A stretch of DNA of 64,000 bases, from NCBI GenBank assembly GCA_049604295.1, contig JBMYTL010000005.1, positions 907 through 64,906 of the forward strand, written 5' to 3'. The notes below the pieces were generated by a model, which saw nothing but the letters and a program-made list of their open reading frames with translations, was not told where the DNA came from and did no database searches. Made by a program: the position numbers and the translations under genes. This document shows, piece by piece, positions 1 through 64,000 of this stretch. This DNA is from Gammaproteobacteria bacterium (GTDB lineage Bacteria; Pseudomonadota; Gammaproteobacteria; JACKNK01). How positions within the stretch are numbered: the first letter of the stretch is position 1; the number at the start of each line of letters is the position of its first letter.

Positions 1-1878
1 TGGGATGAAACCAAGCGATTCAGTGGAACCTACCAGGACGCTGACGTGCGTACGGTTCTGCGTAACGTGCTCGCGCAACAGGGGATCGACGTCATCTTCC
101 GCGAAGGAGTCGAGGGCACGGTCACAGCCCGTTTCGATGAATGGTTGCTTGAGGCGGCGTTCCGAAAGCTGATGGAAGAGGGGGGGCTTGCGTTCACCTA
201 CGATTCCAGCACCCGCTTGGTTACAGTCTCCGCACGCAAGGAATCGATTTCTTCCCTTGAGCTTTACTCCCCGCAGAACGTTACCTTGGCGGAGATCCGG
301 TCGGCCCTGGATGACTACCGGATCGCGGGCGCGGACATCCATTACGACTACAGCACCGGCACCATGGTGATTCGCGGCGATGCCGCCGTGACCCAGCAGG
401 TCATCAAGGTTGCCAAGCATCTTGATGACAGCGTGTCCCTCAAGCTTGAGGCCAGCCTTCGCAAGCAAGAGCTCCAGCGGAAACGGCAGCTTGAGGAATT
501 GCAGATCGCCTCCATGGCGAAAGCGTACGAGCAAACCCAGCTCGAAACCGCGGTTATCCCGCTCCGCTATGCGAACGTGGCGGAGACCAAGACGACCTTC
601 CAGGGCGAGGAGGTCACTCTTCCCGGGATCGAGCAGACACTCAAAACCCTGCTCACCATCGATGAGAGCTTTGTAGCCGGGGGCTCGGCAACCGGCTCCG
701 GCGACGATGATAAGGGCGCCACTTCCAATGGGGGCACCACTGCCATCACCATCAACGGTCAGCCGGGTCGGATTGCCGTGGACGAGCGCACCAACTCCGT
801 GATCGTTCGCGGTACGCCGCAGGTGGTCGCTGATGTGGAGGCGATCGTCAAACGCCTGGACCGGCAGGTTCCGCTGGTGGATATCGAGGTGATGATCGTG
901 CAAGCCGATGCGGGATTGTCCCGCAGCCTGGGTGTGCAGTGGGCCTACGGTCGCGGATTCAGTGCGAACGGTCGTAAGAATTTCGGGGTGAGCACCGGCC
1001 CGAATGCCGGTCAGACCGTCCTTGATCTATCCGAAGAGGCGTCCCAGACCGCGGCCAGCCGTTCCAGTACCACGGTCGGAGTGGGTGGTTCCACCACGAC
1101 CAACACCACCGCTTCCGTAGACCCGATCACGCTGCTGCCGCTGGCCACCTTCGACAGTATTGTCGGGTCGTTCATCTACAACGGCAGTCGGGCCTTCATC
1201 CAGGCGCAGATCAACGCTCTGGCCGAACAGGATAAGGCTGAGATCATAAGTTCACCGCACGTCGTGACCTTGAACAACGTGCCCGCCAAAATCACCAGCA
1301 CCGACAAGCTGCACGTTCCGCTGCAGGGCAAGGAAGGTGGTGAGGCCGAGATTGAGCAGATCGACGCGGGCCTCTCCCTCGATATCACGCCTTCGGTCTT
1401 CGAAGACGATCTGGCCGGAGCCGAGCAGTTGGTCCGCATGAACATCAACGCGCGAAATTCTTCGTTTACCAGTCAGTTCCAGACGACTGAAAAAGAGATC
1501 CAGACCCAGGTGATCCTGCGTAACGGTGGGACCTTCGTGCTTGGTGGTCTTTTCGAAACCCGTCGTGCCGAGGGTGAGGATGGTGTGCCCGGGCTCAAGG
1601 ATATCCCGCTGCTTGGGGCTCTGTTCCGGACCCGCAGTTCCGTCGATAGCCGCGCGGAATCGGTGTTCTTCATCACTCCGACAGTGGTCAACCAGGAAGA
1701 CCTGATTGCCGCGGATGTGGGTGATCGCAAGTTTTTCCGCGAGAACCGCGCCCGCCTGGGTAAGAGTGCTCAGGAATTCATGCTGCGCCAGAACAATCGG
1801 CTGGCGCGAGATACAGAAGACCTACACCGCAAGAGCTACCTGATCGACCTGACGACGGGGCTGGAGGAGGACGAGTGA
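1..1878 (+). CDS. Secretin (outer-membrane ring), 5'-truncated by the window edge; N-domains resemble T3SS SctC
   Basis: Frame is open from base 1 (WDETKRFSG...). Secretin C-domain motifs: IISSPHVVTLNNVPAKI and GGLF...GVPGLKDIPLLGALFR. N3 segment IPLRYANVAETKTTFQGEEVTLPGIEQTLKTLL and RIAVDERTNSVIVRG. Confidence 0.93.
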   Translation, partial: WDETKRFSGTYQDADVRTVLRNVLAQQGIDVIFREGVEGTVTARFDEWLLEAAFRKLMEEGGLAFTYDSSTRLVTVSARKESISSLELYSPQNVTLAEIRSALDDYRIAGADIHYDYSTGTMVIRGDAAVTQQVIKVAKHLDDSVSLKLEASLRKQELQRKRQLEELQIASMAKAYEQTQLETAVIPLRYANVAETKTTFQGEEVTLPGIEQTLKTLLTIDESFVAGGSATGSGDDDKGATSNGGTTAITINGQPGRIAVDERTNSVIVRGTPQVVADVEAIVKRLDRQVPLVDIEVMIVQADAGLSRSLGVQWAYGRGFSANGRKNFGVSTGPNAGQTVLDLSEEASQTAASRSSTTVGVGGSTTTNTTASVDPITLLPLATFDSIVGSFIYNGSRAFIQAQINALAEQDKAEIISSPHVVTLNNVPAKITSTDKLHVPLQGKEGGEAEIEQIDAGLSLDITPSVFEDDLAGAEQLVRMNINARNSSFTSQFQTTEKEIQTQVILRNGGTFVLGGLFETRRAEGEDGVPGLKDIPLLGALFRTRSSVDSRAESVFFITPTVVNQEDLIAADVGDRKFFRENRARLGKSAQEFMLRQNNRLARDTEDLHRKSYLIDLTTGLEEDE

Positions 1879-1947
1879 CCCGGATGTCCATGACATGGCC
1901 GCTCGGCTGTGTGGGGCTGGCGACCTTCAGTCGAGGTGGCTGCTGAT

Positions 1948-2388
1948 ATGCGACCGCTCATCGCGCTCAATTGGGTCGGTGGTACTCTGCTCATCGGGGC
2001 CGCCGTGGTTTACCCGCTGATTGCGAAGACCGTGAATCAGGCCTCCGATGCGGTGGTCGCGGACACGGTTCGCAAGATCGCGGATGCCCAGAACGGTTCT
2101 TATCGCAGCTTCCAGCAGTATATCCTGTTCAGTGGTGAGCCCTCGGAGACCACCCGGGCGTTCAACCGTCTGGGGGTGACGTCATCAGTAGGTGATGATT
2201 ACCTCTACGAGTCGTTCATCGATGAAGAGGGTGCCCTGGTGATACGCGCCCGGGTCAATCCGCGCCGGGTAGTCAAGGATGGCGTGACGCCCAAGGTCTA
2301 CATCTACCGGTCGCGCGGCGAAAACCAGGTGCTGGAGAACGGTTGGAAGCAACTTTCCAAGAACTCCGGAAACCCCGGGTTTTTCTGA
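1948..2388 (+). CDS. Pilin-like membrane-anchored protein lacking a class III cleavage motif
   Basis: ATG at 1948 after GAGGTGG. N-terminal hydrophobic helix followed by a pilin-like alpha1-C stretch (VRKIADAQNGSYRSFQQY). No G|FxxxE motif. Confidence 0.6.
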   Translation: MRPLIALNWVGGTLLIGAAVVYPLIAKTVNQASDAVVADTVRKIADAQNGSYRSFQQYILFSGEPSETTRAFNRLGVTSSVGDDYLYESFIDEEGALVIRARVNPRRVVKDGVTPKVYIYRSRGENQVLENGWKQLSKNSGNPGFF

Positions 2389-3122
2389 TGGCAGTTTGGT
2401 CGCGGACCGCTGGATGCCCCGGACGGAGCGGGGTATCACGTCGTTGCCACTCCCAAGGTGCCTTGCTGTTTCTCTTCGCGGCGGGTTTGCTTGGCGGGTG
2501 CCAGGAGTACAAACCCGACGAGCAGGCACCTGAGCCGGTCGAGCCGAAGGTCCAAGAGGTTGATCCAGCAACGGAAGATCTGGTCCTTGAGCCGCAATGG
2601 TTGAAAGGGGATCGTTGGGTCTGGTCCGATGGATATGGACTCAAGGTCGACAGCAGCGGTCCGGATGGAACCGTTTTCAAGCGGATCGACGACGACAAAC
2701 AATGGTTGAAGCGGCGCGGACTGACGGTGATTGAATCGCAATCCGCGCGCACTCACCGGAAGCTGCTATATAAAACAGGTGACCCAGCGGATATTTTTCC
2801 GCTTAAAATAGGCAACACAGCCGTCTACGAGCGGGAGTACTCCTCGAACGGGGTGCTCCGGGTGCATCGCACGTCGTGGGTGGTCGAGGGGCGGGAAACC
2901 ATCGAAGTGCCCGCGGGTACCTTCGATACATGGCGTCTGGTGCGGCGTTCACGCAGCACGCTCACCGGATGGACAGGTTATGAGCGGTGGTGGTACAGCC
3001 CCGACGTAAGAAACTACGTACGGATGGAGTTTCGTTACGGAGGCGCCCCGGCATCCTCTCGCGTTTTAATGGCTTACACGCTCGCTCCGCGAGTCCAATT
3101 GAATACGGAGTCCCCACGATGA
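2388..3122 (+). CDS. Lipoprotein with a VPAGTF beta-rich domain, pilotin candidate
   Basis: Lipobox LLGG|C and TIEVPAGTFDTWRL motif. Overlaps the stop of the upstream gene and the start of the downstream pilin. Start codon uncertain. Confidence 0.7.
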   Translation: MAVWSRTAGCPGRSGVSRRCHSQGALLFLFAAGLLGGCQEYKPDEQAPEPVEPKVQEVDPATEDLVLEPQWLKGDRWVWSDGYGLKVDSSGPDGTVFKRIDDDKQWLKRRGLTVIESQSARTHRKLLYKTGDPADIFPLKIGNTAVYEREYSSNGVLRVHRTSWVVEGRETIEVPAGTFDTWRLVRRSRSTLTGWTGYERWWYSPDVRNYVRMEFRYGGAPASSRVLMAYTLAPRVQLNTESPR

Positions 3123-3694
3123 ACACCTCTTCCCATATGCGCCGTGCCGCACGGGGTTTCACGCTTATCGAGATCATGGTCGTGGTGGCCGTGATCGGCA
3201 TCCTCGCCGCCATCGGCCTTCCGCAGCTCGGTGCCTACATCAAGACGGCGGAAACCGCCGAGCCTGTCGAACAGTTCGAGCGTATCGGTAAGGCGCTCAC
3301 CGGCTTCGCCAGTGCTCAGACCCAGTCTGTCCCCGACCTGGCCGCGATCATCAACGCCCAGGCCAGTATCCTGCACCCGACCCCTGCGACCGACACCATG
3401 AGCGACATCCTGCCGCACCTGAAATTGCCGGAGGACGGCGAATGGCGCTACGACATCGCAGTGGATGAAACCGCGGGTCTGACTTCGTTCCGGTACTGCA
3501 TCAGTGCTCAGCACATCACTGATGGCACCTACGTGTACTTCAGTAGCGATCGGGTCGATCTTGACGCGGGTGACGCCAATACCCTGACCTGGGAAAACAA
3601 CGTCAACCGCTCCAACCACGTGAACGAAAACACCGGTACGGTGACTGCGGGTGCGTGCTCGGGTACCGCCGGTACGGTGCTGGCCATCAACTAA
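3119..3694 (+). CDS. Type IV pilin, probable major pilin
   Basis: Class III signal RRAARG|FTLIEIMVVVAVIGILAAIGLP, two C-terminal Cys, followed by its own terminator. Confidence 0.92.
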   Translation: MNTSSHMRRAARGFTLIEIMVVVAVIGILAAIGLPQLGAYIKTAETAEPVEQFERIGKALTGFASAQTQSVPDLAAIINAQASILHPTPATDTMSDILPHLKLPEDGEWRYDIAVDETAGLTSFRYCISAQHITDGTYVYFSSDRVDLDAGDANTLTWENNVNRSNHVNENTGTVTAGACSGTAGTVLAIN

Positions 3695-3750
3695 ACGGCG
3701 ATTTGAAGATCGAACGTCCCAGCCAGTTGACGACCAACGCCCCAAACAAG

Positions 3751-3777
3751 ACGCCCTCCCCGTGAGGGCGTTTTTTT
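3751..3777 (+). terminator. Rho-independent terminator after the pilin
   Basis: ACGCCCTC-CCCGT-GAGGGCGT stem-loop followed by a T run. Confidence 0.85.
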
Positions 3778-4082
3778 GGCAAGGGAGTCAGGTTGTTGGG
3801 AGCGGCCCGCTCAAGGCTTTGGCTCGGGTGCAGATGATGGGCTGCTTGTTTGCCGGTTGCCCGGTGTGCCGGCCGCTCACAAATTTCCGCTTGTTGATAG
3901 GCCAGGGTTCCTGAGGTTGACCCTTAACCCGGTTTCAGGTCATGGCGGCGGCGTGGCCACAAGTATCCAATGGGCCTATGTATCCCCGGCGTCTCGCGGG
4001 GTACACAAGGGGGCGATGGGCCAAGCGCCCGAACCTTTCTTGAGCGGGTCCGGCCATTACAAACAATAGTGATTAGGCACCG

Positions 4083-5744
4083 ATGAACGTGGCGGGAAAT
4101 CGTTATACCGAATGGAAGTTTCTGGGCCTGGGTGGCACGGCTGCCGTTTACAGTGTCTTGGACAGTGAGCTTGATGAGCGTGTCGCTATCAAGGTGCTCG
4201 ATCCCAAACTTCTGGAAGCGAACCCGTCGCTGCGTGTCATGCTCCGGCAGGAAGTGCTTTCCTCGCGCCACCTGCGGCACACGTACATCGTCGCGGTGCA
4301 CGATTTCTACGATGGTCCAGTACCACCGTTTCCTACCGAGGCCACCAAGCCCAAGACCCTCGACGACGTTCAGGTCGATCCGAGCTCAAGGGGGTTCGGT
4401 GCGGTCATGGACATCATCCCGGGAGTGGTTGAGCTAAAGGACTGGATGGAGGACAACGCGAATGCGTTGTTCAACACATCCAAGGCGCGTTTGTCAGTAC
4501 TGATCAAGATTTTCGAGGCGTTGGAAATCGCCCATGCCCGTGTTGTCCACCGGGATCTCAAGCCGCAAAACATCATGCTGGTCAAAGGCGATATCGATCA
4601 GCCGGTAATCATGGATTTCGGTCTTGCCATGACCGGGGAAGACAACGGCCCGGCCGGACTTACCATCAAGTACGCATCTCCCGAGCAATTCCGCCACTGG
4701 GCCTCGGGTGGGGCGGCATCGGGCATCCGTATCGACAAGCGGTCGGATCTGTTCACCATGGGTGTGATCGCCTTCGAGTTGTTCACCAACCAGATTCCTC
4801 GTCAGGCCATGAAATTCCGTGCCGATCGACGAACGGGCGACATCCGTCCGGTCTTCGATGCGGTCAAGGCGAGCTCCTACAATGCGGCCGTCCCTGCATC
4901 CTTGGATGGGGTCATCGATTCCCTGTTGGCGGACGATCCGGATATGCGGCCTCAGAGCGCCAGTGAAGTCCTTGAGGTGCTCCGTGAGGTACAGCTCATT
5001 GATGAGGTGGCTACCGAAGCGGGTACGGCGGCGGCGCCCCGGGTCACCGTTCCAGGTGGGAAGTTCATTCTGGGTTCGAGTCCGTCGGAAAGCAGTAATC
5101 CCACGGAGAAACCACAGCGCCGCGTGGTCATCGAGGCTTTCGATGTGGACGTTACCCCCGTAACCAATGCGGCCTACCGGGAGTTTCTCACCAGTACCGG
5201 TTGGGAGGTTCCACCGTTCATGGATGATCCGGTCCTGGGTGCGGCGGATCATCCGGTCGTGGGGGTAACCTGGGAGGACGCCAATCGCTACGCTGAGTGG
5301 GTTGGCGGACGTCTGCCTACCGAGGCGCAGTGGGAATATGCCGCGAAGGGCGGTGAAAAACGGGCCTATCCCTGGGGCGCTGAGCCGTGGGACGCGAACC
5401 GGGCCAATATTGATCGCGCCAGTTCAGGGACCACGCCGGTCGGGCGGTTTCCGCGCGGGAACTCCCCGTTTGACCTGGCGGACATGACCGGGAACGTATG
5501 GGAGTGGTGCCAAGACGCATGGTCCGAGGGCTATTACCGTAGCCTTTCCAACGGCGTTGAAGATCCCGTATGTGAGACGGGAGACGGGCCGGATCGCTCT
5601 GTCAGAGGGGGGGCCTACAACACACCTGCTCTGATGGGCCGTTGTTCCGCGCGTTTTCATTTTGAACCTGGGGTTCGCAATCCCTCGGTGGGGTTCCGAG
5701 TGGTATACGATGCCGCCGGTGATTCCGCGGGAGGTCATGAGTAA
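4083..5744 (+). CDS. Hanks-type Ser/Thr kinase fused to a C-terminal FGE-sulfatase (SUMF1) domain
   Basis: Kinase motifs LGLGGTAAVY, VAIKVL, HRDLKPQN, DFGLA, YASPEQ, SDLF. FGE motifs RLPTEAQWEYAAKGG, DMTGNVWEWCQD, RGGAY, GFRVV. Confidence 0.93.
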   Translation: MNVAGNRYTEWKFLGLGGTAAVYSVLDSELDERVAIKVLDPKLLEANPSLRVMLRQEVLSSRHLRHTYIVAVHDFYDGPVPPFPTEATKPKTLDDVQVDPSSRGFGAVMDIIPGVVELKDWMEDNANALFNTSKARLSVLIKIFEALEIAHARVVHRDLKPQNIMLVKGDIDQPVIMDFGLAMTGEDNGPAGLTIKYASPEQFRHWASGGAASGIRIDKRSDLFTMGVIAFELFTNQIPRQAMKFRADRRTGDIRPVFDAVKASSYNAAVPASLDGVIDSLLADDPDMRPQSASEVLEVLREVQLIDEVATEAGTAAAPRVTVPGGKFILGSSPSESSNPTEKPQRRVVIEAFDVDVTPVTNAAYREFLTSTGWEVPPFMDDPVLGAADHPVVGVTWEDANRYAEWVGGRLPTEAQWEYAAKGGEKRAYPWGAEPWDANRANIDRASSGTTPVGRFPRGNSPFDLADMTGNVWEWCQDAWSEGYYRSLSNGVEDPVCETGDGPDRSVRGGAYNTPALMGRCSARFHFEPGVRNPSVGFRVVYDAAGDSAGGHE

Positions 5745-8512
5745 TGCCTGAAGCCTTTAACCGCCCGGAGCTTCGTGACAAGAGCATCGAGCTATTCATC
5801 CACTACCCAGATGGCCGGTTTGAGCGGTTCATCGCGGCAGGCGGTGGTGGGGAGTTGATGATCGGTCGTATGCATGAAACCAGCTTGACGCCGACCCGGC
5901 TGAATCTGGATGACCGCTACCTTTCGCGAAAGCACTGTCGGCTCTTCTGGGACGACGAAAAAGGCTGGATGTTGGAAGATCTCAACAGCCGCAACGGTAC
6001 ACGTTGGTCTGGTGAATCCATTGTGGAACCGGTCCCCGTTCAGGGAGGGATCTCGGTGCAGATCGGTATGACCGCATTACGCATCGTTCCGGGGTCGGAC
6101 GAAAAACCCACGTACTCGACCGCGGCGGCAAAGGGCAGCAACGAGCATGGAGATATGACGGAAATCGCGAGCGCAGATCAACTCAAGGCCAAGGCGGCCG
6201 AGGATTTTCAATCGACCCAGATGTTCAGCGCCCCGCTCGCCGCGGCGGCGTCATCGGGAGACAGTGACGAGACCGTGGTTGGGGGAGCGGCCGCGGATGA
6301 TGCCACGTTGGTCGAGGACGCGGGTATCGATGAGGACGCCACAGCCGTGCAGGCTGCACGAGCAGGGACGGGACCCGACACGGGGGTGGATCTGGATTTC
6401 GGTGAGGAGGACGCGACCGAGGTCGGTGATGGTGGGCTGCCGGAAGCGACCGCCAAGGGCGCGCCATTCGTACCCAACGACGATGTAACTGACGTTGGCG
6501 CGGCCGAGGGCGTGGCCCCTTCCGAGCCCGATGCGGATGCAACGGTTGTCAGTGAAGCGGACGATGTTGATGCGACCGCCGTCAGTGGATCTGAAGACCT
6601 CGATGCAACAACGGTCTCCGGTGGAGACGATGATGAGGCCACTGAGGTGGCTGGCGCTGACCAGGACGGGGTGACCGCTGTCGGGATTGATGTCGAGCCC
6701 GTGGCGTCCGGGAGTACCTCGGGGCGGGCCGCGCGGACAGCCAGTGCGGAACCGTCCGGTTCTACCCAGGGGCCGCCCCCCGGTATCACCGTCGATGACC
6801 TGCCGGACCTGCCGCGCGGCATGGTCAAGTTGGGACTCATGAATCTGTCCGACGCCTCGGCCATGCTGGCGGAGGCCCGCTCCACCTCGGGAACGTTCTT
6901 CCGACTCATGGCTGACAAGCGTTCGGCCCGTCACATCCACCGGATTTACGAGTGGGTCGAGGAGGAATACGGGTACAAGGTCCTGTCCGATACCGACGAG
7001 GTCTATTCGCACGTGGCGACGCTCGATTGGCTACCCGTGGAGCGCGCCCGTTCCAAGGGCTGTCTGGTTCTTGAGGGAGACGATGGGGCCCGGCCCCGGT
7101 TGGCGTGCATCGATCCCTTCGATCTGCGTCTGCTCGACTGGGTCCAACTCCAGGACGACCGTGATTTCGAGGTTTGTGTGGTCACCGCCCAGGCCTTGTA
7201 CGAGACCGTGGAGCGCATCAGCCATACCGCAATGACTGATGACGACGACGAGGTCGGTCTCGCCATCAATATCTCCAAGGAAGAGGAGGAGACGATGGCG
7301 GAGCAGATCACCGAGATCGAGGTTCCCAAGATCGTGAACTTCGTCCTGCACCGCGCATCAATCGCCGGTGCCTCGGATATCCATATCGAACCCACGGAGG
7401 AACGTCTGCTCGTACGTTTGCGCGTGAACGGCATCCTTTACGAGGAACGCTCTCTGCCCCGTGGCTACATCCCTGAAGTGACGTCACGCCTGAAGATCAT
7501 GTCCGGCATGAACGTGGCGGAAAAACGTCGTCCCCAGGATGGTCGCATAGGTGTCGCGATCCGCGGCAAGCCTATTGACGTGCGCGTCTCGACCTATCCC
7601 ACGGTGCATGGGGAGAAGGTCGTTATGCGTCTATTGGACAAGTCCGCGTTGCGGCCATCACCCGAGGCGCTCGGTCTGCTCGATCGTGATCTGAGGCTGC
7701 TCAAGGACAAACTGCACGCACCGTACGGCCTCATCATGATTTCCGGGCCGACCGGTTCGGGTAAGACAACCACGCTCTATTCCTGCCTGGGCAGTATCGA
7801 CAAGCAGTCCAAGAATGTTCTGACCGTCGAGGACCCGGTCGAATACCAGATGGGGGGCGTGCACCAGATGCAGGTCAACCAGAAAATCGGGCTCACGTTC
7901 GCAAGCGGTCTACGTACGATCCTGCGCCAGGACCCCGACGTCATCATGGTGGGTGAGTGCCGTGACTCCGAGACCGGCGGTATGGCGATTCAGGCATCCC
8001 TTACCGGTCACGTGGTGTTCTCCACGATTCATACCAACGATGCCGTGGGCGTGGTCTCACGCCTGATCGACATGGGTATCGAGCGCTTCCTTGTGGCCAG
8101 TGCCCTGACCTTGGCCATCGCGCAGCGTTTGGTGCGTGAGATATGTCCCCATTGTCGGGCGGAAGTGACCGGCCAGGAAATCATCGACAAACTGGCGAAG
8201 GATGGGATCTCACGTGAACGTCTGGATCAGCTCGGCGTGGATATCGATGACGAAATGGAGTACGCCGAGGGCAAAGGCTGCAAGCACTGTCGGCAGACCG
8301 GGTACGGCGGACGCCGCGCGGTGTTCGAGGTGTTCGAGATCGACGAGTCCGTGCGCAGCCTGATCGCTTCCGATGAGTTCACCGATGCGCGGCTGAGGGA
8401 ACTGGCTCGTAACAGCGGTATGACCACCCTGCTCAGCCATGGCTTGAAGCTGGTCGATGACGAGGTCACCACCTTCGCCGAGGTGATCCGGGTGCTCGGG
8501 GAGACCACCTGA
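5744..8512 (+). CDS. PilB/GspE-family assembly ATPase with N-terminal FHA domain and acidic Thr-repeat linker
   Basis: FHA motifs IGR, LSRKH, SRNGT. ATPase motifs ASDIHIEP, GPTGSGKT, TVEDPVE, LRQDPDVIMVGE, STIHTND and the CPHC...CKHC zinc motif. Confidence 0.95.
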   Translation: MPEAFNRPELRDKSIELFIHYPDGRFERFIAAGGGGELMIGRMHETSLTPTRLNLDDRYLSRKHCRLFWDDEKGWMLEDLNSRNGTRWSGESIVEPVPVQGGISVQIGMTALRIVPGSDEKPTYSTAAAKGSNEHGDMTEIASADQLKAKAAEDFQSTQMFSAPLAAAASSGDSDETVVGGAAADDATLVEDAGIDEDATAVQAARAGTGPDTGVDLDFGEEDATEVGDGGLPEATAKGAPFVPNDDVTDVGAAEGVAPSEPDADATVVSEADDVDATAVSGSEDLDATTVSGGDDDEATEVAGADQDGVTAVGIDVEPVASGSTSGRAARTASAEPSGSTQGPPPGITVDDLPDLPRGMVKLGLMNLSDASAMLAEARSTSGTFFRLMADKRSARHIHRIYEWVEEEYGYKVLSDTDEVYSHVATLDWLPVERARSKGCLVLEGDDGARPRLACIDPFDLRLLDWVQLQDDRDFEVCVVTAQALYETVERISHTAMTDDDDEVGLAINISKEEEETMAEQITEIEVPKIVNFVLHRASIAGASDIHIEPTEERLLVRLRVNGILYEERSLPRGYIPEVTSRLKIMSGMNVAEKRRPQDGRIGVAIRGKPIDVRVSTYPTVHGEKVVMRLLDKSALRPSPEALGLLDRDLRLLKDKLHAPYGLIMISGPTGSGKTTTLYSCLGSIDKQSKNVLTVEDPVEYQMGGVHQMQVNQKIGLTFASGLRTILRQDPDVIMVGECRDSETGGMAIQASLTGHVVFSTIHTNDAVGVVSRLIDMGIERFLVASALTLAIAQRLVREICPHCRAEVTGQEIIDKLAKDGISRERLDQLGVDIDDEMEYAEGKGCKHCRQTGYGGRRAVFEVFEIDESVRSLIASDEFTDARLRELARNSGMTTLLSHGLKLVDDEVTTFAEVIRVLGETT
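6266..6682 (+). repeat. Intragenic peptide repeat: about ten D/E-x-T-x-V units, five at an exact 11-aa period
   Basis: DETVV, DATLV, DATAV, DATEV, DVTDV, then DATVV, DATAV, DATTV, EATEV, GVTAV with the Thr residues 11 aa apart. Confidence 0.85.
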
Positions 8513-9555
8513 TGGCCGGGATCCCCCTCTCCTCTCTGCTGATCTTCACCAACCAGTTCGCGGCGATGATCTCCAGTCAGCTGCCGCTGGTGGATGTGCT
8601 CAAGAATCTCGCTCGCGAGACTCCGCAGCGTAAGTTCCGCGATGTGCTCGACGACGTCGTCGACGATGTGGAGCACGGAGCTGATCTGGGGGATGCGCTC
8701 GCCCAGCACCGCCATGTATTCGACGATATCTATATCAACGTGGTGCGGGCTGGAATGGGGTCTGGGCGCCTTGAGGATGCCTTGGTCCATCTTGCCAACT
8801 ACCTCGGCAATGCCGATGTGGTCAGCAAGAAGGTGCGCTCGGCCATGACCTATCCGGTAATGGTGATCGGCGCCTTCTTCGTGGCGTTCAATGCCATGAC
8901 CTTTTTTATCCTGCCGCGCTTCGCGAAGGTGTTTCAATCCTTCGGTTCCGAGCTACCGGTGCCTACCCAGATAATGATGGACCTGGGCGATATCTGGCAG
9001 CAGTGGTGGTACATCTTCGGCCTGGTTCTGGTCATGGGAATCGGTGCCTTCGTACTCTGGATCGCCACGCCCCAAGGTCGCTTGGTCTGGGATGAGGTCA
9101 AGCTCGATATTCCCATCGTGGGGCGTATCTGGCGCCTTGGCGCCTTGGCGCGCTTTCTGCGCACATTTGCTGTGCAGGTGCGCAATGAGGTCGAGATTCT
9201 CAAGGCTTTGGAATTGGCCGCACCGTCCAGCGGCAACCGCTACATTGAAAACGTACTCATGGACATTGCCGATGACATTGAGTCCGGCATGGGGATCGCG
9301 CAATCGTTTCGCGAACACGACGTGTTCTCGGGGATCGTTCTGCAGATGATTTCTGCCGGTGAGGAAAGCAGTAGCCTGGACGAGTTGCTGCTGTCCGCGG
9401 CTGATTATTTCGACCGGATTCTCGATGAGCAGGTCCAGCAGTGGACATCAATGATCAATCCCATCCTCACGGTCGTCATCGGATTGTTGATCGGCGGGAT
9501 GATGGTCGCGGTGTTCATGCCGGTGTTCGAAATGGGTAAATCGGTGGGGCATTGA
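8512..9555 (+). CDS. PilC/GspF inner-membrane platform protein
   Basis: FTNQFAAMISSQLPL, YINVVRAGMGSGRL, SAMTYP, MISAGEESSSLDELL, INPIL...AVFMPVF. Shorter N-terminus than typical PilC. Confidence 0.93.
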   Translation: MAGIPLSSLLIFTNQFAAMISSQLPLVDVLKNLARETPQRKFRDVLDDVVDDVEHGADLGDALAQHRHVFDDIYINVVRAGMGSGRLEDALVHLANYLGNADVVSKKVRSAMTYPVMVIGAFFVAFNAMTFFILPRFAKVFQSFGSELPVPTQIMMDLGDIWQQWWYIFGLVLVMGIGAFVLWIATPQGRLVWDEVKLDIPIVGRIWRLGALARFLRTFAVQVRNEVEILKALELAAPSSGNRYIENVLMDIADDIESGMGIAQSFREHDVFSGIVLQMISAGEESSSLDELLLSAADYFDRILDEQVQQWTSMINPILTVVIGLLIGGMMVAVFMPVFEMGKSVGH

Positions 9556-9681
9556 CATGGTGCGTTGCGATTACAAGGGCCGCGCGTGGGGCATGAATGC
9601 CGGGCGCCGCGTGCATATGGGTATCAGGCGTGAAGAAAGATCCCTTGGCGACTGCGTCACCGGGGCCGGAGCGAAAGCCGC

Positions 9682-11646
9682 ATGATCTTCAGTAAGAAAA
9701 AATCCCGTAACGGTGAGGCGAGCGCTGTTGATGAGCTCATCAACAATGTGTTGATCGTCCGTGCGGGTGCAGGTGAGTACGACGTCCGTTTCAAAGGAAC
9801 CGGCGAGGAACAGGAATATTCCGGGGAACTGGTGGAACGGCCCGACGACGTCGTGGAGCTCTTCGAGAAAACCCTGCACGAGGCCATGGAGGCGGTGCCC
9901 AAGCGGGTGATGCGTTCGGTATCCCGCATTCAGGTGTTTCTCGAGGAACAGCCGTTCGCCTATCTCGATAACCGTGATCCCAGTGTGGCGAGTTCAACCC
10001 AGGCCGCACGCGAGAAGGGCGCGGAGATCCTTGGCGGAACACCTGTCACATTTGGCCGTCAGGATTTCGGAACCGGCGATCGTGATCGCAAACAGCCGAG
10101 CGCGGTATACGGTTTCGCACCCACGGAAATCATGCAGCGTTATCTCGCGGCGACGGGAGAGAAATGCGTCAAGATCGGGGCCGTTGTTCCCAGTGTCTCG
10201 GTCGCCATCGGACAGATCGCCAAGGCAGACCCCGGCAAGACATACGGCATCATCGAGCTGGGTTGGCGTTACAGCACGATCACTCTGGCGAACTGGGCAT
10301 TCAATGCCGTCTACGTACGCCGCGTCCCTGTGGGTCTGGAGGCCATGGTCAAGGCAGTTTCCGACGGCTCGGGCATGCCCGCCAAGGAAGTGATGTCGAA
10401 TCTACAGGTGCGTGATTACCTCTCTGAGTTGCCGGTTGATGGCAGTGCATCCGCTCAGCTGGGTCCGGTTGAGTCGGCGCTCCAGCCCATGGCCGCCGAT
10501 CTCATGCGCAATCTCAATCAGACTTTGCGCTTTTTCGACAGTGACCAGGGATGCGGACGCCCTGAGGTTCTGCGCGTCACAGGCGCCCATACGAAGATAC
10601 GAGGTCTGGAACGCTGGCTGTCCAAGGGCACGGGGCTGTCCATCGAAATCGTTGAGGAAACCCTGTTCGAACAGTTCGTCCAAGAGGGCGATACGGGCCT
10701 GATGAACCTGTTGAGTGGACTTGAGCGTGTCCCGATCTCCGTGGGTAAAACCCAATACGTCTATGCCAATGACCGGTTCGTGAAAAGCACCGAGGCGCCG
10801 CGCGAGCCCCAGAAGATCACGGGCTCTTCACAGAAACGCCGAAGCGGTGACAAGCCCAGTCGTACCACGGGGCGCAGGGCGCGTCGCAGGGCTGAATCGA
10901 AGTCCGGTGAAAGCCCTTTTGCCAAGATGTTCAAGCGATCATCGACGCCCAAGGCCGCCGCCACACCGGAGGGCCCCGCGGCCAATGAAAAGGTCTGGTT
11001 CATTGCGTTCTACGGTTTGGTCGCCCTCGTGTTGTGGTGGGGGTGGAACCAGTACGCGGCTGTCGACAAAAAGTACCGCCTCGCGGCGGGCGGATATCAA
11101 AGCAAGGTAAGCGAGTTGCAGAAACACCGGCGTCAGTTGACCGCTGAGGGTGGTCAGCCCCAGGTGACCAATGTGGATGTCGACAAGGTCCTGTGGACGG
11201 AGAAGTTTCTCTCCATCGGCCAGAATATGAATAACCACCTCTGGTTGACCGATGTGTACCTCTCTGAAGTTCAGGGGCAGATCGGTGATGGTCAGGTCGT
11301 ACGTCAGAAACTGATCATCGAGGGGGCTGCCCTGCCCAGTACCGATGGCCATGTATTCGAACTGGCGAATTTCATCCAGCGGTTGGAGGCCGACGAGGAT
11401 CGTTTCATGAGCGATTTCCGTGAGGTGTCTTTTGAAGGCGCTGAGATCGGCGAGGACAACGGGGATGAAATCATCCGCTTTACGCTGGCGGCGTGGTACG
11501 ACGATGAGAAACGTCTCAAGAGTTCCGATTCCGGGGGCGACGGCGAAGGGTCCGGTGGCGTGTTGAAAGACACGCAGGCGAAGGTCAAGGCGCGCAATGA
11601 AGCGACGCAGAAGGCGGCCCTGGGGCCCAATGCGGGAGGACGCTGA
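9682..11646 (+). CDS. PilM-PilN-like fusion (actin-like domain, TM helix, periplasmic PilN domain)
   Basis: PilM-like GIIELGWRYSTITL, TLRFF and LRVTGAHTKIRGL. MNLL motif, single TM, then PilN-like LWLTDV...LIIEG...ANFIQRLE. Confidence 0.75.
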   Translation: MIFSKKKSRNGEASAVDELINNVLIVRAGAGEYDVRFKGTGEEQEYSGELVERPDDVVELFEKTLHEAMEAVPKRVMRSVSRIQVFLEEQPFAYLDNRDPSVASSTQAAREKGAEILGGTPVTFGRQDFGTGDRDRKQPSAVYGFAPTEIMQRYLAATGEKCVKIGAVVPSVSVAIGQIAKADPGKTYGIIELGWRYSTITLANWAFNAVYVRRVPVGLEAMVKAVSDGSGMPAKEVMSNLQVRDYLSELPVDGSASAQLGPVESALQPMAADLMRNLNQTLRFFDSDQGCGRPEVLRVTGAHTKIRGLERWLSKGTGLSIEIVEETLFEQFVQEGDTGLMNLLSGLERVPISVGKTQYVYANDRFVKSTEAPREPQKITGSSQKRRSGDKPSRTTGRRARRRAESKSGESPFAKMFKRSSTPKAAATPEGPAANEKVWFIAFYGLVALVLWWGWNQYAAVDKKYRLAAGGYQSKVSELQKHRRQLTAEGGQPQVTNVDVDKVLWTEKFLSIGQNMNNHLWLTDVYLSEVQGQIGDGQVVRQKLIIEGAALPSTDGHVFELANFIQRLEADEDRFMSDFREVSFEGAEIGEDNGDEIIRFTLAAWYDDEKRLKSSDSGGDGEGSGGVLKDTQAKVKARNEATQKAALGPNAGGR

Positions 11647-11648
11647 TC

Positions 11649-12470
11649 ATGGATCAATTTATCCGCCAGAATCGTGATCTGCTGATCTCGACCGTGTACC
11701 TGCTGATTGGTCTTTTCGCCTTCGGATACGTCAATCTCTACCAGCCCGCGAAGATCGGCTTTGCCGATATCTCAGTGGTGAGCGGTGAGGCCGGAAGGGA
11801 ATCGAATGCATTGAAGAAGCAGGTGGCCGAGGCAATCGCCGAAGCCGCTGATGCCAAGGAGGATGTGGCGCGGGGGGTGCGCCAGATGCCTGATTTCCTA
11901 CGACGCATCAACGCGATTGCCAATGAGCACTCGGTGATTATCCGTCGACTGGTGCCGACCGAGGAAAGTCGCTTCAAGTTCAAGATCGATATCATCACCG
12001 ATTACTGGACGTTCCTCAGGTTCACCTCTGACCTGGAATCGCTCAATACGGTTGTCCATAACCTGGAGGTTCATCCCTACAACCCCGACCCGGAGCGGCC
12101 GGAACACCTGATCACCTTCTCAATTACCCCTCGCAATGATGCCGAGCCTCTGTCCGGAGCGCGCCTGGATGCATTGCGTGAGGATGTGCGCAAGAAGGTG
12201 CGTAATCCGTTCCAACGTTTTGCCTATGACAAGACGCGGCGCGAAGTCCGGGCGGAAATCGAGTTGACCTGGATCCACAAGCTGACCGGTATCGGCGAGA
12301 CCACCAGCGGGCCCCAGGCCACCATCGACAATACCGACTACCGGGTGGGCGATACCTTGCTGGGCAAACGCATCACTGAGATCCGCTCTGATCGCGTCTA
12401 CCTTGTCAGTGACAAGCCCGTGGATGGTGTCATCAACAAGTACGTGCTCAAGTTCCGGGGTAAGAAGTGA
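11649..12470 (+). CDS. PilO-like protein with a PilP/GspC-like C-terminal extension
   Basis: N-terminal TM, coiled coil, PilO-like QMPDFLRRI...YWTFLRFTSDLESL, then RNPF...LTGI...ATID...YRVGDTL...ITEIRSDRV. Confidence 0.7.
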   Translation: MDQFIRQNRDLLISTVYLLIGLFAFGYVNLYQPAKIGFADISVVSGEAGRESNALKKQVAEAIAEAADAKEDVARGVRQMPDFLRRINAIANEHSVIIRRLVPTEESRFKFKIDIITDYWTFLRFTSDLESLNTVVHNLEVHPYNPDPERPEHLITFSITPRNDAEPLSGARLDALREDVRKKVRNPFQRFAYDKTRREVRAEIELTWIHKLTGIGETTSGPQATIDNTDYRVGDTLLGKRITEIRSDRVYLVSDKPVDGVINKYVLKFRGKK

Positions 12471-13081
12471 TTGCCCGGGCCTCGATGTTCGTGGCCATGG
12501 TTGCCATGGCTGCACCACAGGTCGTGAGTGCCGACGCCACGTCCGGTGCCGGGGCGTGGCCCGCGTCGACGCGGACGGGTCGTTGTATGGCCTGCGCATA
12601 CACGCCCAACGAGGTTCGCTCCCTGCTCGAGCGGCTGGATGCACTGATCGACCGGCGTGGCGCCTACGCGCTGCCCGCAACGCCCTACGACGGACTCATC
12701 CGCCAACATGCGAAGCGCTCCGGAATGGAAGCCGACCTCGTCAAGGCGGTGGTTGCCGTGGAGTCCAATTTTGATCCGCGTGCGGTGTCCCGCGCGGGTG
12801 CCATGGGCCTGATGCAACTGATGCCGGCCACCGTGCATCGCTGGGGTATCGATGATCCCTTTGATCCGGAGCAGAACATCAGTGCGGGAGTCCGCCACCT
12901 GGCGTGGTTATTGGACCAATTCTCCGGAGACAGGACTTTGGCCCTGGCGGCATATAACGCTGGCGAAAACGCGGTGATCCGCTATCGCGGGGTCCCACCC
13001 TACAAAGAAACCCAGAATTACGTGCGCGACGTTCTCGCATTGGTCAAACGGGCCCGCGCCAATGGAGGTCAACGCTCGTGA
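12467..13081 (+). CDS. Lytic transglycosylase (SLT domain)
   Basis: ESNFDPRAVSRAGAMGLMQLMP, ALAAYNAG, PPYKETQNYV; signal-like N-terminus. Confidence 0.93.
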   Translation: MIARASMFVAMVAMAAPQVVSADATSGAGAWPASTRTGRCMACAYTPNEVRSLLERLDALIDRRGAYALPATPYDGLIRQHAKRSGMEADLVKAVVAVESNFDPRAVSRAGAMGLMQLMPATVHRWGIDDPFDPEQNISAGVRHLAWLLDQFSGDRTLALAAYNAGENAVIRYRGVPPYKETQNYVRDVLALVKRARANGGQRS

Positions 13082-13833
13082 CACGTGGTTTGTACCTGTT
13101 CCTGGCCGTATTCATGGGGGTCAGCCCGGGGGTATTTGCCGCCGATCTGGATTCCGCCATGTCGGCTTATCGCGGCGGCCGTTTCTCGGATGCCTATGGC
13201 GCGTTCCGGGAATTGGCCGCGGCGGGTAATGCGGAGGCCCAGTTCCGCTTGGGTTTGATGTATCACCAGGGTCGTGGCGCGCCGCGAAACTACGCGGAGG
13301 CGCTGGCTTGGTATCGCCAGTCGGCGGCGCAGGGTAATGCCATGGCGCAGAACAACCTGGGCGTGATGTACCGGGACGGGCAGGGAATCCGCTCCAACAG
13401 GGTGCTTGCCTACATGTGGTTCAGCCTGGCCGCGGCCCAGTTCGAGGACCGGGCCCAGCGGGCGGTGCGTAGTTTGCAGGAGGAGATGTCGCGGGAGGAG
13501 GAATTGCAGGCCCAGCAGTTGACCACCGAGTACATGGAGAAACTCTGGGCCGACAAGCGCACCGTGGCGGCTGAGTCACCTGCGCCGGTCGCCGTTCCGC
13601 GTTTCATGGTTCAGTTGGGGCTGTTCGGTAAGGCCTCGAATGTAGAGCGAATCCGATTGCGCCTGAAAGAGGCCGACCTCCCCGTGGTCACGGAACCCGT
13701 GGAAGTGCGGGGGAAACGTTATCAACGGGTTCGTGTGGGGCCTTTTTCCCAAGAAGACGACGCCGAAGCTGTCGCTCGGCGCATGGATGCATTGTTCCGT
13801 CTGAAAAGCCTGGTCGTTCCAGTGTCGTCATGA
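13078..13833 (+). CDS. Sel1-repeat protein with C-terminal SPOR domain
   Basis: Signal peptide, Sel1 repeats (AQFRLGLMY, AQNNLGVMY) and SPOR motifs VQLGLF...YQRVRVGPF. Confidence 0.9.
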   Translation: MTRGLYLFLAVFMGVSPGVFAADLDSAMSAYRGGRFSDAYGAFRELAAAGNAEAQFRLGLMYHQGRGAPRNYAEALAWYRQSAAQGNAMAQNNLGVMYRDGQGIRSNRVLAYMWFSLAAAQFEDRAQRAVRSLQEEMSREEELQAQQLTTEYMEKLWADKRTVAAESPAPVAVPRFMVQLGLFGKASNVERIRLRLKEADLPVVTEPVEVRGKRYQRVRVGPFSQEDDAEAVARRMDALFRLKSLVVPVSS

Positions 13834-13852
13834 GCGGCAGGAGGACTTTGTA

Positions 13853-14470
13853 ATGCATTCATTGCGTGGAAATGCGCGGCGCGCCCGCGGCTTCACCCTC
13901 ATCGAACTGATGGTCGTCATGGCCATCATCGGGATCCTCGCCGGAATCAGTTTCGGTGGCATCCGGAACATGATGATCGACTCAAGGGTCACCCAGGCCA
14001 AGCCCTACCTGGAACGCATAGCGACGGCGTTGCGTACACGCTTCAACCGCAGCGGGACGTATACCGATGCTGCGGGAAACGATTATGTGGATGAGGACGA
14101 TATCCAGAGCGACCTGGGGGTCGATCTCGCGGACGCGGTGGATTTCTGTTTCGTCGTCGAGACTGACTCAGGCAATTTCGTGCTCGCCAATGGCAATGTG
14201 GCCAGTTATCCCGATGCGGATTTCGAGGTTTGGGCCATTCTTCGCCACAGTGGGCACAACGCCAACGCCACGCATGGAACCACGGGATTCGGTTGTGTGC
14301 TGGATGACGACAAGGGTGAGTCCTCCGGTTGGGTGGATGACGGTGGCGCCGCGGAATTCGCCGGTGCTGGCAACCGGGTCGTCCTACGCTATCCCGCGCC
14401 CGCCGATTCGCTTTTCAATGGTTATCTGTGGACCGCCGGTATCAGCACCACGGAGGCACTCACGGATTGA
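13853..14470 (+). CDS. Type IV pilin-like protein (minor pilin)
   Basis: RRARG|FTLIELMVVMAIIGILAGI. Confidence 0.9.
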   Translation: MHSLRGNARRARGFTLIELMVVMAIIGILAGISFGGIRNMMIDSRVTQAKPYLERIATALRTRFNRSGTYTDAAGNDYVDEDDIQSDLGVDLADAVDFCFVVETDSGNFVLANGNVASYPDADFEVWAILRHSGHNANATHGTTGFGCVLDDDKGESSGWVDDGGAAEFAGAGNRVVLRYPAPADSLFNGYLWTAGISTTEALTD

Positions 14471-14496
14471 TTCCGTGAGTCAAATGGATCTGAACC

Positions 14497-15162
14497 GTGC
14501 GAAATGACCGTGGATTCAGCCTCATCGAGGTGGTCGTCGCCATGGCGCTCATCTCCATGCTGGTGCTTGGGCTCAGTGCGACCTGGGTAACGGTAGATGA
14601 TCATTTCTACCGCCTTGATCTGAGGCAGCGCGCCATCTTCCTTGCCAACAATGAGATGGAACGCCTCTCCACACTGGGGCGTTACACGGATTTCTTCACC
14701 GCATCGGAGGCCAGTTATCAGGACGACGCGGGCGCGCGGTGGATCTACCGCGGTACACCACAGGTGACGACGGGAATGGTGTCACCATCGCCTCCCAACC
14801 TCGTCGTGACGGTTAATGCCCTGGGTGCTGCGACCAAGACACCGGTCGATACCTTTACCGAACGCCAGATTCTCTTTCTCGATACCGATGCACTGAACAA
14901 TGCGAACACCGAACTGAACGTTCTGTGGCTGGACTACGACAACAATGTCACCGCCCGCCTGGAGTGGGAAATCATGGTCGACAGCGCAACCGCCGATGGA
15001 CGCAGCCATGACATGGGCGGGTGCCTGGGTGACAGTTGTCATGTCATCGAGGTGCGGGTGAGCTATCCCTACCGGTTCGTGGACGGTGTTGATCCCGCGG
15101 AAGACTCCATGGGTGGCGTCGAGACCATTGCCCTGCGCACGATCGTGGGGCGTCAGCAATGA
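14497..15162 (+). CDS. Minor pilin, PilV/GspI-like position
   Basis: DRG|FSLIEVVVAMALISML; AIFLANNEMERL; IEVRVSY near the C-terminus. Confidence 0.88.
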   Translation: MRNDRGFSLIEVVVAMALISMLVLGLSATWVTVDDHFYRLDLRQRAIFLANNEMERLSTLGRYTDFFTASEASYQDDAGARWIYRGTPQVTTGMVSPSPPNLVVTVNALGAATKTPVDTFTERQILFLDTDALNNANTELNVLWLDYDNNVTARLEWEIMVDSATADGRSHDMGGCLGDSCHVIEVRVSYPYRFVDGVDPAEDSMGGVETIALRTIVGRQQ

Positions 15163-15851
15163 ACCGCGCGCAGGCACAGAGGGGATTCACCCTCATCGAA
15201 TTGTTGGTCGCGATGACCCTGAGCGCGTTCCTTTTCGGTGTGCTCTACCAGTTCCTGGCCCAGACGGCGATTTACTCAGAGATCATGATTCAGCGTGTGC
15301 GGGCCAACCAGGAGGCGCGGGAAGCCTTCGACCTGGTTGCCAACGGGGGCGTCTTCGACAACGACGGCAATGGGCTGATCAATACGACGGACCCGTACAC
15401 CGTAGCGACGGACGAGGCGGTCATCTCCCTGCGGGGTAACGCCACCATCGAGGCGGCTGTCCTGCAGCCCAATGGTGGAACGATCGCCCGTGTCAATCAG
15501 CGACTGGAACTGACCCATAACGGAATGATCCTGCGGACCAAGCAGCTGAACCAGACAGTTGAATGTACCGCCGCGGGAGCACCTCATGACGACTGCGTGG
15601 CCGCCGGGGAATTGATTATTGAGGGGTACCACTCGCAGGACCCGGCGTTTTCTGATCAGGTCAATTCCCGGTCGTACAACGTTTCGCGTCATTGTGGCAA
15701 TGCCATTCCCGAGCGTGGCGTGACCCAGGAGGTCGATGTCACATTCATCGATCCGCGCATGGTTGCCCGGGCCGATTTCGATTACACCGCCGAGCAGACG
15801 ACGGCAACCTACCAATTCCTTGTCGCCCACCGTGTGGATTGTTTGCCATGA
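15159..15851 (+). CDS. Minor pilin, PilW/GspJ-like position
   Basis: QRG|FTLIELLVAMTLSAFL; ATGA overlap with the upstream gene. Confidence 0.88.
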   Translation: MNRAQAQRGFTLIELLVAMTLSAFLFGVLYQFLAQTAIYSEIMIQRVRANQEAREAFDLVANGGVFDNDGNGLINTTDPYTVATDEAVISLRGNATIEAAVLQPNGGTIARVNQRLELTHNGMILRTKQLNQTVECTAAGAPHDDCVAAGELIIEGYHSQDPAFSDQVNSRSYNVSRHCGNAIPERGVTQEVDVTFIDPRMVARADFDYTAEQTTATYQFLVAHRVDCLP

Positions 15852-16480
15852 GTCGTTCCGGCCTGATTCCGAAAGGGCGCAATGGGCAGAGAGGGTCGAT
15901 CCTCATCGCCGTGATGGCGGTCCTCATGGTGATCATGTTCATCGTGTCCGTACTCGTGAGTGATTTCGCCGAGGGCGAAACCCGCGCGGTCGATGAGTTT
16001 CTGGTTGATGTCCAGGGGTATTGGGCCATGTCCGGCGCCATGGACTATGCAGTCAGCCAGATGCGTAACAACACGGGTAATACCGATACCACCGCCAACA
16101 AGCTCGCCAACCTGCAGCAGGCCTTCACGGACCTGAGCAACAACGAAGATGATTTTCTGCGTTACGACGTGATCGCCGGAACCTCGGACTACCGCTTCAA
16201 CCCTGTTGCGAATGTGACCACGCTGGCCGCCGTACCCATCGTCGGGGCGGATGACGGCGAGTTCCGGGTCACGCTGAGTCATAACGCGCCAACCTTCCCA
16301 CAGGGCGTGACCATTCCCATGGTGCAGGGCTACGAAGGACGAGCCCGCCAACTCCAGGTTGATCTCTGTATCGGAGACATTCCGGTTGCCAACCGCAACC
16401 CGGGCAACTGCGATACCGATGACGCCGATAACGGTGAGAACGGCATTGCGACGGTGTACCACTACCGTCTGATTCCCTGA
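15848..16480 (+). CDS. Minor pilin, PilX/GspK-like
   Basis: QRG|SILIAVMAVLMVI lacks Glu5, as in PilX/GspK; ATGA overlap at 15848. Confidence 0.82.
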   Translation: MSRSGLIPKGRNGQRGSILIAVMAVLMVIMFIVSVLVSDFAEGETRAVDEFLVDVQGYWAMSGAMDYAVSQMRNNTGNTDTTANKLANLQQAFTDLSNNEDDFLRYDVIAGTSDYRFNPVANVTTLAAVPIVGADDGEFRVTLSHNAPTFPQGVTIPMVQGYEGRARQLQVDLCIGDIPVANRNPGNCDTDDADNGENGIATVYHYRLIP

Positions 16481-16676
16481 CCTCCGCCCGGAATTGCTAT
16501 CAGCCGAAAGAATGTATTCACAATGACTTCCGGCTTGGGCTAACGTATCGGGATGGGCGGTGTTAGCCCGGGGATCATCAGAAGCCCGACTAACCGCCAT
16601 CTCAGAATTCAAAAAAATACTGCCCGGCGTTCTCCACGACCGGCGCACGATCACAATCGAGACACGAGGAATTCCC

Positions 16677-17612
16677 ATGAAAACGGCATCCATGATGCGC
16701 GTGTTGGCGCCCTTTGCCTTGTTGCTGGGCTGGTCTGGCGTGCAGGCCGAACCGTATTACATCGGCGCCAAGGCCTGTGAAAAGTGCCACGAGGCGGAGG
16801 TGAAGGTCTGGGAAGGCACGGCGCACTTCAAGTCCTACAAGGAAGTGCACAAGAAGCCTGAGGCGAAGAAGATCCTCAAAGCGGCCGGGTCTGAACGCAG
16901 CATGAAGAAGGATCCGGTGTGCGCGAGCTGTCACTACACGCAGATTTCCAAGGGGCCCGGCAAGAAAGCCAAGGCCAAGTCAGGTCCGTCGTGCGAGAGC
17001 TGTCATGGTCCGGCGTCCGGGTGGAAGGAGGCGCATAACGATTTCGGCGGAGTCGAGAAGGCCAAGGACGAGGATCCGGCTCATCGCGAACAACGCATTG
17101 CCAAGACCACCGAGATGGGAATGATCTGGCCCTCCCAGCTCTTCGACGTCGCATCGAACTGCATGAGCTGCCATGGTCTGACCAAGCCCGGTGTGGAGGA
17201 CGCCCTGGGCAAGATGCTTGATGCGGGTCACCCGATCGAGCCCGACTTCGAGCTGGTCGCTTATTCCCAGGGCAGCGTGCGCCATCGTTTCTACCCGCCC
17301 GATGTGACGGTCAACAAGGAGATGAGCAAGGCGGAACTGAGCCGCATGTTCGCGGTGGGCCAGATCGCCAAGCTTCTCTCTGCATCCCAGGCGGCCGATA
17401 ACAGCAGTCATCCCAAGTACAAAGCGGCACAGGCCGAACGTGCGGAATCAGCCCGGGCCGCGCTGAAGCCTGTCGCGGGCATTGGTGCCGTCGGGGCATT
17501 CCTCAAGGCGCCCAGTGAGAAAACCGCGCGTGCAGCCGTAGCGGCTATCGAAGGCGAAGATCTGAGTGCGAAACTGGGTGGCAGCCTGCCGGCGCCCTCC
17601 AGCTACAAGTAA
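16677..17612 (+). CDS. Periplasmic tetraheme c-type cytochrome (c554-like N-terminus)
   Basis: RBS GAGG, signal peptide ending VQA|E, YIGAKACEKCH; four CxxCH (CEKCH, CASCH, CESCH, CMSCH). Confidence 0.9.
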   Translation: MKTASMMRVLAPFALLLGWSGVQAEPYYIGAKACEKCHEAEVKVWEGTAHFKSYKEVHKKPEAKKILKAAGSERSMKKDPVCASCHYTQISKGPGKKAKAKSGPSCESCHGPASGWKEAHNDFGGVEKAKDEDPAHREQRIAKTTEMGMIWPSQLFDVASNCMSCHGLTKPGVEDALGKMLDAGHPIEPDFELVAYSQGSVRHRFYPPDVTVNKEMSKAELSRMFAVGQIAKLLSASQAADNSSHPKYKAAQAERAESARAALKPVAGIGAVGAFLKAPSEKTARAAVAAIEGEDLSAKLGGSLPAPSSYK

Positions 17613-17633
17613 GCGACAGGAACACACATCGAC

Positions 17634-19388
17634 ATGGCAGTGTCCGCTACCTCCGCGGAGACGGGGGGCGGTTCCATCTTGATGATGGATCGGCCGAAAC
17701 GCTGGGATAAGCCCTTCGATCCGAACATGTCGGACGAAGATGTTTTCTCACTCCTTCTGCGACCGGAATTTTCCGGCATTGATGCCAGCCGGTTCCCGGC
17801 CGCCGCCCCATTCGAGGGGATTCTCAAGAACGATTGCCGGATTCTGCGCTTCGCGCCCGGTGACATCATCGTTCGCGAGGGCGATTACGGTAACTCGGCT
17901 TTCCTCGTGCTTGGGGGCGATGCCCGTGTCGTATTCCAGGGGGGGCTGCCCGCTCACGTGTTGGGCAGGCAGTCGACCCATCGGCGCGGTTGGCTGCGCT
18001 CCCTGTTATCCGTGTTGCGTTGGAGTCCCATCAACGAGATGCGCGACACCTCCCGTTATCAGGCGACCCAGTCGAACGTCCAGGATGCCCCGGAAACACC
18101 ATCGCTCTTCCGCGTGCGTAACCCCGGGGAGATATTCAAAGAGGCCCCGTCGTCGGACCCCACTCATCCCGCGCCGCCCCTGCAGGATCATCTCAAGAGC
18201 GGGATTTTCCACGAAGGTGCGCTGTTCGGCGTGATCGCGGCCCTGGGCCGCGTCCGTCGCACGGCGACCATCTATGCGGAGACCCCATGCGAAGTCCTGG
18301 AAATGCGCTGGCAGGCCCTGCGCGATATCAAGGCCCGTGATGAAAGCTGGAACGAAATCATCGAGTCCAGCTACCGCGGTACCCAGTTGCAGATCCAGAT
18401 CAACGATCACCCGCTGTTCCGGGACCTGGACCCCCAGGTCCGTAAGAGGATCGTCGATGCCACTCTGAACGAGACCTACGGGAGCTTCGAGTGGCATGTG
18501 GGTTTCAAGGATCGGCCGCGCGGTGTGGCGTCGGAGAAAGACGAACCGTTGGTCAATCGCCAGGGCGATTATCCCGATGGGCTGCTGCTGGTGGGCGGTG
18601 GCTTCGGGCGCGTGGCCGTGGAGTTGAGTCATGGTCGGCGCACCATCGAGTACCTTCGCGAGGGCGATACCTACGGACTGGATGAGCTCTACGAGACCTG
18701 GAAAAGTGGCCAGGTTCAGCCCTTGCGCACCACGCTGACGGCGTTGGGTTACATGCATGTTATGCGTGTTCCCTACGATGTTCTGGTTGAGCACGTGTTT
18801 CCCGAAATGGAACCGCCGACTCAAAGCCTCGCCGATGCCGCGCAACGGCCGTTCGCTGATGATGCCTTTCTGGAGTGGGCCGTTCAGGAACGTTTCATCA
18901 ACGGCACCCGCACCATGCTCATCGATACCGAGCGATGCGTGCGCTGCGACGATTGCGTGCGTGCCTGCTCCAGGACCCATAACGGCAACCCGCGCTTCCT
19001 GCGGCATGGCAAATCGCTGGGCCACTGGATGGTCGCCAATGCCTGCATGCACTGTGTCGACCCCGTCTGCATGATCGGTTGTCCAACCGGTGCGATTCAC
19101 CGCAGCCTGGATGGCGGTTCGGTGATTATCAACGACGACAGCTGTATCGGTTGCGGTACCTGCGCCCAGTCCTGCCCCTACGACAATATTCGGCTGGTCG
19201 GGATCCAGGATACCGATGGACGGCCCGTCCTCGACCCCCAGAGTCAGAAACCCATCCTCAAGGCCACCAAGTGTGATTTGTGTGAGGGGCATCCCGGTGG
19301 ACCTTCCTGTGCCCGTGCCTGCCCGCACGATGCCTTGCAGAGGGTTGATCTCAGGGATCTGCTGCGCAGTAACGAGGCCGGTCTGTGA
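17634..19388 (+). CDS. Cyclic-nucleotide-binding-domain protein fused to a DmsB/NrfC-type 4x[4Fe-4S] ferredoxin
   Basis: cNMP-fold motifs GDIIVREGDYGNSAFLV, FGVIAALGRVRRTAT, RQGDYPDGLLLV. Sixteen Cys in CVRCDDCVRAC, CMHCVDPVCMIGC, CIGCGTCAQSC, CDLC...CARAC. No export signal. Confidence 0.9.
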   Translation: MAVSATSAETGGGSILMMDRPKRWDKPFDPNMSDEDVFSLLLRPEFSGIDASRFPAAAPFEGILKNDCRILRFAPGDIIVREGDYGNSAFLVLGGDARVVFQGGLPAHVLGRQSTHRRGWLRSLLSVLRWSPINEMRDTSRYQATQSNVQDAPETPSLFRVRNPGEIFKEAPSSDPTHPAPPLQDHLKSGIFHEGALFGVIAALGRVRRTATIYAETPCEVLEMRWQALRDIKARDESWNEIIESSYRGTQLQIQINDHPLFRDLDPQVRKRIVDATLNETYGSFEWHVGFKDRPRGVASEKDEPLVNRQGDYPDGLLLVGGGFGRVAVELSHGRRTIEYLREGDTYGLDELYETWKSGQVQPLRTTLTALGYMHVMRVPYDVLVEHVFPEMEPPTQSLADAAQRPFADDAFLEWAVQERFINGTRTMLIDTERCVRCDDCVRACSRTHNGNPRFLRHGKSLGHWMVANACMHCVDPVCMIGCPTGAIHRSLDGGSVIINDDSCIGCGTCAQSCPYDNIRLVGIQDTDGRPVLDPQSQKPILKATKCDLCEGHPGGPSCARACPHDALQRVDLRDLLRSNEAGL

Positions 19389-20233
19389 ACAGGCGCTTGA
19401 GCGGACCAATGAATCGGGGCATCGCACCGTGGCTGGGGTGGCTCATTCCTGTACTGCTGTCCTTCGGTCTGGTTGCCCTGGTGGCGACCTACGTGGCTTA
19501 CCAGAACGCCAACCTCGGCGCCCACGGGGAACTGTCCGGTTATCTTCTTCTGGCCGTTTTTGTTTCCCTGGCCGCGTTCAATATCCGTAAACGACTACCT
19601 GCTCCGCCCCTGGTGTCCGCCCGGACCTGGTTGCGCGTCCACGTGAGCCTGGGGGTGGGCGCCTTCTTCATGTATCTGTTCCACGTGGGGTCACTTTGGC
19701 CTAGCGGGCTATACGAGCAGGTGCTGGCCCTGCTCGTCTACGCGGTGTCCCTGAGCGGACTGATTGGCATGTTGCTGCAGCTCTACGTGCCCCGTCGGCT
19801 CGCCCAGATCCCGGAGGAGTTCATCTACGAACGGATTCCGGCCCTGCTCGCTGAAATGAGGACCGAGGCTGAGAACGAAATCATCGTCGCCACCGGACAG
19901 GACCAGGGCGATACCCTTGGGCGCTATTACCTGGAGACCCTGGCCTGGTTCTTCCAGCGCCCACGCTTTGCGGTCAGTCACGTGCTTGGGGATCGCAAGG
20001 GGCAGGCGTGGCTGGACACGCGCATCGCCGCCATCAGTCAGTACCTCAACGACGAGGGACGCGGGCACCTTGCCGTGATACGTGCAATCGGCCAACGCAA
20101 GAATGATCTGGACGCCCATTACGCCCTACAGCGCTTGCTCAAACTCTGGCTTTTCCTGCACGTGCCCCTTTCGGCCGGCCTGTTGTTTCTCGGCCTCTGG
20201 CATTGGCTCGTGGTCAACATTTATGTGCTCTGA
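19385..20233 (+). CDS. Polytopic membrane protein, putative di-heme cytochrome b
   Basis: Several TM helices; two helices each carry a His pair 14 residues apart (HVSLGVGAFFMYLFH and HVPLSAGLLFLGLWH). Confidence 0.7.
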   Translation: MNRRLSGPMNRGIAPWLGWLIPVLLSFGLVALVATYVAYQNANLGAHGELSGYLLLAVFVSLAAFNIRKRLPAPPLVSARTWLRVHVSLGVGAFFMYLFHVGSLWPSGLYEQVLALLVYAVSLSGLIGMLLQLYVPRRLAQIPEEFIYERIPALLAEMRTEAENEIIVATGQDQGDTLGRYYLETLAWFFQRPRFAVSHVLGDRKGQAWLDTRIAAISQYLNDEGRGHLAVIRAIGQRKNDLDAHYALQRLLKLWLFLHVPLSAGLLFLGLWHWLVVNIYVL

Positions 20234-20311
20234 AATGCTTCCCGACCTGCATGCCCGACGCTCTGACGTCGTTGGCTCTGCCCGCGGACCGCGGCCTATG
20301 GAGGCGTTTTG

Positions 20312-22177
20312 ATGGCCGAGCGTGACGGCAAGCAGTCCTTCCGTTTCGACCAAAGCGTCTACGAACGACCGTTGGGCAACTACCGGTGCGGCCGCGGCGC
20401 TGACTGGGATACCCCGTGTTGGCAGGGACCTGATGCGAAGGGCCGCTGCGGTGGATGCAGTGAGTGCACGCCCATCCGCAAGGGAGACGGCTGGCAATGC
20501 CAACGGCCCAAGCATGCCGGTGGCCCCTGCAAGGAGGGACCAAGGCCTGACGGCAGTTGTTGCAAACAACAGCCGCCTTGCACCCCGGTTCCGACGCTGC
20601 GTGCTTGGCGGGGACGGATTTCGGCCCTGGTGGTGGTGTTGATCCTCGCGGCACTGGGCGTTTTCGCCAATCACGGGTCTCAGTCCGGTGCGGGGCTGCT
20701 GGCTCTGGAGCCCGGTGCACTATCGAGTGTTCATGCGGGATTCACGCGCGAGAAGGGGTGCACGTCCTGTCACGAGGCCCATGGAGGTTCGGCGACCAGT
20801 TGGTTGGCTTCGGTCTTCTCGGACAGCGACCCCAGTGCCCAGTGCCAACAGTGCCATGCCTTCGAGGGCCCCGCCGATGCGGCACACAACAATGCCGAGG
20901 TTCACGACGGTGAGGGTCTCGCCTGCACGCTCTGCCACACTGAACACCAGGGAGAGGATGCGGACGTGGCCGCGGTACCTGATGGCACCTGCGCGAACTG
21001 TCATGACCCGCATATCGATCGTTTCGAGGACAACCATCCCGGATTTTCAGAGGGCTTTCCGCATCGACGCCCCGGGGTCATCCAGTTCGATCACACGACC
21101 CACATTTCCAGTTATTTCAGTGATCCCGAGTGGACTGGAAAGCCCGGGCGGGACGCGGAATTTGCCGAGAGGGCCAGTCAAAGCTGCACGGTCTGTCACC
21201 AGGTCGATGGCGCGACGCGCGAGGTCCTGCCCCGGCCCTATGAGCAGATCTGTGGGCGCTGTCACGATCAGCAGGTTGCGGCCAACCCGCTGTTCCTGTT
21301 CCGCCCTGACGAGATGACCGTGGCGGGTGCCATGGTGCTGGGCATGCACCCGGAAGACGCTGACGAAGACGAGTATCTGGAGCGTCAGGCCGAGCTGTTC
21401 CAATCCATAGTGGATGAAGGACCGGACCCATTGGCGGAACCACTGGCCTTCGGTAGCGAGGTCGACGAGGATGCTCCGCACCCGGCGGTAACGCTGCTCA
21501 GTGGCATGGACATGTCCATGCTGGTCGCGACCTTCGCGGCCTGGGCCGAGGAGGAGGAGCCGGAAGGCCCCGAGTCCGAACTGCTTCCTTCGAGCGGCTG
21601 GATCGGTGGCTATGATCCTGATGGAAACCAGGCCTTGCATTACCGGCCTTCCCGCCATGGCGATCCGGTTCTGAAAGCCTGGTTCGAAACACTTTCCAGC
21701 CTGCGCGCGGGCGCGGACGAAGAACGGGCCGAGCATGCCACCGTCGCTCTTGAAACCCTTCTTGACGCCGATTCCGGGCCTGGAAGTTGCGCGAAATGCC
21801 ACCGAGCGGGTATCGCCCGGCCCGAACCCTCAGCCACCGGTGCGGTGCTTTGGAAGCGCGCCCGACTCGGAACGGGCGGGCACACGCGTTATTCCCACGG
21901 TCCACACCTGAACCTTGTCGACAGTGGTTCCGGTTGCACCGAGTGCCATGGGATCAATGACGAGGCCGCATATTCCGACTACTTCGACGGGGTAGAGCGG
22001 GACGCGACTGATTACGCGAGCAACTTCTCACCCATCGCGAAAGATTCGTGCAGCCGTTGCCACCGCGAAGGTGTGGTGGATAACGGTTGCCAGCTTTGTC
22101 ACCAGTATCACCGTTCACCCGGATTCCGGAAGCAGTTCACCGACAAGGGGATGCCCCATGTATCAAACAAGGAATAA
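20312..22177 (+). CDS. Membrane-anchored decaheme c-type cytochrome with a Cys-rich N-terminal domain
   Basis: Ten CxxCH (CTSCH, CQQCH, CTLCH, CANCH, CTVCH, CGRCH, CAKCH, CTECH, CSRCH, CQLCH) after one TM; ten non-heme Cys before the TM. Confidence 0.92.
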   Translation: MAERDGKQSFRFDQSVYERPLGNYRCGRGADWDTPCWQGPDAKGRCGGCSECTPIRKGDGWQCQRPKHAGGPCKEGPRPDGSCCKQQPPCTPVPTLRAWRGRISALVVVLILAALGVFANHGSQSGAGLLALEPGALSSVHAGFTREKGCTSCHEAHGGSATSWLASVFSDSDPSAQCQQCHAFEGPADAAHNNAEVHDGEGLACTLCHTEHQGEDADVAAVPDGTCANCHDPHIDRFEDNHPGFSEGFPHRRPGVIQFDHTTHISSYFSDPEWTGKPGRDAEFAERASQSCTVCHQVDGATREVLPRPYEQICGRCHDQQVAANPLFLFRPDEMTVAGAMVLGMHPEDADEDEYLERQAELFQSIVDEGPDPLAEPLAFGSEVDEDAPHPAVTLLSGMDMSMLVATFAAWAEEEEPEGPESELLPSSGWIGGYDPDGNQALHYRPSRHGDPVLKAWFETLSSLRAGADEERAEHATVALETLLDADSGPGSCAKCHRAGIARPEPSATGAVLWKRARLGTGGHTRYSHGPHLNLVDSGSGCTECHGINDEAAYSDYFDGVERDATDYASNFSPIAKDSCSRCHREGVVDNGCQLCHQYHRSPGFRKQFTDKGMPHVSNKE

Positions 22178-23927
22178 ACGCTCATCAAGGCCCGCTTGGC
22201 GTGTGCTGTGCGGCCTCGCTTTGCTGGCCGCCCTGTCGGCACCGGCAAACGCTGCCCAACATGGGGGGGCGACCGCCACTGATCCCCACGCCGAGGTGTT
22301 CAGCGAGGAGCAGTTTCCCAGCGCTTCCAAGTGCGCGGGTTGTCATCAACAGATCTATGACGAGTGGAGCAGTTCGAATCACGCGTATGCGGGAATCTCG
22401 CCGATGTTCCACAAGTTCGAGCAGAAGATCAGCGATCTCGCGCCGACCATCGGTAATTTCTGTGTGCGTTGTCACATGAGCGTCGGTACCACCCTGGGTG
22501 AAGATCGGGCTGCGCCTCTGTGGGAACGCAGTCAGGTCAGTCGTGAGGGCGTGACCTGCATCACCTGTCACCGGGTGAAACAGACCTATGGCAAGGTCAA
22601 CGGGGAACGGCGCATCGAGCCCGGTTCCATCTACGAGCCGGTGTATGGCCCGTACGATGGCGACACGGTCGCGGAGGTGGTCAAAAACCCCGCGGCCTAC
22701 AAGGTGGCCGTCAACGATGAGCAGCGCGGAACGAAGATCCACACGGCCGCGATCAAGTTCGAGCAGATATCCAAGTCCGAGTTCTGTGTCTCCTGTCACC
22801 AGGTTGCGGTGAATCTCGGGATCAAACTCGAGGTGGTATGGGACCAGTACCGGAACTCACCGGCCCATGCGGAGGGCACCACCTGTCAGGATTGCCACAT
22901 GGGCAAAGTCCCCGGAGTGGCAGCGGGCTACGAGAAGGGACCGTCGGCCATCGTCGGCGGTAAGGAGATCAACCCTGATCGCGATCACCACAACCATGCC
23001 TTCTACGGTCCGGGCTATCCGATTGCCCATCCCGGCGTGTTCCCCCACCATCCGGAGGCGGAAAACTGGTCCATGGAAGAGTGGCTGCAGTTCGATTACC
23101 GCGCCGGTTGGGGTACCGATGAATTCGAGGAGAAGATCGACGAAGGTACGCTGAAGGTCACCTTCCCCGAGGTTTGGGAGGACGTCGGAGACCGCGAGGA
23201 GGCGCGCGAGATCATTGAGGAGAACCTTGAGAAGATCGAGGAGAAGCGCGAGCAGCGCCAACAGGTCATGGAAAACGGTTCACGCATCGATGGGCCGTTC
23301 TTCGCGGGCGACCCCAAGGCGGGCGAGGATCTGAAGTTCCACTACACCGTGACCAATACCGATCCCGGTCATAACCTGCCTTCTGGTTCCCTGGGGGCTC
23401 AGCCGGAGATCTGGCTCAATGTCGCCCTGGTCGATCCCGATGGCGAGCGCATCTGGGAATCCGGTTACGTCGACAGCATCGGAGACATGGCGGACCTGCA
23501 CTCCCACGATGTGCGAACCGGCAAGGTTGCCCACGACGATCAGCTGTTCAACCTGCAGACGAAGTTCCTGACCACCAACGTCAAGGGTACGGACAGGGAG
23601 ATGTATCTGCCCGTCAATGTCGACATCGACCAGCTTCCCTTCCTGCGGCCGCCGGCCCAGCCCGTGACCGTAATGAACCATCCGCCATTCGTGCGCATGG
23701 AAGGCCGTTCGCTGCCCCCGCTCGCCAGTCGCGATGCCCGCTACAGCGTGCCCGCGGAGCTTCTTGGCAAGCCCGGTACCTACCGGTTGTCGGTGCGCAT
23801 GCGCAGTCGGGCGGAACCGATTTACTTCATGCGGTTCGTAGGCGCGACCAACGACATGGAGCGGGCCATGAATGAATGGATGCTCGACATCCACCCGTAC
23901 ACCGTTGAATTCGAAATCAAGGGCTGA
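22158..23927 (+). CDS. Exported pentaheme c-type cytochrome with a heme-free C-terminal domain
   Basis: Signal peptide ending ANA|A; CAGCH, CVRCH, CITCH, CVSCH, CQDCH; C-terminal VTNTDPGHNLPSG beta-rich domain. Confidence 0.9.
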   Translation: MYQTRNKRSSRPAWRVLCGLALLAALSAPANAAQHGGATATDPHAEVFSEEQFPSASKCAGCHQQIYDEWSSSNHAYAGISPMFHKFEQKISDLAPTIGNFCVRCHMSVGTTLGEDRAAPLWERSQVSREGVTCITCHRVKQTYGKVNGERRIEPGSIYEPVYGPYDGDTVAEVVKNPAAYKVAVNDEQRGTKIHTAAIKFEQISKSEFCVSCHQVAVNLGIKLEVVWDQYRNSPAHAEGTTCQDCHMGKVPGVAAGYEKGPSAIVGGKEINPDRDHHNHAFYGPGYPIAHPGVFPHHPEAENWSMEEWLQFDYRAGWGTDEFEEKIDEGTLKVTFPEVWEDVGDREEAREIIEENLEKIEEKREQRQQVMENGSRIDGPFFAGDPKAGEDLKFHYTVTNTDPGHNLPSGSLGAQPEIWLNVALVDPDGERIWESGYVDSIGDMADLHSHDVRTGKVAHDDQLFNLQTKFLTTNVKGTDREMYLPVNVDIDQLPFLRPPAQPVTVMNHPPFVRMEGRSLPPLASRDARYSVPAELLGKPGTYRLSVRMRSRAEPIYFMRFVGATNDMERAMNEWMLDIHPYTVEFEIKG

Positions 23928-23938
23928 GGGGCAGAACC

Positions 23939-25483
23939 ATGGAAAAACGTACACACACGCACCAGTGGCCCCGTCTGGCACTCGCTCCATTGTCCGCGGC
24001 CCTGTTGGCCGCCGGTCTTACAGCCTCCGTGCCCGCGCTGGCCGCCGGGGGGCACGATGACAGCCCCCCGCGCATGTCGCCGGCTGCCGCCCCCGTCGAT
24101 CACGACGAAGAGGCGTTTGGTCCTGACCCGAGCTATGAAGAGAAGCCGTACGATATCGAGGCGCAACTGGAGATCTATGGTGGCAAGCGGGCCGTCAACA
24201 ATCCCCGTCCAGCCATCGAGATCGGTCAGCCCATCTATGTGGCCGGGCAACTGGAGACACCCGGTCATGGCTGGGGTGCCAAGAACCCCAGCGCGCACGC
24301 TTTCTCCGTTTACGGCGACTGGCGCAATGCCGTGGCCTGGAACGACAACGGTGTCGTCGAAACGGGACAGGTCGCCACGCGTTTGAATCTCGACCTCGAC
24401 TGGAAGCTCACAGGCACCGAGCGCCTGCATGCCTCCGTGCGCCCCCTGGACAACAATGGAGACTTCACGCGCTGCGAAGTGGCGGGGGATACGCCCGACG
24501 ACTGTCAGCTCAAATTCGACCTCAATCCCGACACCCTGTTCTTTGAGGGAGACCTGGGCGCGATCAGTGCGGGCTTCACGGACGAATACAGCAGCTTTGA
24601 CCTGCCGATCGCCTTCGGGAAGATGCCCTTGCTGTTCCAGAACGGCGTTTGGATGGAGGACATCATCACCGGTGTTGCCTTCACGCTTCCCGCCCTGAAC
24701 AGCCCGTCCATGGATATCTCGAACATGGACATCACCTTCCTGGCGGCCTTCGATGACGTCAGCTCCGGCGGGATGATCGAACCCACGGGCCAGGTGGCCG
24801 AGCACGGCGCCAACCTGTTCGCCGTCACGGCGTTCGTCGAGGCCAACCAGGGATACTGGGAGTTCGGTTACGGTTTCACCGACGGTGAGGACAACCTCGA
24901 TGACCAGGACTATCACAACATCACCGCCGCGTTCACCAAACGCTACGGTGGCTGGCTTTCGAACAGCGTGCGCGTGATACACAACTTCGGTCAGGATCGG
25001 ATCGGCGGGGCGGCTGAGACCGCGGACGGCACATTGTTCCTGATCGAGAACTCCCTGATCACAAGCAAGCCGCTCACCCTGGTTCCGTATGCCAACCTGT
25101 TTCTCGGGCTCGACACGCCCCAGTCCCTGGCGCGCGATGCCGGTGCGGGTGGCGTCCTGAAGAACACCGGTATCAACTTTGAGACCGATGGCCTGACCGG
25201 CTTCCCCACGCTTGATGCGACCGCCCGCAATACCTGGGGTGGCGCGTTGGGTATCCAGTACCTGTTCAACCTCGATCAGCAGATCGTGTTCGAGGTGGCC
25301 ACCGTGCAGACCATTGGCGATGCCGCCGGGCGCAATGCACCTGGCGAGCAGTACGGGGTGGGCCTGCGCTATCAGTATGTGCTCGATGAGAAATGGCTGT
25401 TGCGCGCCGACGCCATGTTCGGGTCGCGGGAGAATCTCGAGAATATCTCGGGTATCCGCTTCGAGATCCGGCGGAAGTTCTGA
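23939..25483 (+). CDS. Outer-membrane beta-barrel (porin-like) protein
   Basis: Signal peptide ending ALA|A, many amphipathic beta segments (RLNLDLDWKL, YWEFGYGF, GALGIQYLF, YGVGLRYQY), terminal GIRFEIRRKF with C-terminal Phe. Confidence 0.78.
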   Translation: MEKRTHTHQWPRLALAPLSAALLAAGLTASVPALAAGGHDDSPPRMSPAAAPVDHDEEAFGPDPSYEEKPYDIEAQLEIYGGKRAVNNPRPAIEIGQPIYVAGQLETPGHGWGAKNPSAHAFSVYGDWRNAVAWNDNGVVETGQVATRLNLDLDWKLTGTERLHASVRPLDNNGDFTRCEVAGDTPDDCQLKFDLNPDTLFFEGDLGAISAGFTDEYSSFDLPIAFGKMPLLFQNGVWMEDIITGVAFTLPALNSPSMDISNMDITFLAAFDDVSSGGMIEPTGQVAEHGANLFAVTAFVEANQGYWEFGYGFTDGEDNLDDQDYHNITAAFTKRYGGWLSNSVRVIHNFGQDRIGGAAETADGTLFLIENSLITSKPLTLVPYANLFLGLDTPQSLARDAGAGGVLKNTGINFETDGLTGFPTLDATARNTWGGALGIQYLFNLDQQIVFEVATVQTIGDAAGRNAPGEQYGVGLRYQYVLDEKWLLRADAMFGSRENLENISGIRFEIRRKF

Positions 25484-25564
25484 TGCCGAACCTGAACCCA
25501 TCCGTTCCTGCCTCCGCACCCCGCGAAGGGTACAAGGGGTTCCTCAGCACGAGGAGGGCGCCTC

Positions 25565-26833
25565 ATGGAGTTTGATCTCGTTCAATGGCTGGGGAGTGCG
25601 GTGATACTCCTGATCGGAGCCTATGTCGTCTCCCTGCTCGTGGGCTTCTGGTCGGGACAGGCCCGTGCCCGGCGCCAGTTTGCCCTTGAGCAGAAGCTTC
25701 TCGGTGCGCGTATCGAGCAGGCTACCAGTCCTCTGGGGCAGGTGGGTGGCAGCTCAGGGCCCGCTTGGTCCGGCCTGCGCAAGTTCATCATCAAGGCTAA
25801 GGTTCTGGAAGCTGAGAGCATCTGCTCGTTTTATCTGGCGCCCCATGATGCGCGGCCCCTGCCGCCTTTCTTCCCGGGCCAGTTTCTGACCTTCCAGTTG
25901 GACCTGCCCGGTAATCGCGGCAGCCTCACCCGTTGTTACTCGCTATCGGATGCGCCGGTGCATCCGGATTATTACCGGGTCACCATCAAGCGCATTGCGC
26001 CTCCCAGGGATAAGCCGGAACTGCCCCCCGGAAAGGGCTCGAGCCATTTCCACGATGACCTGCGTGAAGGGCAGGTCATCAACGTCAAGGCCCCAGGTGG
26101 CCATTTCTATCTTGATGTAGAGAGCGACAAACCGGTTGTTCTCATCGGCGGCGGAATCGGCCTGACCCCGGTGCTCAGCATGCTCAACTATCTGTGCCAT
26201 CAGGAGTCGGAGCGCGAGATCTGGTTCTTCTACGGGGTCCGCAACAGCAGCGAGCACGTGATGAAAGAGTTTCTTGCCAGACAGGCGGAGGAACACCCGA
26301 ACGTCAAGCTCAATATCTGCTATTCCGATCCGCTCGAAGGTGACCAGAAAGGCACGGATTATCAACACGCCGAGCGCGTCTCCGTGGATCTGTTCAAGCG
26401 GCTCCTGCCGTCGAACAATTACAGTTTCTATATCTGCGGCCCACCGCCGATGATGGCCTCACTCACCGAGGGGCTCGCGGAATGGGGCGTTCCGGAGGCG
26501 GATGTCCACTTCGAGGCATTCGGTCCGGCGTCGGTCAAAAAGGTCGCCCATTCCGAGCAGGAATCAAAGGTTCACGAAGGCCTGGAAGTGCGGTTTGCGC
26601 GCAGCGATAAGACCCTGGTCTGGGATGGGGCATCCAGCTCCATCCTCGAATTTGCCGAGAGCAACGGTATCAATCTCGACTGTGGCTGCCGGGCGGGTGG
26701 ATGCGGAAGCTGTGCCACCGCGATTCAGGCAGGCAGCGTTGAGTACGTCACGGAGCCGGATGCCGACGTCGAAAAAGGCCACTGCCTGACCTGCGTGTCC
26801 ATCCCGAAGACCGCGCTCACACTCGATGCCTGA
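25565..26833 (+). CDS. Membrane-anchored FAD/NAD(P)-binding oxidoreductase with C-terminal [2Fe-2S] ferredoxin (FNR/PaaE/Hcr-like)
   Basis: N-terminal TM; RCYSL, GGGIGLTP, YICGPPPM, EAFG; CRAGGCGSC...LTC. Confidence 0.92.
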   Translation: MEFDLVQWLGSAVILLIGAYVVSLLVGFWSGQARARRQFALEQKLLGARIEQATSPLGQVGGSSGPAWSGLRKFIIKAKVLEAESICSFYLAPHDARPLPPFFPGQFLTFQLDLPGNRGSLTRCYSLSDAPVHPDYYRVTIKRIAPPRDKPELPPGKGSSHFHDDLREGQVINVKAPGGHFYLDVESDKPVVLIGGGIGLTPVLSMLNYLCHQESEREIWFFYGVRNSSEHVMKEFLARQAEEHPNVKLNICYSDPLEGDQKGTDYQHAERVSVDLFKRLLPSNNYSFYICGPPPMMASLTEGLAEWGVPEADVHFEAFGPASVKKVAHSEQESKVHEGLEVRFARSDKTLVWDGASSSILEFAESNGINLDCGCRAGGCGSCATAIQAGSVEYVTEPDADVEKGHCLTCVSIPKTALTLDA

Positions 26834-26870
26834 GTCATGGCCGATCCACGCAGCATGAGACAGTCCTGAC

Positions 26871-27920
26871 ATGCCCACACTCAGCAATCCCCAGGGTTCC
26901 CTGTTCATAGAGCTCGATATCGCTCCCAGCATGGAGGACACCGTCACCGGATGGTTGGCCCAGCAGCAGATGGGACATGCGCGCACGGCCATCAACGAGC
27001 AGGTGATCGCCGGTAACGGCGTTATCCGAGGCGCTGATGGTGATGTTCTGCACTGTTCATTCGCCAGTGCGGGCGCGGCGTTTGATGTTGCCGTGGGGAT
27101 ACTGGAATGGTTCCGGGAAGCCTCCATGGATCCCGAGCAGGATATCGATGGAAGTGCCTGCATCGCGCTGGCCTACGGACCGGTGGAGGTCTCGGATGCC
27201 TGCCAGATCAGCGGGGAGGGACTGACCTCCGCGGGTGTGTTACTCACCTCGGCGGGGCCCGGAGAAGTCGTTGTCTCAGCTTCCGCGGCGGATGCGCTGG
27301 CCGGGCACGAGCGCGCCTCTGAGTTGGTGGAAATCGACAACCCTCCCGAGGCCGGTGCACGGCATCTGGTGGTCGATGCCCGCCAGCGCGGCGAAAGCGC
27401 GACCCGCCATATGGATCCCCCCGTTTCGGTTCCCTCGGGCTCTGCGGACGCCCCCCCGGAGGCGCAGACGGTCGATGCGGAGGATTCCGCTGATCTTGAC
27501 ATCAGCGAACTGGAGGATGCGGCTGGAGAGGCCTCTGTTGATGCTGGATCGGGTGGTGTCCCGGACGGCGCGGATTCCTCCCGCTCAGAGACCGCCGGGC
27601 CGCGAATCTCGCTGGTCATTGGCGACAAGACCTATCGCTTCGGTGCGGATACCAACCCGGTGTGGATTGGGCGGTCGAGTGATTGTCACGTCGTCATCCC
27701 CCATCCCCATGTGTCCCGTCGACACGCCCAGCTGCAGTGGAACGGCAGCGAAGTCACACTGGTGAACCTCAGTGCCAACGGCAGTTCAGTGCGCTTCGAT
27801 GATGAGGCCGAGGGGGATATTCACCAGGCCCCGGTGAGCCTGAGCCGAGGCGGCGAGATCGCCCTGGCCGGTACCTTCCAGGCGGATTCCGAACGCGTGA
27901 TCCGGTTCACCATCGAGTGA
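26871..27920 (+). CDS. Degenerate class III nucleotidyl-cyclase-like domain fused to an FHA domain
   Basis: GDVLHCSF...AAFDVA...IALAYGPV...AGPGEVVVS follows the cyclase layout. Acidic linker, then FHA motifs IGR, VSRRH, SANGS. Confidence 0.75.
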   Translation: MPTLSNPQGSLFIELDIAPSMEDTVTGWLAQQQMGHARTAINEQVIAGNGVIRGADGDVLHCSFASAGAAFDVAVGILEWFREASMDPEQDIDGSACIALAYGPVEVSDACQISGEGLTSAGVLLTSAGPGEVVVSASAADALAGHERASELVEIDNPPEAGARHLVVDARQRGESATRHMDPPVSVPSGSADAPPEAQTVDAEDSADLDISELEDAAGEASVDAGSGGVPDGADSSRSETAGPRISLVIGDKTYRFGADTNPVWIGRSSDCHVVIPHPHVSRRHAQLQWNGSEVTLVNLSANGSSVRFDDEAEGDIHQAPVSLSRGGEIALAGTFQADSERVIRFTIE

Positions 27921-28070
27921 GCCCACGTTTTTCCCTGGGCCGAAACACGCGCCTGGCGTTTCGATCGGGCCTGATCGCCGGTCAGGCATCCGCGATGCCG
28001 ACCTGGGGCGGTGTCGGATTTGCAACCGACTCGCCTGGAATACGCAGGTAAAACTTGTTCTCAGACTTGG

Positions 28071-28108
28071 GTACAGGAGAGGGTTTTTTCCTGTACAATC
28101 CGCGCCCC
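28071..28108 (+). promoter_or_regulatory. Candidate promoter with an overlapping inverted repeat
   Basis: GTACAGGA-N10-TCCTGTAC overlapping a TACAAT -10 hexamer, followed by GC-rich CCGCGCCCC. Confidence 0.5.
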
Positions 28109-28140
28109 GAATTTTCACGCCCCCCTAACCCGGAGACACG

Positions 28141-28890
28141 ATGAGTCAATCCGAAATCGAGCTGCAGCTGGATGTCTGGAAAAACCTGGCAATCAGCAAG
28201 CAGGTGTTGATGAGCACCGCGACCGAGGCCCTTGGTCTCGAGGCCGATTGTTCTCCCGAAGAACTCAAAGAGGCCATGAACAAGGCGATCGCCCGTGCCA
28301 AAGCAGCCGATGACAAGGTCGCCAATGCCGAAGCCGCCATTGCCGACAAATTGGCCGAACTGGAAGAGCGCACCAAGAAGGCGGAACTGGAGCGCAAGCA
28401 GGCCGTCGCCGAGCGTGACGCCTCTGTAGCCGCAAAGGATGCCGCTGAGAAACGCACCGAAGATGCGCGGGCTGCTCATGCCGAGGAGCAGAAGCGCACC
28501 AAGGAACAGCTGGCCGAGAAACAGCGCGAGCTCAAGCAGATCCACAAGGTCCTCGCCGATTCGCCCGAGAACGTGGTGAAGAAGCTCAAGGCCCTGAAGA
28601 AGCAGAAAAGCGATGAAGCTGACGCGCGCAAGCGTGCCGAGGCTGATGCACGCAAGCAGCGCAAGGAAAAACAGGACAACGAGAAAAAGGTCGAGGAACT
28701 CAAGGCCGTCCTGAAGCAGGCCAATGAGCAACTCGATACCCTGCGTTCGCTTCACGATCAGGCCACGGCCCAGCGTGAGCAGTTGGTGGGGCTGGTCGAT
28801 GACGCCGACAGTCTCCCGGAAGTGCCCGCATTGGACGAGACTGTCCTGGATGCCATCGCTGAGGCTGCCGGAGCGGACTCAGAGAGCTGA
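28141..28890 (+). CDS. Long coiled-coil hypothetical protein
   Basis: K/E/A-rich heptad pattern over most of its length; GGAG RBS. Confidence 0.8.
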   Translation: MSQSEIELQLDVWKNLAISKQVLMSTATEALGLEADCSPEELKEAMNKAIARAKAADDKVANAEAAIADKLAELEERTKKAELERKQAVAERDASVAAKDAAEKRTEDARAAHAEEQKRTKEQLAEKQRELKQIHKVLADSPENVVKKLKALKKQKSDEADARKRAEADARKQRKEKQDNEKKVEELKAVLKQANEQLDTLRSLHDQATAQREQLVGLVDDADSLPEVPALDETVLDAIAEAAGADSES

Positions 28891-29159
28891 TGTCGCCGGG
28901 GTGCCGGCACGCTGGGGGGCAGCCGGTGCCTCGTCCACTGTCTGATTCGTTGGTGCGACGTCCTTGCCCGGAAGGTGAATGATCTTCGTGAGTGCAGGTG
29001 GCCTCACATGCCCAACCGGGACACCGACCCGCCTTGGCGGGTATCGATACACCCGCGGACCGATCGCGAACCCCCGATCGGCGCGAGATCGGGTGTACGG
29101 GGAAGAACGGGCATGATCTACACCACATGTCAGCCCGTCGGAACCGGGCGGTTGATCTG

Positions 29160-30692
29160 ATGCGACTGCCTCTGCCCTTGAGGATGCTCGTGCCAGTGCT
29201 TGCGGCCTTCGCCGGGGCCCTGTTCATCCTACTGGTGCTGTTCGTCACGGACCTGGGTCTGTCCGTACGTGAGCGTCTGATTGCTCTATCCCCTGAACTG
29301 GCTCTGGCCTATCTGGCGGGTTTGGTGATCGCGGCCCTGGCCATCATCGTTTTGGTGGTGCGCCTGCTGCGCCCGCCCGGGGGCACGAGCCCCGCCCGCG
29401 CTGGCGGTACGGTGATCGGTGAGTCGGCCCTGCGTGAGCGCACGGCACGTGCGAGGGAGGCAGGCGCTGATACCCGTGCTGTAGAGGATGAGCTTGCTGA
29501 GTTGGATCGGCGTCGTGCCTTGCCCGCGCTGCACCTGGTCGTCTTCGGCCGGGTCAGCACGGGCAAGAGCTCATTGGTACGCGCCCTCATCCCCGGCGCT
29601 GAGCCTGAGATCAGCGCCCGTACCGGAACGACGACGGCATTGACGTGCTACCAGTGGCGCTTTGGTGATGGCCCTGATCTGGTCATTACTGACATGCCGG
29701 GAACGGGAGAGCCGGATATGGAGGGCGGTGGGGATGCCCGGGGCGTACTCGCGACGGAGGAGGCACAACGGGCCCATGGTGTGCTGTACCTGGCGGAAGG
29801 GGATCTGAGCAGGGAGCAATGGCGTGGCGTCGATTTCCTCGCGTCCCTGGGCAAGCCCTTGATCGTGGTGCTCAACAAATCAGATATGTGGTCGCGTGAC
29901 GACCGCCATCTCATCGGCGAACGGGTGCGCGGCCGGTTGCGCGAATCCGGCCACGGTGACACCCCCGTCGTGTTCGCATCGGCCGGCGGGCGGCAGGAAA
30001 TCGTGCGCGTTGATGCCTCCGGAACGGAGCACGTGCTGGAGCGGGAGAGGCCTGCCGATCTGCGTGAGGTGCGCGCCGCCCTGCGGGGCATGCTGGCGAC
30101 CCTGTCCCCCGACGATGGGGGAGGCGATGCGTTTCTCGCCCTGATCGCGAGCAGGTTGGACGAGGCGGAACGGAGCCATCGCCAGACCGAGGGTGACCGG
30201 ATCGTCCGTGGGTCGACCCGCAAGGCCGTTTTCGGCGCACTGGCGGCGGTTTCACCGGGCACGGATGTGCTGGTGCAGGGGTACCTCGGATACGACATGG
30301 TGCGGGGCCTGTGCGCGTTGTACGGGGTTCAGGTGAGACGTATCGAGATCACCCGTCTGCTGGAGCAGGCCCACGAGCAGACCCGTACGCGCCTGCCATT
30401 GGTTCTGGCCATTGCCGGAAATGCACTCAAGGCTTTTCCCGGCCTCGGAACCCTCGTGGGCGGCGTCACCCACGCCATTGCCTACGGATTGATATTCGAT
30501 ACCCTCGGGCGCGCGGTGGCGCGTACCCTCGAGGAACAGGGACGGTTTTCCATCGAACCCACTCTGCAACGATTCGAGGTGGATCTTGACGACGATTTGG
30601 AAGCGCGCGCGACAACAGTGGCGGCGGTTGCGCGGGACGTCCTCAAGGAGCGGGGAGAACGTCTCGCAGGCCCTGACCGCCCCGGTTCCTGA
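29160..30692 (+). CDS. Era-like GTPase with N-terminal TM helices and a YcjF/DUF697-like C-terminus
   Basis: G1 GRVSTGKS, G3 DMPG, G4 NKSD; AVSPGTDVLVQ...LCALYG. Confidence 0.85.
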   Translation: MRLPLPLRMLVPVLAAFAGALFILLVLFVTDLGLSVRERLIALSPELALAYLAGLVIAALAIIVLVVRLLRPPGGTSPARAGGTVIGESALRERTARAREAGADTRAVEDELAELDRRRALPALHLVVFGRVSTGKSSLVRALIPGAEPEISARTGTTTALTCYQWRFGDGPDLVITDMPGTGEPDMEGGGDARGVLATEEAQRAHGVLYLAEGDLSREQWRGVDFLASLGKPLIVVLNKSDMWSRDDRHLIGERVRGRLRESGHGDTPVVFASAGGRQEIVRVDASGTEHVLERERPADLREVRAALRGMLATLSPDDGGGDAFLALIASRLDEAERSHRQTEGDRIVRGSTRKAVFGALAAVSPGTDVLVQGYLGYDMVRGLCALYGVQVRRIEITRLLEQAHEQTRTRLPLVLAIAGNALKAFPGLGTLVGGVTHAIAYGLIFDTLGRAVARTLEEQGRFSIEPTLQRFEVDLDDDLEARATTVAAVARDVLKERGERLAGPDRPGS

Positions 30693-31989
30693 AGGCCATG
30701 ATGGGCGCGGCGACACGCACCTTGCGCGGGCCCGTGACAGCCTCAGTGCCTTGCTGGTCGACCGGCGCCTGCCCGCGCACCTGCGCGAAGGGCTGGAAGC
30801 GGATTTCCAGCAGGTGGGGGCCATGTTGGAGAAATTGGAGCAGGGGCATATCCATATCGCCGTGTTCGGTCGCGTGGGGGTGGGTAAGTCCGCCCTGCTC
30901 AACGCGATATTGGGGGAGCGCAGGTTTCGTACCGGGGCACTGCACGGTGAGACCACCGGTGCTCAATACGAGGCCTGGCAGGGCGTCGATAGCGAGGGTG
31001 TGTACCTGATTGATACGCCCGGGATAAACGAGGTCGGCGGTGAGGAACGTGAGCGCCTGGCCCGGGAGGTGGCGGGACGGGCTGATCTGGTGCTTCTGGT
31101 GGTCGAGGCGGACATCACCGAGCCGGAGCTGGATGCGTTGCGTCGGCTGCGCGCGGAGAACCGTCCCATTCTTCTGGTCTGGAACAAGACCGATCGGTTT
31201 ACGCAGGGTGAACGCGAGCAGGTGCTCAGCAGCCTGCGTCAGCGGACGGCGGGGCTCATACCCGCGAACCACATCGTGACCGCGGCGGCCGAGCCTCTTC
31301 CTCAGACTGTGATCCGGGTGGATGCACAGGGGAAGGAACACGAGGAGGTGCGTGAGCGCATGCCGGACGTGCAGGCCTTGCGCGATCGCCTTTGGCTGAC
31401 CCTGGAAGCCGAAGGGAAGAGTCTCGCGGCGCTCAACGCCAGCCTTTTCGCGGGTCGTCTTTCAGATACTGTGGCGCGGCGCGTGGTCGAAGCGCGCGAA
31501 GATCTGGCGGGACGCGTCATTCAGAGTTATTGCCTTGCCAAGGGCATCTGGGTGGGCGTGAACCCCGTTCCGGTAACGGACCTGGCCGCGGCATTGTTGG
31601 TCGACGCCGGCATGGTGGTGCACCTGTCACGGGTATACGGGATACCCATGACCCGGACCCAGGCCGGCTCTCTGGTCAAAACGATCACTGCCCAGATGGC
31701 ATTGCTGATGGGCACGGTTTGGGCGGTGCACCTCGCATCTTCCATTCTCAAAAGTGGCAGCCTCGGGCTTTCGACCCTGATTACCGGTACCGCCCAGGGG
31801 GCCGTGGCCTGGTATGCGACCCACGTGGTCGGTAAGGCCGCACGGCGGTATTTCGCGGCCGGTGGTTCCTGGGGAGAAGACGGGCCCAAGCGGGTGGTGG
31901 AGTCCATCCTGGAGGAAGTGGATCGCGATTCGCTGCTAGACGAGGCCCGCGATGCGATTCGCGGACGCCTGCGCCAGGTGATCCATTGA
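30586..31989 (+). CDS. Second Era-like GTPase with a YcjF/DUF697-like C-terminus
   Basis: G1 GRVGVGKS, G3 DTPG, G4 NKTD; VNPVPVTDL...LSRVYG. Start uncertain. Confidence 0.85.
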   Translation: MTTIWKRARQQWRRLRGTSSRSGENVSQALTAPVPEGHDGRGDTHLARARDSLSALLVDRRLPAHLREGLEADFQQVGAMLEKLEQGHIHIAVFGRVGVGKSALLNAILGERRFRTGALHGETTGAQYEAWQGVDSEGVYLIDTPGINEVGGEERERLAREVAGRADLVLLVVEADITEPELDALRRLRAENRPILLVWNKTDRFTQGEREQVLSSLRQRTAGLIPANHIVTAAAEPLPQTVIRVDAQGKEHEEVRERMPDVQALRDRLWLTLEAEGKSLAALNASLFAGRLSDTVARRVVEAREDLAGRVIQSYCLAKGIWVGVNPVPVTDLAAALLVDAGMVVHLSRVYGIPMTRTQAGSLVKTITAQMALLMGTVWAVHLASSILKSGSLGLSTLITGTAQGAVAWYATHVVGKAARRYFAAGGSWGEDGPKRVVESILEEVDRDSLLDEARDAIRGRLRQVIH

Positions 31990-32144
31990 TCGGATTGATC
32001 CGCTGAATCAGGAGGGCGGCAGGTCGCACGTACGATCGTTCTGTCCGTAAGAGGCGTGAGTAGAGCGCGCGTTCGGCATAGGATAGGGCGCCCGCTGGGT
32101 CGGGCATCTACTAACGGCGGATTCGAACAAAGGACAGGGCCACT

Positions 32145-32819
32145 GTGATGATCAACATCATCGTACTGGAACAGAATGAGGTGATTTCCGAATCACACCT
32201 GGAGGAGCATGGCACCCTCAGTGTGGGCCGGGCTCCCGGTTGTGACATCGTGTTGGCCCATCCCGGGGTCAGTTCGCTGCATGCTGAGTTCAGCTACCAC
32301 TTCGCCCCCTTCGTGGAGGACAAGGGCAGCACCAACGGGACCTTCGTGAACGGCAAGCGGGTGTCACGGACGCTGCTCATGAGTCGTGACCGGGTCAGCA
32401 TCGGTCCGTTCACCCTGCAGGTCAGCAACCGACCGCTGGCAAGTACGGCGGAACCGGACAAGACCATGATCTTCCAGACTCCGCACGTGGAGACGCCGGA
32501 GCCCGGCATATTGATGCTCAGCGGGGAACTGCGTGGCTCCGTGCTGGATCTGAAAGACCCCTTCGCCACCCTCGGGCAGCCGGGGCAACACGCGGCCCTG
32601 GTCATGCGCAAGGCCAATGGCTACAGCGTCAGCAACATCCGCAGCTCCAATCCCAATGCCGGCGAACTCGCGACGGTCAACGGGGAGTACATCCCGGAAG
32701 CCGGACGTATGCTCTACGATCAGGATCTGCTGATCGTGGGCGGTGTGACCATGAAGTTCTTCGCTGACATCCGCGAGGTGAAGACCGGGTCCGGGATGGT
32801 GGGTAGCAGCTTCGGCTGA
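32145..32819 (+). CDS. FHA-domain protein (one intact FHA plus a degenerate second FHA-like domain)
   Basis: VGR, VSSLH, STNGTFVNG; linker EPDKTMIF. Confidence 0.88.
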   Translation: MMINIIVLEQNEVISESHLEEHGTLSVGRAPGCDIVLAHPGVSSLHAEFSYHFAPFVEDKGSTNGTFVNGKRVSRTLLMSRDRVSIGPFTLQVSNRPLASTAEPDKTMIFQTPHVETPEPGILMLSGELRGSVLDLKDPFATLGQPGQHAALVMRKANGYSVSNIRSSNPNAGELATVNGEYIPEAGRMLYDQDLLIVGGVTMKFFADIREVKTGSGMVGSSFG

Positions 32820-32893
32820 TCAGGTTCCTGATTCGGCTACCGACTCCATGGGGTGATGGTCCGGCCGCCGGGGCCCGATCACCGGGGCTGTCA

Positions 32894-33970
32894 TCAATTG
32901 GAGGTGGTGAGGATTATTTCGGCGCCCTGATGGGCCCCGTCCGCGACAAATCCCCGGCCCCGGCCAGAGGCCAACAACGTGGTCAGGGGCTGGCTTATGT
33001 CACCCGCCATGAGGGCATCGGGGTGCACGATTTCCAGAGGGCAATGCTGCCGAAACCAGGTCATCAGTGCGGGTTCCTCGGGCCAGTCACCACGCGGGGG
33101 CGTGAGGATGGGGACCCCGGCCTGAGCCGCCTCGGTGAACAGCCCATAGCCCGGTTTGGCGATCAGCGCATCCACGGACGCGACCAGGGTCTGAAAGTCG
33201 AAGGGCAAAGCCCATGAGCGGTGGCAGCGCGGTCCCAGGTCCTCCCAGCCACGGGGCATCAGCCAATGTACGCCCGCGAGATCGGGCCATCGGCGAGGTC
33301 GGTCCCGCCAATTCACGCCGCCGGGACTGACCAGGATGATCCGATCGTTGCCGTCGGCGCCAAGGGCCGCGGCGAGTTCGGCACGGCGTGATTCAACCGG
33401 CGCGACCAGGGGGCCGATGTCGCGCACAGCGTGCAGTTCTTCCATGGGCATCGCGGGTGCGCAGCGGAGGAAGGCTCGGCCCTGGTCATAGGCAGTGACG
33501 ATCTGCTGTTCGATCCGCCGCGCCGTTTCTTTCCCGAGCGCACCGCAGTAGTGCCGGAACAGTCCGGCCCAATTCAGTGAGCAGACACCGAAGGCCGGAA
33601 TATCCAATGAAGCCGCGGCCGCGAGCGGCAGGTAGGGGACATCGCCGATGACCAGGGATGCGCGCCGGGTACGCAGCAGTTCGCATTGAAATTCGAGGGC
33701 CTCGTCCCACCGCTCATGCAGGGTCCGGTAGGCCTCGAACGTTGCCTGACGACGCACGCTCAGGGGGCCGTCCATGAGCATGCCGAGATCCGGAGCCACG
33801 GGAACGGTGTGGCGGCAGGCCGGAATGCGCTCCCTGATCTGGCCGATCGGGGCGGTGCTCTGCACGATCACGGTCAGGTCGGGGCGTCTGTGATGGAGGG
33901 CGTTGACCAGGGGCGCGACCTGGCTCAGATGCCCGAGGCCGTGCCCCGAGGTGGCGACAAACAGGCGCAC
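32894..33970 (-). CDS. GT-B fold glycosyltransferase-like protein
   Basis: SGHGLGHLSQ at the N-terminus; DALIAKPGYGLFTEA...WPEE. Confidence 0.8.
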   Translation of the reverse strand: MRLFVATSGHGLGHLSQVAPLVNALHHRRPDLTVIVQSTAPIGQIRERIPACRHTVPVAPDLGMLMDGPLSVRRQATFEAYRTLHERWDEALEFQCELLRTRRASLVIGDVPYLPLAAAASLDIPAFGVCSLNWAGLFRHYCGALGKETARRIEQQIVTAYDQGRAFLRCAPAMPMEELHAVRDIGPLVAPVESRRAELAAALGADGNDRIILVSPGGVNWRDRPRRWPDLAGVHWLMPRGWEDLGPRCHRSWALPFDFQTLVASVDALIAKPGYGLFTEAAQAGVPILTPPRGDWPEEPALMTWFRQHCPLEIVHPDALMAGDISQPLTTLLASGRGRGFVADGAHQGAEIILTTSN

Positions 33971-33974
33971 GGCC

Positions 33975-34385
33975 TCAATCGCCCAGGTGATCGCGGCTGA
34001 AGCGCTCCGAGTTGTAACGCAGCACGAATACCGCGCCGGTAAGGATCAGGATTGCCACCGAGAGACCGACGACCAGGTCCCAGTCCATGGATTTGATCTC
34101 CACCACCAGGTACCGGGTCACGGCAGTGATCGCGATGTAGATCAGGAAACGGACAGGGAGCTTATGGGTCTTGAAATAGATGCCCACCATGGCCACCAGC
34201 TCGAGGTAGATGAACAGCAACAGGATGTCCTTGAGCGTGGGGTGATGATGGGTCCAGAGAATGAACAGCTCGGCGGCGGCGGACCAGCAGATAGCCGCGC
34301 CGATAACAAACAAAAAGAGCAGGTGGAACACCTCCACCAGGAGGTCACCCAGCTTTTCCACGGGTTTGATCTTGCTCTGAACCAT
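33975..34385 (-). CDS. psiE: Phosphate-starvation-inducible membrane protein PsiE
   Basis: DILLLFIYLELVAMVGIYFKTHKLPVRFLIYIAITAVTR. Confidence 0.88.
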   Translation of the reverse strand: MVQSKIKPVEKLGDLLVEVFHLLFLFVIGAAICWSAAAELFILWTHHHPTLKDILLLFIYLELVAMVGIYFKTHKLPVRFLIYIAITAVTRYLVVEIKSMDWDLVVGLSVAILILTGAVFVLRYNSERFSRDHLGD

Positions 34386-34560
34386 GTCGTGTACGCTTTT
34401 GTTGTGGCGGTTCGCGGGTCCGAGATGATGACACAGGGCGCGTGCGCCGCGCTTAACCTGCGTTTTCCGTCCCGCCCGGCATCGCGGCTACCTGCCGCGG
34501 CGGCCGGGCCGCCAGAGCGAATCATGACCGGCCACCCGAGCGAGGTTTTTGCGTAATTCC

Positions 34561-35238
34561 ATGTGTGGACGCTATGCATTGAGTATCACCGCGGCGCGCC
34601 TTGGCGAATTCTTCAAGGTCGGCGGCGACGCCGTGGCGTCCTCTTTCCAGCCCTCTTACAACGTGGCACCGGGGCAGACGGTCTGGGGATGCCTCGATGA
34701 TGACGGGGGACGCCGACTCGAACCGTTCTCCTGGGGCTTCGTTCCCCCGTGGGCGCGGGTACCGGAGTTCAAGTCGCGATTGATCAATGCGCGTTCCGAG
34801 AGCGCGGCGACCAAGACGGTTTTTCGCGCCGCCTTTCAGAAGAGGCGTTGCCTGGTACCCGCGGATGCGTTCTATGAATGGAAGCCGATGGGATCAGGGA
34901 AGCAGCCCTATTGCATCGCCATGACCGATCGAGAGCCCTTCGCCATCGCGGGTATCTGGGGAACGTGGGTGGATGTGGCGGGTGGGCAACTGCGTTCCTG
35001 TGCGCTGCTGACGACCGCTGCCAACGGCGTCGTGTCGGATCTTCACGAGAGGATGCCGGTGATCCTGCCCGAGAGCGCCTGGGACCGCTGGTTGTCGCCC
35101 GCGTCGGACCTGGATGAGCTGCAATTCCTGATGCGTCCTTTTCCCGACGAAGGGATGCAGGCCTGGCCTGTCGGACGGGGTGTGAACTCAGTCGCCAATG
35201 ACAGTGCAGCTTTGCAGGAGCCGCTAAGGACGTCCTGA
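34561..35238 (+). CDS. SOS response-associated peptidase (SRAP/YedK family)
   Basis: MCGRY start, YNVAP, INARSE, RRCLVPADAFYEW, HERMPVIL. Confidence 0.93.
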   Translation: MCGRYALSITAARLGEFFKVGGDAVASSFQPSYNVAPGQTVWGCLDDDGGRRLEPFSWGFVPPWARVPEFKSRLINARSESAATKTVFRAAFQKRRCLVPADAFYEWKPMGSGKQPYCIAMTDREPFAIAGIWGTWVDVAGGQLRSCALLTTAANGVVSDLHERMPVILPESAWDRWLSPASDLDELQFLMRPFPDEGMQAWPVGRGVNSVANDSAALQEPLRTS

Positions 35239-35249
35239 ACCATTGCGTC

Positions 35250-35293
35250 GCACAAAAAAACGGCGGCTCCGGAGAGCCGCCGTTTTTTTGTGC
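35250..35293. terminator. Bidirectional Rho-independent terminator
   Basis: GCACAAAAAAACGGCGGCTC-CGGA-GAGCCGCCGTTTTTTTGTGC, a perfect inverted repeat between convergent genes. Confidence 0.92.
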
Positions 35294-35335
35294 CCGCCAC
35301 GTGTGGGGCGGGCCGTGTCGCACCCGGGGGTGCGC

Positions 35336-36112
35336 TTACTTGCCGGTCACGTCGACACGGCGGTGCTGGGCCAGGTCGTCACCGGGCACTTCACCCTTGG
35401 CGTCGGTGGAGATCTTGCCACCGTCCACACCCATGCCGGAGAGAGCGGCCTTCACGGCGGCAGCGCGCTTTTCGGACAGAGTCATGTTGAAGGTGTCTCC
35501 ACCGCGCTGGTCGGCAAAGCCGGTGGCGGTGACGCTCTTGATGCCGCCATCGCTCAGTGCGGTGGCGATGGACTTCAGGGTGGCCATGCCTTCAGCACTG
35601 ATGACGGCCTTGCCGGTGTCGAAGAACACGGAGCCGGTGATGGTGGAACAACCGGCGGCGTTCACGGTGTGACCGGCCGGGGTGTTCGGACATGCGTCAT
35701 CGGCGTCGTAGACACCATCGTTGTCGCCATCGAGCTGACAACCCAGGGAATTGACGGTGCGGCCGGCGGGTGTGGTGGGGCAGGCGTCCTTGTCGTCCAT
35801 CACGCCGTCACCGTCTCCGTCCAGGGGGCAGCCCGTGGCATCGACCTTGGTGCCTTTCGGGGTGCCGGGGCACTTATCCATGCGATCAATGACGCCGTCA
35901 CCGTCGCTGTCCTTGGCGCCACACTCGAGAATCATCTTTTCGGAGCTGTAGCTCTGGCCGGTCTGCCAGCACTCGCCGAAGCTGTTCTTCCAGATCTGGC
36001 CGGTGGGGTTCTCCGCGTAGCCTTCGAAGGTGTCGGCGGCAGCAACGCCGGAGGCGACACCGAGGACGATGGCGGCGGCGGCGGAAGTCATGAAGTGGGT
36101 GGTTCGCGTCAT
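35336..36112 (-). CDS. OmpA-family peptidoglycan-binding protein with thrombospondin type 3-like repeats
   Basis: Signal peptide, WKNSFGECW, three DxDxDGVxDxxDxCPxTP repeats, OmpA_C motifs GFAD...NMTLSEKRA...RRVD. Confidence 0.9.
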   Translation of the reverse strand: MTRTTHFMTSAAAAIVLGVASGVAAADTFEGYAENPTGQIWKNSFGECWQTGQSYSSEKMILECGAKDSDGDGVIDRMDKCPGTPKGTKVDATGCPLDGDGDGVMDDKDACPTTPAGRTVNSLGCQLDGDNDGVYDADDACPNTPAGHTVNAAGCSTITGSVFFDTGKAVISAEGMATLKSIATALSDGGIKSVTATGFADQRGGDTFNMTLSEKRAAAVKAALSGMGVDGGKISTDAKGEVPGDDLAQHRRVDVTGK

Positions 36113-36485
36113 TGATGTTCTCCCTGGAGGAAACAGCGGGTAGGAAAGGCGGATGATGAGAATGTTGGGGCGCCCGGTTGAGGGGCTGAACCCGATGGCG
36201 ACATGCCTGGGGCGTGCTTTGAATTCCTTGCGATATGGGTCGTCTTCTGAGCTCTCACGACTCGATGCGATAGTGAGCTTAGCACCGTAGTGCGTCCAGC
36301 TAACAACCCGGAGATTGCCCGTAGACACGGCTCGTACGGCATGTCCTCTGGTGGCCATGCTATGTCGGGGGACCAAGCGTGACTGTTAAGGTTTTTACAC
36401 CCTGGCGCCTGACGGTGAGAGCGTCATCCCTGGCGCTCCGTACCGATATCGGGAAAGGATCTGGAGATCATTCGCGATGCCGCGC

Positions 36486-37811
36486 TCAGCGCGGTTGCGG
36501 AGCCAGTGTCTTGATGAAAACCTTGGAATTGCGCTGATAGTTATACATCGCCTGTCGTTGCACCGGCAGGTCGGTCAACCGCCCGGGAACGAAACCGCGC
36601 TCGCGGAACCAATGGGCCGTCTTGGTGGTGAGCACGGCGAGGGATGAGAGCCCCTGGTCGCGGGCGCGGCGCTCGATGAACTCCAGCAGGTCGTCGCCGC
36701 GGCCTCCGGTGCGGTAATCGGGATGGATAGCCACGCAGGCGAGTTCCGCCATGGCACCGTCCAGGTCGTGCAGGGCGGCACAACCGGCGATCAGGCCATC
36801 GCGGTCCAGAACGGTGAAGTCGTTGATCTCCAGTTCGATCTGTTCCCTGGAACGTCGCACCAGCACGCCCTGGTCTTCCAGCGGCGCGATCAACGCCAGA
36901 ATGCCTGCCACGTCCTCGATAGCCGCGGGCCTGATCTCCTCATACTGCTCGGAGGTGACCAGGGTGCCGATGCCGTCGCGGGTGAACAGCTCCAGCATGA
37001 GGGCACCATCGACGTGGTGATCAAGCAGGTGCGCCCGGCGGACCCCATTGCGACAGGCGTGTATGGCCGCGAACAGACTGTGGCCCAGGGGCGCAAGCGC
37101 ATTCAGACGCTCAAGCAGAGCGCTGGCCTCCCGGGGGGTCAGGCACGAGGACGCGGGGGCGTCGCTGTCACTGAGCGAGTCCGTCTCCGTGAGCAGAAGG
37201 AGTTTGTCCGCTTTCAGGGCGGAGGCAGCCGCCACCGCCACATCCTCGGCCGAGAGGTTGAATATCTCGCCGGTTGGCGAAAACCCGAGGGGCGAAAGCA
37301 GCACGATGTCACCGGCATCCAGACGCTGTCCTATACCTTCCGCATCGACCCGGCGTACCTCGCCGGTATGCATGAAGTCCTGGCCGTCCACGACGCCGAG
37401 GGGGCGGGCGGTGACGAAATTTCCGGAGGCGACGCGAATGCGCGCCCCGCCCATGGGCGAGTTGGCGACGCCCATGGACAGCATGGCTTCGATTTCCACC
37501 CGCAGTCGTCCCGCGGCTTCCTTGGCGGCCTCCAAACCGAGGTCATCGGTGACGCGCAGCCCATCAGCGTAGGCACTGTCGCCGCCCTGCGCGGAGATCA
37601 GGTCCTCGATCTGGGGACGCGCGCCGTGCACCAGGACCACGCGCACCCCGAGGCTGTTGAGCAGGGCCACGTCGTGCAGGGTGGATTGGAATACCGCGCC
37701 CGTTACCGCCTCGCCGCCGAACTGAATGACAAAGGTCCGGTTGCGATGGGCGTGTATGTAGGGCGCCGATTGGCGGAACCACTGGATGAAGGATTGGCCG
37801 GAATCGTCCAC
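36486..37811 (-). CDS. argA: Amino-acid N-acetyltransferase (N-acetylglutamate synthase)
   Basis: WFRQSAPYIHAHRNRTFVI, LVHGARPQI, ELFTRDGIGT, C-terminal GNAT domain ending YNYQRNSKV. Confidence 0.96.
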   Translation of the reverse strand: MDDSGQSFIQWFRQSAPYIHAHRNRTFVIQFGGEAVTGAVFQSTLHDVALLNSLGVRVVLVHGARPQIEDLISAQGGDSAYADGLRVTDDLGLEAAKEAAGRLRVEIEAMLSMGVANSPMGGARIRVASGNFVTARPLGVVDGQDFMHTGEVRRVDAEGIGQRLDAGDIVLLSPLGFSPTGEIFNLSAEDVAVAAASALKADKLLLLTETDSLSDSDAPASSCLTPREASALLERLNALAPLGHSLFAAIHACRNGVRRAHLLDHHVDGALMLELFTRDGIGTLVTSEQYEEIRPAAIEDVAGILALIAPLEDQGVLVRRSREQIELEINDFTVLDRDGLIAGCAALHDLDGAMAELACVAIHPDYRTGGRGDDLLEFIERRARDQGLSSLAVLTTKTAHWFRERGFVPGRLTDLPVQRQAMYNYQRNSKVFIKTLAPQPR

Positions 37812-37886
37812 GGCAGGGTGCGGTTTATGGGGTGTGGATCGGATTATGACGGTGAATCCGGTCCTGATGCAGCGTTCCCGGTGAAA

Positions 37887-39047
37887 TCAACGCCCACAGA
37901 AGCGCTCGATGAGGCGGGTGAGGATGTCCAGGGTCGGGGTGATCCGGTCCAGGGGAAGGTGCTCGTTGGGCTGGTGGGCACAGCCGATGTCGCCGGGGCC
38001 CAGGATCACCGTGTCGATGCCGAGCGAGGCGTAGAACGGTCCCTCGGTAGCGAAGGCTACGGCCTGGGCCGGATGTCCGCAAAACTCCTCGCAGGCGCGA
38101 ACGATGGGTGCATCCGCGGCAGTCTCGAAGGCCTCGACCCCCCCGAACAGGGCGGTCCATTCGATGCCCAGACCTGAATTGGAGAGGATCGTCTCGACCC
38201 GTTCCCGGAAGCCCGCGCGCAGAGCTTCCAGCGGCATGCCGGGCAGGAACCGCATGTCGAAGGTCAGTTCGCACTGCGGGCAGATCCGGTTGGGATTGTC
38301 GCCCCCCTGAATACGCCCCAGGTTGAGGGTCGGAACCGGAACGCTGAAGGCCCCGTTGCGGTAGCGAGCCTGCATCTCGGCGCGCCAGGCCAGCAGCGCC
38401 GCCATGGATTTCTGCATGCCTTCGAGCGCGCTGTTGCCCAGTGATGGGTCGCTTGAATGGCCGGATCGCCCGATCAGGCGCAGGGATTCCATGAGAATGC
38501 CCTTGTGCATGCGCACCGGACGCAGGCTGGTGGGTTCACCGATGATGCAGACCGCGCCTTTGGGGAGTTCGAGCTTGTGCAGCGCGCGCCCACCGGACAT
38601 GGAGCTTTCCTCGTCGGCGGTGGCGATCAGGGTGATGGGCGCGCGCAGATGGCTGGGGTGAAACTGGCGACTGGCCTCCATGGCCATGGCCAGGAAGCCC
38701 TTCATGTCGGAGATGCCCAGGCCATGGAGCGCACCATCGCGCTCCACCAGTTCGAATGGATCGCTGTCCCATCGGTCGGTGTCGTAGGGCACCGTGTCCG
38801 TGTGGCCTGAAAGAATCAGCCCACCGCTGCCATCGGGGTGGTCGGGTTTGAGGGTGGCAATAAGGTTTGCCTTGGCGGGCGCGCCATCAAGCCGTTGCAC
38901 CTCCACCTCGAATCCCAGGTCATCCAGCCAGGGCAACATGTGCTGGATCAGGTCCAGGTTGCCCTGGTCGTACTGGGGCGCCACGGAGCTGACCGAGGGG
39001 ATGGCGACCAACTCGCGCATCATGTCCATAAGTGGGGGTGTTTTCAT
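37887..39047 (-). CDS. argE: Acetylornithine deacetylase
   Basis: SGHTDTVP, DMKGF, ADEE, IIGEPT, GGDNPNRIC, AHQPNE; adjacent to argA. Confidence 0.95.
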   Translation of the reverse strand: MKTPPLMDMMRELVAIPSVSSVAPQYDQGNLDLIQHMLPWLDDLGFEVEVQRLDGAPAKANLIATLKPDHPDGSGGLILSGHTDTVPYDTDRWDSDPFELVERDGALHGLGISDMKGFLAMAMEASRQFHPSHLRAPITLIATADEESSMSGGRALHKLELPKGAVCIIGEPTSLRPVRMHKGILMESLRLIGRSGHSSDPSLGNSALEGMQKSMAALLAWRAEMQARYRNGAFSVPVPTLNLGRIQGGDNPNRICPQCELTFDMRFLPGMPLEALRAGFRERVETILSNSGLGIEWTALFGGVEAFETAADAPIVRACEEFCGHPAQAVAFATEGPFYASLGIDTVILGPGDIGCAHQPNEHLPLDRITPTLDILTRLIERFCGR

Positions 39048-39208
39048 GGGGCGGATTGTGTGCCCCGCTGTTGGAAGGCGGCAAGCGGCTTGCGTTCGCT
39101 CATGTCGGGAGGTGGCCGGTTGTGGCAGACTGCGCGGCTTGATTTCTTTTCAGGTGACGGACCACGGCGACGCACAGCAGTTGTGCGGGTAAACCGAGGC
39201 AGATTCAC

Positions 39209-41227
39209 TTGCAGACCACGCACGCTGGCGTCCGAGACCAAAAACAAGGCCTCTTGTCGTGGATCTGGGCCTCGTATATCCGCGCCGCGTTGATCCCGCT
39301 GCTGTTGATCGAGTTGGTTCTGGTGGCGGCCTATCTGGTGACCAATGACCGGGTTCGCGAGAAGAATATCGACGCCTTGCGGGAGATGGCCGCCGAGCGC
39401 CTTTATGTCTTCGCCGGCCTGAAAGGCGAGACGATCAGCCAGGAGCTGGTCGGTGTGACCCGTTCGACGGATTTTTATCGGGAAGTTGTGCGCGATGCGC
39501 TTGCGCGCGGGATCGACGCCTCTGCCGAGCCTGCACGTTCCCTGGCGCGTTCCCCGGGTGGTGCACGTTATACCGACCGGGATGATGGCGGTTTCGCCGT
39601 GTTCTACAGTGCGATCACCAACGTGGGTGACGACGAACTGGCGAAGGTGGAGCGACTGCGCGCGACGGATGCGGCCATGAAGAAGATCCTCGCCAGTCAC
39701 GAGGACGTGGTGCAGATCTACTTCAACAGTTTTGATTCGCTCAACGTCATCCGTCCGTATTTCGATGTGCTCGAGCAGTACCCCGAGCGCATGGATATCC
39801 CGAGTTACAACTTCTATTACCTCGCCGATGCCGCGAACAACCCTGAGCGTGCACCGGTGTGGACCGATGTGTACGTGGACCCCGCGGGCCAGGGATGGAT
39901 GGCGTCCTGTATCGCGCCGGTCTATCGGGATGACTTTCTCGAGGGCGTGGTGGGCCTCGACATGACCGTGAAACAGATCGTCGAGCGTATCGAGACCCTT
40001 GAGGTCCCCTGGGGTGGGTATGCGCTGCTGTTGGATAAGAGCGGGACCATCATGGCCATGCCACCCGCGGCGGAAGCGGATTGGGGCGTGCGTGAGTTGA
40101 CCGACCACACCTACGCGCAGGCCATCGTGCGCGATATTTTCAAGCCCGAAGCCTTCAATATCGTCAAGCGTACGGATACGGGCCGGTGGGGCCGAAGTGT
40201 AATGGAGCGCAGCGAGGGTTTTGAGGTGGTCGATTTCAAAGGCCAACAAGCCGTCGCCTGGAGCACGATCGCGCAAACCGGTTGGAAGCTGCTCATGGTG
40301 GTCCCTGAATCGAACATCTACACGCGCGTCAACACGCTCCGGGACCAGATCCGGAAACTGGGTTTCCTCATGCTGCTCGGCTTGGCGGTGTTCTACATGT
40401 TCTTCTTTGCCTACCTGGCGTACCGTGCGCGTCGCATGAGCGCTGCCCTGGCGACGCCCCTGCTGCGCATCTCGCGGATGAGCGATGCCATCCGTACGGG
40501 GCACTATGACCACAAGCCGGAACCGGTCGGTCTGCACGAGATCGATGCCACCGCGCGCAGTGTCGCCGAGCTGGGCCGGGCCCTGGGGGGCGAGTTGCAG
40601 GCAAGGCGCGCCGCCGAGGACAGCCTGGCCGAGGTCAACGCATCACTGGAGCATCGGATCGAAGACCGGACCCGGGAACTGCGTGAACAGATCGCACTCA
40701 GCAAGGAGCTTGAGGAAGAGTTGCGCAGCATGGCGCAGTACGACCCGCTCACGGGGCTGCCCAATCGTCGTCTGTTCGATGACCGGGTGCAGCAGGCGGG
40801 GGCGCTGGCCCAGCGCAGGGGGAAGGTCTTTGCCCTGCTGTTTATCGATCTGGATAGGTTCAAACCCGTCAACGACACCTACGGCCATGGGGCGGGTGAC
40901 GAATTGCTCAAGCAGGTGGCGGAACGTCTCAAGGAAGGGGTGCGTGCCTCGGATACGGTGGCACGCCTCGGTGGCGATGAGTTCTGTCTGCTGCTGTTGG
41001 ATGTGGATTGCCTGCTTAATGCCGAGGCCGTGGCGCAAAAGCTGCTCGATGAGATCAACAAGCCATTCGACTTGAGCGTGGGGCAGGTCAGCATCTCGGC
41101 CAGCATCGGCGTTGCCCTGTTCCCGCACGAGGGGATCGACTGGGAAGATGCCTTGCGCGAGGCGGATGCGGCCATGTACCGCGCCAAGCGCTCGGGCCGC
41201 AACACAGTCGCACTTATGGATGACTGA
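39209..41227 (+). CDS. Diguanylate cyclase with periplasmic Cache sensor and HAMP-like linker
   Basis: Two TMs flanking WTDVYVDPAGQGWM; DPLTGLPNR, DLDRFKPVNDTYGH, RLGGDEF. Confidence 0.92.
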   Translation: MQTTHAGVRDQKQGLLSWIWASYIRAALIPLLLIELVLVAAYLVTNDRVREKNIDALREMAAERLYVFAGLKGETISQELVGVTRSTDFYREVVRDALARGIDASAEPARSLARSPGGARYTDRDDGGFAVFYSAITNVGDDELAKVERLRATDAAMKKILASHEDVVQIYFNSFDSLNVIRPYFDVLEQYPERMDIPSYNFYYLADAANNPERAPVWTDVYVDPAGQGWMASCIAPVYRDDFLEGVVGLDMTVKQIVERIETLEVPWGGYALLLDKSGTIMAMPPAAEADWGVRELTDHTYAQAIVRDIFKPEAFNIVKRTDTGRWGRSVMERSEGFEVVDFKGQQAVAWSTIAQTGWKLLMVVPESNIYTRVNTLRDQIRKLGFLMLLGLAVFYMFFFAYLAYRARRMSAALATPLLRISRMSDAIRTGHYDHKPEPVGLHEIDATARSVAELGRALGGELQARRAAEDSLAEVNASLEHRIEDRTRELREQIALSKELEEELRSMAQYDPLTGLPNRRLFDDRVQQAGALAQRRGKVFALLFIDLDRFKPVNDTYGHGAGDELLKQVAERLKEGVRASDTVARLGGDEFCLLLLDVDCLLNAEAVAQKLLDEINKPFDLSVGQVSISASIGVALFPHEGIDWEDALREADAAMYRAKRSGRNTVALMDD

Positions 41228-41282
41228 CGGGGTGGATGACTGACGGGGTGGATAACTGACGGGGTGCGTGCCTGACGGGGCA
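41219..41282 (+). repeat. 16-bp tandem repeat, four copies, overlapping the DGC stop codon
   Basis: GATGACTGACGGGGTG, GATGACTGACGGGGTG, GATAACTGACGGGGTG, CGTGCCTGACGGGGCA. Confidence 0.85.
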
Positions 41283-41416
41283 GGAAGACCTGCTGGTCCC
41301 GCGTTCTGATACAAAGGGGCTGTGACCCGGGGGGGCGAACCCGGATCGTCCCCGTCAAGCGCTGTAACCGGACCGTGGCCCGGACGGATGCCCGCTGGGT
41401 GATCCGCGGGTCAGGG

Positions 41417-43150
41417 CTACTTCTTCTTGGGCATATACAGGTCGGTGATGGTGCCTTCAAAGGCCTCCGCTGCCATGGCGACCGTCTCGGAGAGCGTCGG
41501 GTGGGGGTGGATGCTGAGCCCGATATCCTCGGCGTCACAGCCCATCTCGATGGCCACCACCACCTCGGCGATCAGGTCTCCCGCATTGGGACCGACGATG
41601 CCGGCTCCGATCACCCGCTTGCTGTCCTCGTCGAAGATCAGCTTGGTCAGACCCTCCGAACGTCCCAGGGACAGTGAGCGGCCGCTGGCGGCCCAGGGGA
41701 AGTTGCCGACGCCGTAATTGATGCCCTGTTTCTTGGCTTCGGGCTCGGATACCCCGACCCAGGCCACTTCCGGGTCGGTATAGGCCACCGAGGGGATGAC
41801 CGAGGCATCGAAGCCGCTCTTTTCGCCCGCGCAGACCTCGGCGGCGACCTTGCCTTCGTGAACGGCCTTGTGGGCCAGCATGGGCTGTCCGACGATGTCG
41901 CCGATGGCGAAGATGTGACTGACATTGGTGCGCATCTGGGCATCCACGTCGATGAACCCGCGTTCGCCCACCTGAACACCCGCGCGTTCGCAGCCGATGC
42001 GGGTGCCATTGGGCGTGCGCCCCACGGCGACCAGAACCTTGTCGAAACGCTGGGGCTCGTCCGGTGCCTTGGCCCCGGAGAAGTGCACCCAGAGACCATC
42101 GTCTCTCGCCTCGATGCGATCCACGGAGGTCTTCAGCCAGATGTCGGCATATTGCTTGCGGATGCGGTTGAACAGCGGGCGCACCAGCTGTGGGTCGCAG
42201 CCGGGGATGATCTGGTCCTGCAATTCGACGATGGACACCTCTGAACCCAGCTCGTGGTACACGGTGGCCATCTCCAGCCCGATGATCCCGCCGCCGACTA
42301 CCAGGAAGCGCCCGGGAACGCCGTCCAGTGCCAGGGCACCGGTGGAGTGGATCAGGCGCGGGTCATCCCAGGGCCAGGAGGGGATTTTCACAGGCTCCGA
42401 ACCGGCCGCGATGATCGCGTTCTGGAAATGTACCGTGGTCGTGCCATCGCCGCCCTGCACTTCAATCTCATGGGCGGAACGGAACCGGCCATAGCCATTC
42501 ACTACCTGGACCTTGCGTTGCTTGGCCAGTTGTTTGAGTCCCCCGGTGAGCTTCTTGACCACCGACTCCTTCCAGCCACGCAGTTTGTCGATGTCGATAT
42601 TCGGTTCCGCGAACTCGACACCGAACTCGCTCATCTCCCGGGATTCGGAGATGACCTTGGCCGCGTGCAGAAGGGCCTTGGACGGGATGCAGCCCACGTT
42701 CAGGCACACACCGCCGAGGCTGTCGAAGCGTTCGATGAGCACGGTCTTGAGGCCGAGGTCCGCCGCACGGAAGGCGGCGGTATAGCCACCAGGGCCGGAA
42801 CCGAGGACGACCACGTCGCAATGAACCCCGTCGCCGGCGGAGGCTCCGCCGGTCGGAGTTTCCTGTTTCCGGGGGGAGGTGCCGGTGGGTTTGTCGGCGC
42901 CCGCCTCGTCCGCCAACACGAGGCTCAGGATCACGTCGCCTTCGGAAACGCTGTCACCCACCTTTACTTTGACGGCCTGTACGGTGCCCGCTCTCGTGGC
43001 GGGGACATCCATGGCGGCCTTATCGGACTCCAGGGTGATCAGCGGCGCGTCGACGGTGATGGCGTCGCCAGCGGCCACATGGACCTCGATGATCTCCACG
43101 CTGGAGAAATCGCCGATATTGGGGACTTTGACTTCGATGACTGTGCTCAT
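41417..43150 (-). CDS. lpdA: Dihydrolipoamide dehydrogenase with N-terminal lipoyl domain
   Basis: LESDKAAM lipoyl motif; GSGPGGY, GGVCLNVGCIPSK, HPHPTLSE. Confidence 0.96.
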   Translation of the reverse strand: MSTVIEVKVPNIGDFSSVEIIEVHVAAGDAITVDAPLITLESDKAAMDVPATRAGTVQAVKVKVGDSVSEGDVILSLVLADEAGADKPTGTSPRKQETPTGGASAGDGVHCDVVVLGSGPGGYTAAFRAADLGLKTVLIERFDSLGGVCLNVGCIPSKALLHAAKVISESREMSEFGVEFAEPNIDIDKLRGWKESVVKKLTGGLKQLAKQRKVQVVNGYGRFRSAHEIEVQGGDGTTTVHFQNAIIAAGSEPVKIPSWPWDDPRLIHSTGALALDGVPGRFLVVGGGIIGLEMATVYHELGSEVSIVELQDQIIPGCDPQLVRPLFNRIRKQYADIWLKTSVDRIEARDDGLWVHFSGAKAPDEPQRFDKVLVAVGRTPNGTRIGCERAGVQVGERGFIDVDAQMRTNVSHIFAIGDIVGQPMLAHKAVHEGKVAAEVCAGEKSGFDASVIPSVAYTDPEVAWVGVSEPEAKKQGINYGVGNFPWAASGRSLSLGRSEGLTKLIFDEDSKRVIGAGIVGPNAGDLIAEVVVAIEMGCDAEDIGLSIHPHPTLSETVAMAAEAFEGTITDLYMPKKK

Positions 43151-43288
43151 GGATCCATCGGTGTGGTGGACCGCCCGGGCAAGGCGGTGAAGGTCGGGGC
43201 CGGGCTCAATGCTGAGTATTGGGCGGGGCAGGGTGCGCCAGTATAGCGGTCGCCGGGTGGCCCCATGCAGGCTTGTGGCGGGTATCGA

Positions 43289-45466
43289 TCACGTCGAGCC
43301 GACCGCGGGTGAGGAGGACGCAGCGATTGCCTTGGGCAGATCAAGGCTGAACCGGACCGTATCCGGCGCCCGATTCTCGGCGTGGACCCGCCCGCCGTGA
43401 AAATGGGCGACCAGGCGGACGATGTACAGACCCAACCCCAGGTGAGGGGAGGTCGAGTCCGTGCCAGCCGTGCGCACGGAGACCATGGAATCGAACAGGC
43501 CCTCGCGCATGTTCCCGGGTAATGCCGGACCACGATTGCTGACCGCCAGCCGCCAGACGCGGTCCGTCCCGTGGATGGTCAGGCCCACCGGTGCATCGTC
43601 GATGCTGAAGTCCACGGCGTTATCGACCAGTTTGTCCAGGGCCTGCGCGATGAGGTCCGGCGAACCGTCCACCCACGCGGGGCCCGCGGGCAGATCGATC
43701 TCCAGGTTCGCGTCGGGGTAGGCATCGCGGTATCCCTGGGCACAGTTGCGCACCAGCGCGGCCAGGTCAAAGGTCTCGCGATCCATCTGGTCGATGGCCT
43801 GCTCCAGGCGGCGTGCCTCGCTCATACGCGTCAGGATGGTGCTGAGTCGTTCCAGGCCCTCGCGGGCACGGGTGCTGTAGGTATGGGCATCGGGCCCCAG
43901 ATCCATGCTGTCGAGGTTGTCCAGTGAGGAGCGCACCACGGCGACCGGTGTGCGCAACTCGTGAGACAGTTTTCCCGCCATGGTTTCGAGGTAGCGGGTG
44001 TACTGGCGCAGGCGCGCCAGCATGGTGTCCACATCGCGCGCGAGGTCGCCGATCTCATCGGCGGCGCGTGTTCCCGGGACTTCGACATCCAGAACCTGTC
44101 CGTCCTCGGCGATGGCTCCGGAGGCTGCATCACGCAGGCGACGGATACGACCGGAGAGGCGCGCGGCAAACAGGACGAGCAGCAGGGCCACGGCGGCGAA
44201 GACCGCCAGGGTGAGTGCCAGCAACTGTTCCAGTGCGCGGCCCTGAAGGGTGAGGATCGCCGCCGTGGTCTGTTCGGCCAGTACCGCGCCGATCACCTGT
44301 TTGCGACCCGTGCTTCTGGAGTCTACGGGTCCCGAGGCCGTCAGCAGGTGGGTGGTTCCGTCACCCAGGGCGCGTCTGCGCAGCAGGGCGCGTCCCTCCA
44401 GGGCACCCTGGACTTCCGGGCCGTCCAGTCTGCCCGCATGTTGGCGTGGATCCGAAAACCCCGGGCCCAGCAGGGCGCGTCCGAGCAATGCCAGGCGGGA
44501 AAGCAGGGATTGGCCGGCGGCCAGATCGGCGGGACTTTGCAATCCTCCGCCCATGGCCAGCACGCGGCCGCGCCGGTCGACCACCCAGATCCGTGCCCGC
44601 GAGCGGTCCAGGGCGGCCAGCATGTCGGAGATCGCCTGGGACGGCAGGATCAGGGGCAGGGGGGTCCCATCCCGGGCTGTGCCCACGCCCGGGGTAGGCT
44701 CCTTTTGCCCGTCCAGCGGGGAGACGACCGACACACCGAGTCCTCCGGCCGCAAGGCTGGCCGGCATGCTGAACTCCAGGGCCCAGCCGTCAGCCAGGGC
44801 TGTCCACTGAGCGGGAATACGGTTCTCGTTCCAGTAACGTTCGGTTCCCGCTCCGTCACGGTAGGCGAGGCGGGCATTGAGCCAACCCGGAGCGGCGGTG
44901 GCAAACAGGTAACGTCGGGTGATCCCCGATCGGGTGCGGGCGGTCAGTTCGATGTGATCGCCCGAGCGTGGTTGGCCGGGATTGCGTTGGAAGTGGGATA
45001 CCCCGCCGGGCACGCGGATGAGACCGAACAGGCGTTCCTCCCGGGTACCGAGCAGCAGGGTGGGGCCCGCTGTCGGGGTGGCGTTCTGGGTATGTACGGT
45101 GCGTCGCTGATCGGGGCCGTGGTGTTCCAGGGGCTGGCCGTTATGACGCAGGTCGCCCCAGTCATCGGCGTATCCATCCAGTTGTGGGGCTTGGGGCAGG
45201 GGGAAGGCGTACAGGGACGGGCCATCACCGGCGGGCGGAAACAGACCGGGGCGCTCGCGCAGGGCGGTGGCCACGGCCTGCGCGGTGGCCCGCAGGGCAT
45301 CTTCCTGCCGGTCCCGCAGGTAATCCTCCATTCCCTTGAGGTACTGGTAGCCCGCCCAGGGCAGGCTCAGCAACGCCAGCGATACCGCCAGCAGTTTGCC
45401 GCGCAGTCCTATGCCCGGGCCCGCGCGTCCCGTGCGCCCATCGGTTCGTGTTTTCACGCCGGGCAA
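43289..45466 (-). CDS. pdsS: Proteobacterial dedicated sortase system sensor histidine kinase
   Basis: GLRGKLL...LPWAGYQY, PQLDGYADDW, HAMP (DEIGDL), LSHELRTP, HLGLGLYIVR; lies with a PdsR-like regulator and a sortase-like gene. Confidence 0.85.
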   Translation of the reverse strand: MPGVKTRTDGRTGRAGPGIGLRGKLLAVSLALLSLPWAGYQYLKGMEDYLRDRQEDALRATAQAVATALRERPGLFPPAGDGPSLYAFPLPQAPQLDGYADDWGDLRHNGQPLEHHGPDQRRTVHTQNATPTAGPTLLLGTREERLFGLIRVPGGVSHFQRNPGQPRSGDHIELTARTRSGITRRYLFATAAPGWLNARLAYRDGAGTERYWNENRIPAQWTALADGWALEFSMPASLAAGGLGVSVVSPLDGQKEPTPGVGTARDGTPLPLILPSQAISDMLAALDRSRARIWVVDRRGRVLAMGGGLQSPADLAAGQSLLSRLALLGRALLGPGFSDPRQHAGRLDGPEVQGALEGRALLRRRALGDGTTHLLTASGPVDSRSTGRKQVIGAVLAEQTTAAILTLQGRALEQLLALTLAVFAAVALLLVLFAARLSGRIRRLRDAASGAIAEDGQVLDVEVPGTRAADEIGDLARDVDTMLARLRQYTRYLETMAGKLSHELRTPVAVVRSSLDNLDSMDLGPDAHTYSTRAREGLERLSTILTRMSEARRLEQAIDQMDRETFDLAALVRNCAQGYRDAYPDANLEIDLPAGPAWVDGSPDLIAQALDKLVDNAVDFSIDDAPVGLTIHGTDRVWRLAVSNRGPALPGNMREGLFDSMVSVRTAGTDSTSPHLGLGLYIVRLVAHFHGGRVHAENRAPDTVRFSLDLPKAIAASSSPAVGST

Positions 45467-46149
45467 CGCCAGCGGTAGCCCATGCCGTAAACCGTTTCGA
45501 TGCAGTCGAATGGTTGAGTGACCTGTTCGAACTTGCGTCTCAATCGCTTGATATGTGAGGTGACCGTGGCGGTATCGACCACGGTGTTGGCGTCGTCCAT
45601 GAGCTGTTCCCGGGTCTTCACATGTCCGGGTCTGCGCGCCAGCGAGTGCACGATCCAGAATTCCGTGACGGTCAGGTCAAGGACCGTGCCGTGCCAGCGG
45701 CAGACCATGCGCCCCAGCTCCAGGGACAGCGGCCCGGCCTCCACCCTCTCGTCGGATTCGGCCGGGGCGGACAGTGCGTCGGTGCGGCGGAACAGGGCAG
45801 CCACGCGTGCCAGCAGGTGGGGTAGGGAGATGTCCTTGGTCAGGTAGTCGTCCGCGCCCAGGCGCAGGCCCGAGATGGCATCGAAGTCACTGTCGCGCGC
45901 GGTGAGAAACATGATGGGGACCGAGCGCGAGCGTGCGCGCAGGTCACGTACCAGCTCGAAGCCGCCTTCCGGTTCGTCGCCCAGGCCGATGTCCACGATG
46001 GCGAGGTCGGGAAGGCGGTTCTCGAATGCGGCGAGGGCCGCGCCGCGGCTGGCGTGGGTGTCCACGCTGTAGCCCTGGCGGCGAAAGGCATCCGCGTAGT
46101 TGTCGCGGATGGCGGCTTCGTCTTCAACGATGGCGATACGTCGGGGCAT
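45454..46149 (-). CDS. pdsR: OmpR-family response regulator of the dedicated sortase system
   Basis: IAIVEDEAAIRDNY, DIGLGDEPEGGF, GLRLGADDYLTKDISLPH, LTVTEFW, TSHIKR. Confidence 0.9.
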   Translation of the reverse strand: MPRRIAIVEDEAAIRDNYADAFRRQGYSVDTHASRGAALAAFENRLPDLAIVDIGLGDEPEGGFELVRDLRARSRSVPIMFLTARDSDFDAISGLRLGADDYLTKDISLPHLLARVAALFRRTDALSAPAESDERVEAGPLSLELGRMVCRWHGTVLDLTVTEFWIVHSLARRPGHVKTREQLMDDANTVVDTATVTSHIKRLRRKFEQVTQPFDCIETVYGMGYRWRCPA

Positions 46150-46251
46150 GGCTGTGGCCTGGGTCGGGGGAGGCGGGATGCGCCTGGATTGCTGACCTTT
46201 GTAGGACCTGCGGTGGCGTATGCGCAAGGGCCGTGGATGAGCGCGGCGGCC

Positions 46252-46273
46252 TTGCCAGAATTTCGCCCGAATT
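46252..46273. promoter_or_regulatory. 11-bp tandem direct repeat, candidate PdsR box
   Basis: TTGCCAGAATT TCGCCCGAATT in the divergent intergenic region. Confidence 0.4.
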
Positions 46274-46479
46274 CGTCTTGCTGGTGCCCGCCGGGGGCCG
46301 GGCATTGCCCGGGTGCGGGTCTGAAATGCGATCCCAGGTGGTGCGCGACACATCGGGTTCACTCCTCGCCCGGGGCCCGCTCCACTGTCCACTCCCGGCG
46401 CAGGCCAGGAATGCCGCTCCCTGCCAAGGATGGTGCGCTGGACCAATCCGCGAATCCGTATCGACAGGAGGTTTCCGCC

Positions 46480-46665
46480 ATGCACGGCACAGTCCCTTCG
46501 AAACCCGACTCCAGCACGGTTGGGGCATCAGTGGTGCCCCATTGCACCGATTTTCTGTTCTGGCCACCGGAGCACGCGGGTGCGTATCGGCGTGTCGCGC
46601 CATCCAACCCCCGCGCTCGTCCCGAGCAACCGACCGTGCCGACGTGTTCATCGAGGTCGCTTTGA
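46480..46665 (+). CDS. Possible 61-aa small ORF coupled to the sortase-like gene
   Basis: AGGAGG RBS before the ATG; its TGA overlaps the next ATG (TGATG). Confidence 0.4.
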   Translation: MHGTVPSKPDSSTVGASVVPHCTDFLFWPPEHAGAYRRVAPSNPRARPEQPTVPTCSSRSL

Positions 46666-47258
46666 TGCCCATGGTCTACCGACGATCTCACCGGCGCCTG
46701 CGTTGGCGACGCGCCGCGGTGGCGTTGCTATGTACCCTGCTCGCGGCTGTGATTCTGGGCTGGGAGGATATCGAGCGCGCACTGGTGGCACGGGCATGGA
46801 ATGCGACCCTGACCCCGGAGGATCGGATAACGCCCTGGCCCGGTGCCGGGTACTGGCCGGCCGCCCGACTGGTGATACCGCGTAGCAACGGGACTTTCTG
46901 GCTGTACCTCGGCCGGGAACGCCATGGCTCAAGGCCGCATCTTGAAGCGCCGCGGTGGCCACACGATGCCCGTGTGAACGTCGGGTCGGGCCCGCTGGGG
47001 GCGGCCCTGGACGCACTGCAAGCCAACGCCCTGGTGCAGGTCTACCTGCCGGGCGGGGAAGGTTGGAGTTACCGCGTGGTTTCAGGCGGCGGGGAGGATG
47101 ACGATCCGTCGCGGGAACAGGCAGAAGGGTTGATCTTCATGCGCGCGGGTGAGAAGGAGTTGATTGCGCGATTTGCCGGGCCCGCGCCCCGACCGCACGG
47201 GTTGGCGGGTACCCCCGCGCGGGGGGCACCCGCCCAGGACGTCAGAAGATTTCCTTGA
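46665..47258 (+). CDS. Degenerate class GN (marine proteobacterial) sortase-like protein
   Basis: TM, then LVARAWNATL...PWPGAGYWPAARLVIPR, resembling the class GN PWPWADTWPVARL motif. No GHRD histidine and no TCYPF cysteine. Confidence 0.65.
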   Translation: MPMVYRRSHRRLRWRRAAVALLCTLLAAVILGWEDIERALVARAWNATLTPEDRITPWPGAGYWPAARLVIPRSNGTFWLYLGRERHGSRPHLEAPRWPHDARVNVGSGPLGAALDALQANALVQVYLPGGEGWSYRVVSGGGEDDDPSREQAEGLIFMRAGEKELIARFAGPAPRPHGLAGTPARGAPAQDVRRFP

Positions 47259-48021
47259 AGAAGCTTTGCATCTTGGACCAGGAACGCATGTCAGCGGCGG
47301 CGTCATACTTGAGGTTCTCGATGCCGAAGGTGGCGGCGTCCGGGTTGGTGAACCCGTGGCGCACGTCGCCGCCATAGGTGTTCATCTCCCAGTTGGCGCC
47401 CGCTTCCTGCAACTTCGCGCGGAAGTTGGTGACCACTTCCGGGGCGATGAACTTGTCCGCCGCGCCATGCAGCACGAGGATCTGAGGGCCGATCTTGCCC
47501 TTGGATTCCTCGGGGGCGGCGGGCAGCGCGCCGTGGAAGCTGACCACGCCCTTCACCGGTGCGTTGTCGTAGGCCATTTGCAGGATAGAGGCACCGCCGA
47601 AGCAGTAACCGATGGCGGCGGTCTTGTCCGCATCGACCATGCCGCTGTCCACCAACTGGGTCAGGCCCGCGCGCGCACGCTCGCGCCAGCTCTCCACATC
47701 GACGGTGACGCCCTGCATCCATTCCTTGGCCTGGCCCGGATCCGTGGTGACCTTGCCCGTGCCGTACATGTCCGCGGCGAAGGCCACGTAGCCCAGCTCG
47801 GCGAGCATGTGGGCCCGTTTCTTGGCGTAATCGTTCAGGCCCCACCATTCGTGGATCACCAGGACTCCCGGTCGCTTGCCGCTATGGGCATCGTCCCAGT
47901 AGAGGTGTCCGGTGAGGGCGTCACCGTCGTGTTCGTAGGTGACCGCCTTGGTCTGGACTGCAGCCAGGGTGGGCATCGCGGTTGCGGCCAGCAGGGCCAG
48001 CGCGGTGATGTGCTTGAGCAT
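47242..48021 (-). CDS. Dienelactone hydrolase family protein, exported
   Basis: Signal peptide; HEWWGLN, IGYCFGG, SFHG, HGFTNP. Confidence 0.92.
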   Translation of the reverse strand: MLKHITALALLAATAMPTLAAVQTKAVTYEHDGDALTGHLYWDDAHSGKRPGVLVIHEWWGLNDYAKKRAHMLAELGYVAFAADMYGTGKVTTDPGQAKEWMQGVTVDVESWRERARAGLTQLVDSGMVDADKTAAIGYCFGGASILQMAYDNAPVKGVVSFHGALPAAPEESKGKIGPQILVLHGAADKFIAPEVVTNFRAKLQEAGANWEMNTYGGDVRHGFTNPDAATFGIENLKYDAAADMRSWSKMQSFFKEIF

Positions 48022-48297
48022 CTCAATACTCCTGTGGATGAAGGGGGCCGTTATGAGTCGGCTTAAATGATGTCGGTCTGACCGGGTTGGCCTGAACAAG
48101 GCCGGAATGAACAGGTGGCTTGCGGAGAAAGCCTGTAATCGCGGCGATATCGTATGCGCTGGATGTGTCTTGGGAAGCCACAAACCGCCTCTGGGTTATA
48201 GGGGGTTATCCGTATCGCGGCGTGGCCTGCGGGGGATGGCGTATGGGCGCCGCGGGCGCTTCAATGCACGTCCTGCTTCCCCTTCGGAGTCACATTT

Positions 48298-48798
48298 ATG
48301 GAGCGCCGTTATTCGATCTTGATTGCCACTGTCCTGCTGGCCGTGACCACGGGGCCAACCCATGCGGAGGATGTCCTCACCGTGCGCAATATCGGTATGG
48401 AGTTGGCCCGCGACCTGGCCGATGCGGCCGTGATGAAGTGCCGCGATGACGGCTATCAGGTGAGTGCCGTGGTGGTGGACCGTGCGGGCCAGGAACGTGC
48501 CGCCTTGCGCGATGACCTGGCAGCCCACTTCACGCTGCAGATCGCCCGCGAGAAGGCCAACATGGTCATCATGTCCGGATTGCCCTCGGGCGAGTTCCGC
48601 AAGTTGCGCGCGGATATCCGCCCGGAACTCAATCACGTGGACGGCCTGCTGGTTATGGAGGGCGGTGTGCCCATCCAGGTCGCGGGCAGCCGGGTGGGGG
48701 CCATCGGCGTCAGCGGTGCACCCGGGGGCGACAAGGATGAGGTCTGCGCGCGCGCTGCCATAGAGGCCCTGGCGGAGCGCATCGAGTTCGCCGATTGA
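48298..48798 (+). CDS. GlcG/HbpS-family heme-binding protein
   Basis: VSAVVVDRAG, IAREKA, GGVPI...GAIGVSGAPGGDKDE; signal peptide. Confidence 0.9.
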   Translation: MERRYSILIATVLLAVTTGPTHAEDVLTVRNIGMELARDLADAAVMKCRDDGYQVSAVVVDRAGQERAALRDDLAAHFTLQIAREKANMVIMSGLPSGEFRKLRADIRPELNHVDGLLVMEGGVPIQVAGSRVGAIGVSGAPGGDKDEVCARAAIEALAERIEFAD

Positions 48799-48848
48799 GG
48801 CGCCCGATGGCGGTCAGGTGAGCGCGGGCGGATCGATGGTCCGACCGC

Positions 48849-49754
48849 TCAATGAACGGGGTTGTCGCGTAACAGGCTGACGAAGGCCTCCGCCACCGGG
48901 TTGTTTCGCGTCGCACGGGTTCGGGCAATCCAGAGCGTGCGTTCAACGCGAAGGCCCGTGACGCGGATGTGGTGCAGGCTGCCCTGATCCAGGGCATCGG
49001 CAACGGAAAAGCGGGGCAGGATGCTGACGTGACGGCCCCGTTGCAGCATTTCCACGATGGTGTCCGTGGAGCCCACTTCCATGGTGATGGACAGGGGGCC
49101 GCAGCGGGCTTCGTGGAGGCTGCGATCGAGGAGTACGCGTTGGGAGGAACGCGGTTCCCGGAGCACGAAACGCAGGGTGCTGAGTTCGGCGCAACTGATC
49201 GAGGGGCAATCCCAAAGCGGGTGCTCCTGGCCGCATACCAGTAACAGTTCGTCCTCCAGCCAGGGACTGACCAGGATCTCCGGGTGGTCGGGGGCCTGCT
49301 CCAGGAGCGCCAGGTCCGTGAGCCCGGTGGCCAGGTGGTTGCTGATGCGGCGCGTGTAGCCCATGCGACTTTCGATCCGGTAGCCCGGGTGGGCGTCAGC
49401 GAAGCGCAGCAGAAGGTCGGGCAACAGGTGTTCGCCAATGGCGAAGGTGACCTCCAGGCGGAGACGGTCCTGGTGGCTGCGCAACGCCGCCAGGTTGTCC
49501 AGAAGCAGGCCGTGGTGTTCGAGCATCAGGCGGGCATAGGCATAGGCCTTCTCTCCCGCCGGCGTCAGTTCCAGGCGGCGTCCCTCGCGGTACATCAGTT
49601 CGACGCCGTAGCAGCGGTCCAGGGTGCGCAGGCGCTTGGTGACCGCCGGTTGCCCGATGTGCAGGGCACGCCCCGCCTCCGCGACGCCGCCCAGTTCGAC
49701 CACCGCCCGCAACGCGGCCAATGCCTTCAGGTCAGGGAGTTCTTTGTATTCCAT
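48849..49754 (-). CDS. LysR-family transcriptional regulator
   Basis: N-terminal HTH (AGRALHIGQPAVTKRLRTL), LTPAG, VLREPRS. Confidence 0.92.
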   Translation of the reverse strand: MEYKELPDLKALAALRAVVELGGVAEAGRALHIGQPAVTKRLRTLDRCYGVELMYREGRRLELTPAGEKAYAYARLMLEHHGLLLDNLAALRSHQDRLRLEVTFAIGEHLLPDLLLRFADAHPGYRIESRMGYTRRISNHLATGLTDLALLEQAPDHPEILVSPWLEDELLLVCGQEHPLWDCPSISCAELSTLRFVLREPRSSQRVLLDRSLHEARCGPLSITMEVGSTDTIVEMLQRGRHVSILPRFSVADALDQGSLHHIRVTGLRVERTLWIARTRATRNNPVAEAFVSLLRDNPVH

Positions 49755-49763
49755 TACGGAATA
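49747..49763. promoter_or_regulatory. Candidate LysR operator (T-N11-A palindrome)
   Basis: TATTCC-ATTAC-GGAATA overlapping the regulator start codon. Confidence 0.6.
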
Positions 49764-49950
49764 TTAATGCGTCGTTATTCATTTGAACACTGATGTACGG
49801 ATCTCCAGTATCCCGCGCCAATTTCGCACCGATGTGTAAAGGCCACGTATAGGTCCTGGTTCCTGATTGTATTGATCGGGAATGTGTATCCGGTGCTTTG
49901 CCGGGCGCGTGAATGCGTGCCACCCCGTTTCCCGCGCAGAGAATCCGACC

Positions 49951-50187
49951 ATGCCGATCGATCGTAAACGTGTGCTGTTACCCACCCTGGTCTACGGGGT
50001 GATCAGCGTCACGCTCTACGTGCTGCTGTATCTCTTCAACGAGCAGGTACTGGAGTATTCCCGCCAGGGTGGTTGGTACTTCGTGATCCCGCTCACCATC
50101 GCCTTCGGCTTCTCCATCGTCCACGGCAACTTCACCGGCAAGTTCTGGGACCTGTTCGGCATCAAGCCGAAGACCACCAAGAAGTAA
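49951..50187 (+). CDS. Small two-TM membrane protein upstream of TauE
   Basis: Two hydrophobic helices, FSIVHGNFTGKFWDLFGIK; 9 bp from the next gene. Confidence 0.8.
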   Translation: MPIDRKRVLLPTLVYGVISVTLYVLLYLFNEQVLEYSRQGGWYFVIPLTIAFGFSIVHGNFTGKFWDLFGIKPKTTKK

Positions 50188-50196
50188 GGGGCCGAC

Positions 50197-52113
50197 ATGG
50201 AAATCAACTTCATCGATCTGGGTGTCGGCAACGTCATCTTTTTGTTCCTGGTGGGCTTCGTGGGTGGCCTGGTGTCCGGCTTCATCGGCTCCGGTGGTGC
50301 CTTCGTCCTCACTCCCGCCATGATGAACATGGGGGTTACCGCCATCATGGCCGTGGCTTCCAACATGGCCCATAAATTCCCCAAGGCCTTCGTCGGCGCC
50401 ATGAAGCGCCACAAGTTCGGCCAGGTGGACGTCAAACTGGGCATAGTGCTGGGCATCTCCGCCGAGGCCGGGGTGCTCTACGGGGCAGGGGTTCAGGAGA
50501 CTATCCGCGAGACCTTCGGCAAGGCCGGCTCCAACCTCTATGTGTCCGGCGTGTTCGTGGTGGTGCTGGCCATCGTCGGCGGCTACGTGCTGCGTGACGC
50601 CTGGAAGATGTACCACTCCACCAACCCGGACGAGGAGAAGACCCCGAAGCTCGCCAAGTGGGTCCAGTCCGTACACATCCCCGGCACCATGATGTACTTC
50701 AAATCCATCGACGCGAAGGTGTCGGTGCTGTTCACCATCCCCATCGGTTTCGCCACCGGCATGCTTGCGGCCACCATCGCCGTGGGTGGCTTCATCGGCG
50801 TGCCGGCCATGATGTATATCCTTGGTGTGCCCGGGCTCATGGCCTCGGCCACCGAACTGGTCATCGCCTTCGTCATGGGCATGGGTGGCACCATCAAGTT
50901 CGCCTGGTCCGGCTTCGTGGACATCCGCCTGGCCATGATAATCCTGGCGGGTTCGTTGTTCGGCGTGCAGTTGGGCGCCATCGGCACCACCTACGTGAAG
51001 CCCTACATGGTCAAGGTCGTCATGGGCGTGATCATGATCCTGGCCCTGTTCAGCCGCGGCGTGGTGATTCCGGTGTATCTGTCCGAGCTGGGCGAGATCG
51101 AGAAGCTCGCCGACCCCACCGCCGAGTTCCTGCGCAACCTCAGTTTCGGCCTGCTGATCTTCGCCCTCAGCGTCGGGGCCATCATTGTCTTCAAGGCGCT
51201 GATCTCCGGTATGCGCGCCCATCGGGCCAAGCTGGCCGCCGAGGATGCGCCGGTTGGCGCCTTCAGTCGCCCGGAACCCACCCAGGTCCAGTCCCTGTCT
51301 CCCGCCGGGCGCATGGAGCGCATCATGCTGGTGACCGACAACTCGCGCTTCACCGACGGCGCGGTCAGCGAGGCCATCAACATCGCCCGCCGCTGCAAGG
51401 CCAAACTGTTCGCCTACAGTGTGCTGCCCACCCCGGATTTCGAGAACACCGAGCTGCACAAGGTGGAGAAGAAGCAGACGGTGGAACGCCTCATGGCCGT
51501 GCGTGAGCAGGCCGCCGCGTCCGGTGTGGATTGCGAGATCCTGCTCGGTCACGGCGATGACCCGTACGAGGAGATCGTCGACCAGGCCGAAGTATCCTCC
51601 ATGGATGTCATCGTCATGGGCCGACGGGAAAAGACCGACCTCATGCGCACGCTCATGGGGTCCACCACCGAACTGGTTATCGGCCACACCCTTTCCGACG
51701 TGCTCGTGGTGCCCCACAAGGCCCAGGGCATGGAGGGCAAGCGTATCGTCCTGCCGGTGGACGGCTCGCGCGATTCCGATGCCGCCGCGCTCACCGTTCT
51801 CAACCTGGTCAAACTCTGCAAGGCGCCCATCACCGTCTGCTCCGTCGCCATCGACGAGCGTCTGTGGAGCGACGCCGCCCAACATGCCGAACGGGTGCGG
51901 GCGCTCATGGCCGAGCAGGGCGTCGAGCCGGACGTGGATATCCGTGTCGGTCAGCCCGACCAGGGCATTGTCGAGTGCGTGAAGGATACCGGTGCCGATC
52001 TGGTCGTCATGGGCGGACGCGGTGCAACCGGTCTTGACCGGCTGCTGGTGGGCAGTGTGTCCCAGCGGGTCATCGGCACCGCCGGGTGCCCGGTGTGGGT
52101 GGTGAAACTCTGA
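50197..52113 (+). CDS. TauE/SafE sulfite-exporter family protein fused to tandem universal stress protein domains
   Basis: GFIGSGGAFVLTP and AVGGFIGVP repeats; two USP domains (DVIVMGRR...MGSTT, DLVVMGGRG...LVGSVS). Confidence 0.9.
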   Translation: MEINFIDLGVGNVIFLFLVGFVGGLVSGFIGSGGAFVLTPAMMNMGVTAIMAVASNMAHKFPKAFVGAMKRHKFGQVDVKLGIVLGISAEAGVLYGAGVQETIRETFGKAGSNLYVSGVFVVVLAIVGGYVLRDAWKMYHSTNPDEEKTPKLAKWVQSVHIPGTMMYFKSIDAKVSVLFTIPIGFATGMLAATIAVGGFIGVPAMMYILGVPGLMASATELVIAFVMGMGGTIKFAWSGFVDIRLAMIILAGSLFGVQLGAIGTTYVKPYMVKVVMGVIMILALFSRGVVIPVYLSELGEIEKLADPTAEFLRNLSFGLLIFALSVGAIIVFKALISGMRAHRAKLAAEDAPVGAFSRPEPTQVQSLSPAGRMERIMLVTDNSRFTDGAVSEAINIARRCKAKLFAYSVLPTPDFENTELHKVEKKQTVERLMAVREQAAASGVDCEILLGHGDDPYEEIVDQAEVSSMDVIVMGRREKTDLMRTLMGSTTELVIGHTLSDVLVVPHKAQGMEGKRIVLPVDGSRDSDAAALTVLNLVKLCKAPITVCSVAIDERLWSDAAQHAERVRALMAEQGVEPDVDIRVGQPDQGIVECVKDTGADLVVMGGRGATGLDRLLVGSVSQRVIGTAGCPVWVVKL

Positions 52114-52470
52114 GACGCAGGCCCTTCGTTTTCTTCTCGCTCTGAAGCCGCGTGCTCGGGATACAGAGCGAACACAGCGACCTGGAGCCGGGTCCCGGCG
52201 CTGCCTGCGCCCTACGCGCGAATTTTGAGCTACGAATTTTGGGTTTTGAGTTCGGGCCGTGTCCGCTGGGCCGATGCTTCGTTGCGGGAGAACTGCACTG
52301 CTCCTGCCACGTGATCGGAGTACAGACCCCGGTCTGACCGCGCGCAGCGCGTTCCACGGCTTGGAGACCGGCTTCGCCGGGCGCATCGAGATGCGGACTC
52401 CGTTCTTCGGTCAGGTCCTGAAACGGGACCCGCGCACAGGTCCGCCTCGGCACGTGCCGCGATGCCCTGT

Positions 52471-54021
52471 TTATTGGCGCGGTGCGTCCGTTTCGGCACT
52501 CAATGCCCCCGCCCTCTCCGGTTCCGGATAGAGCTCGGCCAGGGTCACGGACAGGCCGTTTTCCTGGACCACGCGAGCGTGGTGGCGATTGAGCTCGCGG
52601 GGCTCCCTGGCCCCGCAGGAGTGGGCGATGATGCCGACCTCGTGGACGATGTTGCGGACGTAGTGGGCGACACGCTCGGATTTCACCGTCGGGTCCAGGC
52701 CCCGTTGCAGTTTCTCCTTGTGGGTGGTGATGCCGGTGGGACAGGTATTCCTGTTGCATTGCAGGGCCTGTATGCAGCCCAGGGCGAACATGAAGCCGCG
52801 CGCGGAGACGCAGAAATCCGCGCCCACGCACAGTGCCCAGGCCACGTCGGCGGGGGTGACGAGCTTGCCTGAGGCGATGACCTTGACACGATCCTTGAGA
52901 CCCCAGGCGGTGAGCCGGTCCACCAGCATGGGCAGGCCCTCGCGCAGGGGCAGCCCCATGTCGTCCATCAGTGCCATGGGGGCGGCGCCGGTTCCACCTT
53001 CCGCGCCGTCCACGGTGATGAAGTCCGGGGCGGACTCCATCCCGCGTTTCTGAACCTCGGCGAACAAGTCGTCCAGCCAGCCCGCCCCGCCCATGACCGC
53101 CTTGAAGCCCACGGGCTTGCCGGTGACCGCGCGGATATGGGCCAGGGTGTCGAGCAGATCGCCGACGTTGTTGATGTCCGGGTGGCGGTTTGGCGAGATG
53201 GAGTCGGCACCCACCGGAATGCCACGGATGCTGGATATCTCGGCAGTGACCTTGGCGCCGGGGAGGATGCCGCCCTTGCCGGGTTTGGCGCCCTGGCTGA
53301 TCTTCAGTTCGAACATGCGCACGGCATCGCGGCCGGCCAGGGTACGCAGGCGTTCGTCGTCGAAGTTACCGTCCGCGTCGCGCACCCCGTACTTGGCCGT
53401 GCCGATCTGCACCACCAGGTCGCAGCCCGCTTCCAGGTGATAGGGCGAGGTGCCACCCTCGCCGGTATTCATCCAGCAGCCGGCCTTGCGTGCGCCGTGG
53501 GCCAGGGCCGTGACCGCGGGCTTGGATAGCGCGCCGAAGCTCATCCCGGAGATGTTGAACAGCGATGCGGTGGTGTACGGGGTCTGGCAGTGGGGACCGA
53601 TGGTGATCGGGACGGTGGCCACCGCGTCCCGTTCCAGGGTGGGGAATGCGGTGTTGACGAACAGCACGTTGCCGGTGACGCGGGTGTCCCGCGTTGAGCC
53701 GAAGGCCACGGTGTTGTCCAGGTTCTTGGCGGCACGGTAGACCCAGGAACGCTGGGCGCGGTTGAAGGGCAGTTCCTCGCGATCCATGGCGAAGAAATAC
53801 TGGCGGAAGAATTCGCCTATGTGCTCGAAGAAGTAGCGGAAGTGGCCGATGACCGGGTAGTTGCGGCGAATCGCTTGTTCGGTCTGGGTTCGGTCGACAA
53901 CGTAGGTGACGATGACGATCAGTAGCAGAAGACCGAAGACAAAGATGAACAGGGTGGAGAAGAACAGCAGGAAATCGAACACCAGTTCCTGGTTCTTGTC
54001 ATTCAGCATGGGAATGTTCAT
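52471..54021 (-). CDS. FMN-binding glutamate synthase family protein
   Basis: SGMSFGALS, NTGEGG, KISQGAKPGKGG, DGAEGGTGAAP, CIQALQCNRNTCPTG. Confidence 0.93.
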   Translation of the reverse strand: MNIPMLNDKNQELVFDFLLFFSTLFIFVFGLLLLIVIVTYVVDRTQTEQAIRRNYPVIGHFRYFFEHIGEFFRQYFFAMDREELPFNRAQRSWVYRAAKNLDNTVAFGSTRDTRVTGNVLFVNTAFPTLERDAVATVPITIGPHCQTPYTTASLFNISGMSFGALSKPAVTALAHGARKAGCWMNTGEGGTSPYHLEAGCDLVVQIGTAKYGVRDADGNFDDERLRTLAGRDAVRMFELKISQGAKPGKGGILPGAKVTAEISSIRGIPVGADSISPNRHPDINNVGDLLDTLAHIRAVTGKPVGFKAVMGGAGWLDDLFAEVQKRGMESAPDFITVDGAEGGTGAAPMALMDDMGLPLREGLPMLVDRLTAWGLKDRVKVIASGKLVTPADVAWALCVGADFCVSARGFMFALGCIQALQCNRNTCPTGITTHKEKLQRGLDPTVKSERVAHYVRNIVHEVGIIAHSCGAREPRELNRHHARVVQENGLSVTLAELYPEPERAGALSAETDAPRQ

Positions 54022-54232
54022 GGCACGCGCTCTGAAGGACTGCTTGGGCAACCTTGGCAGATGGGCTGCCCGCACCGGTCCATGGGGTTTCCCGGGGGCG
54101 GTAGTGGGGGAGAGTGTGTCGGAGGGGCGGGCGGGGTAGCGTGCAAGCCGTTGCCGTGGCGCCCACGGATTCCCCCATTGGCGTTTGCGCGCGGGGGTGT
54201 TTGCATTGCACCTATACAGATACGAGGGGGCG

Positions 54233-54496
54233 ATGATGACTTTGGAAAAGGCGATTCAGGCCGTGATCGGCAAGCATGTGGGGGATGTCGATCAGGCGAC
54301 CCGGGCGGCTTTGGCCGCGGAGCTCGAGGGCTTGTTCCGGGAACATATGGAGCGAGCGGTAAATCACTCGCTCGAGCACTATCAGAGTGTGGTGGAGCGT
54401 CACTTCGAGCCCGGCTCGGATATGGACCGCAAGCTCAAGGGCGAGATCCCCGAAATGGAGCAGGCCCTGATGGCGAATCTGGGCTCTATGCGCTGA
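54233..54496 (+). CDS. Small helical hypothetical protein
   Basis: GAGG RBS, 87-aa amphipathic ORF filling the gap between two minus-strand genes. Confidence 0.65.
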   Translation: MMTLEKAIQAVIGKHVGDVDQATRAALAAELEGLFREHMERAVNHSLEHYQSVVERHFEPGSDMDRKLKGEIPEMEQALMANLGSMR

Positions 54497-54556
54497 TCGG
54501 CGGTGACCGGTGCTGGGGGGCGGCACCTCCAGCTGCCGTGTCGGCCGCCGTGGATG

Positions 54557-55621
54557 TCAACGCGTCGCGCTGAAATCCAGGAGCCGTTTGACCGAGCGGA
54601 ATGCGGCCGCGCGGGTCTGTTCCGGAAGGTGGATTTCGTTGCCGCCGGTCTCAAGAACGTGGGCGAGTCCGGCGAGCCCGTTCATATTCATCCAGGGGCA
54701 GTGGGCGCAGCTTACGCAGGTGGCGCCCTCGCCAACGGTAGGGGCCTCGATAAGGGTCTTGCCCGGAGCCGCCTGCTGCATTTTGTAGAAGATGCCGCGG
54801 TCGGTGGCGACGATGAACTCGGGGTTGTCCATGTCCCGTACGGCGTTGATCAGCCCGGTGGTCGAGCCCACCACGTCGGCCAGTTCGACCACGGGAGCGG
54901 GCGATTCGGGGTGGACCAGGATGGCGGCGTGTGGGTGCTCGCGTTTCATGGTCTCCAGGGCCTCGGCGCGGAAGGCTTCGTGGACCACGCAGCCCGCCTG
55001 CCACATGAGCATGTCGGCCCCCGTCTGCCGCGCCACGTAGGTACCCAGGTGCCGGTCCGGGGCCCAGATGATTTTCTCGCCCCGTTCATGCAGGTGTTTG
55101 ACCACCTCCAGCGCGATGCCCGAGGTCACCATCCAGTCCGCGCGTGCCTTCACGGCGGCGCTGGTGTTGGCGTACACGACCACGGTGTGATCCGGGTGCT
55201 CATCGCAGAACGCGGCGAATTCATCCGGGGGGCAGCCCAGTTCCAGCGAGCACTGCGCCTGGGGTTCGATCATCAGGACCCGCTTTTCGGGGCTGAGGAT
55301 CTTGGCCGTCTCACCCATGAAACGCACTCCGGCCACGACCACCGTTTTGGCCTCCGATTCGAAGCCGAAGCGGGCCATTTCCAGGGAGTCGGCGACCCGT
55401 CCGCCACTGCGCTCCGCCAGTTCCTGGAGGTCCGCATCGGTGTAGTAGTGGGCGACCAGTACCGCGTTCCGCGCGCGCAACAGCGCGCTGCAGTGCTCCA
55501 TCAAGCGGTCCCGCTCCGCGGCGTTCAGCGTAGCGGGCGATGGGGCGGCCAGGGCCTGGCGGGCAATGGCCTCTTCCAGGGCATGGGGGATGTCAAAAGC
55601 CGGATTGGCGACAGCGTTCAT
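54557..55621 (-). CDS. nadA: Quinolinate synthase A
   Basis: [51 protein letters not shown]. Confidence 0.96.
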
Positions 55622-55651
55622 CGCGGGGCGGGGGCTCAGCTACAGTCAACG

Positions 55652-55677
55652 AAAAAGGCACCGGAAGCACCGGTGCC
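55652..55677 (-). terminator. Intrinsic terminator about 30 nt upstream of nadA
   Basis: Minus strand GGCACCGG-TGCTT-CCGGTGCC followed by TTTTT. Confidence 0.7.
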
Positions 55678-55830
55678 AGTCACTTGCCGCAAAGACTATC
55701 AGACCCATGTCGGTGATGTGTCTTACCCCCTTTGGGGGGATGAGTGGCCCGGTCGGATCAAGCCGCCTTCTGACGGTTCCGGGGGGGGTTGCCCGTTTCG
55801 GTACCTCTTCACACCCTGTTCAGACCCGGT

Positions 55831-56580
55831 TCAGGGCTTCGGCAAGGCCTCGTGCTCGTCTTTGAAACGGTCGACCCATAGGGCGGTTGCGCCGCAGACG
55901 GCCGTCGGCATGGCAATGAAGTTGAGCACCGGAATCATGGTGAACAGGGTCGTCATGGCACCGAAGCCGAGCCCGGTCATACGGCGTGTCTGCACGCGTG
56001 CGCGGATGTCCTTGAACAGAAGGTTGTGGTTGCCCATGGGGTAATCCATGTATTCCAAGGCCAGCATCCAGGCGCTGAACAGGAACCACAGCACGGGCGC
56101 CGCGACGTTGAGTACGGGGATGAAGGACAGGATCAGCAGGGGTATGGCACGCACCACGAAATACATGAGTTTGCCGATCTCGGCGGCGATCATGGGTAGG
56201 ACGGACTTGAGTACGTCGGCCAGGCTGGAACCGTCTTCCAGTGGTTGGCCGGTGAGCAGCAGTTCGGTTTTTTCCGCGAGCAGGCTGTTGAATGGGGCCG
56301 CGATGATGTTGGCCAACAGACTGAAGGTGTAGAACACGACGAGGAGAAAGGCGGCCACTGCAAGCGGCCACAGCAGCCACTCAAGCCAATCCAGCCAATC
56401 GGGCAGGTAATCGGTCAGGTCCTGCATCAGATCGGCGAACAGCACGTAGGCCAGCCAGCCGAGGCCGCCGAATATCACGATATTGATCAGCAGGGGAATG
56501 AGGACGAATCGACGCAGCCCGGGCTGCATGATCAGGGACAAGCCCTTGAAGAGGTATCCGGCTCCGGCAAATGGGCCCAC
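55831..56580 (-). CDS. cysZ: Sulfate transporter CysZ
   Basis: PGLRRFVLIPLLIN, ANIIAAPFNSLLAEK, YMDYPMGNH, MPTAVCGAT. Confidence 0.93.
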   Translation of the reverse strand: MGPFAGAGYLFKGLSLIMQPGLRRFVLIPLLINIVIFGGLGWLAYVLFADLMQDLTDYLPDWLDWLEWLLWPLAVAAFLLVVFYTFSLLANIIAAPFNSLLAEKTELLLTGQPLEDGSSLADVLKSVLPMIAAEIGKLMYFVVRAIPLLILSFIPVLNVAAPVLWFLFSAWMLALEYMDYPMGNHNLLFKDIRARVQTRRMTGLGFGAMTTLFTMIPVLNFIAMPTAVCGATALWVDRFKDEHEALPKP

Positions 56581-56898
56581 GCGATGACTCCCGAATCCGG
56601 ACTATGGTTGAAGCCTTTCGGCTTTCGCCCGTTGGCCGGACCCGTTGGGGGCTGACCCAGGGAGGGACTGACCGATCGGCGCTGGCCGGATTCACTCGAT
56701 GAATGTGCAGATTGGCTGACGGATTCGCGCGGTCGTTGGACGTACGCACGAACGGGCGGCGCAGTGTACGGCTGCGCACGCCACGTCGGCAATGATACCC
56801 ATGGGAGCGACGTCGAAAGCCCGATCGGGCCTTCCCCAAGCCGGTATCCGGGGATTAGGGTAGAGGTCCGCGCACATTCGGCCCGTCGGCCAGGAACC

Positions 56899-57384
56899 AT
56901 GCAAGGCCCACTCTGGAAACCGCTTGATATTGTCTTCCATAGGCGTCGCTACGCGAACCTGATGGAGGTCTATGAGCGTAACTACGAGCTTCTGGAGAGT
57001 CTTTTGCCCTTCCTCGACCATCTGCCAGACCGCGCACGCTCGTGCGCGGCCGGTGCCGCACCACTGCACCTGGAGGTACTGGAGCGCCACCGCTACACCA
57101 CCGAGTTGCATCTGACCCACCGGTTTGACGATGACAACGGTGAGACCACTCCGGACATCACCCTGCGTGTTTATCACGACAGTCGGCAGGCCGAATTCAT
57201 GGATGCCAACTGGGCTGCACCTGCAGGGGCCGAGGACGGACCCATACCGGGCCACGAGTTGGAGTGGAAATGGGCGGCCAACCTGTTCCTTGAGCGCTGG
57301 CTGGTCTGGTGCCTGAACGAAGGCCACGATTTCCCAGGTGCAGGGGGCAGAACGCCGGGTCGGAGACAGTCGGCGGTGGCCTGA
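56899..57384 (+). CDS. DUF1249 (YqiB-like) protein
   Basis: LMEVYERNY, RYTT, RVYHDSRQAE, KWAANLFLERWL. Confidence 0.85.
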   Translation: MQGPLWKPLDIVFHRRRYANLMEVYERNYELLESLLPFLDHLPDRARSCAAGAAPLHLEVLERHRYTTELHLTHRFDDDNGETTPDITLRVYHDSRQAEFMDANWAAPAGAEDGPIPGHELEWKWAANLFLERWLVWCLNEGHDFPGAGGRTPGRRQSAVA

Positions 57385-57492
57385 GTACGGGCACCGGCAC
57401 CTATATCGCGTTGCATTGATCTACGTCTCTTGACCGTTTTCCGGCGCTTCCGCTAGCGTCCTCAAGCAGGTTCCGAGCATCGGCGGCGCGTC

Positions 57493-57960
57493 ATGAAACT
57501 CTCCACCAAGGGCCGTTATGCGGTCACGGCAATGATGGATCTGGCTATTCACAGTGGTCGAGGCCCCGTCACGCTGTCGGATATCTCCCAGGCCCAGGCC
57601 ATATCGCTTTCCTACCTGGAGCAGATCTTCGCGAAGCTGCGCAAGGCCGGCCTCGTCGAAGGGGTTCGTGGCCCGGGCGGTGGGTACCGTCTTTCCCGTC
57701 CCGCCGAGGAGATATCCATCGCCAGTGTGGTCGACGCGGTGGGGGAGGGGATGGACGTCACCCGCTGTGGCGCCCAGGGTGGATGCCAGGACGGTCGCAA
57801 CTGCCTCACCCATGACCTCTGGCAGGAGCTTTCGCGCAAGATCTTCGAGTTTCTCGATGGTATTTCCCTGGCGGACTACAGCGCCCGGCCCGAGGTGCAG
57901 GAAACCGCACGCATGCAGGATGAAATCCGCGGCCGGGGTGAGGCCGTCCCATTCGTCTGA
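57493..57960 (+). CDS. iscR: Rrf2-family Fe-S cluster regulator, IscR-like
   Basis: MKLSTKGRYAVTAMMDLA, ISLSYLEQIF, RGPGGGY, C-x5-C-x5-C-LTHDLW. Confidence 0.88.
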   Translation: MKLSTKGRYAVTAMMDLAIHSGRGPVTLSDISQAQAISLSYLEQIFAKLRKAGLVEGVRGPGGGYRLSRPAEEISIASVVDAVGEGMDVTRCGAQGGCQDGRNCLTHDLWQELSRKIFEFLDGISLADYSARPEVQETARMQDEIRGRGEAVPFV

Positions 57961-58075
57961 TCCTGTCCGATCCGACCCTTTTCTCTTTGCTCCCGGGCGT
58001 GCCGGTCGAGGAACCCGAGCGGGTCGGATGACGTCGAAGGTTTCGCGTTTCGATATTCCCCAGGAGATCCCCACC

Positions 58076-58633
58076 ATGCGTCCGCTGTCCATTCCGTCCC
58101 TCGCCGCGGGGGGGCTATTGGCCCTCAGCCTGTCCGCATGCACCTCCAATCCACCCCGTGATCCGGGCACCGCCTACGGCGAGATCGGCGAGGGGGCTGT
58201 CATCACCCTGCTCAAGCCACTGCGGGTCGCCGGGGGATATGCCGGTGTCTGGATTCAGAACGGTCGGGAGGTCTGGCGTGAGAGCGACGTGAACCACCAT
58301 GCGCCCTATTGTCGGTTCGAGCGTCTGACCGTCTCCGACCGGGACCAGCGCATCGAGGCCGGCGACTACCGGGTGGTCCGTGTGTTGCGCGCCCTGGATT
58401 ACGTGCGCGCGTGGCCCCCGGAGCCCCTTGCCCAAGCCGGCTTTGATGACAGCCCGCACACCTACCTGGACATCCAGTCCAAGTTCTACCTTGAAGGCCC
58501 CGATGCGGGTATAGATAACGTGTACTGTGGTGTCTGGGAGGATCCGGTGGAAGCCGATGGCCTGTCCGTCGCGGAGATGCGCCAGGTGGGTGAAGGGCTG
58601 TTCACATTGCGGCTGCCTCAGGCTGAACGCTAG
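58076..58633 (+). CDS. Hypothetical lipoprotein
   Basis: AGGAG RBS; lipobox LSA|C. Confidence 0.75.
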   Translation: MRPLSIPSLAAGGLLALSLSACTSNPPRDPGTAYGEIGEGAVITLLKPLRVAGGYAGVWIQNGREVWRESDVNHHAPYCRFERLTVSDRDQRIEAGDYRVVRVLRALDYVRAWPPEPLAQAGFDDSPHTYLDIQSKFYLEGPDAGIDNVYCGVWEDPVEADGLSVAEMRQVGEGLFTLRLPQAER

Positions 58634-58777
58634 CAAGCGCTCCGCTCACGGTCCCGGGATCAATCAGGCCAACGCTATTGCCAATGGCCCATGGCCGGAG
58701 CAGGCGGGTTGCCCCGGATCCGATTGACCTGACCCGCCCCGCGGGCAACTGAACTGCGTTACTGTCCCGGCCCCTCG

Positions 58778-59620
58778 ATGCCTGTCCCCACGGAGTCTCA
58801 GACCGTGCCCGTTTCGCGACATACCGGTACCGCGATGGTTGATCCCGACGAGATAGCCACGCGGTTTCATGAACAGGGATTCGTGGTCCTGCCCGCATTG
58901 GCCTCGCGGGAGCAGGTCGCTGAACTCAATCGTGCGGTTGATGAGCACCTTGCCCCGCCCCTCGCTCCCCTGGAATACGAAGCGGAGTTGGGCTACCCGG
59001 GCGCCCCCATGAGTCTGGATGCGGAAGGGGGAGGCACGCCGCGGCGTCTGCTGAATGCCTATTCGCGGGACCCGGTGTTCCGCCGTTGGGCCCGGTCTGA
59101 TGAATTGCTGGTTCCCGTGCGTACACTGCTTGGTGGGGGGGATATTGCGCTGGTTCAGGCCCACCACAACTGCATCATGACCAAGTACCCCGATCACGGC
59201 AGCGAGACCGGCTGGCACCAGGACACCCGCTACTGGAGCTACCCGCGAGGCGATCTGATCAACGCTTGGTTGGCCTTGGGCGATGAGGGGCCGGAGAACG
59301 GCGGAATGCGCGTGATTCCTGCTTCACACCGGCGCGAGTTCGGGCGTGAGCGCTTCGACGAGGATGTGTTCTTCCTGCCGGATCATCCCGACAACGGGCC
59401 GGTTCTTGCCGATGAGGTTGCCGTGACCCTGCGCCCGGGTGATGTGCTGCTCTTCCATGCGCGCCTGTTGCACGCCGCGGGCCGCAATCGGGCCGCGGCG
59501 GTAAAGCGTTCCCTGGTGTTCACCTATCGTCGGGCGGATGAGGCCCCCCTGCCGGATTCACGCTCCAGCCGAACCCGCGACGTACCACTACCCGCCGTGC
59601 ATGGGGCGTCCGCGCTGTGA
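58778..59620 (+). CDS. Phytanoyl-CoA dioxygenase (PhyH) family Fe(II)/2-oxoglutarate oxygenase
   Basis: WHQD, WLAL, NGGMRVIPASH, GDVLLFH...HAAGRN. Confidence 0.92.
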   Translation: MPVPTESQTVPVSRHTGTAMVDPDEIATRFHEQGFVVLPALASREQVAELNRAVDEHLAPPLAPLEYEAELGYPGAPMSLDAEGGGTPRRLLNAYSRDPVFRRWARSDELLVPVRTLLGGGDIALVQAHHNCIMTKYPDHGSETGWHQDTRYWSYPRGDLINAWLALGDEGPENGGMRVIPASHRREFGRERFDEDVFFLPDHPDNGPVLADEVAVTLRPGDVLLFHARLLHAAGRNRAAAVKRSLVFTYRRADEAPLPDSRSSRTRDVPLPAVHGASAL

Positions 59621-60027
59621 GCGGGTTCCGCCTGCATCCGCGCCTCGCCGCCGACTGTGCCGTCGTCGGCGAAGGGCCGCTGTCGCGTTTTCTGCTGTTG
59701 GATGACCGCCGCTATCCCTGGTTGATCCTGGTGCCCCGCATCGATGGGGTGACGGGGCTGCACGAGTTGGACGTCCCGGCGCGTGGGACGCTGATGGACG
59801 AATGCTGCCGGGCCGCAAGGGCCCTGGAATCGTTGTATGCCCCCGACCGTGTGAACGTCGGGGCTCTGGGGAACCTGGTGCCGCAGTTGCACCTGCACGT
59901 GATCGCGCGCCATGAAGGTGATCCCGCTTGGCCGGGGCCTGTCTGGGGGCATTCCGATCCAGAATCCTATGCGCCAGCCGACCGCGCCAAACGCCTGGCC
60001 GCACTGCGCGACGCCCTGAAGTTCTGA
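59617..60027 (+). CDS. HIT family protein
   Basis: FRLHPRL, YPWLILVP, NVGALGNLVPQLHLHV, WPGPVWG. Confidence 0.92.
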   Translation: MSGFRLHPRLAADCAVVGEGPLSRFLLLDDRRYPWLILVPRIDGVTGLHELDVPARGTLMDECCRAARALESLYAPDRVNVGALGNLVPQLHLHVIARHEGDPAWPGPVWGHSDPESYAPADRAKRLAALRDALKF

Positions 60028-60197
60028 GTGATTGCCGTGCATCCGGAGCAGGATGCGCATGCGCGCGCTGGGAACGGCCGGGATTGGTGAGCAAATAACG
60101 TGGGATATCCGCCGCACCATGGTGCATGATTAAGGGTAAACCATAATGAAACCGCGTTTCGTCCGTCGATCCGCGGAATACTCCGGGGCTGTCGCCC

Positions 60198-61073
60198 GTG
60201 CGACACGACGAGATGCCCCAGGGGTCAGGAAGTCGGGGAGGAGGTTTTCACGTGCGCACGCTGCTCTTGCTCATAGCCATGATGCCGTTTCTAACGGTGG
60301 GGGGCGCGTACGCCCGTACGACGCAGACGGTTGAAGCACCGGTCGCGCCGGGTGTGGTGGCGCGGGCGGCCTACAGTGGTGAAGGGCATGAGACGGGTGG
60401 CAACCCCGTGCTGATCCTGCACGGCTTTCTGCAAACCCATGATTTCTTCACCGTCAGGCGGCTTCATCAAAGCCTGGCCGATGCGGATTACCCTGTGCTG
60501 TCGCCGACGCTCTCCCTCGGTATCTCCGGGCGCGCCCAGAGCCTGGGTTGCGAGGCGGTACACCTGCACACCCTGGATGACGATGTGGCCGAGCTGCACC
60601 ACTGGGTGCAGTGGTTGTATGGCAGGCAGGGCAGGCCCGTGGTGTTGATCGGCCACAGTGCCGGGGGCTTGGTCATCACCCGCTACCTTGAGGCCTATCC
60701 CGATGCGCCGGTCGCACGGGCGATCCTCGTCAGTGTCAGTGATCTGCTCGGCGGGGAGCGTGCCGACGCCCGGACCGAGGGCGACCTGGAAGAGTTTTCC
60801 CTGGGATTCTGTCAGCGTTACGTCAGCACGCGCGAGGCCTACAACTCCTACAGCCGTTGGGATGCCCGGAGCATGCTCGACGCCATGATCGGTTTCCGGG
60901 GCCCCGTGGCCGTGATCCTGGGCTCGGCCGACGACCGTATCGATGTTTCCTGGCGCAACCTCCTGCGTGAATCCGGTATTCGCGTGGTAAACGTGGAAGG
61001 AGCGGACCACTTCTTCGACAGTGCCCACGAGTTCGATCTGCTTGAGGCCGTGGAGGGCTTGTTGGCGCATTGA
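60198..61073 (+). CDS. Exported alpha/beta hydrolase
   Basis: LHGFLQ, nucleophile elbow GHSAG, DD, ADHFF; signal-like N-terminus. Confidence 0.85.
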   Translation: MRHDEMPQGSGSRGGGFHVRTLLLLIAMMPFLTVGGAYARTTQTVEAPVAPGVVARAAYSGEGHETGGNPVLILHGFLQTHDFFTVRRLHQSLADADYPVLSPTLSLGISGRAQSLGCEAVHLHTLDDDVAELHHWVQWLYGRQGRPVVLIGHSAGGLVITRYLEAYPDAPVARAILVSVSDLLGGERADARTEGDLEEFSLGFCQRYVSTREAYNSYSRWDARSMLDAMIGFRGPVAVILGSADDRIDVSWRNLLRESGIRVVNVEGADHFFDSAHEFDLLEAVEGLLAH

Positions 61074-61085
61074 CGCCCGCATCCA

Positions 61086-63332
61086 ATGACCGAGCAAAAA
61101 GGACAACGCACGCTCAGTTTCGGGCGCTACGCCTCCTGGTTGGCCGCTATCACAGCCGTGATCTATGTGGCGTTCGCCCTGCTCAGCTATCAGCAGTACC
61201 AGAGCACCCGGGGACGACTGCACGATTCCGAGCGGCTCTCCGCCCGCGCGGAATTGAACAATTCGGTGCACAAAGTGCTCAGGGACCTGCGCGCAGGGGT
61301 TCAAGACCTGAGTGACTGGGACGAGTTGTTCCAGCAATTGGCCAATCCGCGCTACTTCGCCTATTGGCATTCTCACCGGATTGCCCAGTCGGGCGTCCTG
61401 GGTGAACGTTTCGACGAACTCATGTTGTACGACGAGCGGGGGCGTGCCCTGACTGTATTGAGTGATAACCCCCTGCCTGAATCGGTCACCCCGGGCACGG
61501 CCCGGGAGTCATACCACGTGGAGGGTGGCGATCTACGCGTTGTGTTCATCGTTCCGCTGACACGCGACCCCGGTACGGGCGTGGTGGGTTACCTCGGGGT
61601 GAATGCCCGTTTGCTGCCCTCCATCCGGAGACTGCACGCGTTCAACCTGATCGATATCCAGTCCCTGAAGTTCGTTGGAGGCACTTTGGAATCGGTGGGC
61701 GACATCGTGGATCACGCCCGTTATCGACTCGTCCAGACGCGCAGTTTCAAGCTGATCGATGGCCTTGTGGTGGACACGATCATCATCCTCGGTGCCTTGG
61801 TGGTGTTGCCCAGTCTGCTATTGATGATCGTCTCGATGCGGGTTGTCGGGCACGCTGTTCGGCGGGTGCCGGCCGTCATCGAGCGCCTGCGTTCATCCGG
61901 TGGGATGGAGCCCGTGGAGGACGGCCCGGGACGGGGCCATCTGCCCCGACTTCGCCTCGAGGAACTGCACGCCGCCGAGCAGTCGCTGATCGACTATCAC
62001 CACGAGCTGTCGGAAGCCAACCGCGTGCTCGACGAGAAGAACCGGGAGCTCTGGGTGATGGCCCATCAGGACGTCCTCACCCGCGCTCAGAACCGGCGTG
62101 CCTTCGATGAATTCTGGAGTGAATTGGCCCGTGGCCGGGGCCCCGCGAGCGACAGCGTCCGGCTCATGCTCTGCGATATCAATCATTTCAAGGCCATCAA
62201 TGACAGCTACGGCCACCCGGTCGGGGATCTGGTGCTCGTCGCCGTGGCGAATTGCCTGCGTAATGCACTGGGACCGGGCCAGCCGTTGTTCCGCCTCGGT
62301 GGGGATGAGTTCGCCTGCGTGTTGCGCAACTGCACCAAACCCCAGGCCATGGCCGTGGCGAAGCGTTGCGAGGAAGCGGTCAAACATCACCCCTTTGCCG
62401 ACGAGCTGGACCTGGTCGAGCCGGTGCGCCTGAGTATCGGGGTGTCCGCCCCTGAGGCGCCGAGGGATGTCTCCGTGACCGAACTTATGCGCCAGGCGGA
62501 CATGGCCATGTATGCCTCCAAGCGTCCGGGGCAGCCCACGATCAGCGTCTACGAACATGGTATGGCCAGTTCCACCAGCGGAGTGTTCTCCATCGGCGCC
62601 AATGAGGCCGTGTACCAGGCCTTGGATTTCGGCCATGGCATTGTCATGTATTACCAGCCCGTGGTGGACCTTCGTACCAACGCAGCGGCGTACTACGAGG
62701 CCTTGGTGCGTCTGCGATTGGGGGATCGTCTGTTCCCCCCGGAAGAGTTCATGCCCGTGGTCGAGGCCCGTCACCTGGAGATGGAGATGGACCGCGTGAT
62801 CATCGGTCAGGTGGCCCGCGACCTGGAGGCCGGTCGCTTGCCGCAAGGGGCCGGTGTGGCCGTGAATCTCTCCGGCCCGTCAGTGGTGAACGAGCAGGTG
62901 GTGGAGTGGTTGCGGCCGTTGTTGGCGTTCATGGATGCCATGAAGCTGGTCATAGAAGTCACCGAGACCAGCCTGATCACCCAGATGGAAGCGGCCACCG
63001 AGAATCTCGAGCATCTCCGCTCCCTGGGGTTCGAAGTGGCCCTGGACGATTTCGGAAGCGGTTACTCATCTCTGCGTTACCTCACCAGCATGCCGGTGGA
63101 TATCGTCAAGTTTGATCTCACGCTCATCCAGGCCCTGGATGACCCGGAGCAACGGGTGCTCGTGGAGCACCTGGCGTCTTTGATCTCGGGCAACGGCCAT
63201 AAGCTGGTGGCCGAGGGGATCGAGGACCGGCGCATGCTCGAGAAGGTGATGCAGGTGGGGTTTGATTTTGTCCAGGGACACTGGCTTGGCAGGCCTGACC
63301 CGCACCCGGGGGGTGCTCCCGATTCGGGCTAG
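61086..63332 (+). CDS. Membrane GGDEF-EAL protein with periplasmic sensor domain
   Basis: Two TMs; DINHFKAINDSYGH, RLGGDEF; YEALVR, EVTET, LDDFGSGYSS, VAEGIE, QG. Confidence 0.93.
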   Translation: MTEQKGQRTLSFGRYASWLAAITAVIYVAFALLSYQQYQSTRGRLHDSERLSARAELNNSVHKVLRDLRAGVQDLSDWDELFQQLANPRYFAYWHSHRIAQSGVLGERFDELMLYDERGRALTVLSDNPLPESVTPGTARESYHVEGGDLRVVFIVPLTRDPGTGVVGYLGVNARLLPSIRRLHAFNLIDIQSLKFVGGTLESVGDIVDHARYRLVQTRSFKLIDGLVVDTIIILGALVVLPSLLLMIVSMRVVGHAVRRVPAVIERLRSSGGMEPVEDGPGRGHLPRLRLEELHAAEQSLIDYHHELSEANRVLDEKNRELWVMAHQDVLTRAQNRRAFDEFWSELARGRGPASDSVRLMLCDINHFKAINDSYGHPVGDLVLVAVANCLRNALGPGQPLFRLGGDEFACVLRNCTKPQAMAVAKRCEEAVKHHPFADELDLVEPVRLSIGVSAPEAPRDVSVTELMRQADMAMYASKRPGQPTISVYEHGMASSTSGVFSIGANEAVYQALDFGHGIVMYYQPVVDLRTNAAAYYEALVRLRLGDRLFPPEEFMPVVEARHLEMEMDRVIIGQVARDLEAGRLPQGAGVAVNLSGPSVVNEQVVEWLRPLLAFMDAMKLVIEVTETSLITQMEAATENLEHLRSLGFEVALDDFGSGYSSLRYLTSMPVDIVKFDLTLIQALDDPEQRVLVEHLASLISGNGHKLVAEGIEDRRMLEKVMQVGFDFVQGHWLGRPDPHPGGAPDSG

Positions 63333-63475
63333 TGTCGTGCGCCAACCTGTTTGGCACTTAATAACGGCCCAACTTTCCGCCATGCCGCGTTGCTCGTTGT
63401 CGCCAAAGTCCCGCTATGACCCGGCCTCGCGCCCTGCCTGACGAAAAATGGGACTCGTTCTCGCTCCATCTATTT

Positions 63476-63934
63476 CTAGCGGCCGCCCTCGGGATCGGTT
63501 TCGCACCAGCCGGCGCGGGTACCGCCGTCGTAGGGGCGCGCATGACCCGCGCGGATCAGTTCGTCGCTCAGATTGCGACCATCCACCCAGACCTCGGCCA
63601 GCAGGCGGAAATACTTGCCGCGCTTGATGTTGCGCAGTTCGATGGACCGGGCACCGCGAAGGGCAGCTACCGTGAACTGCTTGGCGGCCCGGGCGCGGAC
63701 CTTCTCCTGCTCACATTTGCCCCGTATCTCGGGTGCATCCACGCCCACGACGCGAATGGGGATGCGGTATCCCACCACCTCGGGCCAGTCGGCTATGTTG
63801 ACGCGGAAGGTGTCGGCATCGTAGATCGAGGTCACTTCGCTCACTGTGGCCTGTCCATAGATGGTGTCCTTGATGCTCGCGGCAAAAGTGGGCGCGGCGA
63901 TGAGAAGAAGCATGAGGGCAAGGGTTTGCCTCAT
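63476..63934 (-). CDS. Thermonuclease (SNase-like) family protein
   Basis: Signal peptide; IYDADTF, IRVVGVDAPE, KYFRLLAEV, GHARPYDGG. Confidence 0.9.
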   Translation of the reverse strand: MRQTLALMLLLIAAPTFAASIKDTIYGQATVSEVTSIYDADTFRVNIADWPEVVGYRIPIRVVGVDAPEIRGKCEQEKVRARAAKQFTVAALRGARSIELRNIKRGKYFRLLAEVWVDGRNLSDELIRAGHARPYDGGTRAGWCETDPEGGR

Positions 63935-64000
63935 CGGGAATGTCCTCTGACCTGATCGTGCCCGGTCATGGCATGTCCTTGAGTGGTTGGTTCGAAGGGT

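Follow-up and report, generated by a model that had tools for sequence, protein, structure and literature searches.

The DNA at the start of the window (the 64,000-nucleotide stretch analysed here), where a run of + strand open reading frames covers positions 1-27920, probably holds two independent gene modules arranged in tandem on the same strand, module A encoding a filament system and module B a redox cassette. The two occur apart in other genomes and are, in our judgement, most likely neighbours rather than one machine. Each module is in itself poorly known, and no description of either was found in the literature. An earlier note made from the sequence had presented the same run as one phosphorylation-switched machine of 23 genes; its observations are partly confirmed and its interpretation is partly supported. 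The count is 23 to 24 genes, since nothing supports the small ORFs at 3651-4069 as genes.

Module A would begin two genes 5' of the window and reach position 16480. Its predicted parts are proteins resembling ExeA/GspA and GspB, a secretin, five pseudopilins (one major, four minor), a GspE-like ATPase with a platform protein, and proteins resembling GspL and GspM. The genes given below with window coordinates all lie on the + strand. The secretin gene (g01, 1..1878; Pfam Secretin 7.5e-39, Secretin_N) starts 123 nt upstream of window position 1 and is preceded by the ExeA/GspA-like and GspB-like genes, which are divided, at a (PT)n repeat, between contigs C34 and C5, so that the locus does continue upstream as had been proposed. 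Pfam domains likewise bear out the reported kinase, FHA-ATPase and platform protein: g06 (4083..5744) is a Hanks-type Ser/Thr kinase with an FGE-sulfatase-fold domain (Pkinase 9.4e-25, FGE-sulfatase 8.9e-54), containing VAIK, HRD, DFG and SPE motifs and no TM segment; g07 (5744..8512) combines FHA, an acidic Thr-repeat linker, MshEN and a GspE-like ATPase (T2SSE 2e-121, FHA 1.8e-11, MshEN 2.4e-6); and g08 (8512..9555) is a short-form platform protein of the GspF/PilC family (T2SSF 2.4e-49). Two candidate alignment proteins follow, the PilM/GspL-like g09 (9682..11646; faint matches, NCBIfam PilM E 2.6e-4, Pfam PilM_2 E 0.041) and the GspM/PilO-like g10 (11649..12470; faint T2SSM E 0.022, one N-terminal TM), which are kept in synteny and side by side in other filament loci.

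Five pilins had been claimed, and four N_methyl matches plus a weak GspK-like fifth agree with this number. The candidate major subunit is the prepilin-type g04 (3140..3694; N_methyl 3.3e-8 at residues 52-77 of ORF 2987-3694), which scored 35 against the GspG model, below the cut-off of 88.85. The minor (pseudo)pilins g13 (13853-14470; N_methyl 2.6e-10), g14 (14497-15162; 3.6e-9) and g15 (15159-15851; 1e-8) form a block, conserved in other filament loci, with the weakly GspK-like g16 (ORF 15692-16480, start likely near 15845; NCBIfam GspK E 3e-4). Near the secretin, the small membrane protein g02 (1909..2388; one TM-like segment), which has no assigned family, has homologues in synteny in two same-family genomes, G002 and G003, and in four distant loci (L114-L116, L120). 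The probable lipoprotein g03 (2490..3122; weakly DUF3108-like, Pfam DUF3108_like E 5.7e-5, below cut-off) has homologues 35-50% identical in 8 of 11 distant loci (missing from L113, L117 and L121) and 47% identical in G002 and G003. The peptidoglycan-acting genes that had been reported are present, namely the lytic transglycosylase g11 (12467-13081; SLT 6.6e-32) and the Sel1+SPOR protein g12 (13078-13833; Sel1 3.6e-20, SPOR 1.7e-9); both are absent from the G002 and G003 clusters and the 11 distant loci, and among the loci compared are found here only. A conserved partner protein carries an SNase-like C-terminal domain, and PilT-type ATPases are encoded elsewhere in the genome on contigs C36 and C57. 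A weak PP2C-like ORF comes after the filament cluster in both same-family genomes and was not found in this one.

As far as its sequences tell, module A is probably a type IV filament system of a divergent, T2SS-like kind. Its parts all fall below the NCBIfam equivalog cut-offs (GspE, PilB, GspD, GspF): g01 scored 224 against 284 for PilQ, 165 against 351 for GspD and 211 against 238 for SctC; g07 scored 510 against 630 for GspE and 478 against 676 for PilB; and g08 reached 274 against 424 for GspF. The ATPase subfamily forms its own clade with support of 100/99 in a tree without labelled PilB or MshE sequences, and these results uphold the description of the filament system as non-canonical. 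A surface pilus serving adhesion, DNA uptake or motility, instead of a secretion pseudopilus, is a possible but less probable reading. It would fit the MshEN domain within the ATPase, the best models for the secretin (PilQ, 224 bits) and the platform (PilC, 285 bits, NCBIfam), the SNase-like domain of the partner protein, which could suit DNA handling, and the presence of PilT-type ATPases outside the cluster. However, the best model for the ATPase is GspE, and validated GspE proteins are its closest canonical relatives (44-47% identity); a retraction ATPase was found in 0 of 13 clusters compared. The T2SS has one major and four minor pilins together with ExeA/GspB-type genes. Module A matches this layout in its pilin set, GspK-like protein included, and in the ExeA-like and GspB-like genes, which are members of the filament cluster, and this too argues for the T2SS-like reading.

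Control of module A by Thr phosphorylation, put forward in the earlier note, is plausible, since a Hanks kinase adjoins the FHA-ATPase and an acidic Thr motif is repeated in the ATPase linker. Of 11 distant filament loci, 9 have the kinase gene next to the ATPase gene; one protein (P0063) is a kinase-ATPase fusion, and 12 of 15 ATPases compared carry the FHA domain, as do 76 among the best 120 database matches. The g07 linker has 10 [DE]xTx[VILA] sites between residues 139 and 300, and the motif [DE]AT[VILM][VILA] occurred 91 times in 88 linkers compared to 2.3 ± 1.5 times (maximum 7) in 300 shuffles. Module A may have a built-in phospho-switch. Its predicted target is the acidic Thr motif that recurs along the disordered linker: once the cytoplasmic kinase g06 had phosphorylated it, phosphothreonine binding by the FHA domain of the same ATPase would gate the assembly of the hexamer or its docking.

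The modules are separated by 193 nt (16481..16673). A simple scan of this gap found neither a promoter-like site nor a + strand terminator-like site; read-through from module A into module B is therefore possible, both being on the same strand. The g16/g17 junction is real, being covered by a Logan contig of run X1 that spans 10000-18401 with 0 differences, X1 possibly being the source sample itself. In the same-genus genome G001, one contig (C116) stops 50 nt past g16 and another (C77) starts inside g17, and the modules may be adjacent there as they are here.

To compare the cassette across genomes, g18 was used as query, yielding 129 relatives, of which the best 80 loci were kept. Filament genes adjoined the cassette in 0 of these 80 loci by tblastn. 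When the 28 window proteins were searched against them, g17-g23 were matched and none of g01-g16, save for stray and weak matches (g06-like in L028 and L029 at 27-28% identity; Sel1 repeats in L015); sequence 5' of the cassette amounted to at least 3 kb in 55 of the 80 loci and at least 8 kb in 37. The filament cluster recurs, conserved, in 12 other genomes without an adjoining cassette, and cassette genes were found in 0 of 13 other filament loci (11 distant plus G002 and G003). In G002 (8 contigs, completeness 90%) and G003 (completeness 86%) module A retains its synteny, and orthologues of g18 and g21 are absent genome-wide. Among 400 phylum genomes sampled, 11 had the ATPase subfamily, 15 had g18 and 3 had both (G073, G108, G235), on different contigs in all 3. 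This places g18 in 3 of 11 ATPase-subfamily genomes versus 12 of 389 others, above the base rate, two of the three belonging to one genus and thus being non-independent kin.

These distributions bear directly on the reading of all 23-24 genes as one dedicated machine, in which a filament or secretion apparatus switched on by Thr phosphorylation exports or positions the cytochromes. The modules adjoin on one strand across a short gap, the junction is bridged in the X1 assembly, an independent one, the G001 contig ends are compatible with the same gene order, co-occurrence exceeds the base rate, and FHA domains do stand at either end (ATPase g07 and g24, Pfam) as had been noted. Shewanella requires its T2SS for placing MtrC and OmcA. 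Nevertheless, we regard this reading as very improbable, and it is largely refuted by distribution: in the co-occurrence and synteny check that had been set beforehand as its refutation, the halves were unlinked in other genomes, including those of the same family that carry module A without the cassette and those that carry both on different contigs. In addition, the g24 FHA protein accompanies an FHA-type ATPase in 0 of 5 genomes, and no cassette protein would need a T2SS by its predicted location, g17 and g21 being periplasmic, g22 an outer-membrane barrel, and g19, g20 and g23 inner-membrane anchored.

Module B (16674-26833, plus accessory g24) is in all likelihood an autonomous seven-gene redox cassette, g17-g23. 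When 1157 ORFs were clustered all against all, exactly seven families recurred, each in 44-70 of the 80 loci; the next real ORF family occurred in 11. Carriers among the best 80 of 129 relatives include Alpha-, Beta- and Gammaproteobacteria and Nitrospinota, and the patchy distribution and changing neighbours lead us to infer that the cassette is laterally mobile. The three multiheme cytochromes and 19 CxxCH motifs claimed for this half were recovered on counting (4 in g17, 10 in g20, 5 in g21), as were its Fe-S and flavin redox proteins (g18 and g23, Pfam) and its beta-barrel (g22, AF2 fold). The periplasmic c554-like tetrahaem cytochrome g17 (16674..17612; Cytochrome_C554 4.4e-14, signal peptide) is present in 70 of 80 loci. 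Cytoplasmic g18 (17634..19388) joins cNMP-binding-like domains (cNMP_binding 2.3e-18) to a four-cluster [4Fe-4S] region (Fer4 families), has DmsB/HydN/HybA/NrfC-type matches at residues 427-578 and lacks a signal peptide. The membrane protein g19 (19385..20233) represents a new family of 411 clusters at E<=1e-30 without a Pfam match at E<=1; invariant H86/H100 and H259/H273 form two H-x13-H pairs in TM helices across 38 sequences, suggesting a putative di-haem b protein, and P0365 is a g18-g19 fusion. The decahaem cytochrome g20 (20309..22177) has one TM anchor (residues 102-120), all 10 CxxCH conserved, and a cytoplasmic Cys-rich N-terminus with 8 conserved Cys, any role of which would be predicted from sequence patterns. 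The membrane-anchored FAD/NAD(P)H oxidoreductase g23 (25565..26833; N-terminal TM) ends in a 2Fe-2S ferredoxin domain (NAD_binding_1 6.6e-20, FAD_binding_6, Fer2 1.8e-11).

The FHA protein g24 (26871..27920; FHA 5.3e-12) has an N-terminal domain of no assigned family and accompanies the cassette as an accessory gene in some lineages of Beta- and Gammaproteobacteria. It was matched by tblastn in 9 of 80 loci (L002-L009, L058) at 29-41% identity and recovered by ORF clustering in 5 (L003, L004, L006, L009, L058), the five genomes devoid of an FHA-type ATPase mentioned above. The cNMP and cyclase folds assigned earlier to the redox half fared differently: the former is present in g18, but the latter, placed at 26871-27410, was not confirmed, Guanylate_cyc giving no match at E<=10 in Pfam and PDB sequences nothing relevant. 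Cross-talk between g24 and the kinase is possible in this organism, given that an FHA protein ends the cassette.

The genes g21 and g22 are strictly paired and move as one unit, with two types of pair; the second pair of this genome adjoins a rhodanese and a Pyr_redox_2 flavoprotein. The type A periplasmic pentahaem protein g21 (22155..23927; 5 invariant CxxCH) is 67-80% identical across classes. Its AF2 model (pLDDT 81.6) has a globular haem cap and a beta-sandwich stem, with weak beta-sandwich matches only by Foldseek, and its profile matches PDB 5ze8 (1.2e-13) and MccSep (9wt8/9wt9, 0.002-0.003). The outer-membrane barrel g22 (23939..25483) was modelled with about 18 strands (pLDDT 85.5), and its best Foldseek matches were MOMP, OccK/OprD, AlgE and chitoporin (E 1e-11 to 1e-8).

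Judged from sequence patterns, electrons would pass from NAD(P)H through FAD and 2Fe-2S (g23) to the four [4Fe-4S] clusters of g18, across the inner membrane by the two predicted b haems of g19 to the anchored decahaem g20, and on through soluble g17 to g21. In the periplasm g21 may act on a small substrate let in by the channel g22, with a sulfur compound, a chalcogen compound or a chelated metal as candidates. The inner-membrane part of the trans-envelope conduit proposed earlier fits this path; the barrel, as modelled, does not. That g21 sits within g22, or docks through it, seems unlikely, even though the two genes travel together, the chain of 19 haems is long, and there are weak matches in Pfam, all below cut-off, to domains II/IV of MtrC/MtrF. 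Substrate channels made up the 50 best Foldseek matches of g22, with MtrB absent, the cassette has no lipoprotein or extracellular cytochrome gene, and the globular g21 is related to MccSep, a soluble periplasmic enzyme, and to c552, also soluble, according to published accounts. Reversed flow (g21 to g17, g20, g19, g18 and g23), by which g21 would oxidise a periplasmic or imported donor such as a reduced sulfur compound and lithotrophs, Nitrospinota for example, would gain NAD(P)H, is doubtful to a similar degree. Nitrospinota account for 18 of 80 loci, the rhodanese and flavoprotein flank the second g21/g22 pair, and 5ze8 comes from a purple sulfur bacterium; yet most carriers are heterotrophic Alphaproteobacteria (taxa as named in the records) and the cassette lacks a proton- or ion-coupling subunit. 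On general bioenergetic grounds, such flow through the di-haem b protein would also oppose the membrane potential, and NAD(P)+ reduction would be uphill from most such donors.

Compared with known systems, the proposed switch of module A would resemble the way in which type VI secretion is controlled by kinase, phosphatase and FHA. In module B, g21 has MccSep/ExtKL as distant relatives, and the g22 model is an 18-strand barrel of the substrate-channel type, unlike the sheath-type MtrB. A periplasmic reductase fed via an outer-membrane channel would fit these models better than a trans-outer-membrane wire.

Searches against Pfam and NCBIfam bore out almost the whole gene list of the earlier note, with + strand ORFs following one another in a continuous series over positions 1-27920. 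The filament half (module A, genes g01-g16) encodes on the + strand a secretin (g01), four N_methyl pilins and a GspK-like fifth, a kinase joining a Pkinase to an FGE-sulfatase domain (g06), an ATPase with FHA, MshEN and T2SSE domains (g07), a T2SSF platform protein (g08) and two peptidoglycan-related proteins, one of the SLT type and one with Sel1 and SPOR domains. The redox half holds three cytochromes with 4, 10 and 5 CxxCH motifs (g17, g20 and g21) and, also on the + strand, a cNMP-binding and 4Fe-4S protein (g18), a membrane protein (g19), a barrel candidate (g22), a FAD/NAD/2Fe-2S reductase (g23) and a second FHA protein (g24); genes g17-g23 are referred to here as the cassette, or module B. 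The cyclase-like fold previously assigned to g24 was unsupported, having no match in Pfam or in PDB sequence searches. An Rfam scan of the window returned no family, and a promoter and terminator scan of 15800-17000 gave nothing useful on the + strand. Long antisense ORFs lie over real genes, one of 565 aa opposite g22 (23822-25519, minus strand) and one of 473 aa opposite g18; they arise because the G+C content is about 60%, and they misled the greedy ORF picker.

The source genome assembly is 76% complete in 189 contigs, and the DNA of the window is present in seawater-metagenome runs. An assembly chimera at the g16/g17 junction was considered and rejected, since two assemblies are concordant and depth is even. 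A separately assembled Logan contig from sequencing run X1, possibly the source sample, covers 10000-18401 with 0 differences; contigs from two further runs, X2 and X3, cover the stretch in small pieces only.

Both halves had been read in the earlier note as one machine, in which a filament apparatus exports or positions redox proteins under a Thr-phosphorylation switch. Such a super-system, if true, would be a new principle, with a filament machine devoted to the placement of an electron conduit, and we tested it by the linkage of the halves in other genomes. A search with g18, using one genome per species, gave 129 relatives, and the best 80 of the 129 loci were kept with flanks of at most 10 kb. 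These 80 best cassette loci belong, by the taxa in their records, to Alphaproteobacteria (mostly Rhodospirillales-type), Nitrospinota (18 loci), Burkholderiales/Nitrosomonadales, Gammaproteobacteria and a few others. When the 28 window proteins were compared with the 80 loci by tblastn, g17-g23 were repeatedly found together, and g01-g16 were absent save for stray weak matches in 3 loci; sequence upstream of the cassette amounts to at least 3 kb in 55 and at least 8 kb in 37 of the 80. All-against-all clustering of 1157 ORFs from these loci yielded exactly seven recurrent families, corresponding to g17, g18, g19, g20, g21, g22 and g23. Each occurs in 44-70 of the 80 loci, counts that are minima, some gene calls having been displaced by antisense ORFs, and the next real family occurs in only 11. 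The genes flanking the cassette vary with lineage; in the betaproteobacterial loci L003-L006, L008, L009 and L071, CcmF and CcmH (cytochrome c maturation) adjoin it on the opposite strand. Downstream of the cassette in the window we also observed a coiled-coil-like ORF without family (28141-28890) and two GTPase genes, encoding an MMR_HSR1 protein with two TM segments (28992-30692) and an MMR_HSR1 and DUF697 protein (30586-31989); the genes over 28141-31989 have no homologue among the 80 cassette loci.

The filament module, in turn, occurs without the cassette. Orthologue-level matches to the ATPase g07 were found in a genome of the same genus (G001) and in two of the same family, G002 (90% complete, 8 contigs) and G003 (86% complete). 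The entire filament cluster is present in order, from the secretin to g16, in G002 and G003, and no g18 or g21 orthologue was found anywhere in either genome. When 400 genomes were sampled evenly across the phylum, 11 had the ATPase subfamily (E<=1e-130), 15 had g18 (E<=1e-60) and 3 had both, on different contigs every time (G073 and G108, which are of one genus, and G235). The 11 filament loci obtained from ten phylum-sample genomes share conserved filament blocks and contain zero cassette genes. In G001, one contig stops 50 nt past g16 and another starts inside g17, which is compatible with the same module adjacency but is not proof of it. Given this distribution and the contig ends of G001, the adjacency is a genus-level arrangement at most. 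Together, these results separate the halves and, judged by the refuting condition named in the earlier note itself, leave the one-machine idea unsupported; on this evidence, the proposed super-system is a chance proximity of two modules within one genus. What had been observed in the window is largely right, and the unifying interpretation is not. The protein g24 lies beside the cassette in some Beta- and Gammaproteobacterial loci (9 of 80 by tblastn, 5 by ORF clustering). We also considered g24 as a link between the halves and rejected it, an FHA-type ATPase being present in none of the five genomes in which the clustering recovered g24. An attempt to describe the cassette as an insertion between conserved flanks failed, since the genes that follow g16 in G002 and G003 have their counterparts on a different contig of the source genome.

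The locus continues upstream of the window, as had been supposed. Module A begins on contig C34, which, when reversed, ends in an AAA_22 and PG_binding (ExeA/GspA-like) gene followed by the part of a GspB-like gene that encodes the N-terminal half. The GspB-like gene is split at a (PT)n repeat, with C34 running into the repeat and C5, which contains the window at 907-64906, starting in the same repeat. Joining the left end of C34 to C5:1-906 gives an ExeA-like gene, a GspB-like gene with an SNase-like C-terminus and the secretin, in that order; the secretin starts 123 nt 5' of window position 1, after an intergenic gap. ExeA-like and GspB-like genes were also found in four distant filament loci.

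Every part of module A scored under the NCBIfam equivalog cut-off. The ATPase g07 reached 509.9 bits on the GspE model TIGR02533 (cut-off 630.25), on which seven relatives from the same class scored 633-720. The secretin gave 165 on GspD (cut-off 351) and 224 on PilQ (284), the platform 274 on GspF (424) and 285 on PilC (700), and the pilins 35 on GspG (88.85) and 20 on GspK (130); the PilB model gave 478 on g07 (676) and the PilM model 20 (133). Faint matches were obtained for g10 (T2SSM, E 0.022) and g09 (PilM, E 2.6e-4 and 0.041), and nothing resembling a GspC-like protein was found in the cluster. The closest canonical relatives of g07 in same-class genomes are all validated GspE, and a maximum-likelihood tree, built without labelled PilB or MshE sequences, placed the FHA subfamily and its close relatives in a clade (support 100/99) apart from the 7 validated GspE and the paralogues of the source genome.

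On the TadA family model TIGR03819, which would be expected of a Tad/Kil machine, g07 scored 55 bits against a cut-off of 373, compared with 510 on GspE. For a type IVa pilus, the PilB, PilQ, PilC and PilM scores all fall under cut-off and PilT is not nearby, and for MSHA the comparison covered the MshL model, at 88 (cut-off 250), and the MshEN domain, present at E 2.4e-6. In the window, the cluster has a single T2SSE gene, and five of its genes are prepilin-type or GspK-like, equivalent to one major and four minor pseudopilins. A retraction ATPase (PilT) is absent from this cluster and from 13 other clusters, and the PilT-type genes of the source genome are on other contigs only. The product of module A is likelier to be a secretion-type pseudopilus than a pilus, because of this complement of one major and four minor pilins, the ExeA/GspB-like genes and the lack of a retraction ATPase in the 13 other clusters. 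Elsewhere in the source genome, C57:9998-12073 encodes a PilT-family ATPase (NCBIfam 408 bits over residues 335-676) with an N-terminal extension of about 330 residues, and contig C15 carries a further long T2SSE paralogue (795 aa; PilB model 516, cut-off 676).

Module A also carries a candidate phospho-switch. The translation of the kinase g06, which is without a membrane segment, shows the full set of catalytic motifs (VAIK, HRDLKPQN, DFG and SPE), and the FHA domains of both g07 and g24 show GR, SxxH and NG, the canonical pThr-binding residues. The kinase adjoins the ATPase in 9 of the 11 distant loci and holds the same position in G002 and G003, and the G001 contig includes the C-terminal end of the kinase only, directly beside the ATPase. 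Of 15 subfamily ATPases, 12 carry an FHA domain, as do 76 of the best 120 database matches, and one match is a kinase-ATPase fusion. The acidic and otherwise unconserved linker between the FHA and ATPase domains contains [DE]AT[VILM][VILA] repeats, with 91 copies in 88 linkers compared to 2.3 ± 1.5 (maximum 7) in 300 shuffles; internal repeats inflate this count, yet the motif still recurs among proteins with otherwise unalike linkers, and 41 of the 88 have at least one copy. In g07 itself there are ten [DE]xTx[VILA] sites within residues 139-300. The linker Thr motif is a new observation. We propose that g06 would phosphorylate the linker Thr residues, which the FHA domain of the ATPase would then bind. 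The filament module may be a distinct T2SS-like lineage in which multisite Thr phosphorylation of the linker switches the motor and is read by the motor's own FHA domain. A weak PP2C-like ORF lies 3' of g16 in G002 (E 7e-4; 19.7 against a cut-off of 20.3), with a 71% identical ORF in G003; tblastn found none in the source genome, which is 76% complete. The kinase-ATPase fusion among the database matches, P0063, naturally combines a protein-kinase domain with MshEN and T2SSE domains and is sister in the tree to the FHA-ATPase of Azospirillum rugosum.

The proteins of the cassette extend from the cytoplasm to the outer membrane. The flavoprotein g23 is a FAD/NAD(P)H reductase with a 2Fe-2S domain and an N-terminal anchor, and g18 is cytoplasmic, combining cNMP-binding-like domains with a four-cluster domain of the DmsB/HybA/NrfC type. 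The membrane protein g19 has no Pfam match even at E<=1 and no NCBIfam match. Its four invariant His form two H-x13-H pairs on two membrane helices, as in di-haem b electron-transfer subunits, and its family comprises 411 clusters at E<=1e-30 among 1.84 billion representatives. In one 757-aa database protein (P0365), a g18-like portion, with 46% identity across 569 alignment columns counting gaps, is joined to the N-terminal region of a g19-like protein; this may be a genuine fusion or an artefact of a frameshift or of gene calling. In g20, a cytoplasmic N-terminus with eight conserved Cys, for which loose thresholds gave no Pfam match, is followed by a single membrane helix and by ten CxxCH motifs, all of them conserved. 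The tetrahaem protein g17 is soluble and c554-like.

The pentahaem protein g21 is 67-80% identical across classes. Its profile matched 5ze8 in the PDB (E 1.2e-13) and, more weakly, MccSep/ExtKL (E 0.002-0.003), and its AF2 model (pLDDT 81.6) has the plan of a haem cap and a C-terminal beta-sandwich, as in MccSep; a Foldseek search with this model gave nothing beyond weak matches to beta-sandwiches (TM 0.1-0.17). For g22, AF2 predicts a barrel of about 18 strands (pLDDT 85.5), and its best Foldseek matches are MOMP, OccK/OprD, AlgE and chitoporin, which are substrate-specific channels of 16-18 strands; MtrB was absent from the top 50. PDB sequence searches with g20, g22 and the N-terminus of g24 gave nothing usable. 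Genes g21 and g22 are always together, 5' of g17 in Nitrospinota and 3' of g20 elsewhere, at times inverted, and the pair exists in two types (A and B). A second pair, of type B, is encoded on contig C139 of the source genome (L098 1-5037) and is 42% and 29% identical to g21 and g22. Next to it lie a rhodanese gene at 140-622 and, on the minus strand at 661-1788, a gene for a Pyr_redox_2 flavoprotein, a setting that hints at a sulfur-related role for this protein family.

In the simplest reading of these parts, electrons would move outward from NAD(P)H to the periplasmic pentahaem protein, which would act on a small substrate let in by the g22 channel. They would pass from the flavoprotein to the four-cluster Fe-S protein, then to the new, putative di-haem b membrane protein and on to 19 c-type haems, and the chain would end in either of two interchangeable pentahaem-plus-channel terminal modules. 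A periplasmic or extracellular substrate would be reduced without energy conservation, with sulfur/chalcogen species and chelated metals as candidates. The cassette may represent a new kind of NAD(P)H-fed electron-export chain. Both modules are non-canonical, and no published description of the seven-gene cassette or of a kinase/FHA-controlled GspE-type system was found in the literature searched. We tentatively propose, with somewhat less than even confidence, that both are undescribed systems, the cassette as an electron-export chain and the filament module as a phospho-switched T2SS-like lineage.

Breadth and conservation make the cassette the more interesting of the two modules. It occurs widely in Nitrospinota, in marine and freshwater Rhodospirillales-type Alphaproteobacteria and in Beta- and Gammaproteobacteria. 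Very conserved and without an assigned function, it is found in lineages that are abundant in the water column. Judging by its parts, cytoplasmic reducing power could reach the periplasm through it, which bears on sulfur, selenium, iodine or metal redox cycling in oxic waters. For the post-translational control of a GspE-type motor, the filament module provides a compact model, as two neighbouring genes encode both the kinase and an ATPase that bears the FHA reader as well as the candidate target motif. Both modules are testable in cultured carriers, the cassette in Minwuia thermotolerans and the ATPase in Azospirillum rugosum.

Compared with known secretion systems, module A resembles the canonical T2SS, including ExeA/ExeB, in its secretin, GspF-like platform, one major and four minor pseudopilins with a GspK-like protein among them, GspE-like ATPase with a Zn-type CxxC pair, candidate GspL/M-like proteins and AAA and PG-binding ExeA-like protein with a GspB-like partner. 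Unlike the canonical system, it adds a Hanks kinase, an FHA domain and a Thr-repeat linker, and its gene order differs. The nearest precedents for its phospho-control are KilF of Myxococcus and the kinase/phosphatase/FHA control of the type VI system. In the T6SS of Pseudomonas aeruginosa, the Hanks kinase PpkA, the PP2C phosphatase PppA and the FHA protein Fha1 gate the assembly of an envelope machine. Module A would follow the same logic of a kinase and an FHA reader, with the weak PP2C-like ORF of G002 and G003 as a candidate phosphatase, but its FHA domain and candidate target sites are within the motor ATPase itself, and g06 has a cytoplasmic FGE-sulfatase-fold domain instead of a membrane or periplasmic sensor. 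In the Tad-like Kil system of Myxococcus xanthus, the ATPase KilF is fused to an N-terminal FHA domain and signalling has been proposed (bioRxiv 10.1101/2021.02.25.432843). Judging by the passages compared, Kil shares with module A a type IV filament machine with an FHA-fused central ATPase, whereas KilF is an ATPase of the CpaF/Tad type and the Kil pilins and secretin are of another type; a kinase is not mentioned for Kil in those passages (bioRxiv 10.1101/2021.02.25.432843).

Among redox systems, MtrCAB and Pcc likewise have multihaem cytochromes encoded with an outer-membrane barrel, hence the idea of a trans-envelope electron path. MtrB has 26 strands, whereas g22 is predicted to have about 18 and a substrate-channel fold. 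Also unlike MtrCAB, the cassette has no MtrA-like decahaem protein to thread the barrel, as g20 is anchored in the inner membrane; the DmsE-family decahaem model gave 30 bits on g20 and g21 against a cut-off of 192. No surface lipoprotein cytochrome was found, nor any further cytochrome among the seven cassette families. We would liken g19 to the subunits of NarI/NarH, FdnI/FdnH and MsrQ with its flavin reductase. It shares with such di-haem b subunits the two H-x13-H pairs and the position beside a four-cluster Fe-S protein and an NAD(P)H flavoprotein, and differs from them in having cNMP-domain and decahaem proteins as partners and no evident quinone site. The best solved relative of g21 is the pentahaem c552 of Thermochromatium tepidum (5ze8), which matches in three regions including the beta-sandwich loop; it has 435 aa compared to about 560 in g21, and only about 100 residues are well aligned.

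The ExtHIJKL cluster of Geobacter sulfurreducens includes the rhodanese ExtH, the barrel ExtI and ExtKL, or MccSep (PMC5877670). MccSep acts in the periplasm as a polysulfide reductase and is built of a haem cap and an Ig-like stem; the MccSep paper discusses ExtI as a possible substrate channel, reports 637 homologues and defines the family by Sec or Cys at U325 (bioRxiv 10.1101/2025.11.18.688581). At the Sec325 position, g21-like sequences have Ser (type A) or Phe (type B), with Cys in 0 of 53. Since Ser or Phe occupies the catalytic Sec position in all 53, g21 falls outside the MccSep/ExtKL family as its authors define it, and a Sec/Cys definition would leave g21-like sequences out. Similarity between g21 and ExtKL is remote, the ExtKL NCBIfam model giving 47 bits against a cut-off of 250, and no Cys occurs in the stretch aligned, weakly (domain score 9.9 bits), to C239, the distal Cys ligand of MccSep haem 2. 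The cassette further differs from the ext cluster in its inner-membrane and cytoplasmic partners (g23, g18, g19 and g20), and its carriers are mostly aerobes, not Desulfobacterota. The structural features of the family are present in g21, namely five invariant CxxCH, a GHxxPxG loop aligned to MccSep 310-347 and the beta-sandwich of the AF2 model. The cassette resembles ExtHIJKL in encoding a pentahaem protein with haem cap, Ig-like stem and GHxxPxG loop beside an outer-membrane barrel, and the second g21/g22 pair of the source genome, lying by a rhodanese, echoes the rhodanese-barrel-ExtKL order of Geobacter.

Follow-up and report, generated by a model that had tools for sequence, protein, structure and literature searches.

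How a type IV filament motor might be controlled when its ATPase carries a candidate reader of phosphothreonine (pThr) and a row of threonine motifs is the question raised by a gene at 5744..8512 of the window (the whole stretch of 64,000 nucleotides from Gammaproteobacteria contig JBMYTL010000005.1 that was analysed; all features given here lie on its forward strand). The gene encodes a 922-aa assembly ATPase of the PilB/GspE type, in the order FHA domain, disordered linker, degenerate MshEN-like N-domain and ATPase. The regulatory inputs described so far for PilB/GspE-type motors are chiefly c-di-GMP (MshEN, FimX/PilZ) and response-regulator partners. A preliminary description of the sequence had proposed that multisite phosphorylation of the linker, read by the FHA domains of the hexamer, acts as a graded switch on the motor in place of c-di-GMP.

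The T2SSE ATPase core (7322..8491) was matched by Pfam at residues 527-916 (PF00437; E 2e-121), and its Walker A motif GPTGSGKT (668-675) and tetracysteine (C801, C804, C846, and C849) were invariant columns. The best solved relatives were Geobacter PilB (562 bits) and GspE (519 bits), and the protein scored below the NCBIfam equivalog cut-offs for both GspE (TIGR02533; 509.9 versus 630.25) and PilB (TIGR02538; 478 versus 675.65). In a representative search, the clade stood apart with more than 480 bits, compared to at most 425 for ordinary PilB. By these scores, the ATPase represents a clade separate from the GspE and PilB equivalogs. Two of its relatives carry the source name "TadA".

The ATPase gene lies in one co-directional cluster together with a secretin gene (46..1878; Pfam Secretin and Secretin_N), a prepilin-type gene encoding a major pilin or pseudopilin-like protein (2987..3694; N_methyl at 52-77, GspG/PilA-like N-terminus, true start probably near residue 45 of the frame), located directly before the kinase gene discussed below, and a PilC/GspF-type platform protein (8512..9555; T2SSF, E 2.4e-49, below the NCBIfam PilC/GspF cut-offs), the start of which overlaps the ATPase stop. 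Further along are a 654-aa protein with no Pfam family and only a weak PilM-like match (9682..11646; TIGR01175 pilM, E 2.6e-4), three prepilin-type genes with N_methyl and weak GspH and GspI matches (13853..14470, 14497..15162, and 15159..15851), and a weak GspK-like frame (15692..16480). The best explanation is that the ATPase serves a type IV filament system that resembles a T2SS but has diverged from it, made up of the secretin, pilins, PilC, the PilM-like protein and minor pseudopilins. The neighbouring multihaem cytochrome genes were also considered as part of this system and were rejected, the association not being conserved; no CxxCH genes were found beside the cluster in G002, G003, G326, and G161.

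The FHA domain (5861..6067) gave a Pfam match at residues 40-108 (PF00498; E 1.8e-11), its 44.7 bits being well above the cut-off of 20.7, and in the AF2 model (pLDDT 77-88 for the domain) the beta-sandwich spans approximately residues 14-118. All of the pThr-binding residues that had been described as retained were indeed present (G41-R42, S61-R62-K63-H64, and N84-G85-T86), with SRKH and NGT lining up with the SRxH and NGT of the solved FHA domains 1mzk and 3po8. These residues were unchanged across four orthologues and the canonical set was kept in 22 to 26 of the 31 rows of the clade alignment; the domain was missing from five rows. Judged by its sequence, this FHA domain is a candidate pThr reader.

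The acidic linker that follows (6116..6781; residues 125-346, 222 residues) had an AF2 pLDDT below 50 throughout and, since it is predicted to be disordered, would be accessible. Aspartate and glutamate make up 22% of its composition, and lysine and arginine 3%. Read from the translation, 12 Thr-centred motifs form a ladder from T139 to T311 (6152..6682): DMTEI (T139), QSTQMF (T158), DETVV (177), DATLV (188), DATAV (200), DATEV (225), DVTDV (249), DATVV (267), DATAV (278), DATTV (289), EATEV (300), and GVTAV (311). The five Thr from T267 to T311 are each exactly 11 residues apart, as had been noted, and so are T177 and T188. Over residues 117-352, [DE]xTx[VILM] occurred 10 times, whereas 20,000 shuffles averaged 0.68 occurrences, peaked at 5 and never reached 10. 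In the whole genome, only three frames reached at least five motifs per 150 aa, and the second-best of them, the C34 protein, is another FHA protein, composed of a TM segment, an FHA domain and EGTIVDPVxPS repeats. Because TRF detected no tandem array in the DNA under the ladder (the sole array was an unrelated 9-bp, 2-copy repeat at 6797-6814), recent slippage in the source genome does not account for the ladder.

Comparison with the congeneric sister species bore out the idea that the Thr residues are conserved. Eleven of the 12 motif Thr were kept, the remaining one being changed from T to S, versus only 1 of the 10 other linker Thr. Identity within the linker was 31/36 at motif positions and 82/200 for the rest, and the linker as a whole was 48% identical, with 92-95% in the flanking domains. 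These figures show purifying selection on the Thr motifs inside a fast-evolving, predicted-disordered linker.

Repeat number, which had been suggested as a point of comparison, also differed among homologues, with the near-identical proteins P0007 and P0154 differing solely by one 11-aa unit. The strict motif was enriched in 18 of the 31 clade rows (shuffle P ≤0.02) and not in the other 13, several of which bear variant T-hydrophobic-hydrophobic repeats (NAPTMMASDVH six times in P0007, ATVAI/ATLAV in P0013). Some FHA-bearing relatives have few motifs (none in P0010 and P0016, one each in L156 and L158), and linker length ranged from 71 to 274 residues across the rows. Unit lengths of 8, 10, 11, and 18-20 aa were found in relatives (L149, 10 aa with DATVV; L150, 18-20 aa; G326, 19 aa; the window protein, 11 aa), and Thr, not Ser or Val, was central in every independent repeat type. 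The different units indicate that ladders arose independently in separate lineages. An 11-residue spacing acting as a structural ruler was rejected, given the 8-, 10-, 18-20-, and 19-residue units of relatives; since the exact spacing is not conserved, it reflects local duplication history. Five relatives (G326, G161, P0006, P0008, and P0011) have two FHA domains, compared to one in the window protein, and in G326 and G161 the order is FHA-ladder-FHA-ladder, with motifs flanking both FHA domains. Two other searches yielded no relatives: one with residues 1-420 returned the window protein alone, low-complexity words swamping the candidates, and all 80 loci from a contig search with generic Walker-type patterns were of the ordinary PilB/GspE kind, outside the clade.

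The N-terminal PilB-type domain (6791..7234; four helices and an alpha/beta part, AF2 pLDDT approximately 88-93) is a homologue of MshEN/GSPII without c-di-GMP motifs. Its Pfam MshEN match (residues 409-497) lay just above the cut-off (27.9 versus 23.1 bits). In this region, the clade profile could be aligned with the N-terminal part of PilB from Geobacter and Myxococcus, and it weakly matched the MshE structure 5htl (E 8e-4); a single-sequence search with residues 346-520 gave chance matches only among solved structures. Using the 24-residue MshEN motif as defined in PMC5013675, we found neither a strict nor a relaxed copy in the ATPase. Both motifs have been lost, with the RLG positions reading DLP... 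and ...TFFRLMA..., and RLG is absent from the whole protein, in line with the degenerate segment first described. The relaxed motif was present in 0 of the 31 clade members. Among 104 ordinary PilB/GspE-like hits, however, just 26 had it, and a missing motif is thus nothing peculiar to the clade. The suggestion that phosphorylation works in place of c-di-GMP was therefore not supported, although the motif is indeed absent.

Directly upstream, at 4083..5744, lies a gene for a soluble Hanks-type Ser/Thr kinase (residues 8-297; Pkinase, E 9.4e-25) with an FGE-sulfatase-like domain (residues 321-541; FGE-sulfatase, E 8.9e-54), which the preliminary description did not cite. The kinase stop codon and the ATPase start codon share the overlap TAATG. 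The Gly loop, K37, E57, HRDxKxxN (156-163), D178-G180, T194, and P200-E201 were invariant in all 10 kinase orthologues; judged by these residues and the overlap, the kinase is catalytically intact and translationally coupled to the ATPase. Across the phylum, the kinase-FGE gene was directly upstream of the ATPase in 14 of 17 related loci (5 of 6 at class level, and 9 of 11 at phylum level, a set restricted to loci with upstream DNA), and in the sixth class-level genome a kinase orthologue was present on another contig. Three of the 11 phylum-level ATPases (L153, L155, and L157) had no FHA detected by Pfam and kept the kinase neighbour, and the kinase link therefore does not require the FHA domain. 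In two related ATPases (P0014 and P0135), a kinase domain is fused in place of the FHA. No phosphatase was found in the cluster, and the only PP2C match of the genome was on contig C4. The intact and conserved kinase upstream is the strongest argument for phosphorylation.

From these results, we consider it somewhat better than an even bet (a probability of about 0.55) that the filament motor is regulated by phosphorylation through a module of the FHA domain and the disordered Thr ladder, written by the co-transcribed kinase-FGE. Most likely, as far as sequence comparison can tell, the kinase next door writes multisite pThr marks and the FHA domain reads them. The cytoplasmic kinase would phosphorylate several of the acidic-x-T-x-hydrophobic sites, which would then be bound by an FHA domain, either that of the phosphorylated protomer or that of a neighbour, and this binding may shift the state of the motor by releasing an autoinhibited N-terminus, stabilising the hexamer or making motors cluster where the platform lies. 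Resetting would fall to the genome's only PP2C, the gene for which is outside the cluster. In this reading, phosphorylation, binding of the ladder by the FHA domain and the way in which the motor responds are inferred. The graded nature of the proposed switch did not carry over into this reading, as multisite phosphorylation systems can give thresholds or clustering as well as gradation. Several observations speak against the module. The hydrophobic residue of the ladder is at +2 (and +1) and small residues occupy +3, the position selected by many FHA domains; the 13 rows without strict-motif enrichment, the FHA-bearing relatives with 0 or 1 motif, the ATPases without a detected FHA that keep the kinase neighbour and the lack of a phosphatase gene in the cluster fit it poorly; and the sister species has Ser in place of one motif Thr, although FHA domains are not known to read pSer. 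Precedents in its favour are Rv1747 with its kinase PknF, described below, and the sites of the kinase PknA, which are acidic at -3 to -6 and hydrophobic at +3 (PMC7164672).

Other readers and ligands may be involved: the FHA domain may bind the kinase's own pThr, and one of the eight other FHA matches in the genome may read the ladder. Binding of FHA domains to phosphorylated kinases is established in mycobacterial systems. It is possible, though unlikely, that the FHA is a docking domain for pThr (T194) on the autophosphorylated kinase and holds it on the motor, and that the ladder is a substrate only, acting when phosphorylated by its negative charge or by recruiting other FHA proteins. The invariant activation-loop T194 in the 10 kinases, the nine FHA matches of the genome (three within the window), the kinase neighbour kept by FHA-less clade members, and the kinase-fused ATPases are all consistent with docking, as is the finding that cPknF binds the FHA module of Rv1747 more or less tightly according to phosphorylation state (PMC8339232). 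However, FHA and ladder share one chain across many lineages, the two-FHA relatives have motifs flanking both domains, as in self-ligand modules, and the C34 protein likewise pairs an FHA domain with its own ladder.

Alternatively, the output could be clustering and not a graded activity switch, with a multivalent network of six FHA domains and up to approximately 70 pThr sites per hexamer condensing motors at the assembly platform. We regard this as quite unlikely, since the present data fit intra-hexamer binding equally and some relatives hold only 0 to 3 motifs, although multivalency on both sides, ladders amplified repeatedly in separate lineages and the existence of two-FHA relatives would suit it. 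Rv1747 oligomerises and phase-separates upon linker phosphorylation, as cited in PMC8339232, and Fha condensates have been proposed for the T6SS (preprint 10.1101/2023.12.21.572528). Finally, the ladder may have nothing to do with phosphorylation and be an acidic entropic spacer derived from repeat expansion, or a set of short beta-strand motifs binding another partner, such as PilC, the PilM-like protein, or the FGE-like domain, with the FHA serving an unrelated interaction. The wide variation in linker length and composition, the unconserved unit length and the 13 unenriched rows could be accommodated in this way, but conservation specific to the motif Thr, Thr at the centre of each independent repeat type and an intact kinase linked to the module in 14 of 17 loci could hardly be, making it very unlikely.

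Beyond the kinase-written module favoured above lies a broader reading that we offer tentatively and think rather doubtful, namely, that the motor of a T2SS-like type IV filament is controlled directly by a Ser/Thr kinase through a dedicated module of three parts, the soluble kinase-FGE, the FHA reader, and an evolvable multivalent pThr ladder. The module would be widespread in Pseudomonadota and probably beyond, the FGE-like domain would be a sensor, copy number would change by slippage, and the valency of the ladder would determine at what threshold, or how far, the kinase drives hexamers to assemble or cluster. If true, the PilB/GspE-type motor would have a post-translational input different in kind from nucleotide second-messenger inputs. 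Kinase, reader, and substrate would be held compactly in two adjacent genes conserved across distant lineages, and the natural variation in site number makes this a good system for what multisite phosphorylation of disordered regions computes (threshold, gradation, or clustering). Approximately 40 metagenomic cluster representatives, currently annotated as generic or, wrongly, "TadA" ATPases, are flagged. In the literature searched, most subscription journals lying outside its coverage, we found neither an FHA domain fused to a PilB/GspE-type ATPase nor direct Hanks-kinase control of this family via a motor-fused FHA.

Among known systems, GarA and OdhI have an FHA domain and an N-terminal ETTS-type Thr motif in one chain, the pThr binding their own FHA; both are small proteins that regulate metabolic enzymes through a single site. 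QSTQMF (T158) of the window protein resembles the ETTS-type motif, and the clade profile also picks up the FHA domains of GarA and OdhI, but these regulators are without a repeat ladder and do not sit on a motor. The c-di-GMP-gated ATPases MshE, PilB, and PilF have a homologous N-domain, in which the window protein has lost both 24-residue motifs. In the T6SS, the FHA protein is a separate scaffold, and phosphorylation falls on single Thr residues of Fha or TssL, whereas the window motor ATPase itself carries both the candidate reader and the candidate multisite substrate. The T6SS threonine phosphorylation pathway (PpkA, PppA, and Fha), a post-translational control of a secretion machine, has a Hanks kinase and an FHA reader governing assembly (PMC5995506 and PMC12607579). 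Class III CpaF of Tad pili, mostly from betaproteobacteria, has an FHA-IDR-CpaF architecture (PMC12019362) and resembles the window protein in its N-terminal FHA and disordered region on a type IV filament ATPase. In contrast, the window ATPase scored 55 bits against the TadA-family model TIGR03819 (cut-off 373) and approximately 500 bits against GspE/PilB, CpaF structures matched it only at E ~1e-8 over the P-loop region, and a Thr ladder, a kinase partner, and an FHA function are not described in the passages of PMC12019362 consulted.

In Rv1747, an ABC transporter of M. tuberculosis, PknF phosphorylates Thr residues of a disordered linker beside FHA domains (T152, T210, and others), leading to compaction and oligomerisation (PMC8339232). 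The window protein differs in having one FHA domain and not two, approximately 12 motifs versus two main sites, and a hexameric PilB/GspE-type ATPase in place of an ABC transporter; its neighbouring kinase is soluble with an FGE-sulfatase-like domain, and the FHA sequences resemble each other only as a generic family match. The likeness lies in an FHA domain beside a disordered linker with conserved candidate Thr acceptors, fused to an NTP-driven, membrane-associated machine. For the window protein, the candidate writer of the linker is the intact Hanks kinase encoded next door, a neighbour in 14 of 17 loci. In the relatives G326 and G161, the likeness extends to the two-FHA arrangement.

The 922-aa ATPase (ORF 5744..8512, + strand) combines an FHA domain (residues 40-108, Pfam E 1.8e-11), a weak MshEN match (residues 409-497; 27.9 bits, cut-off 23.1) and a T2SSE ATPase core (residues 527-916, E 2e-121). 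An AlphaFold2 model computed from the 31-row clade alignment (A2) gave a confident FHA sandwich (approximately residues 11-120, pLDDT 77-88), a single long stretch with pLDDT <50 (residues 125-346), a confident N-domain (residues 350-496) with four helices followed by an alpha/beta part, and a confidently modelled ATPase part. As the preliminary description had claimed, the FHA domain keeps the GR, SxxH and NGT residues for phosphothreonine binding: G41-R42, S61-R62-K63-H64 and N84-G85-T86 line up with SRxH and NGT in FHA domains of solved structure (KAPP, 1mzk; Rv0020c, 3po8). These residues are invariant in all four family orthologues and kept in 22 to 26 of the 31 clade rows, with five rows lacking the whole domain.

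The linker between the FHA domain and the N-domain (residues 117-352) carries 12 threonine motifs (DMTEI, QSTQMF, DETVV, DATLV, DATAV, DATEV, DVTDV, DATVV, DATAV, DATTV, EATEV, and GVTAV), with threonines at positions 139, 158, 177, 188, 200, 225, 249, 267, 278, 289, 300, and 311. The acidic-x-T-x-hydrophobic ladder noticed beforehand was recovered, with an exact 11-residue spacing of the five threonines from T267 to T311. Ten [DE]xTx[VILM] matches were found in the linker versus 0.68 expected, and none of 20000 composition-preserving shuffles of this segment reached 10 (maximum 5). The ladder is genuine and beyond chance. TRF found no DNA tandem repeat beneath it, and the copies have diverged in nucleotides while retaining the motif.

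We compared the protein with its congeneric orthologue in the sister species (G001; 934 aa, 83% overall identity). Identical residues made up 107/116 of the FHA domain, 544/570 of residues 353-922 and 113/236 of the linker. Conservation of the threonines, on which the initial proposal had been made to depend, was evident here: 11 of the 12 motif threonines were identical, the remaining one being Ser, versus 1 of the 10 other linker threonines, and motif positions -2, 0, and +2 agreed in 31/36 cases. Judged by this comparison, the ladder threonines are under selection.

Of 1.84 billion cluster representatives searched, about 45 proteins scored >480 bits, forming a set distinct from ordinary PilB/GspE proteins at ≤425 bits. 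Among 58 relatives scanned with Pfam, FHA plus T2SSE was found in most of the top-scoring clade set, two FHA domains in the metagenomic representatives P0006, P0008, and P0011, and a protein kinase domain replacing FHA in P0014 and P0135. In the ESM Atlas, two T2SSE plus FHA clusters had 64 and 63 members, with Pseudomonadota and Planctomycetota as the commonest phyla for those few members that have a record. The strict threonine motif was enriched in the linkers of 18/31 alignment rows (shuffle P at most 0.02), and several of the 13 non-enriched rows bear variant Thr-hydrophobic-hydrophobic repeats (NAPTMMASDVH six times in P0007, alternating ATVAI/ATLAV in P0013, and ATVR four times in P0006); in P0010, P0011, P0016, and P0026, motifs are few or absent. 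Around 476 linker threonines, the residues enriched on average were D/E at -2 to -4, A at -1, I/V/M at +1, and M/V/L/I at +2. The units themselves differ between lineages, with eight DAT[VI][VM] sites plus DATML at 224 spaced by 10 residues (locus L149), four EAT[IV]V sites spaced by 18-20 (locus L150), and, in genome G326, three [ED]ATLV plus DTTLV spaced by 19 behind the second FHA domain as well as DATQL, DATQV, and DATLI at variable spacing between the two FHA domains. Two proteins labelled Magnetococcales MAG by their source differ solely by one 11-residue unit (6 versus 7 copies), so the variation in repeat number that the preliminary description had proposed to look for does occur. By the differing units and the one-unit copy change, threonine-site multiplicity has therefore been amplified repeatedly and is still variable; the 11-residue spacing is local history and no conserved ruler.

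The clade profile aligned the N-domain with the extreme N-terminus of Geobacter and Myxococcus PilB (RLGELLV..., RLGSIL...), and at the RLG positions the window protein has DLPRGMVKLGLMNLSDASAMLAEA and GTFFRLMADKRSA... Using the strict and relaxed MshEN motifs as given in the available text of PMC5013675, neither was matched by any of the 31 clade rows; among the other PilB/GspE-like hits, 26/104 matched the relaxed and 5/104 the strict motif. The lack of RLG had thus been recognized correctly, but three quarters of the ordinary relatives likewise lack the motif, so it does not establish that phosphorylation replaces c-di-GMP control.

Directly upstream of the ATPase gene, with a TAATG stop/start overlap, lies kinase-FGE (4083..5744, + strand, 553 aa), in which Pfam places a Pkinase domain at residues 8-297 and an FGE-sulfatase-like domain at residues 321-541. 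The Gly-rich loop, K37, E57, H156-R157-D158-x-K160-x-x-N163, D178-x-G180, T194, and P200-E201 are invariant in 10 orthologues, and kinase-FGE is therefore, by its catalytic residues, an active-type Hanks kinase. Read by eye, without a prediction tool, the stretch joining the two domains in the printed sequence showed no hydrophobic segment, and the protein is therefore probably cytoplasmic. The FGE-sulfatase-like domain, kept in 14/14 ATPase-adjacent kinases, may act on this cytoplasmic-looking kinase as a sensor, metal site, or docking domain. In P0014 (943 aa) and P0135 (886 aa), the kinase domain is joined to the N-terminus of an MshEN-T2SSE ATPase without FHA or ladder; by domain content, these chains unite the functions of the two neighbouring genes.

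Clade members were present in 4/400 scored genomes at class level (a tally including G310, G298, G043, and G144, flagged unpublished and without a clade member; G251 was unscored) and in 12/401 genomes at phylum level. At class level, kinase-FGE lies immediately 5' of the ATPase in the window genome, G001, G002, G003, and G326; in G001 it sits at a contig end with the same 1-base overlap. G161 has an unrelated gene upstream of the ATPase, and a full-length orthologue of kinase-FGE (46% identical) is on a different contig. At phylum level, Pkinase plus FGE-sulfatase was directly upstream in 9 of 11 loci with upstream DNA (L140, on a contig of only 2.1 kb, was excluded), with a prepilin gene there instead in L151 and L154. 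Both levels together, kinase-FGE adjoins the ATPase in 14/17 loci, a descriptive count and not a statistic because the genomes are related and partly overlap the representative set. L151 (relative G585), without kinase-FGE upstream, also has a kinase with a cyclic-nucleotide-binding domain (13659-15098, +) about 5 kb from the ATPase on the opposite strand.

The genes between 46 and ~16480 all lie on the + strand: a secretin (46..1878), two genes without assignment, a prepilin-type gene (2987..3694), kinase-FGE and the ATPase, PilC/GspF (8512..9555), a weakly PilM-like 654-aa protein without a Pfam family (9682-11646), a 273-aa protein without assignment, an SLT transglycosylase, a Sel1/SPOR protein, and finally three prepilin-type genes with a weak GspK-like frame. 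Relatives show identical gene order. The ATPase scores under both equivalog cut-offs (GspE, 509.9 versus 630; PilB, 478 versus 676), and we therefore name the cluster a divergent T2SS-like type IV filament system, which may make a pilus or a pseudopilus. The 654-aa protein, whose long basic middle looks disordered and whose position is conserved in relatives (~650-740 aa), is a candidate for a fused PilM/N/O-like component of the platform. Immediately downstream of the cluster (16560-27920) are multihaem cytochromes (16560..17612, 20309..22177, and 22071..23927, with 4, 10, and 5 CxxCH), together with a cNMP-binding/4Fe-4S protein (17634..19388) and an FAD/NAD/2Fe-2S reductase (25565..26833), and further on a 349-aa protein bearing FHA at its C-terminus (26871..27920); the cytochrome genes are not conserved beside the cluster in G002, G003, G326, and G161.

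The window genome (76% complete) has 4 Pkinase, 1 PP2C, and 9 FHA matches, the PP2C match lying on contig C4 beside a kinase gene and an FHA gene. Its best FHA match is a third FHA protein of the window (32145-32819, 224 aa, FHA near the N-terminus). When all frames of ≥150 aa were scanned, only three reached at least 5 motifs per 150 aa: the ATPase (9), a 2898-aa frame (5), and, as the only other frame with a density equal to that of the ATPase, an FHA protein outside the window (9; C34:2686-4077, - strand). The latter (464 aa) has an N-terminal membrane segment, FHA, and about ten 11-residue EGTIVDPVxPS units; a further FHA gene (C34:4897-5100) adjoins it in divergent orientation. An FHA domain with its own threonine ladder thus appears twice in this genome, and the C34 protein is an independent hint of multisite switching.

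We propose that kinase-FGE would write phosphothreonine at several ladder sites of the ATPase linker and that the FHA domain of the ATPase would read them, creating a multisite switch. For the whole chain this is the best reading, at a probability of roughly 0.55, and phosphorylation of the ladder by the neighbouring kinase is, taken singly, somewhat more likely than that. Sites of PknA show a similar acidic-upstream, hydrophobic-downstream preference in the text available for PMC7164672. Three points speak against a multisite switch. The ladder hydrophobics are at +1/+2 and not +3, the position read selectively by many FHA domains; in some FHA-bearing relatives the linker is nearly motif-free; and three FHA-less relatives retain the kinase neighbour. 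That the FHA domain instead docks the kinase seems unlikely, clustering as the output slightly more so, and a ladder motif working independently of phosphorylation is improbable.

The closest studied analogue of this FHA, ladder, and kinase arrangement is Rv1747, with FHA domains and a disordered linker bearing T152/T210 and further threonines, whose phosphorylation by PknF leads to compaction, oligomerisation, and phase separation, according to the portion of PMC8339232 available. The order FHA-IDR-ATPase is shared with 'class III' CpaF of Tad pili, for which the accessible part of PMC12019362 gives no function. A literature search, which left most subscription journals uncovered, returned nothing on an FHA-PilB/GspE-type ATPase fusion, its threonine ladder, or a kinase-FGE partner. 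Control of an envelope machine through phosphothreonine and FHA is a known principle, and the window module would be a variant of it, well supported by sequence and with predicted biochemistry.
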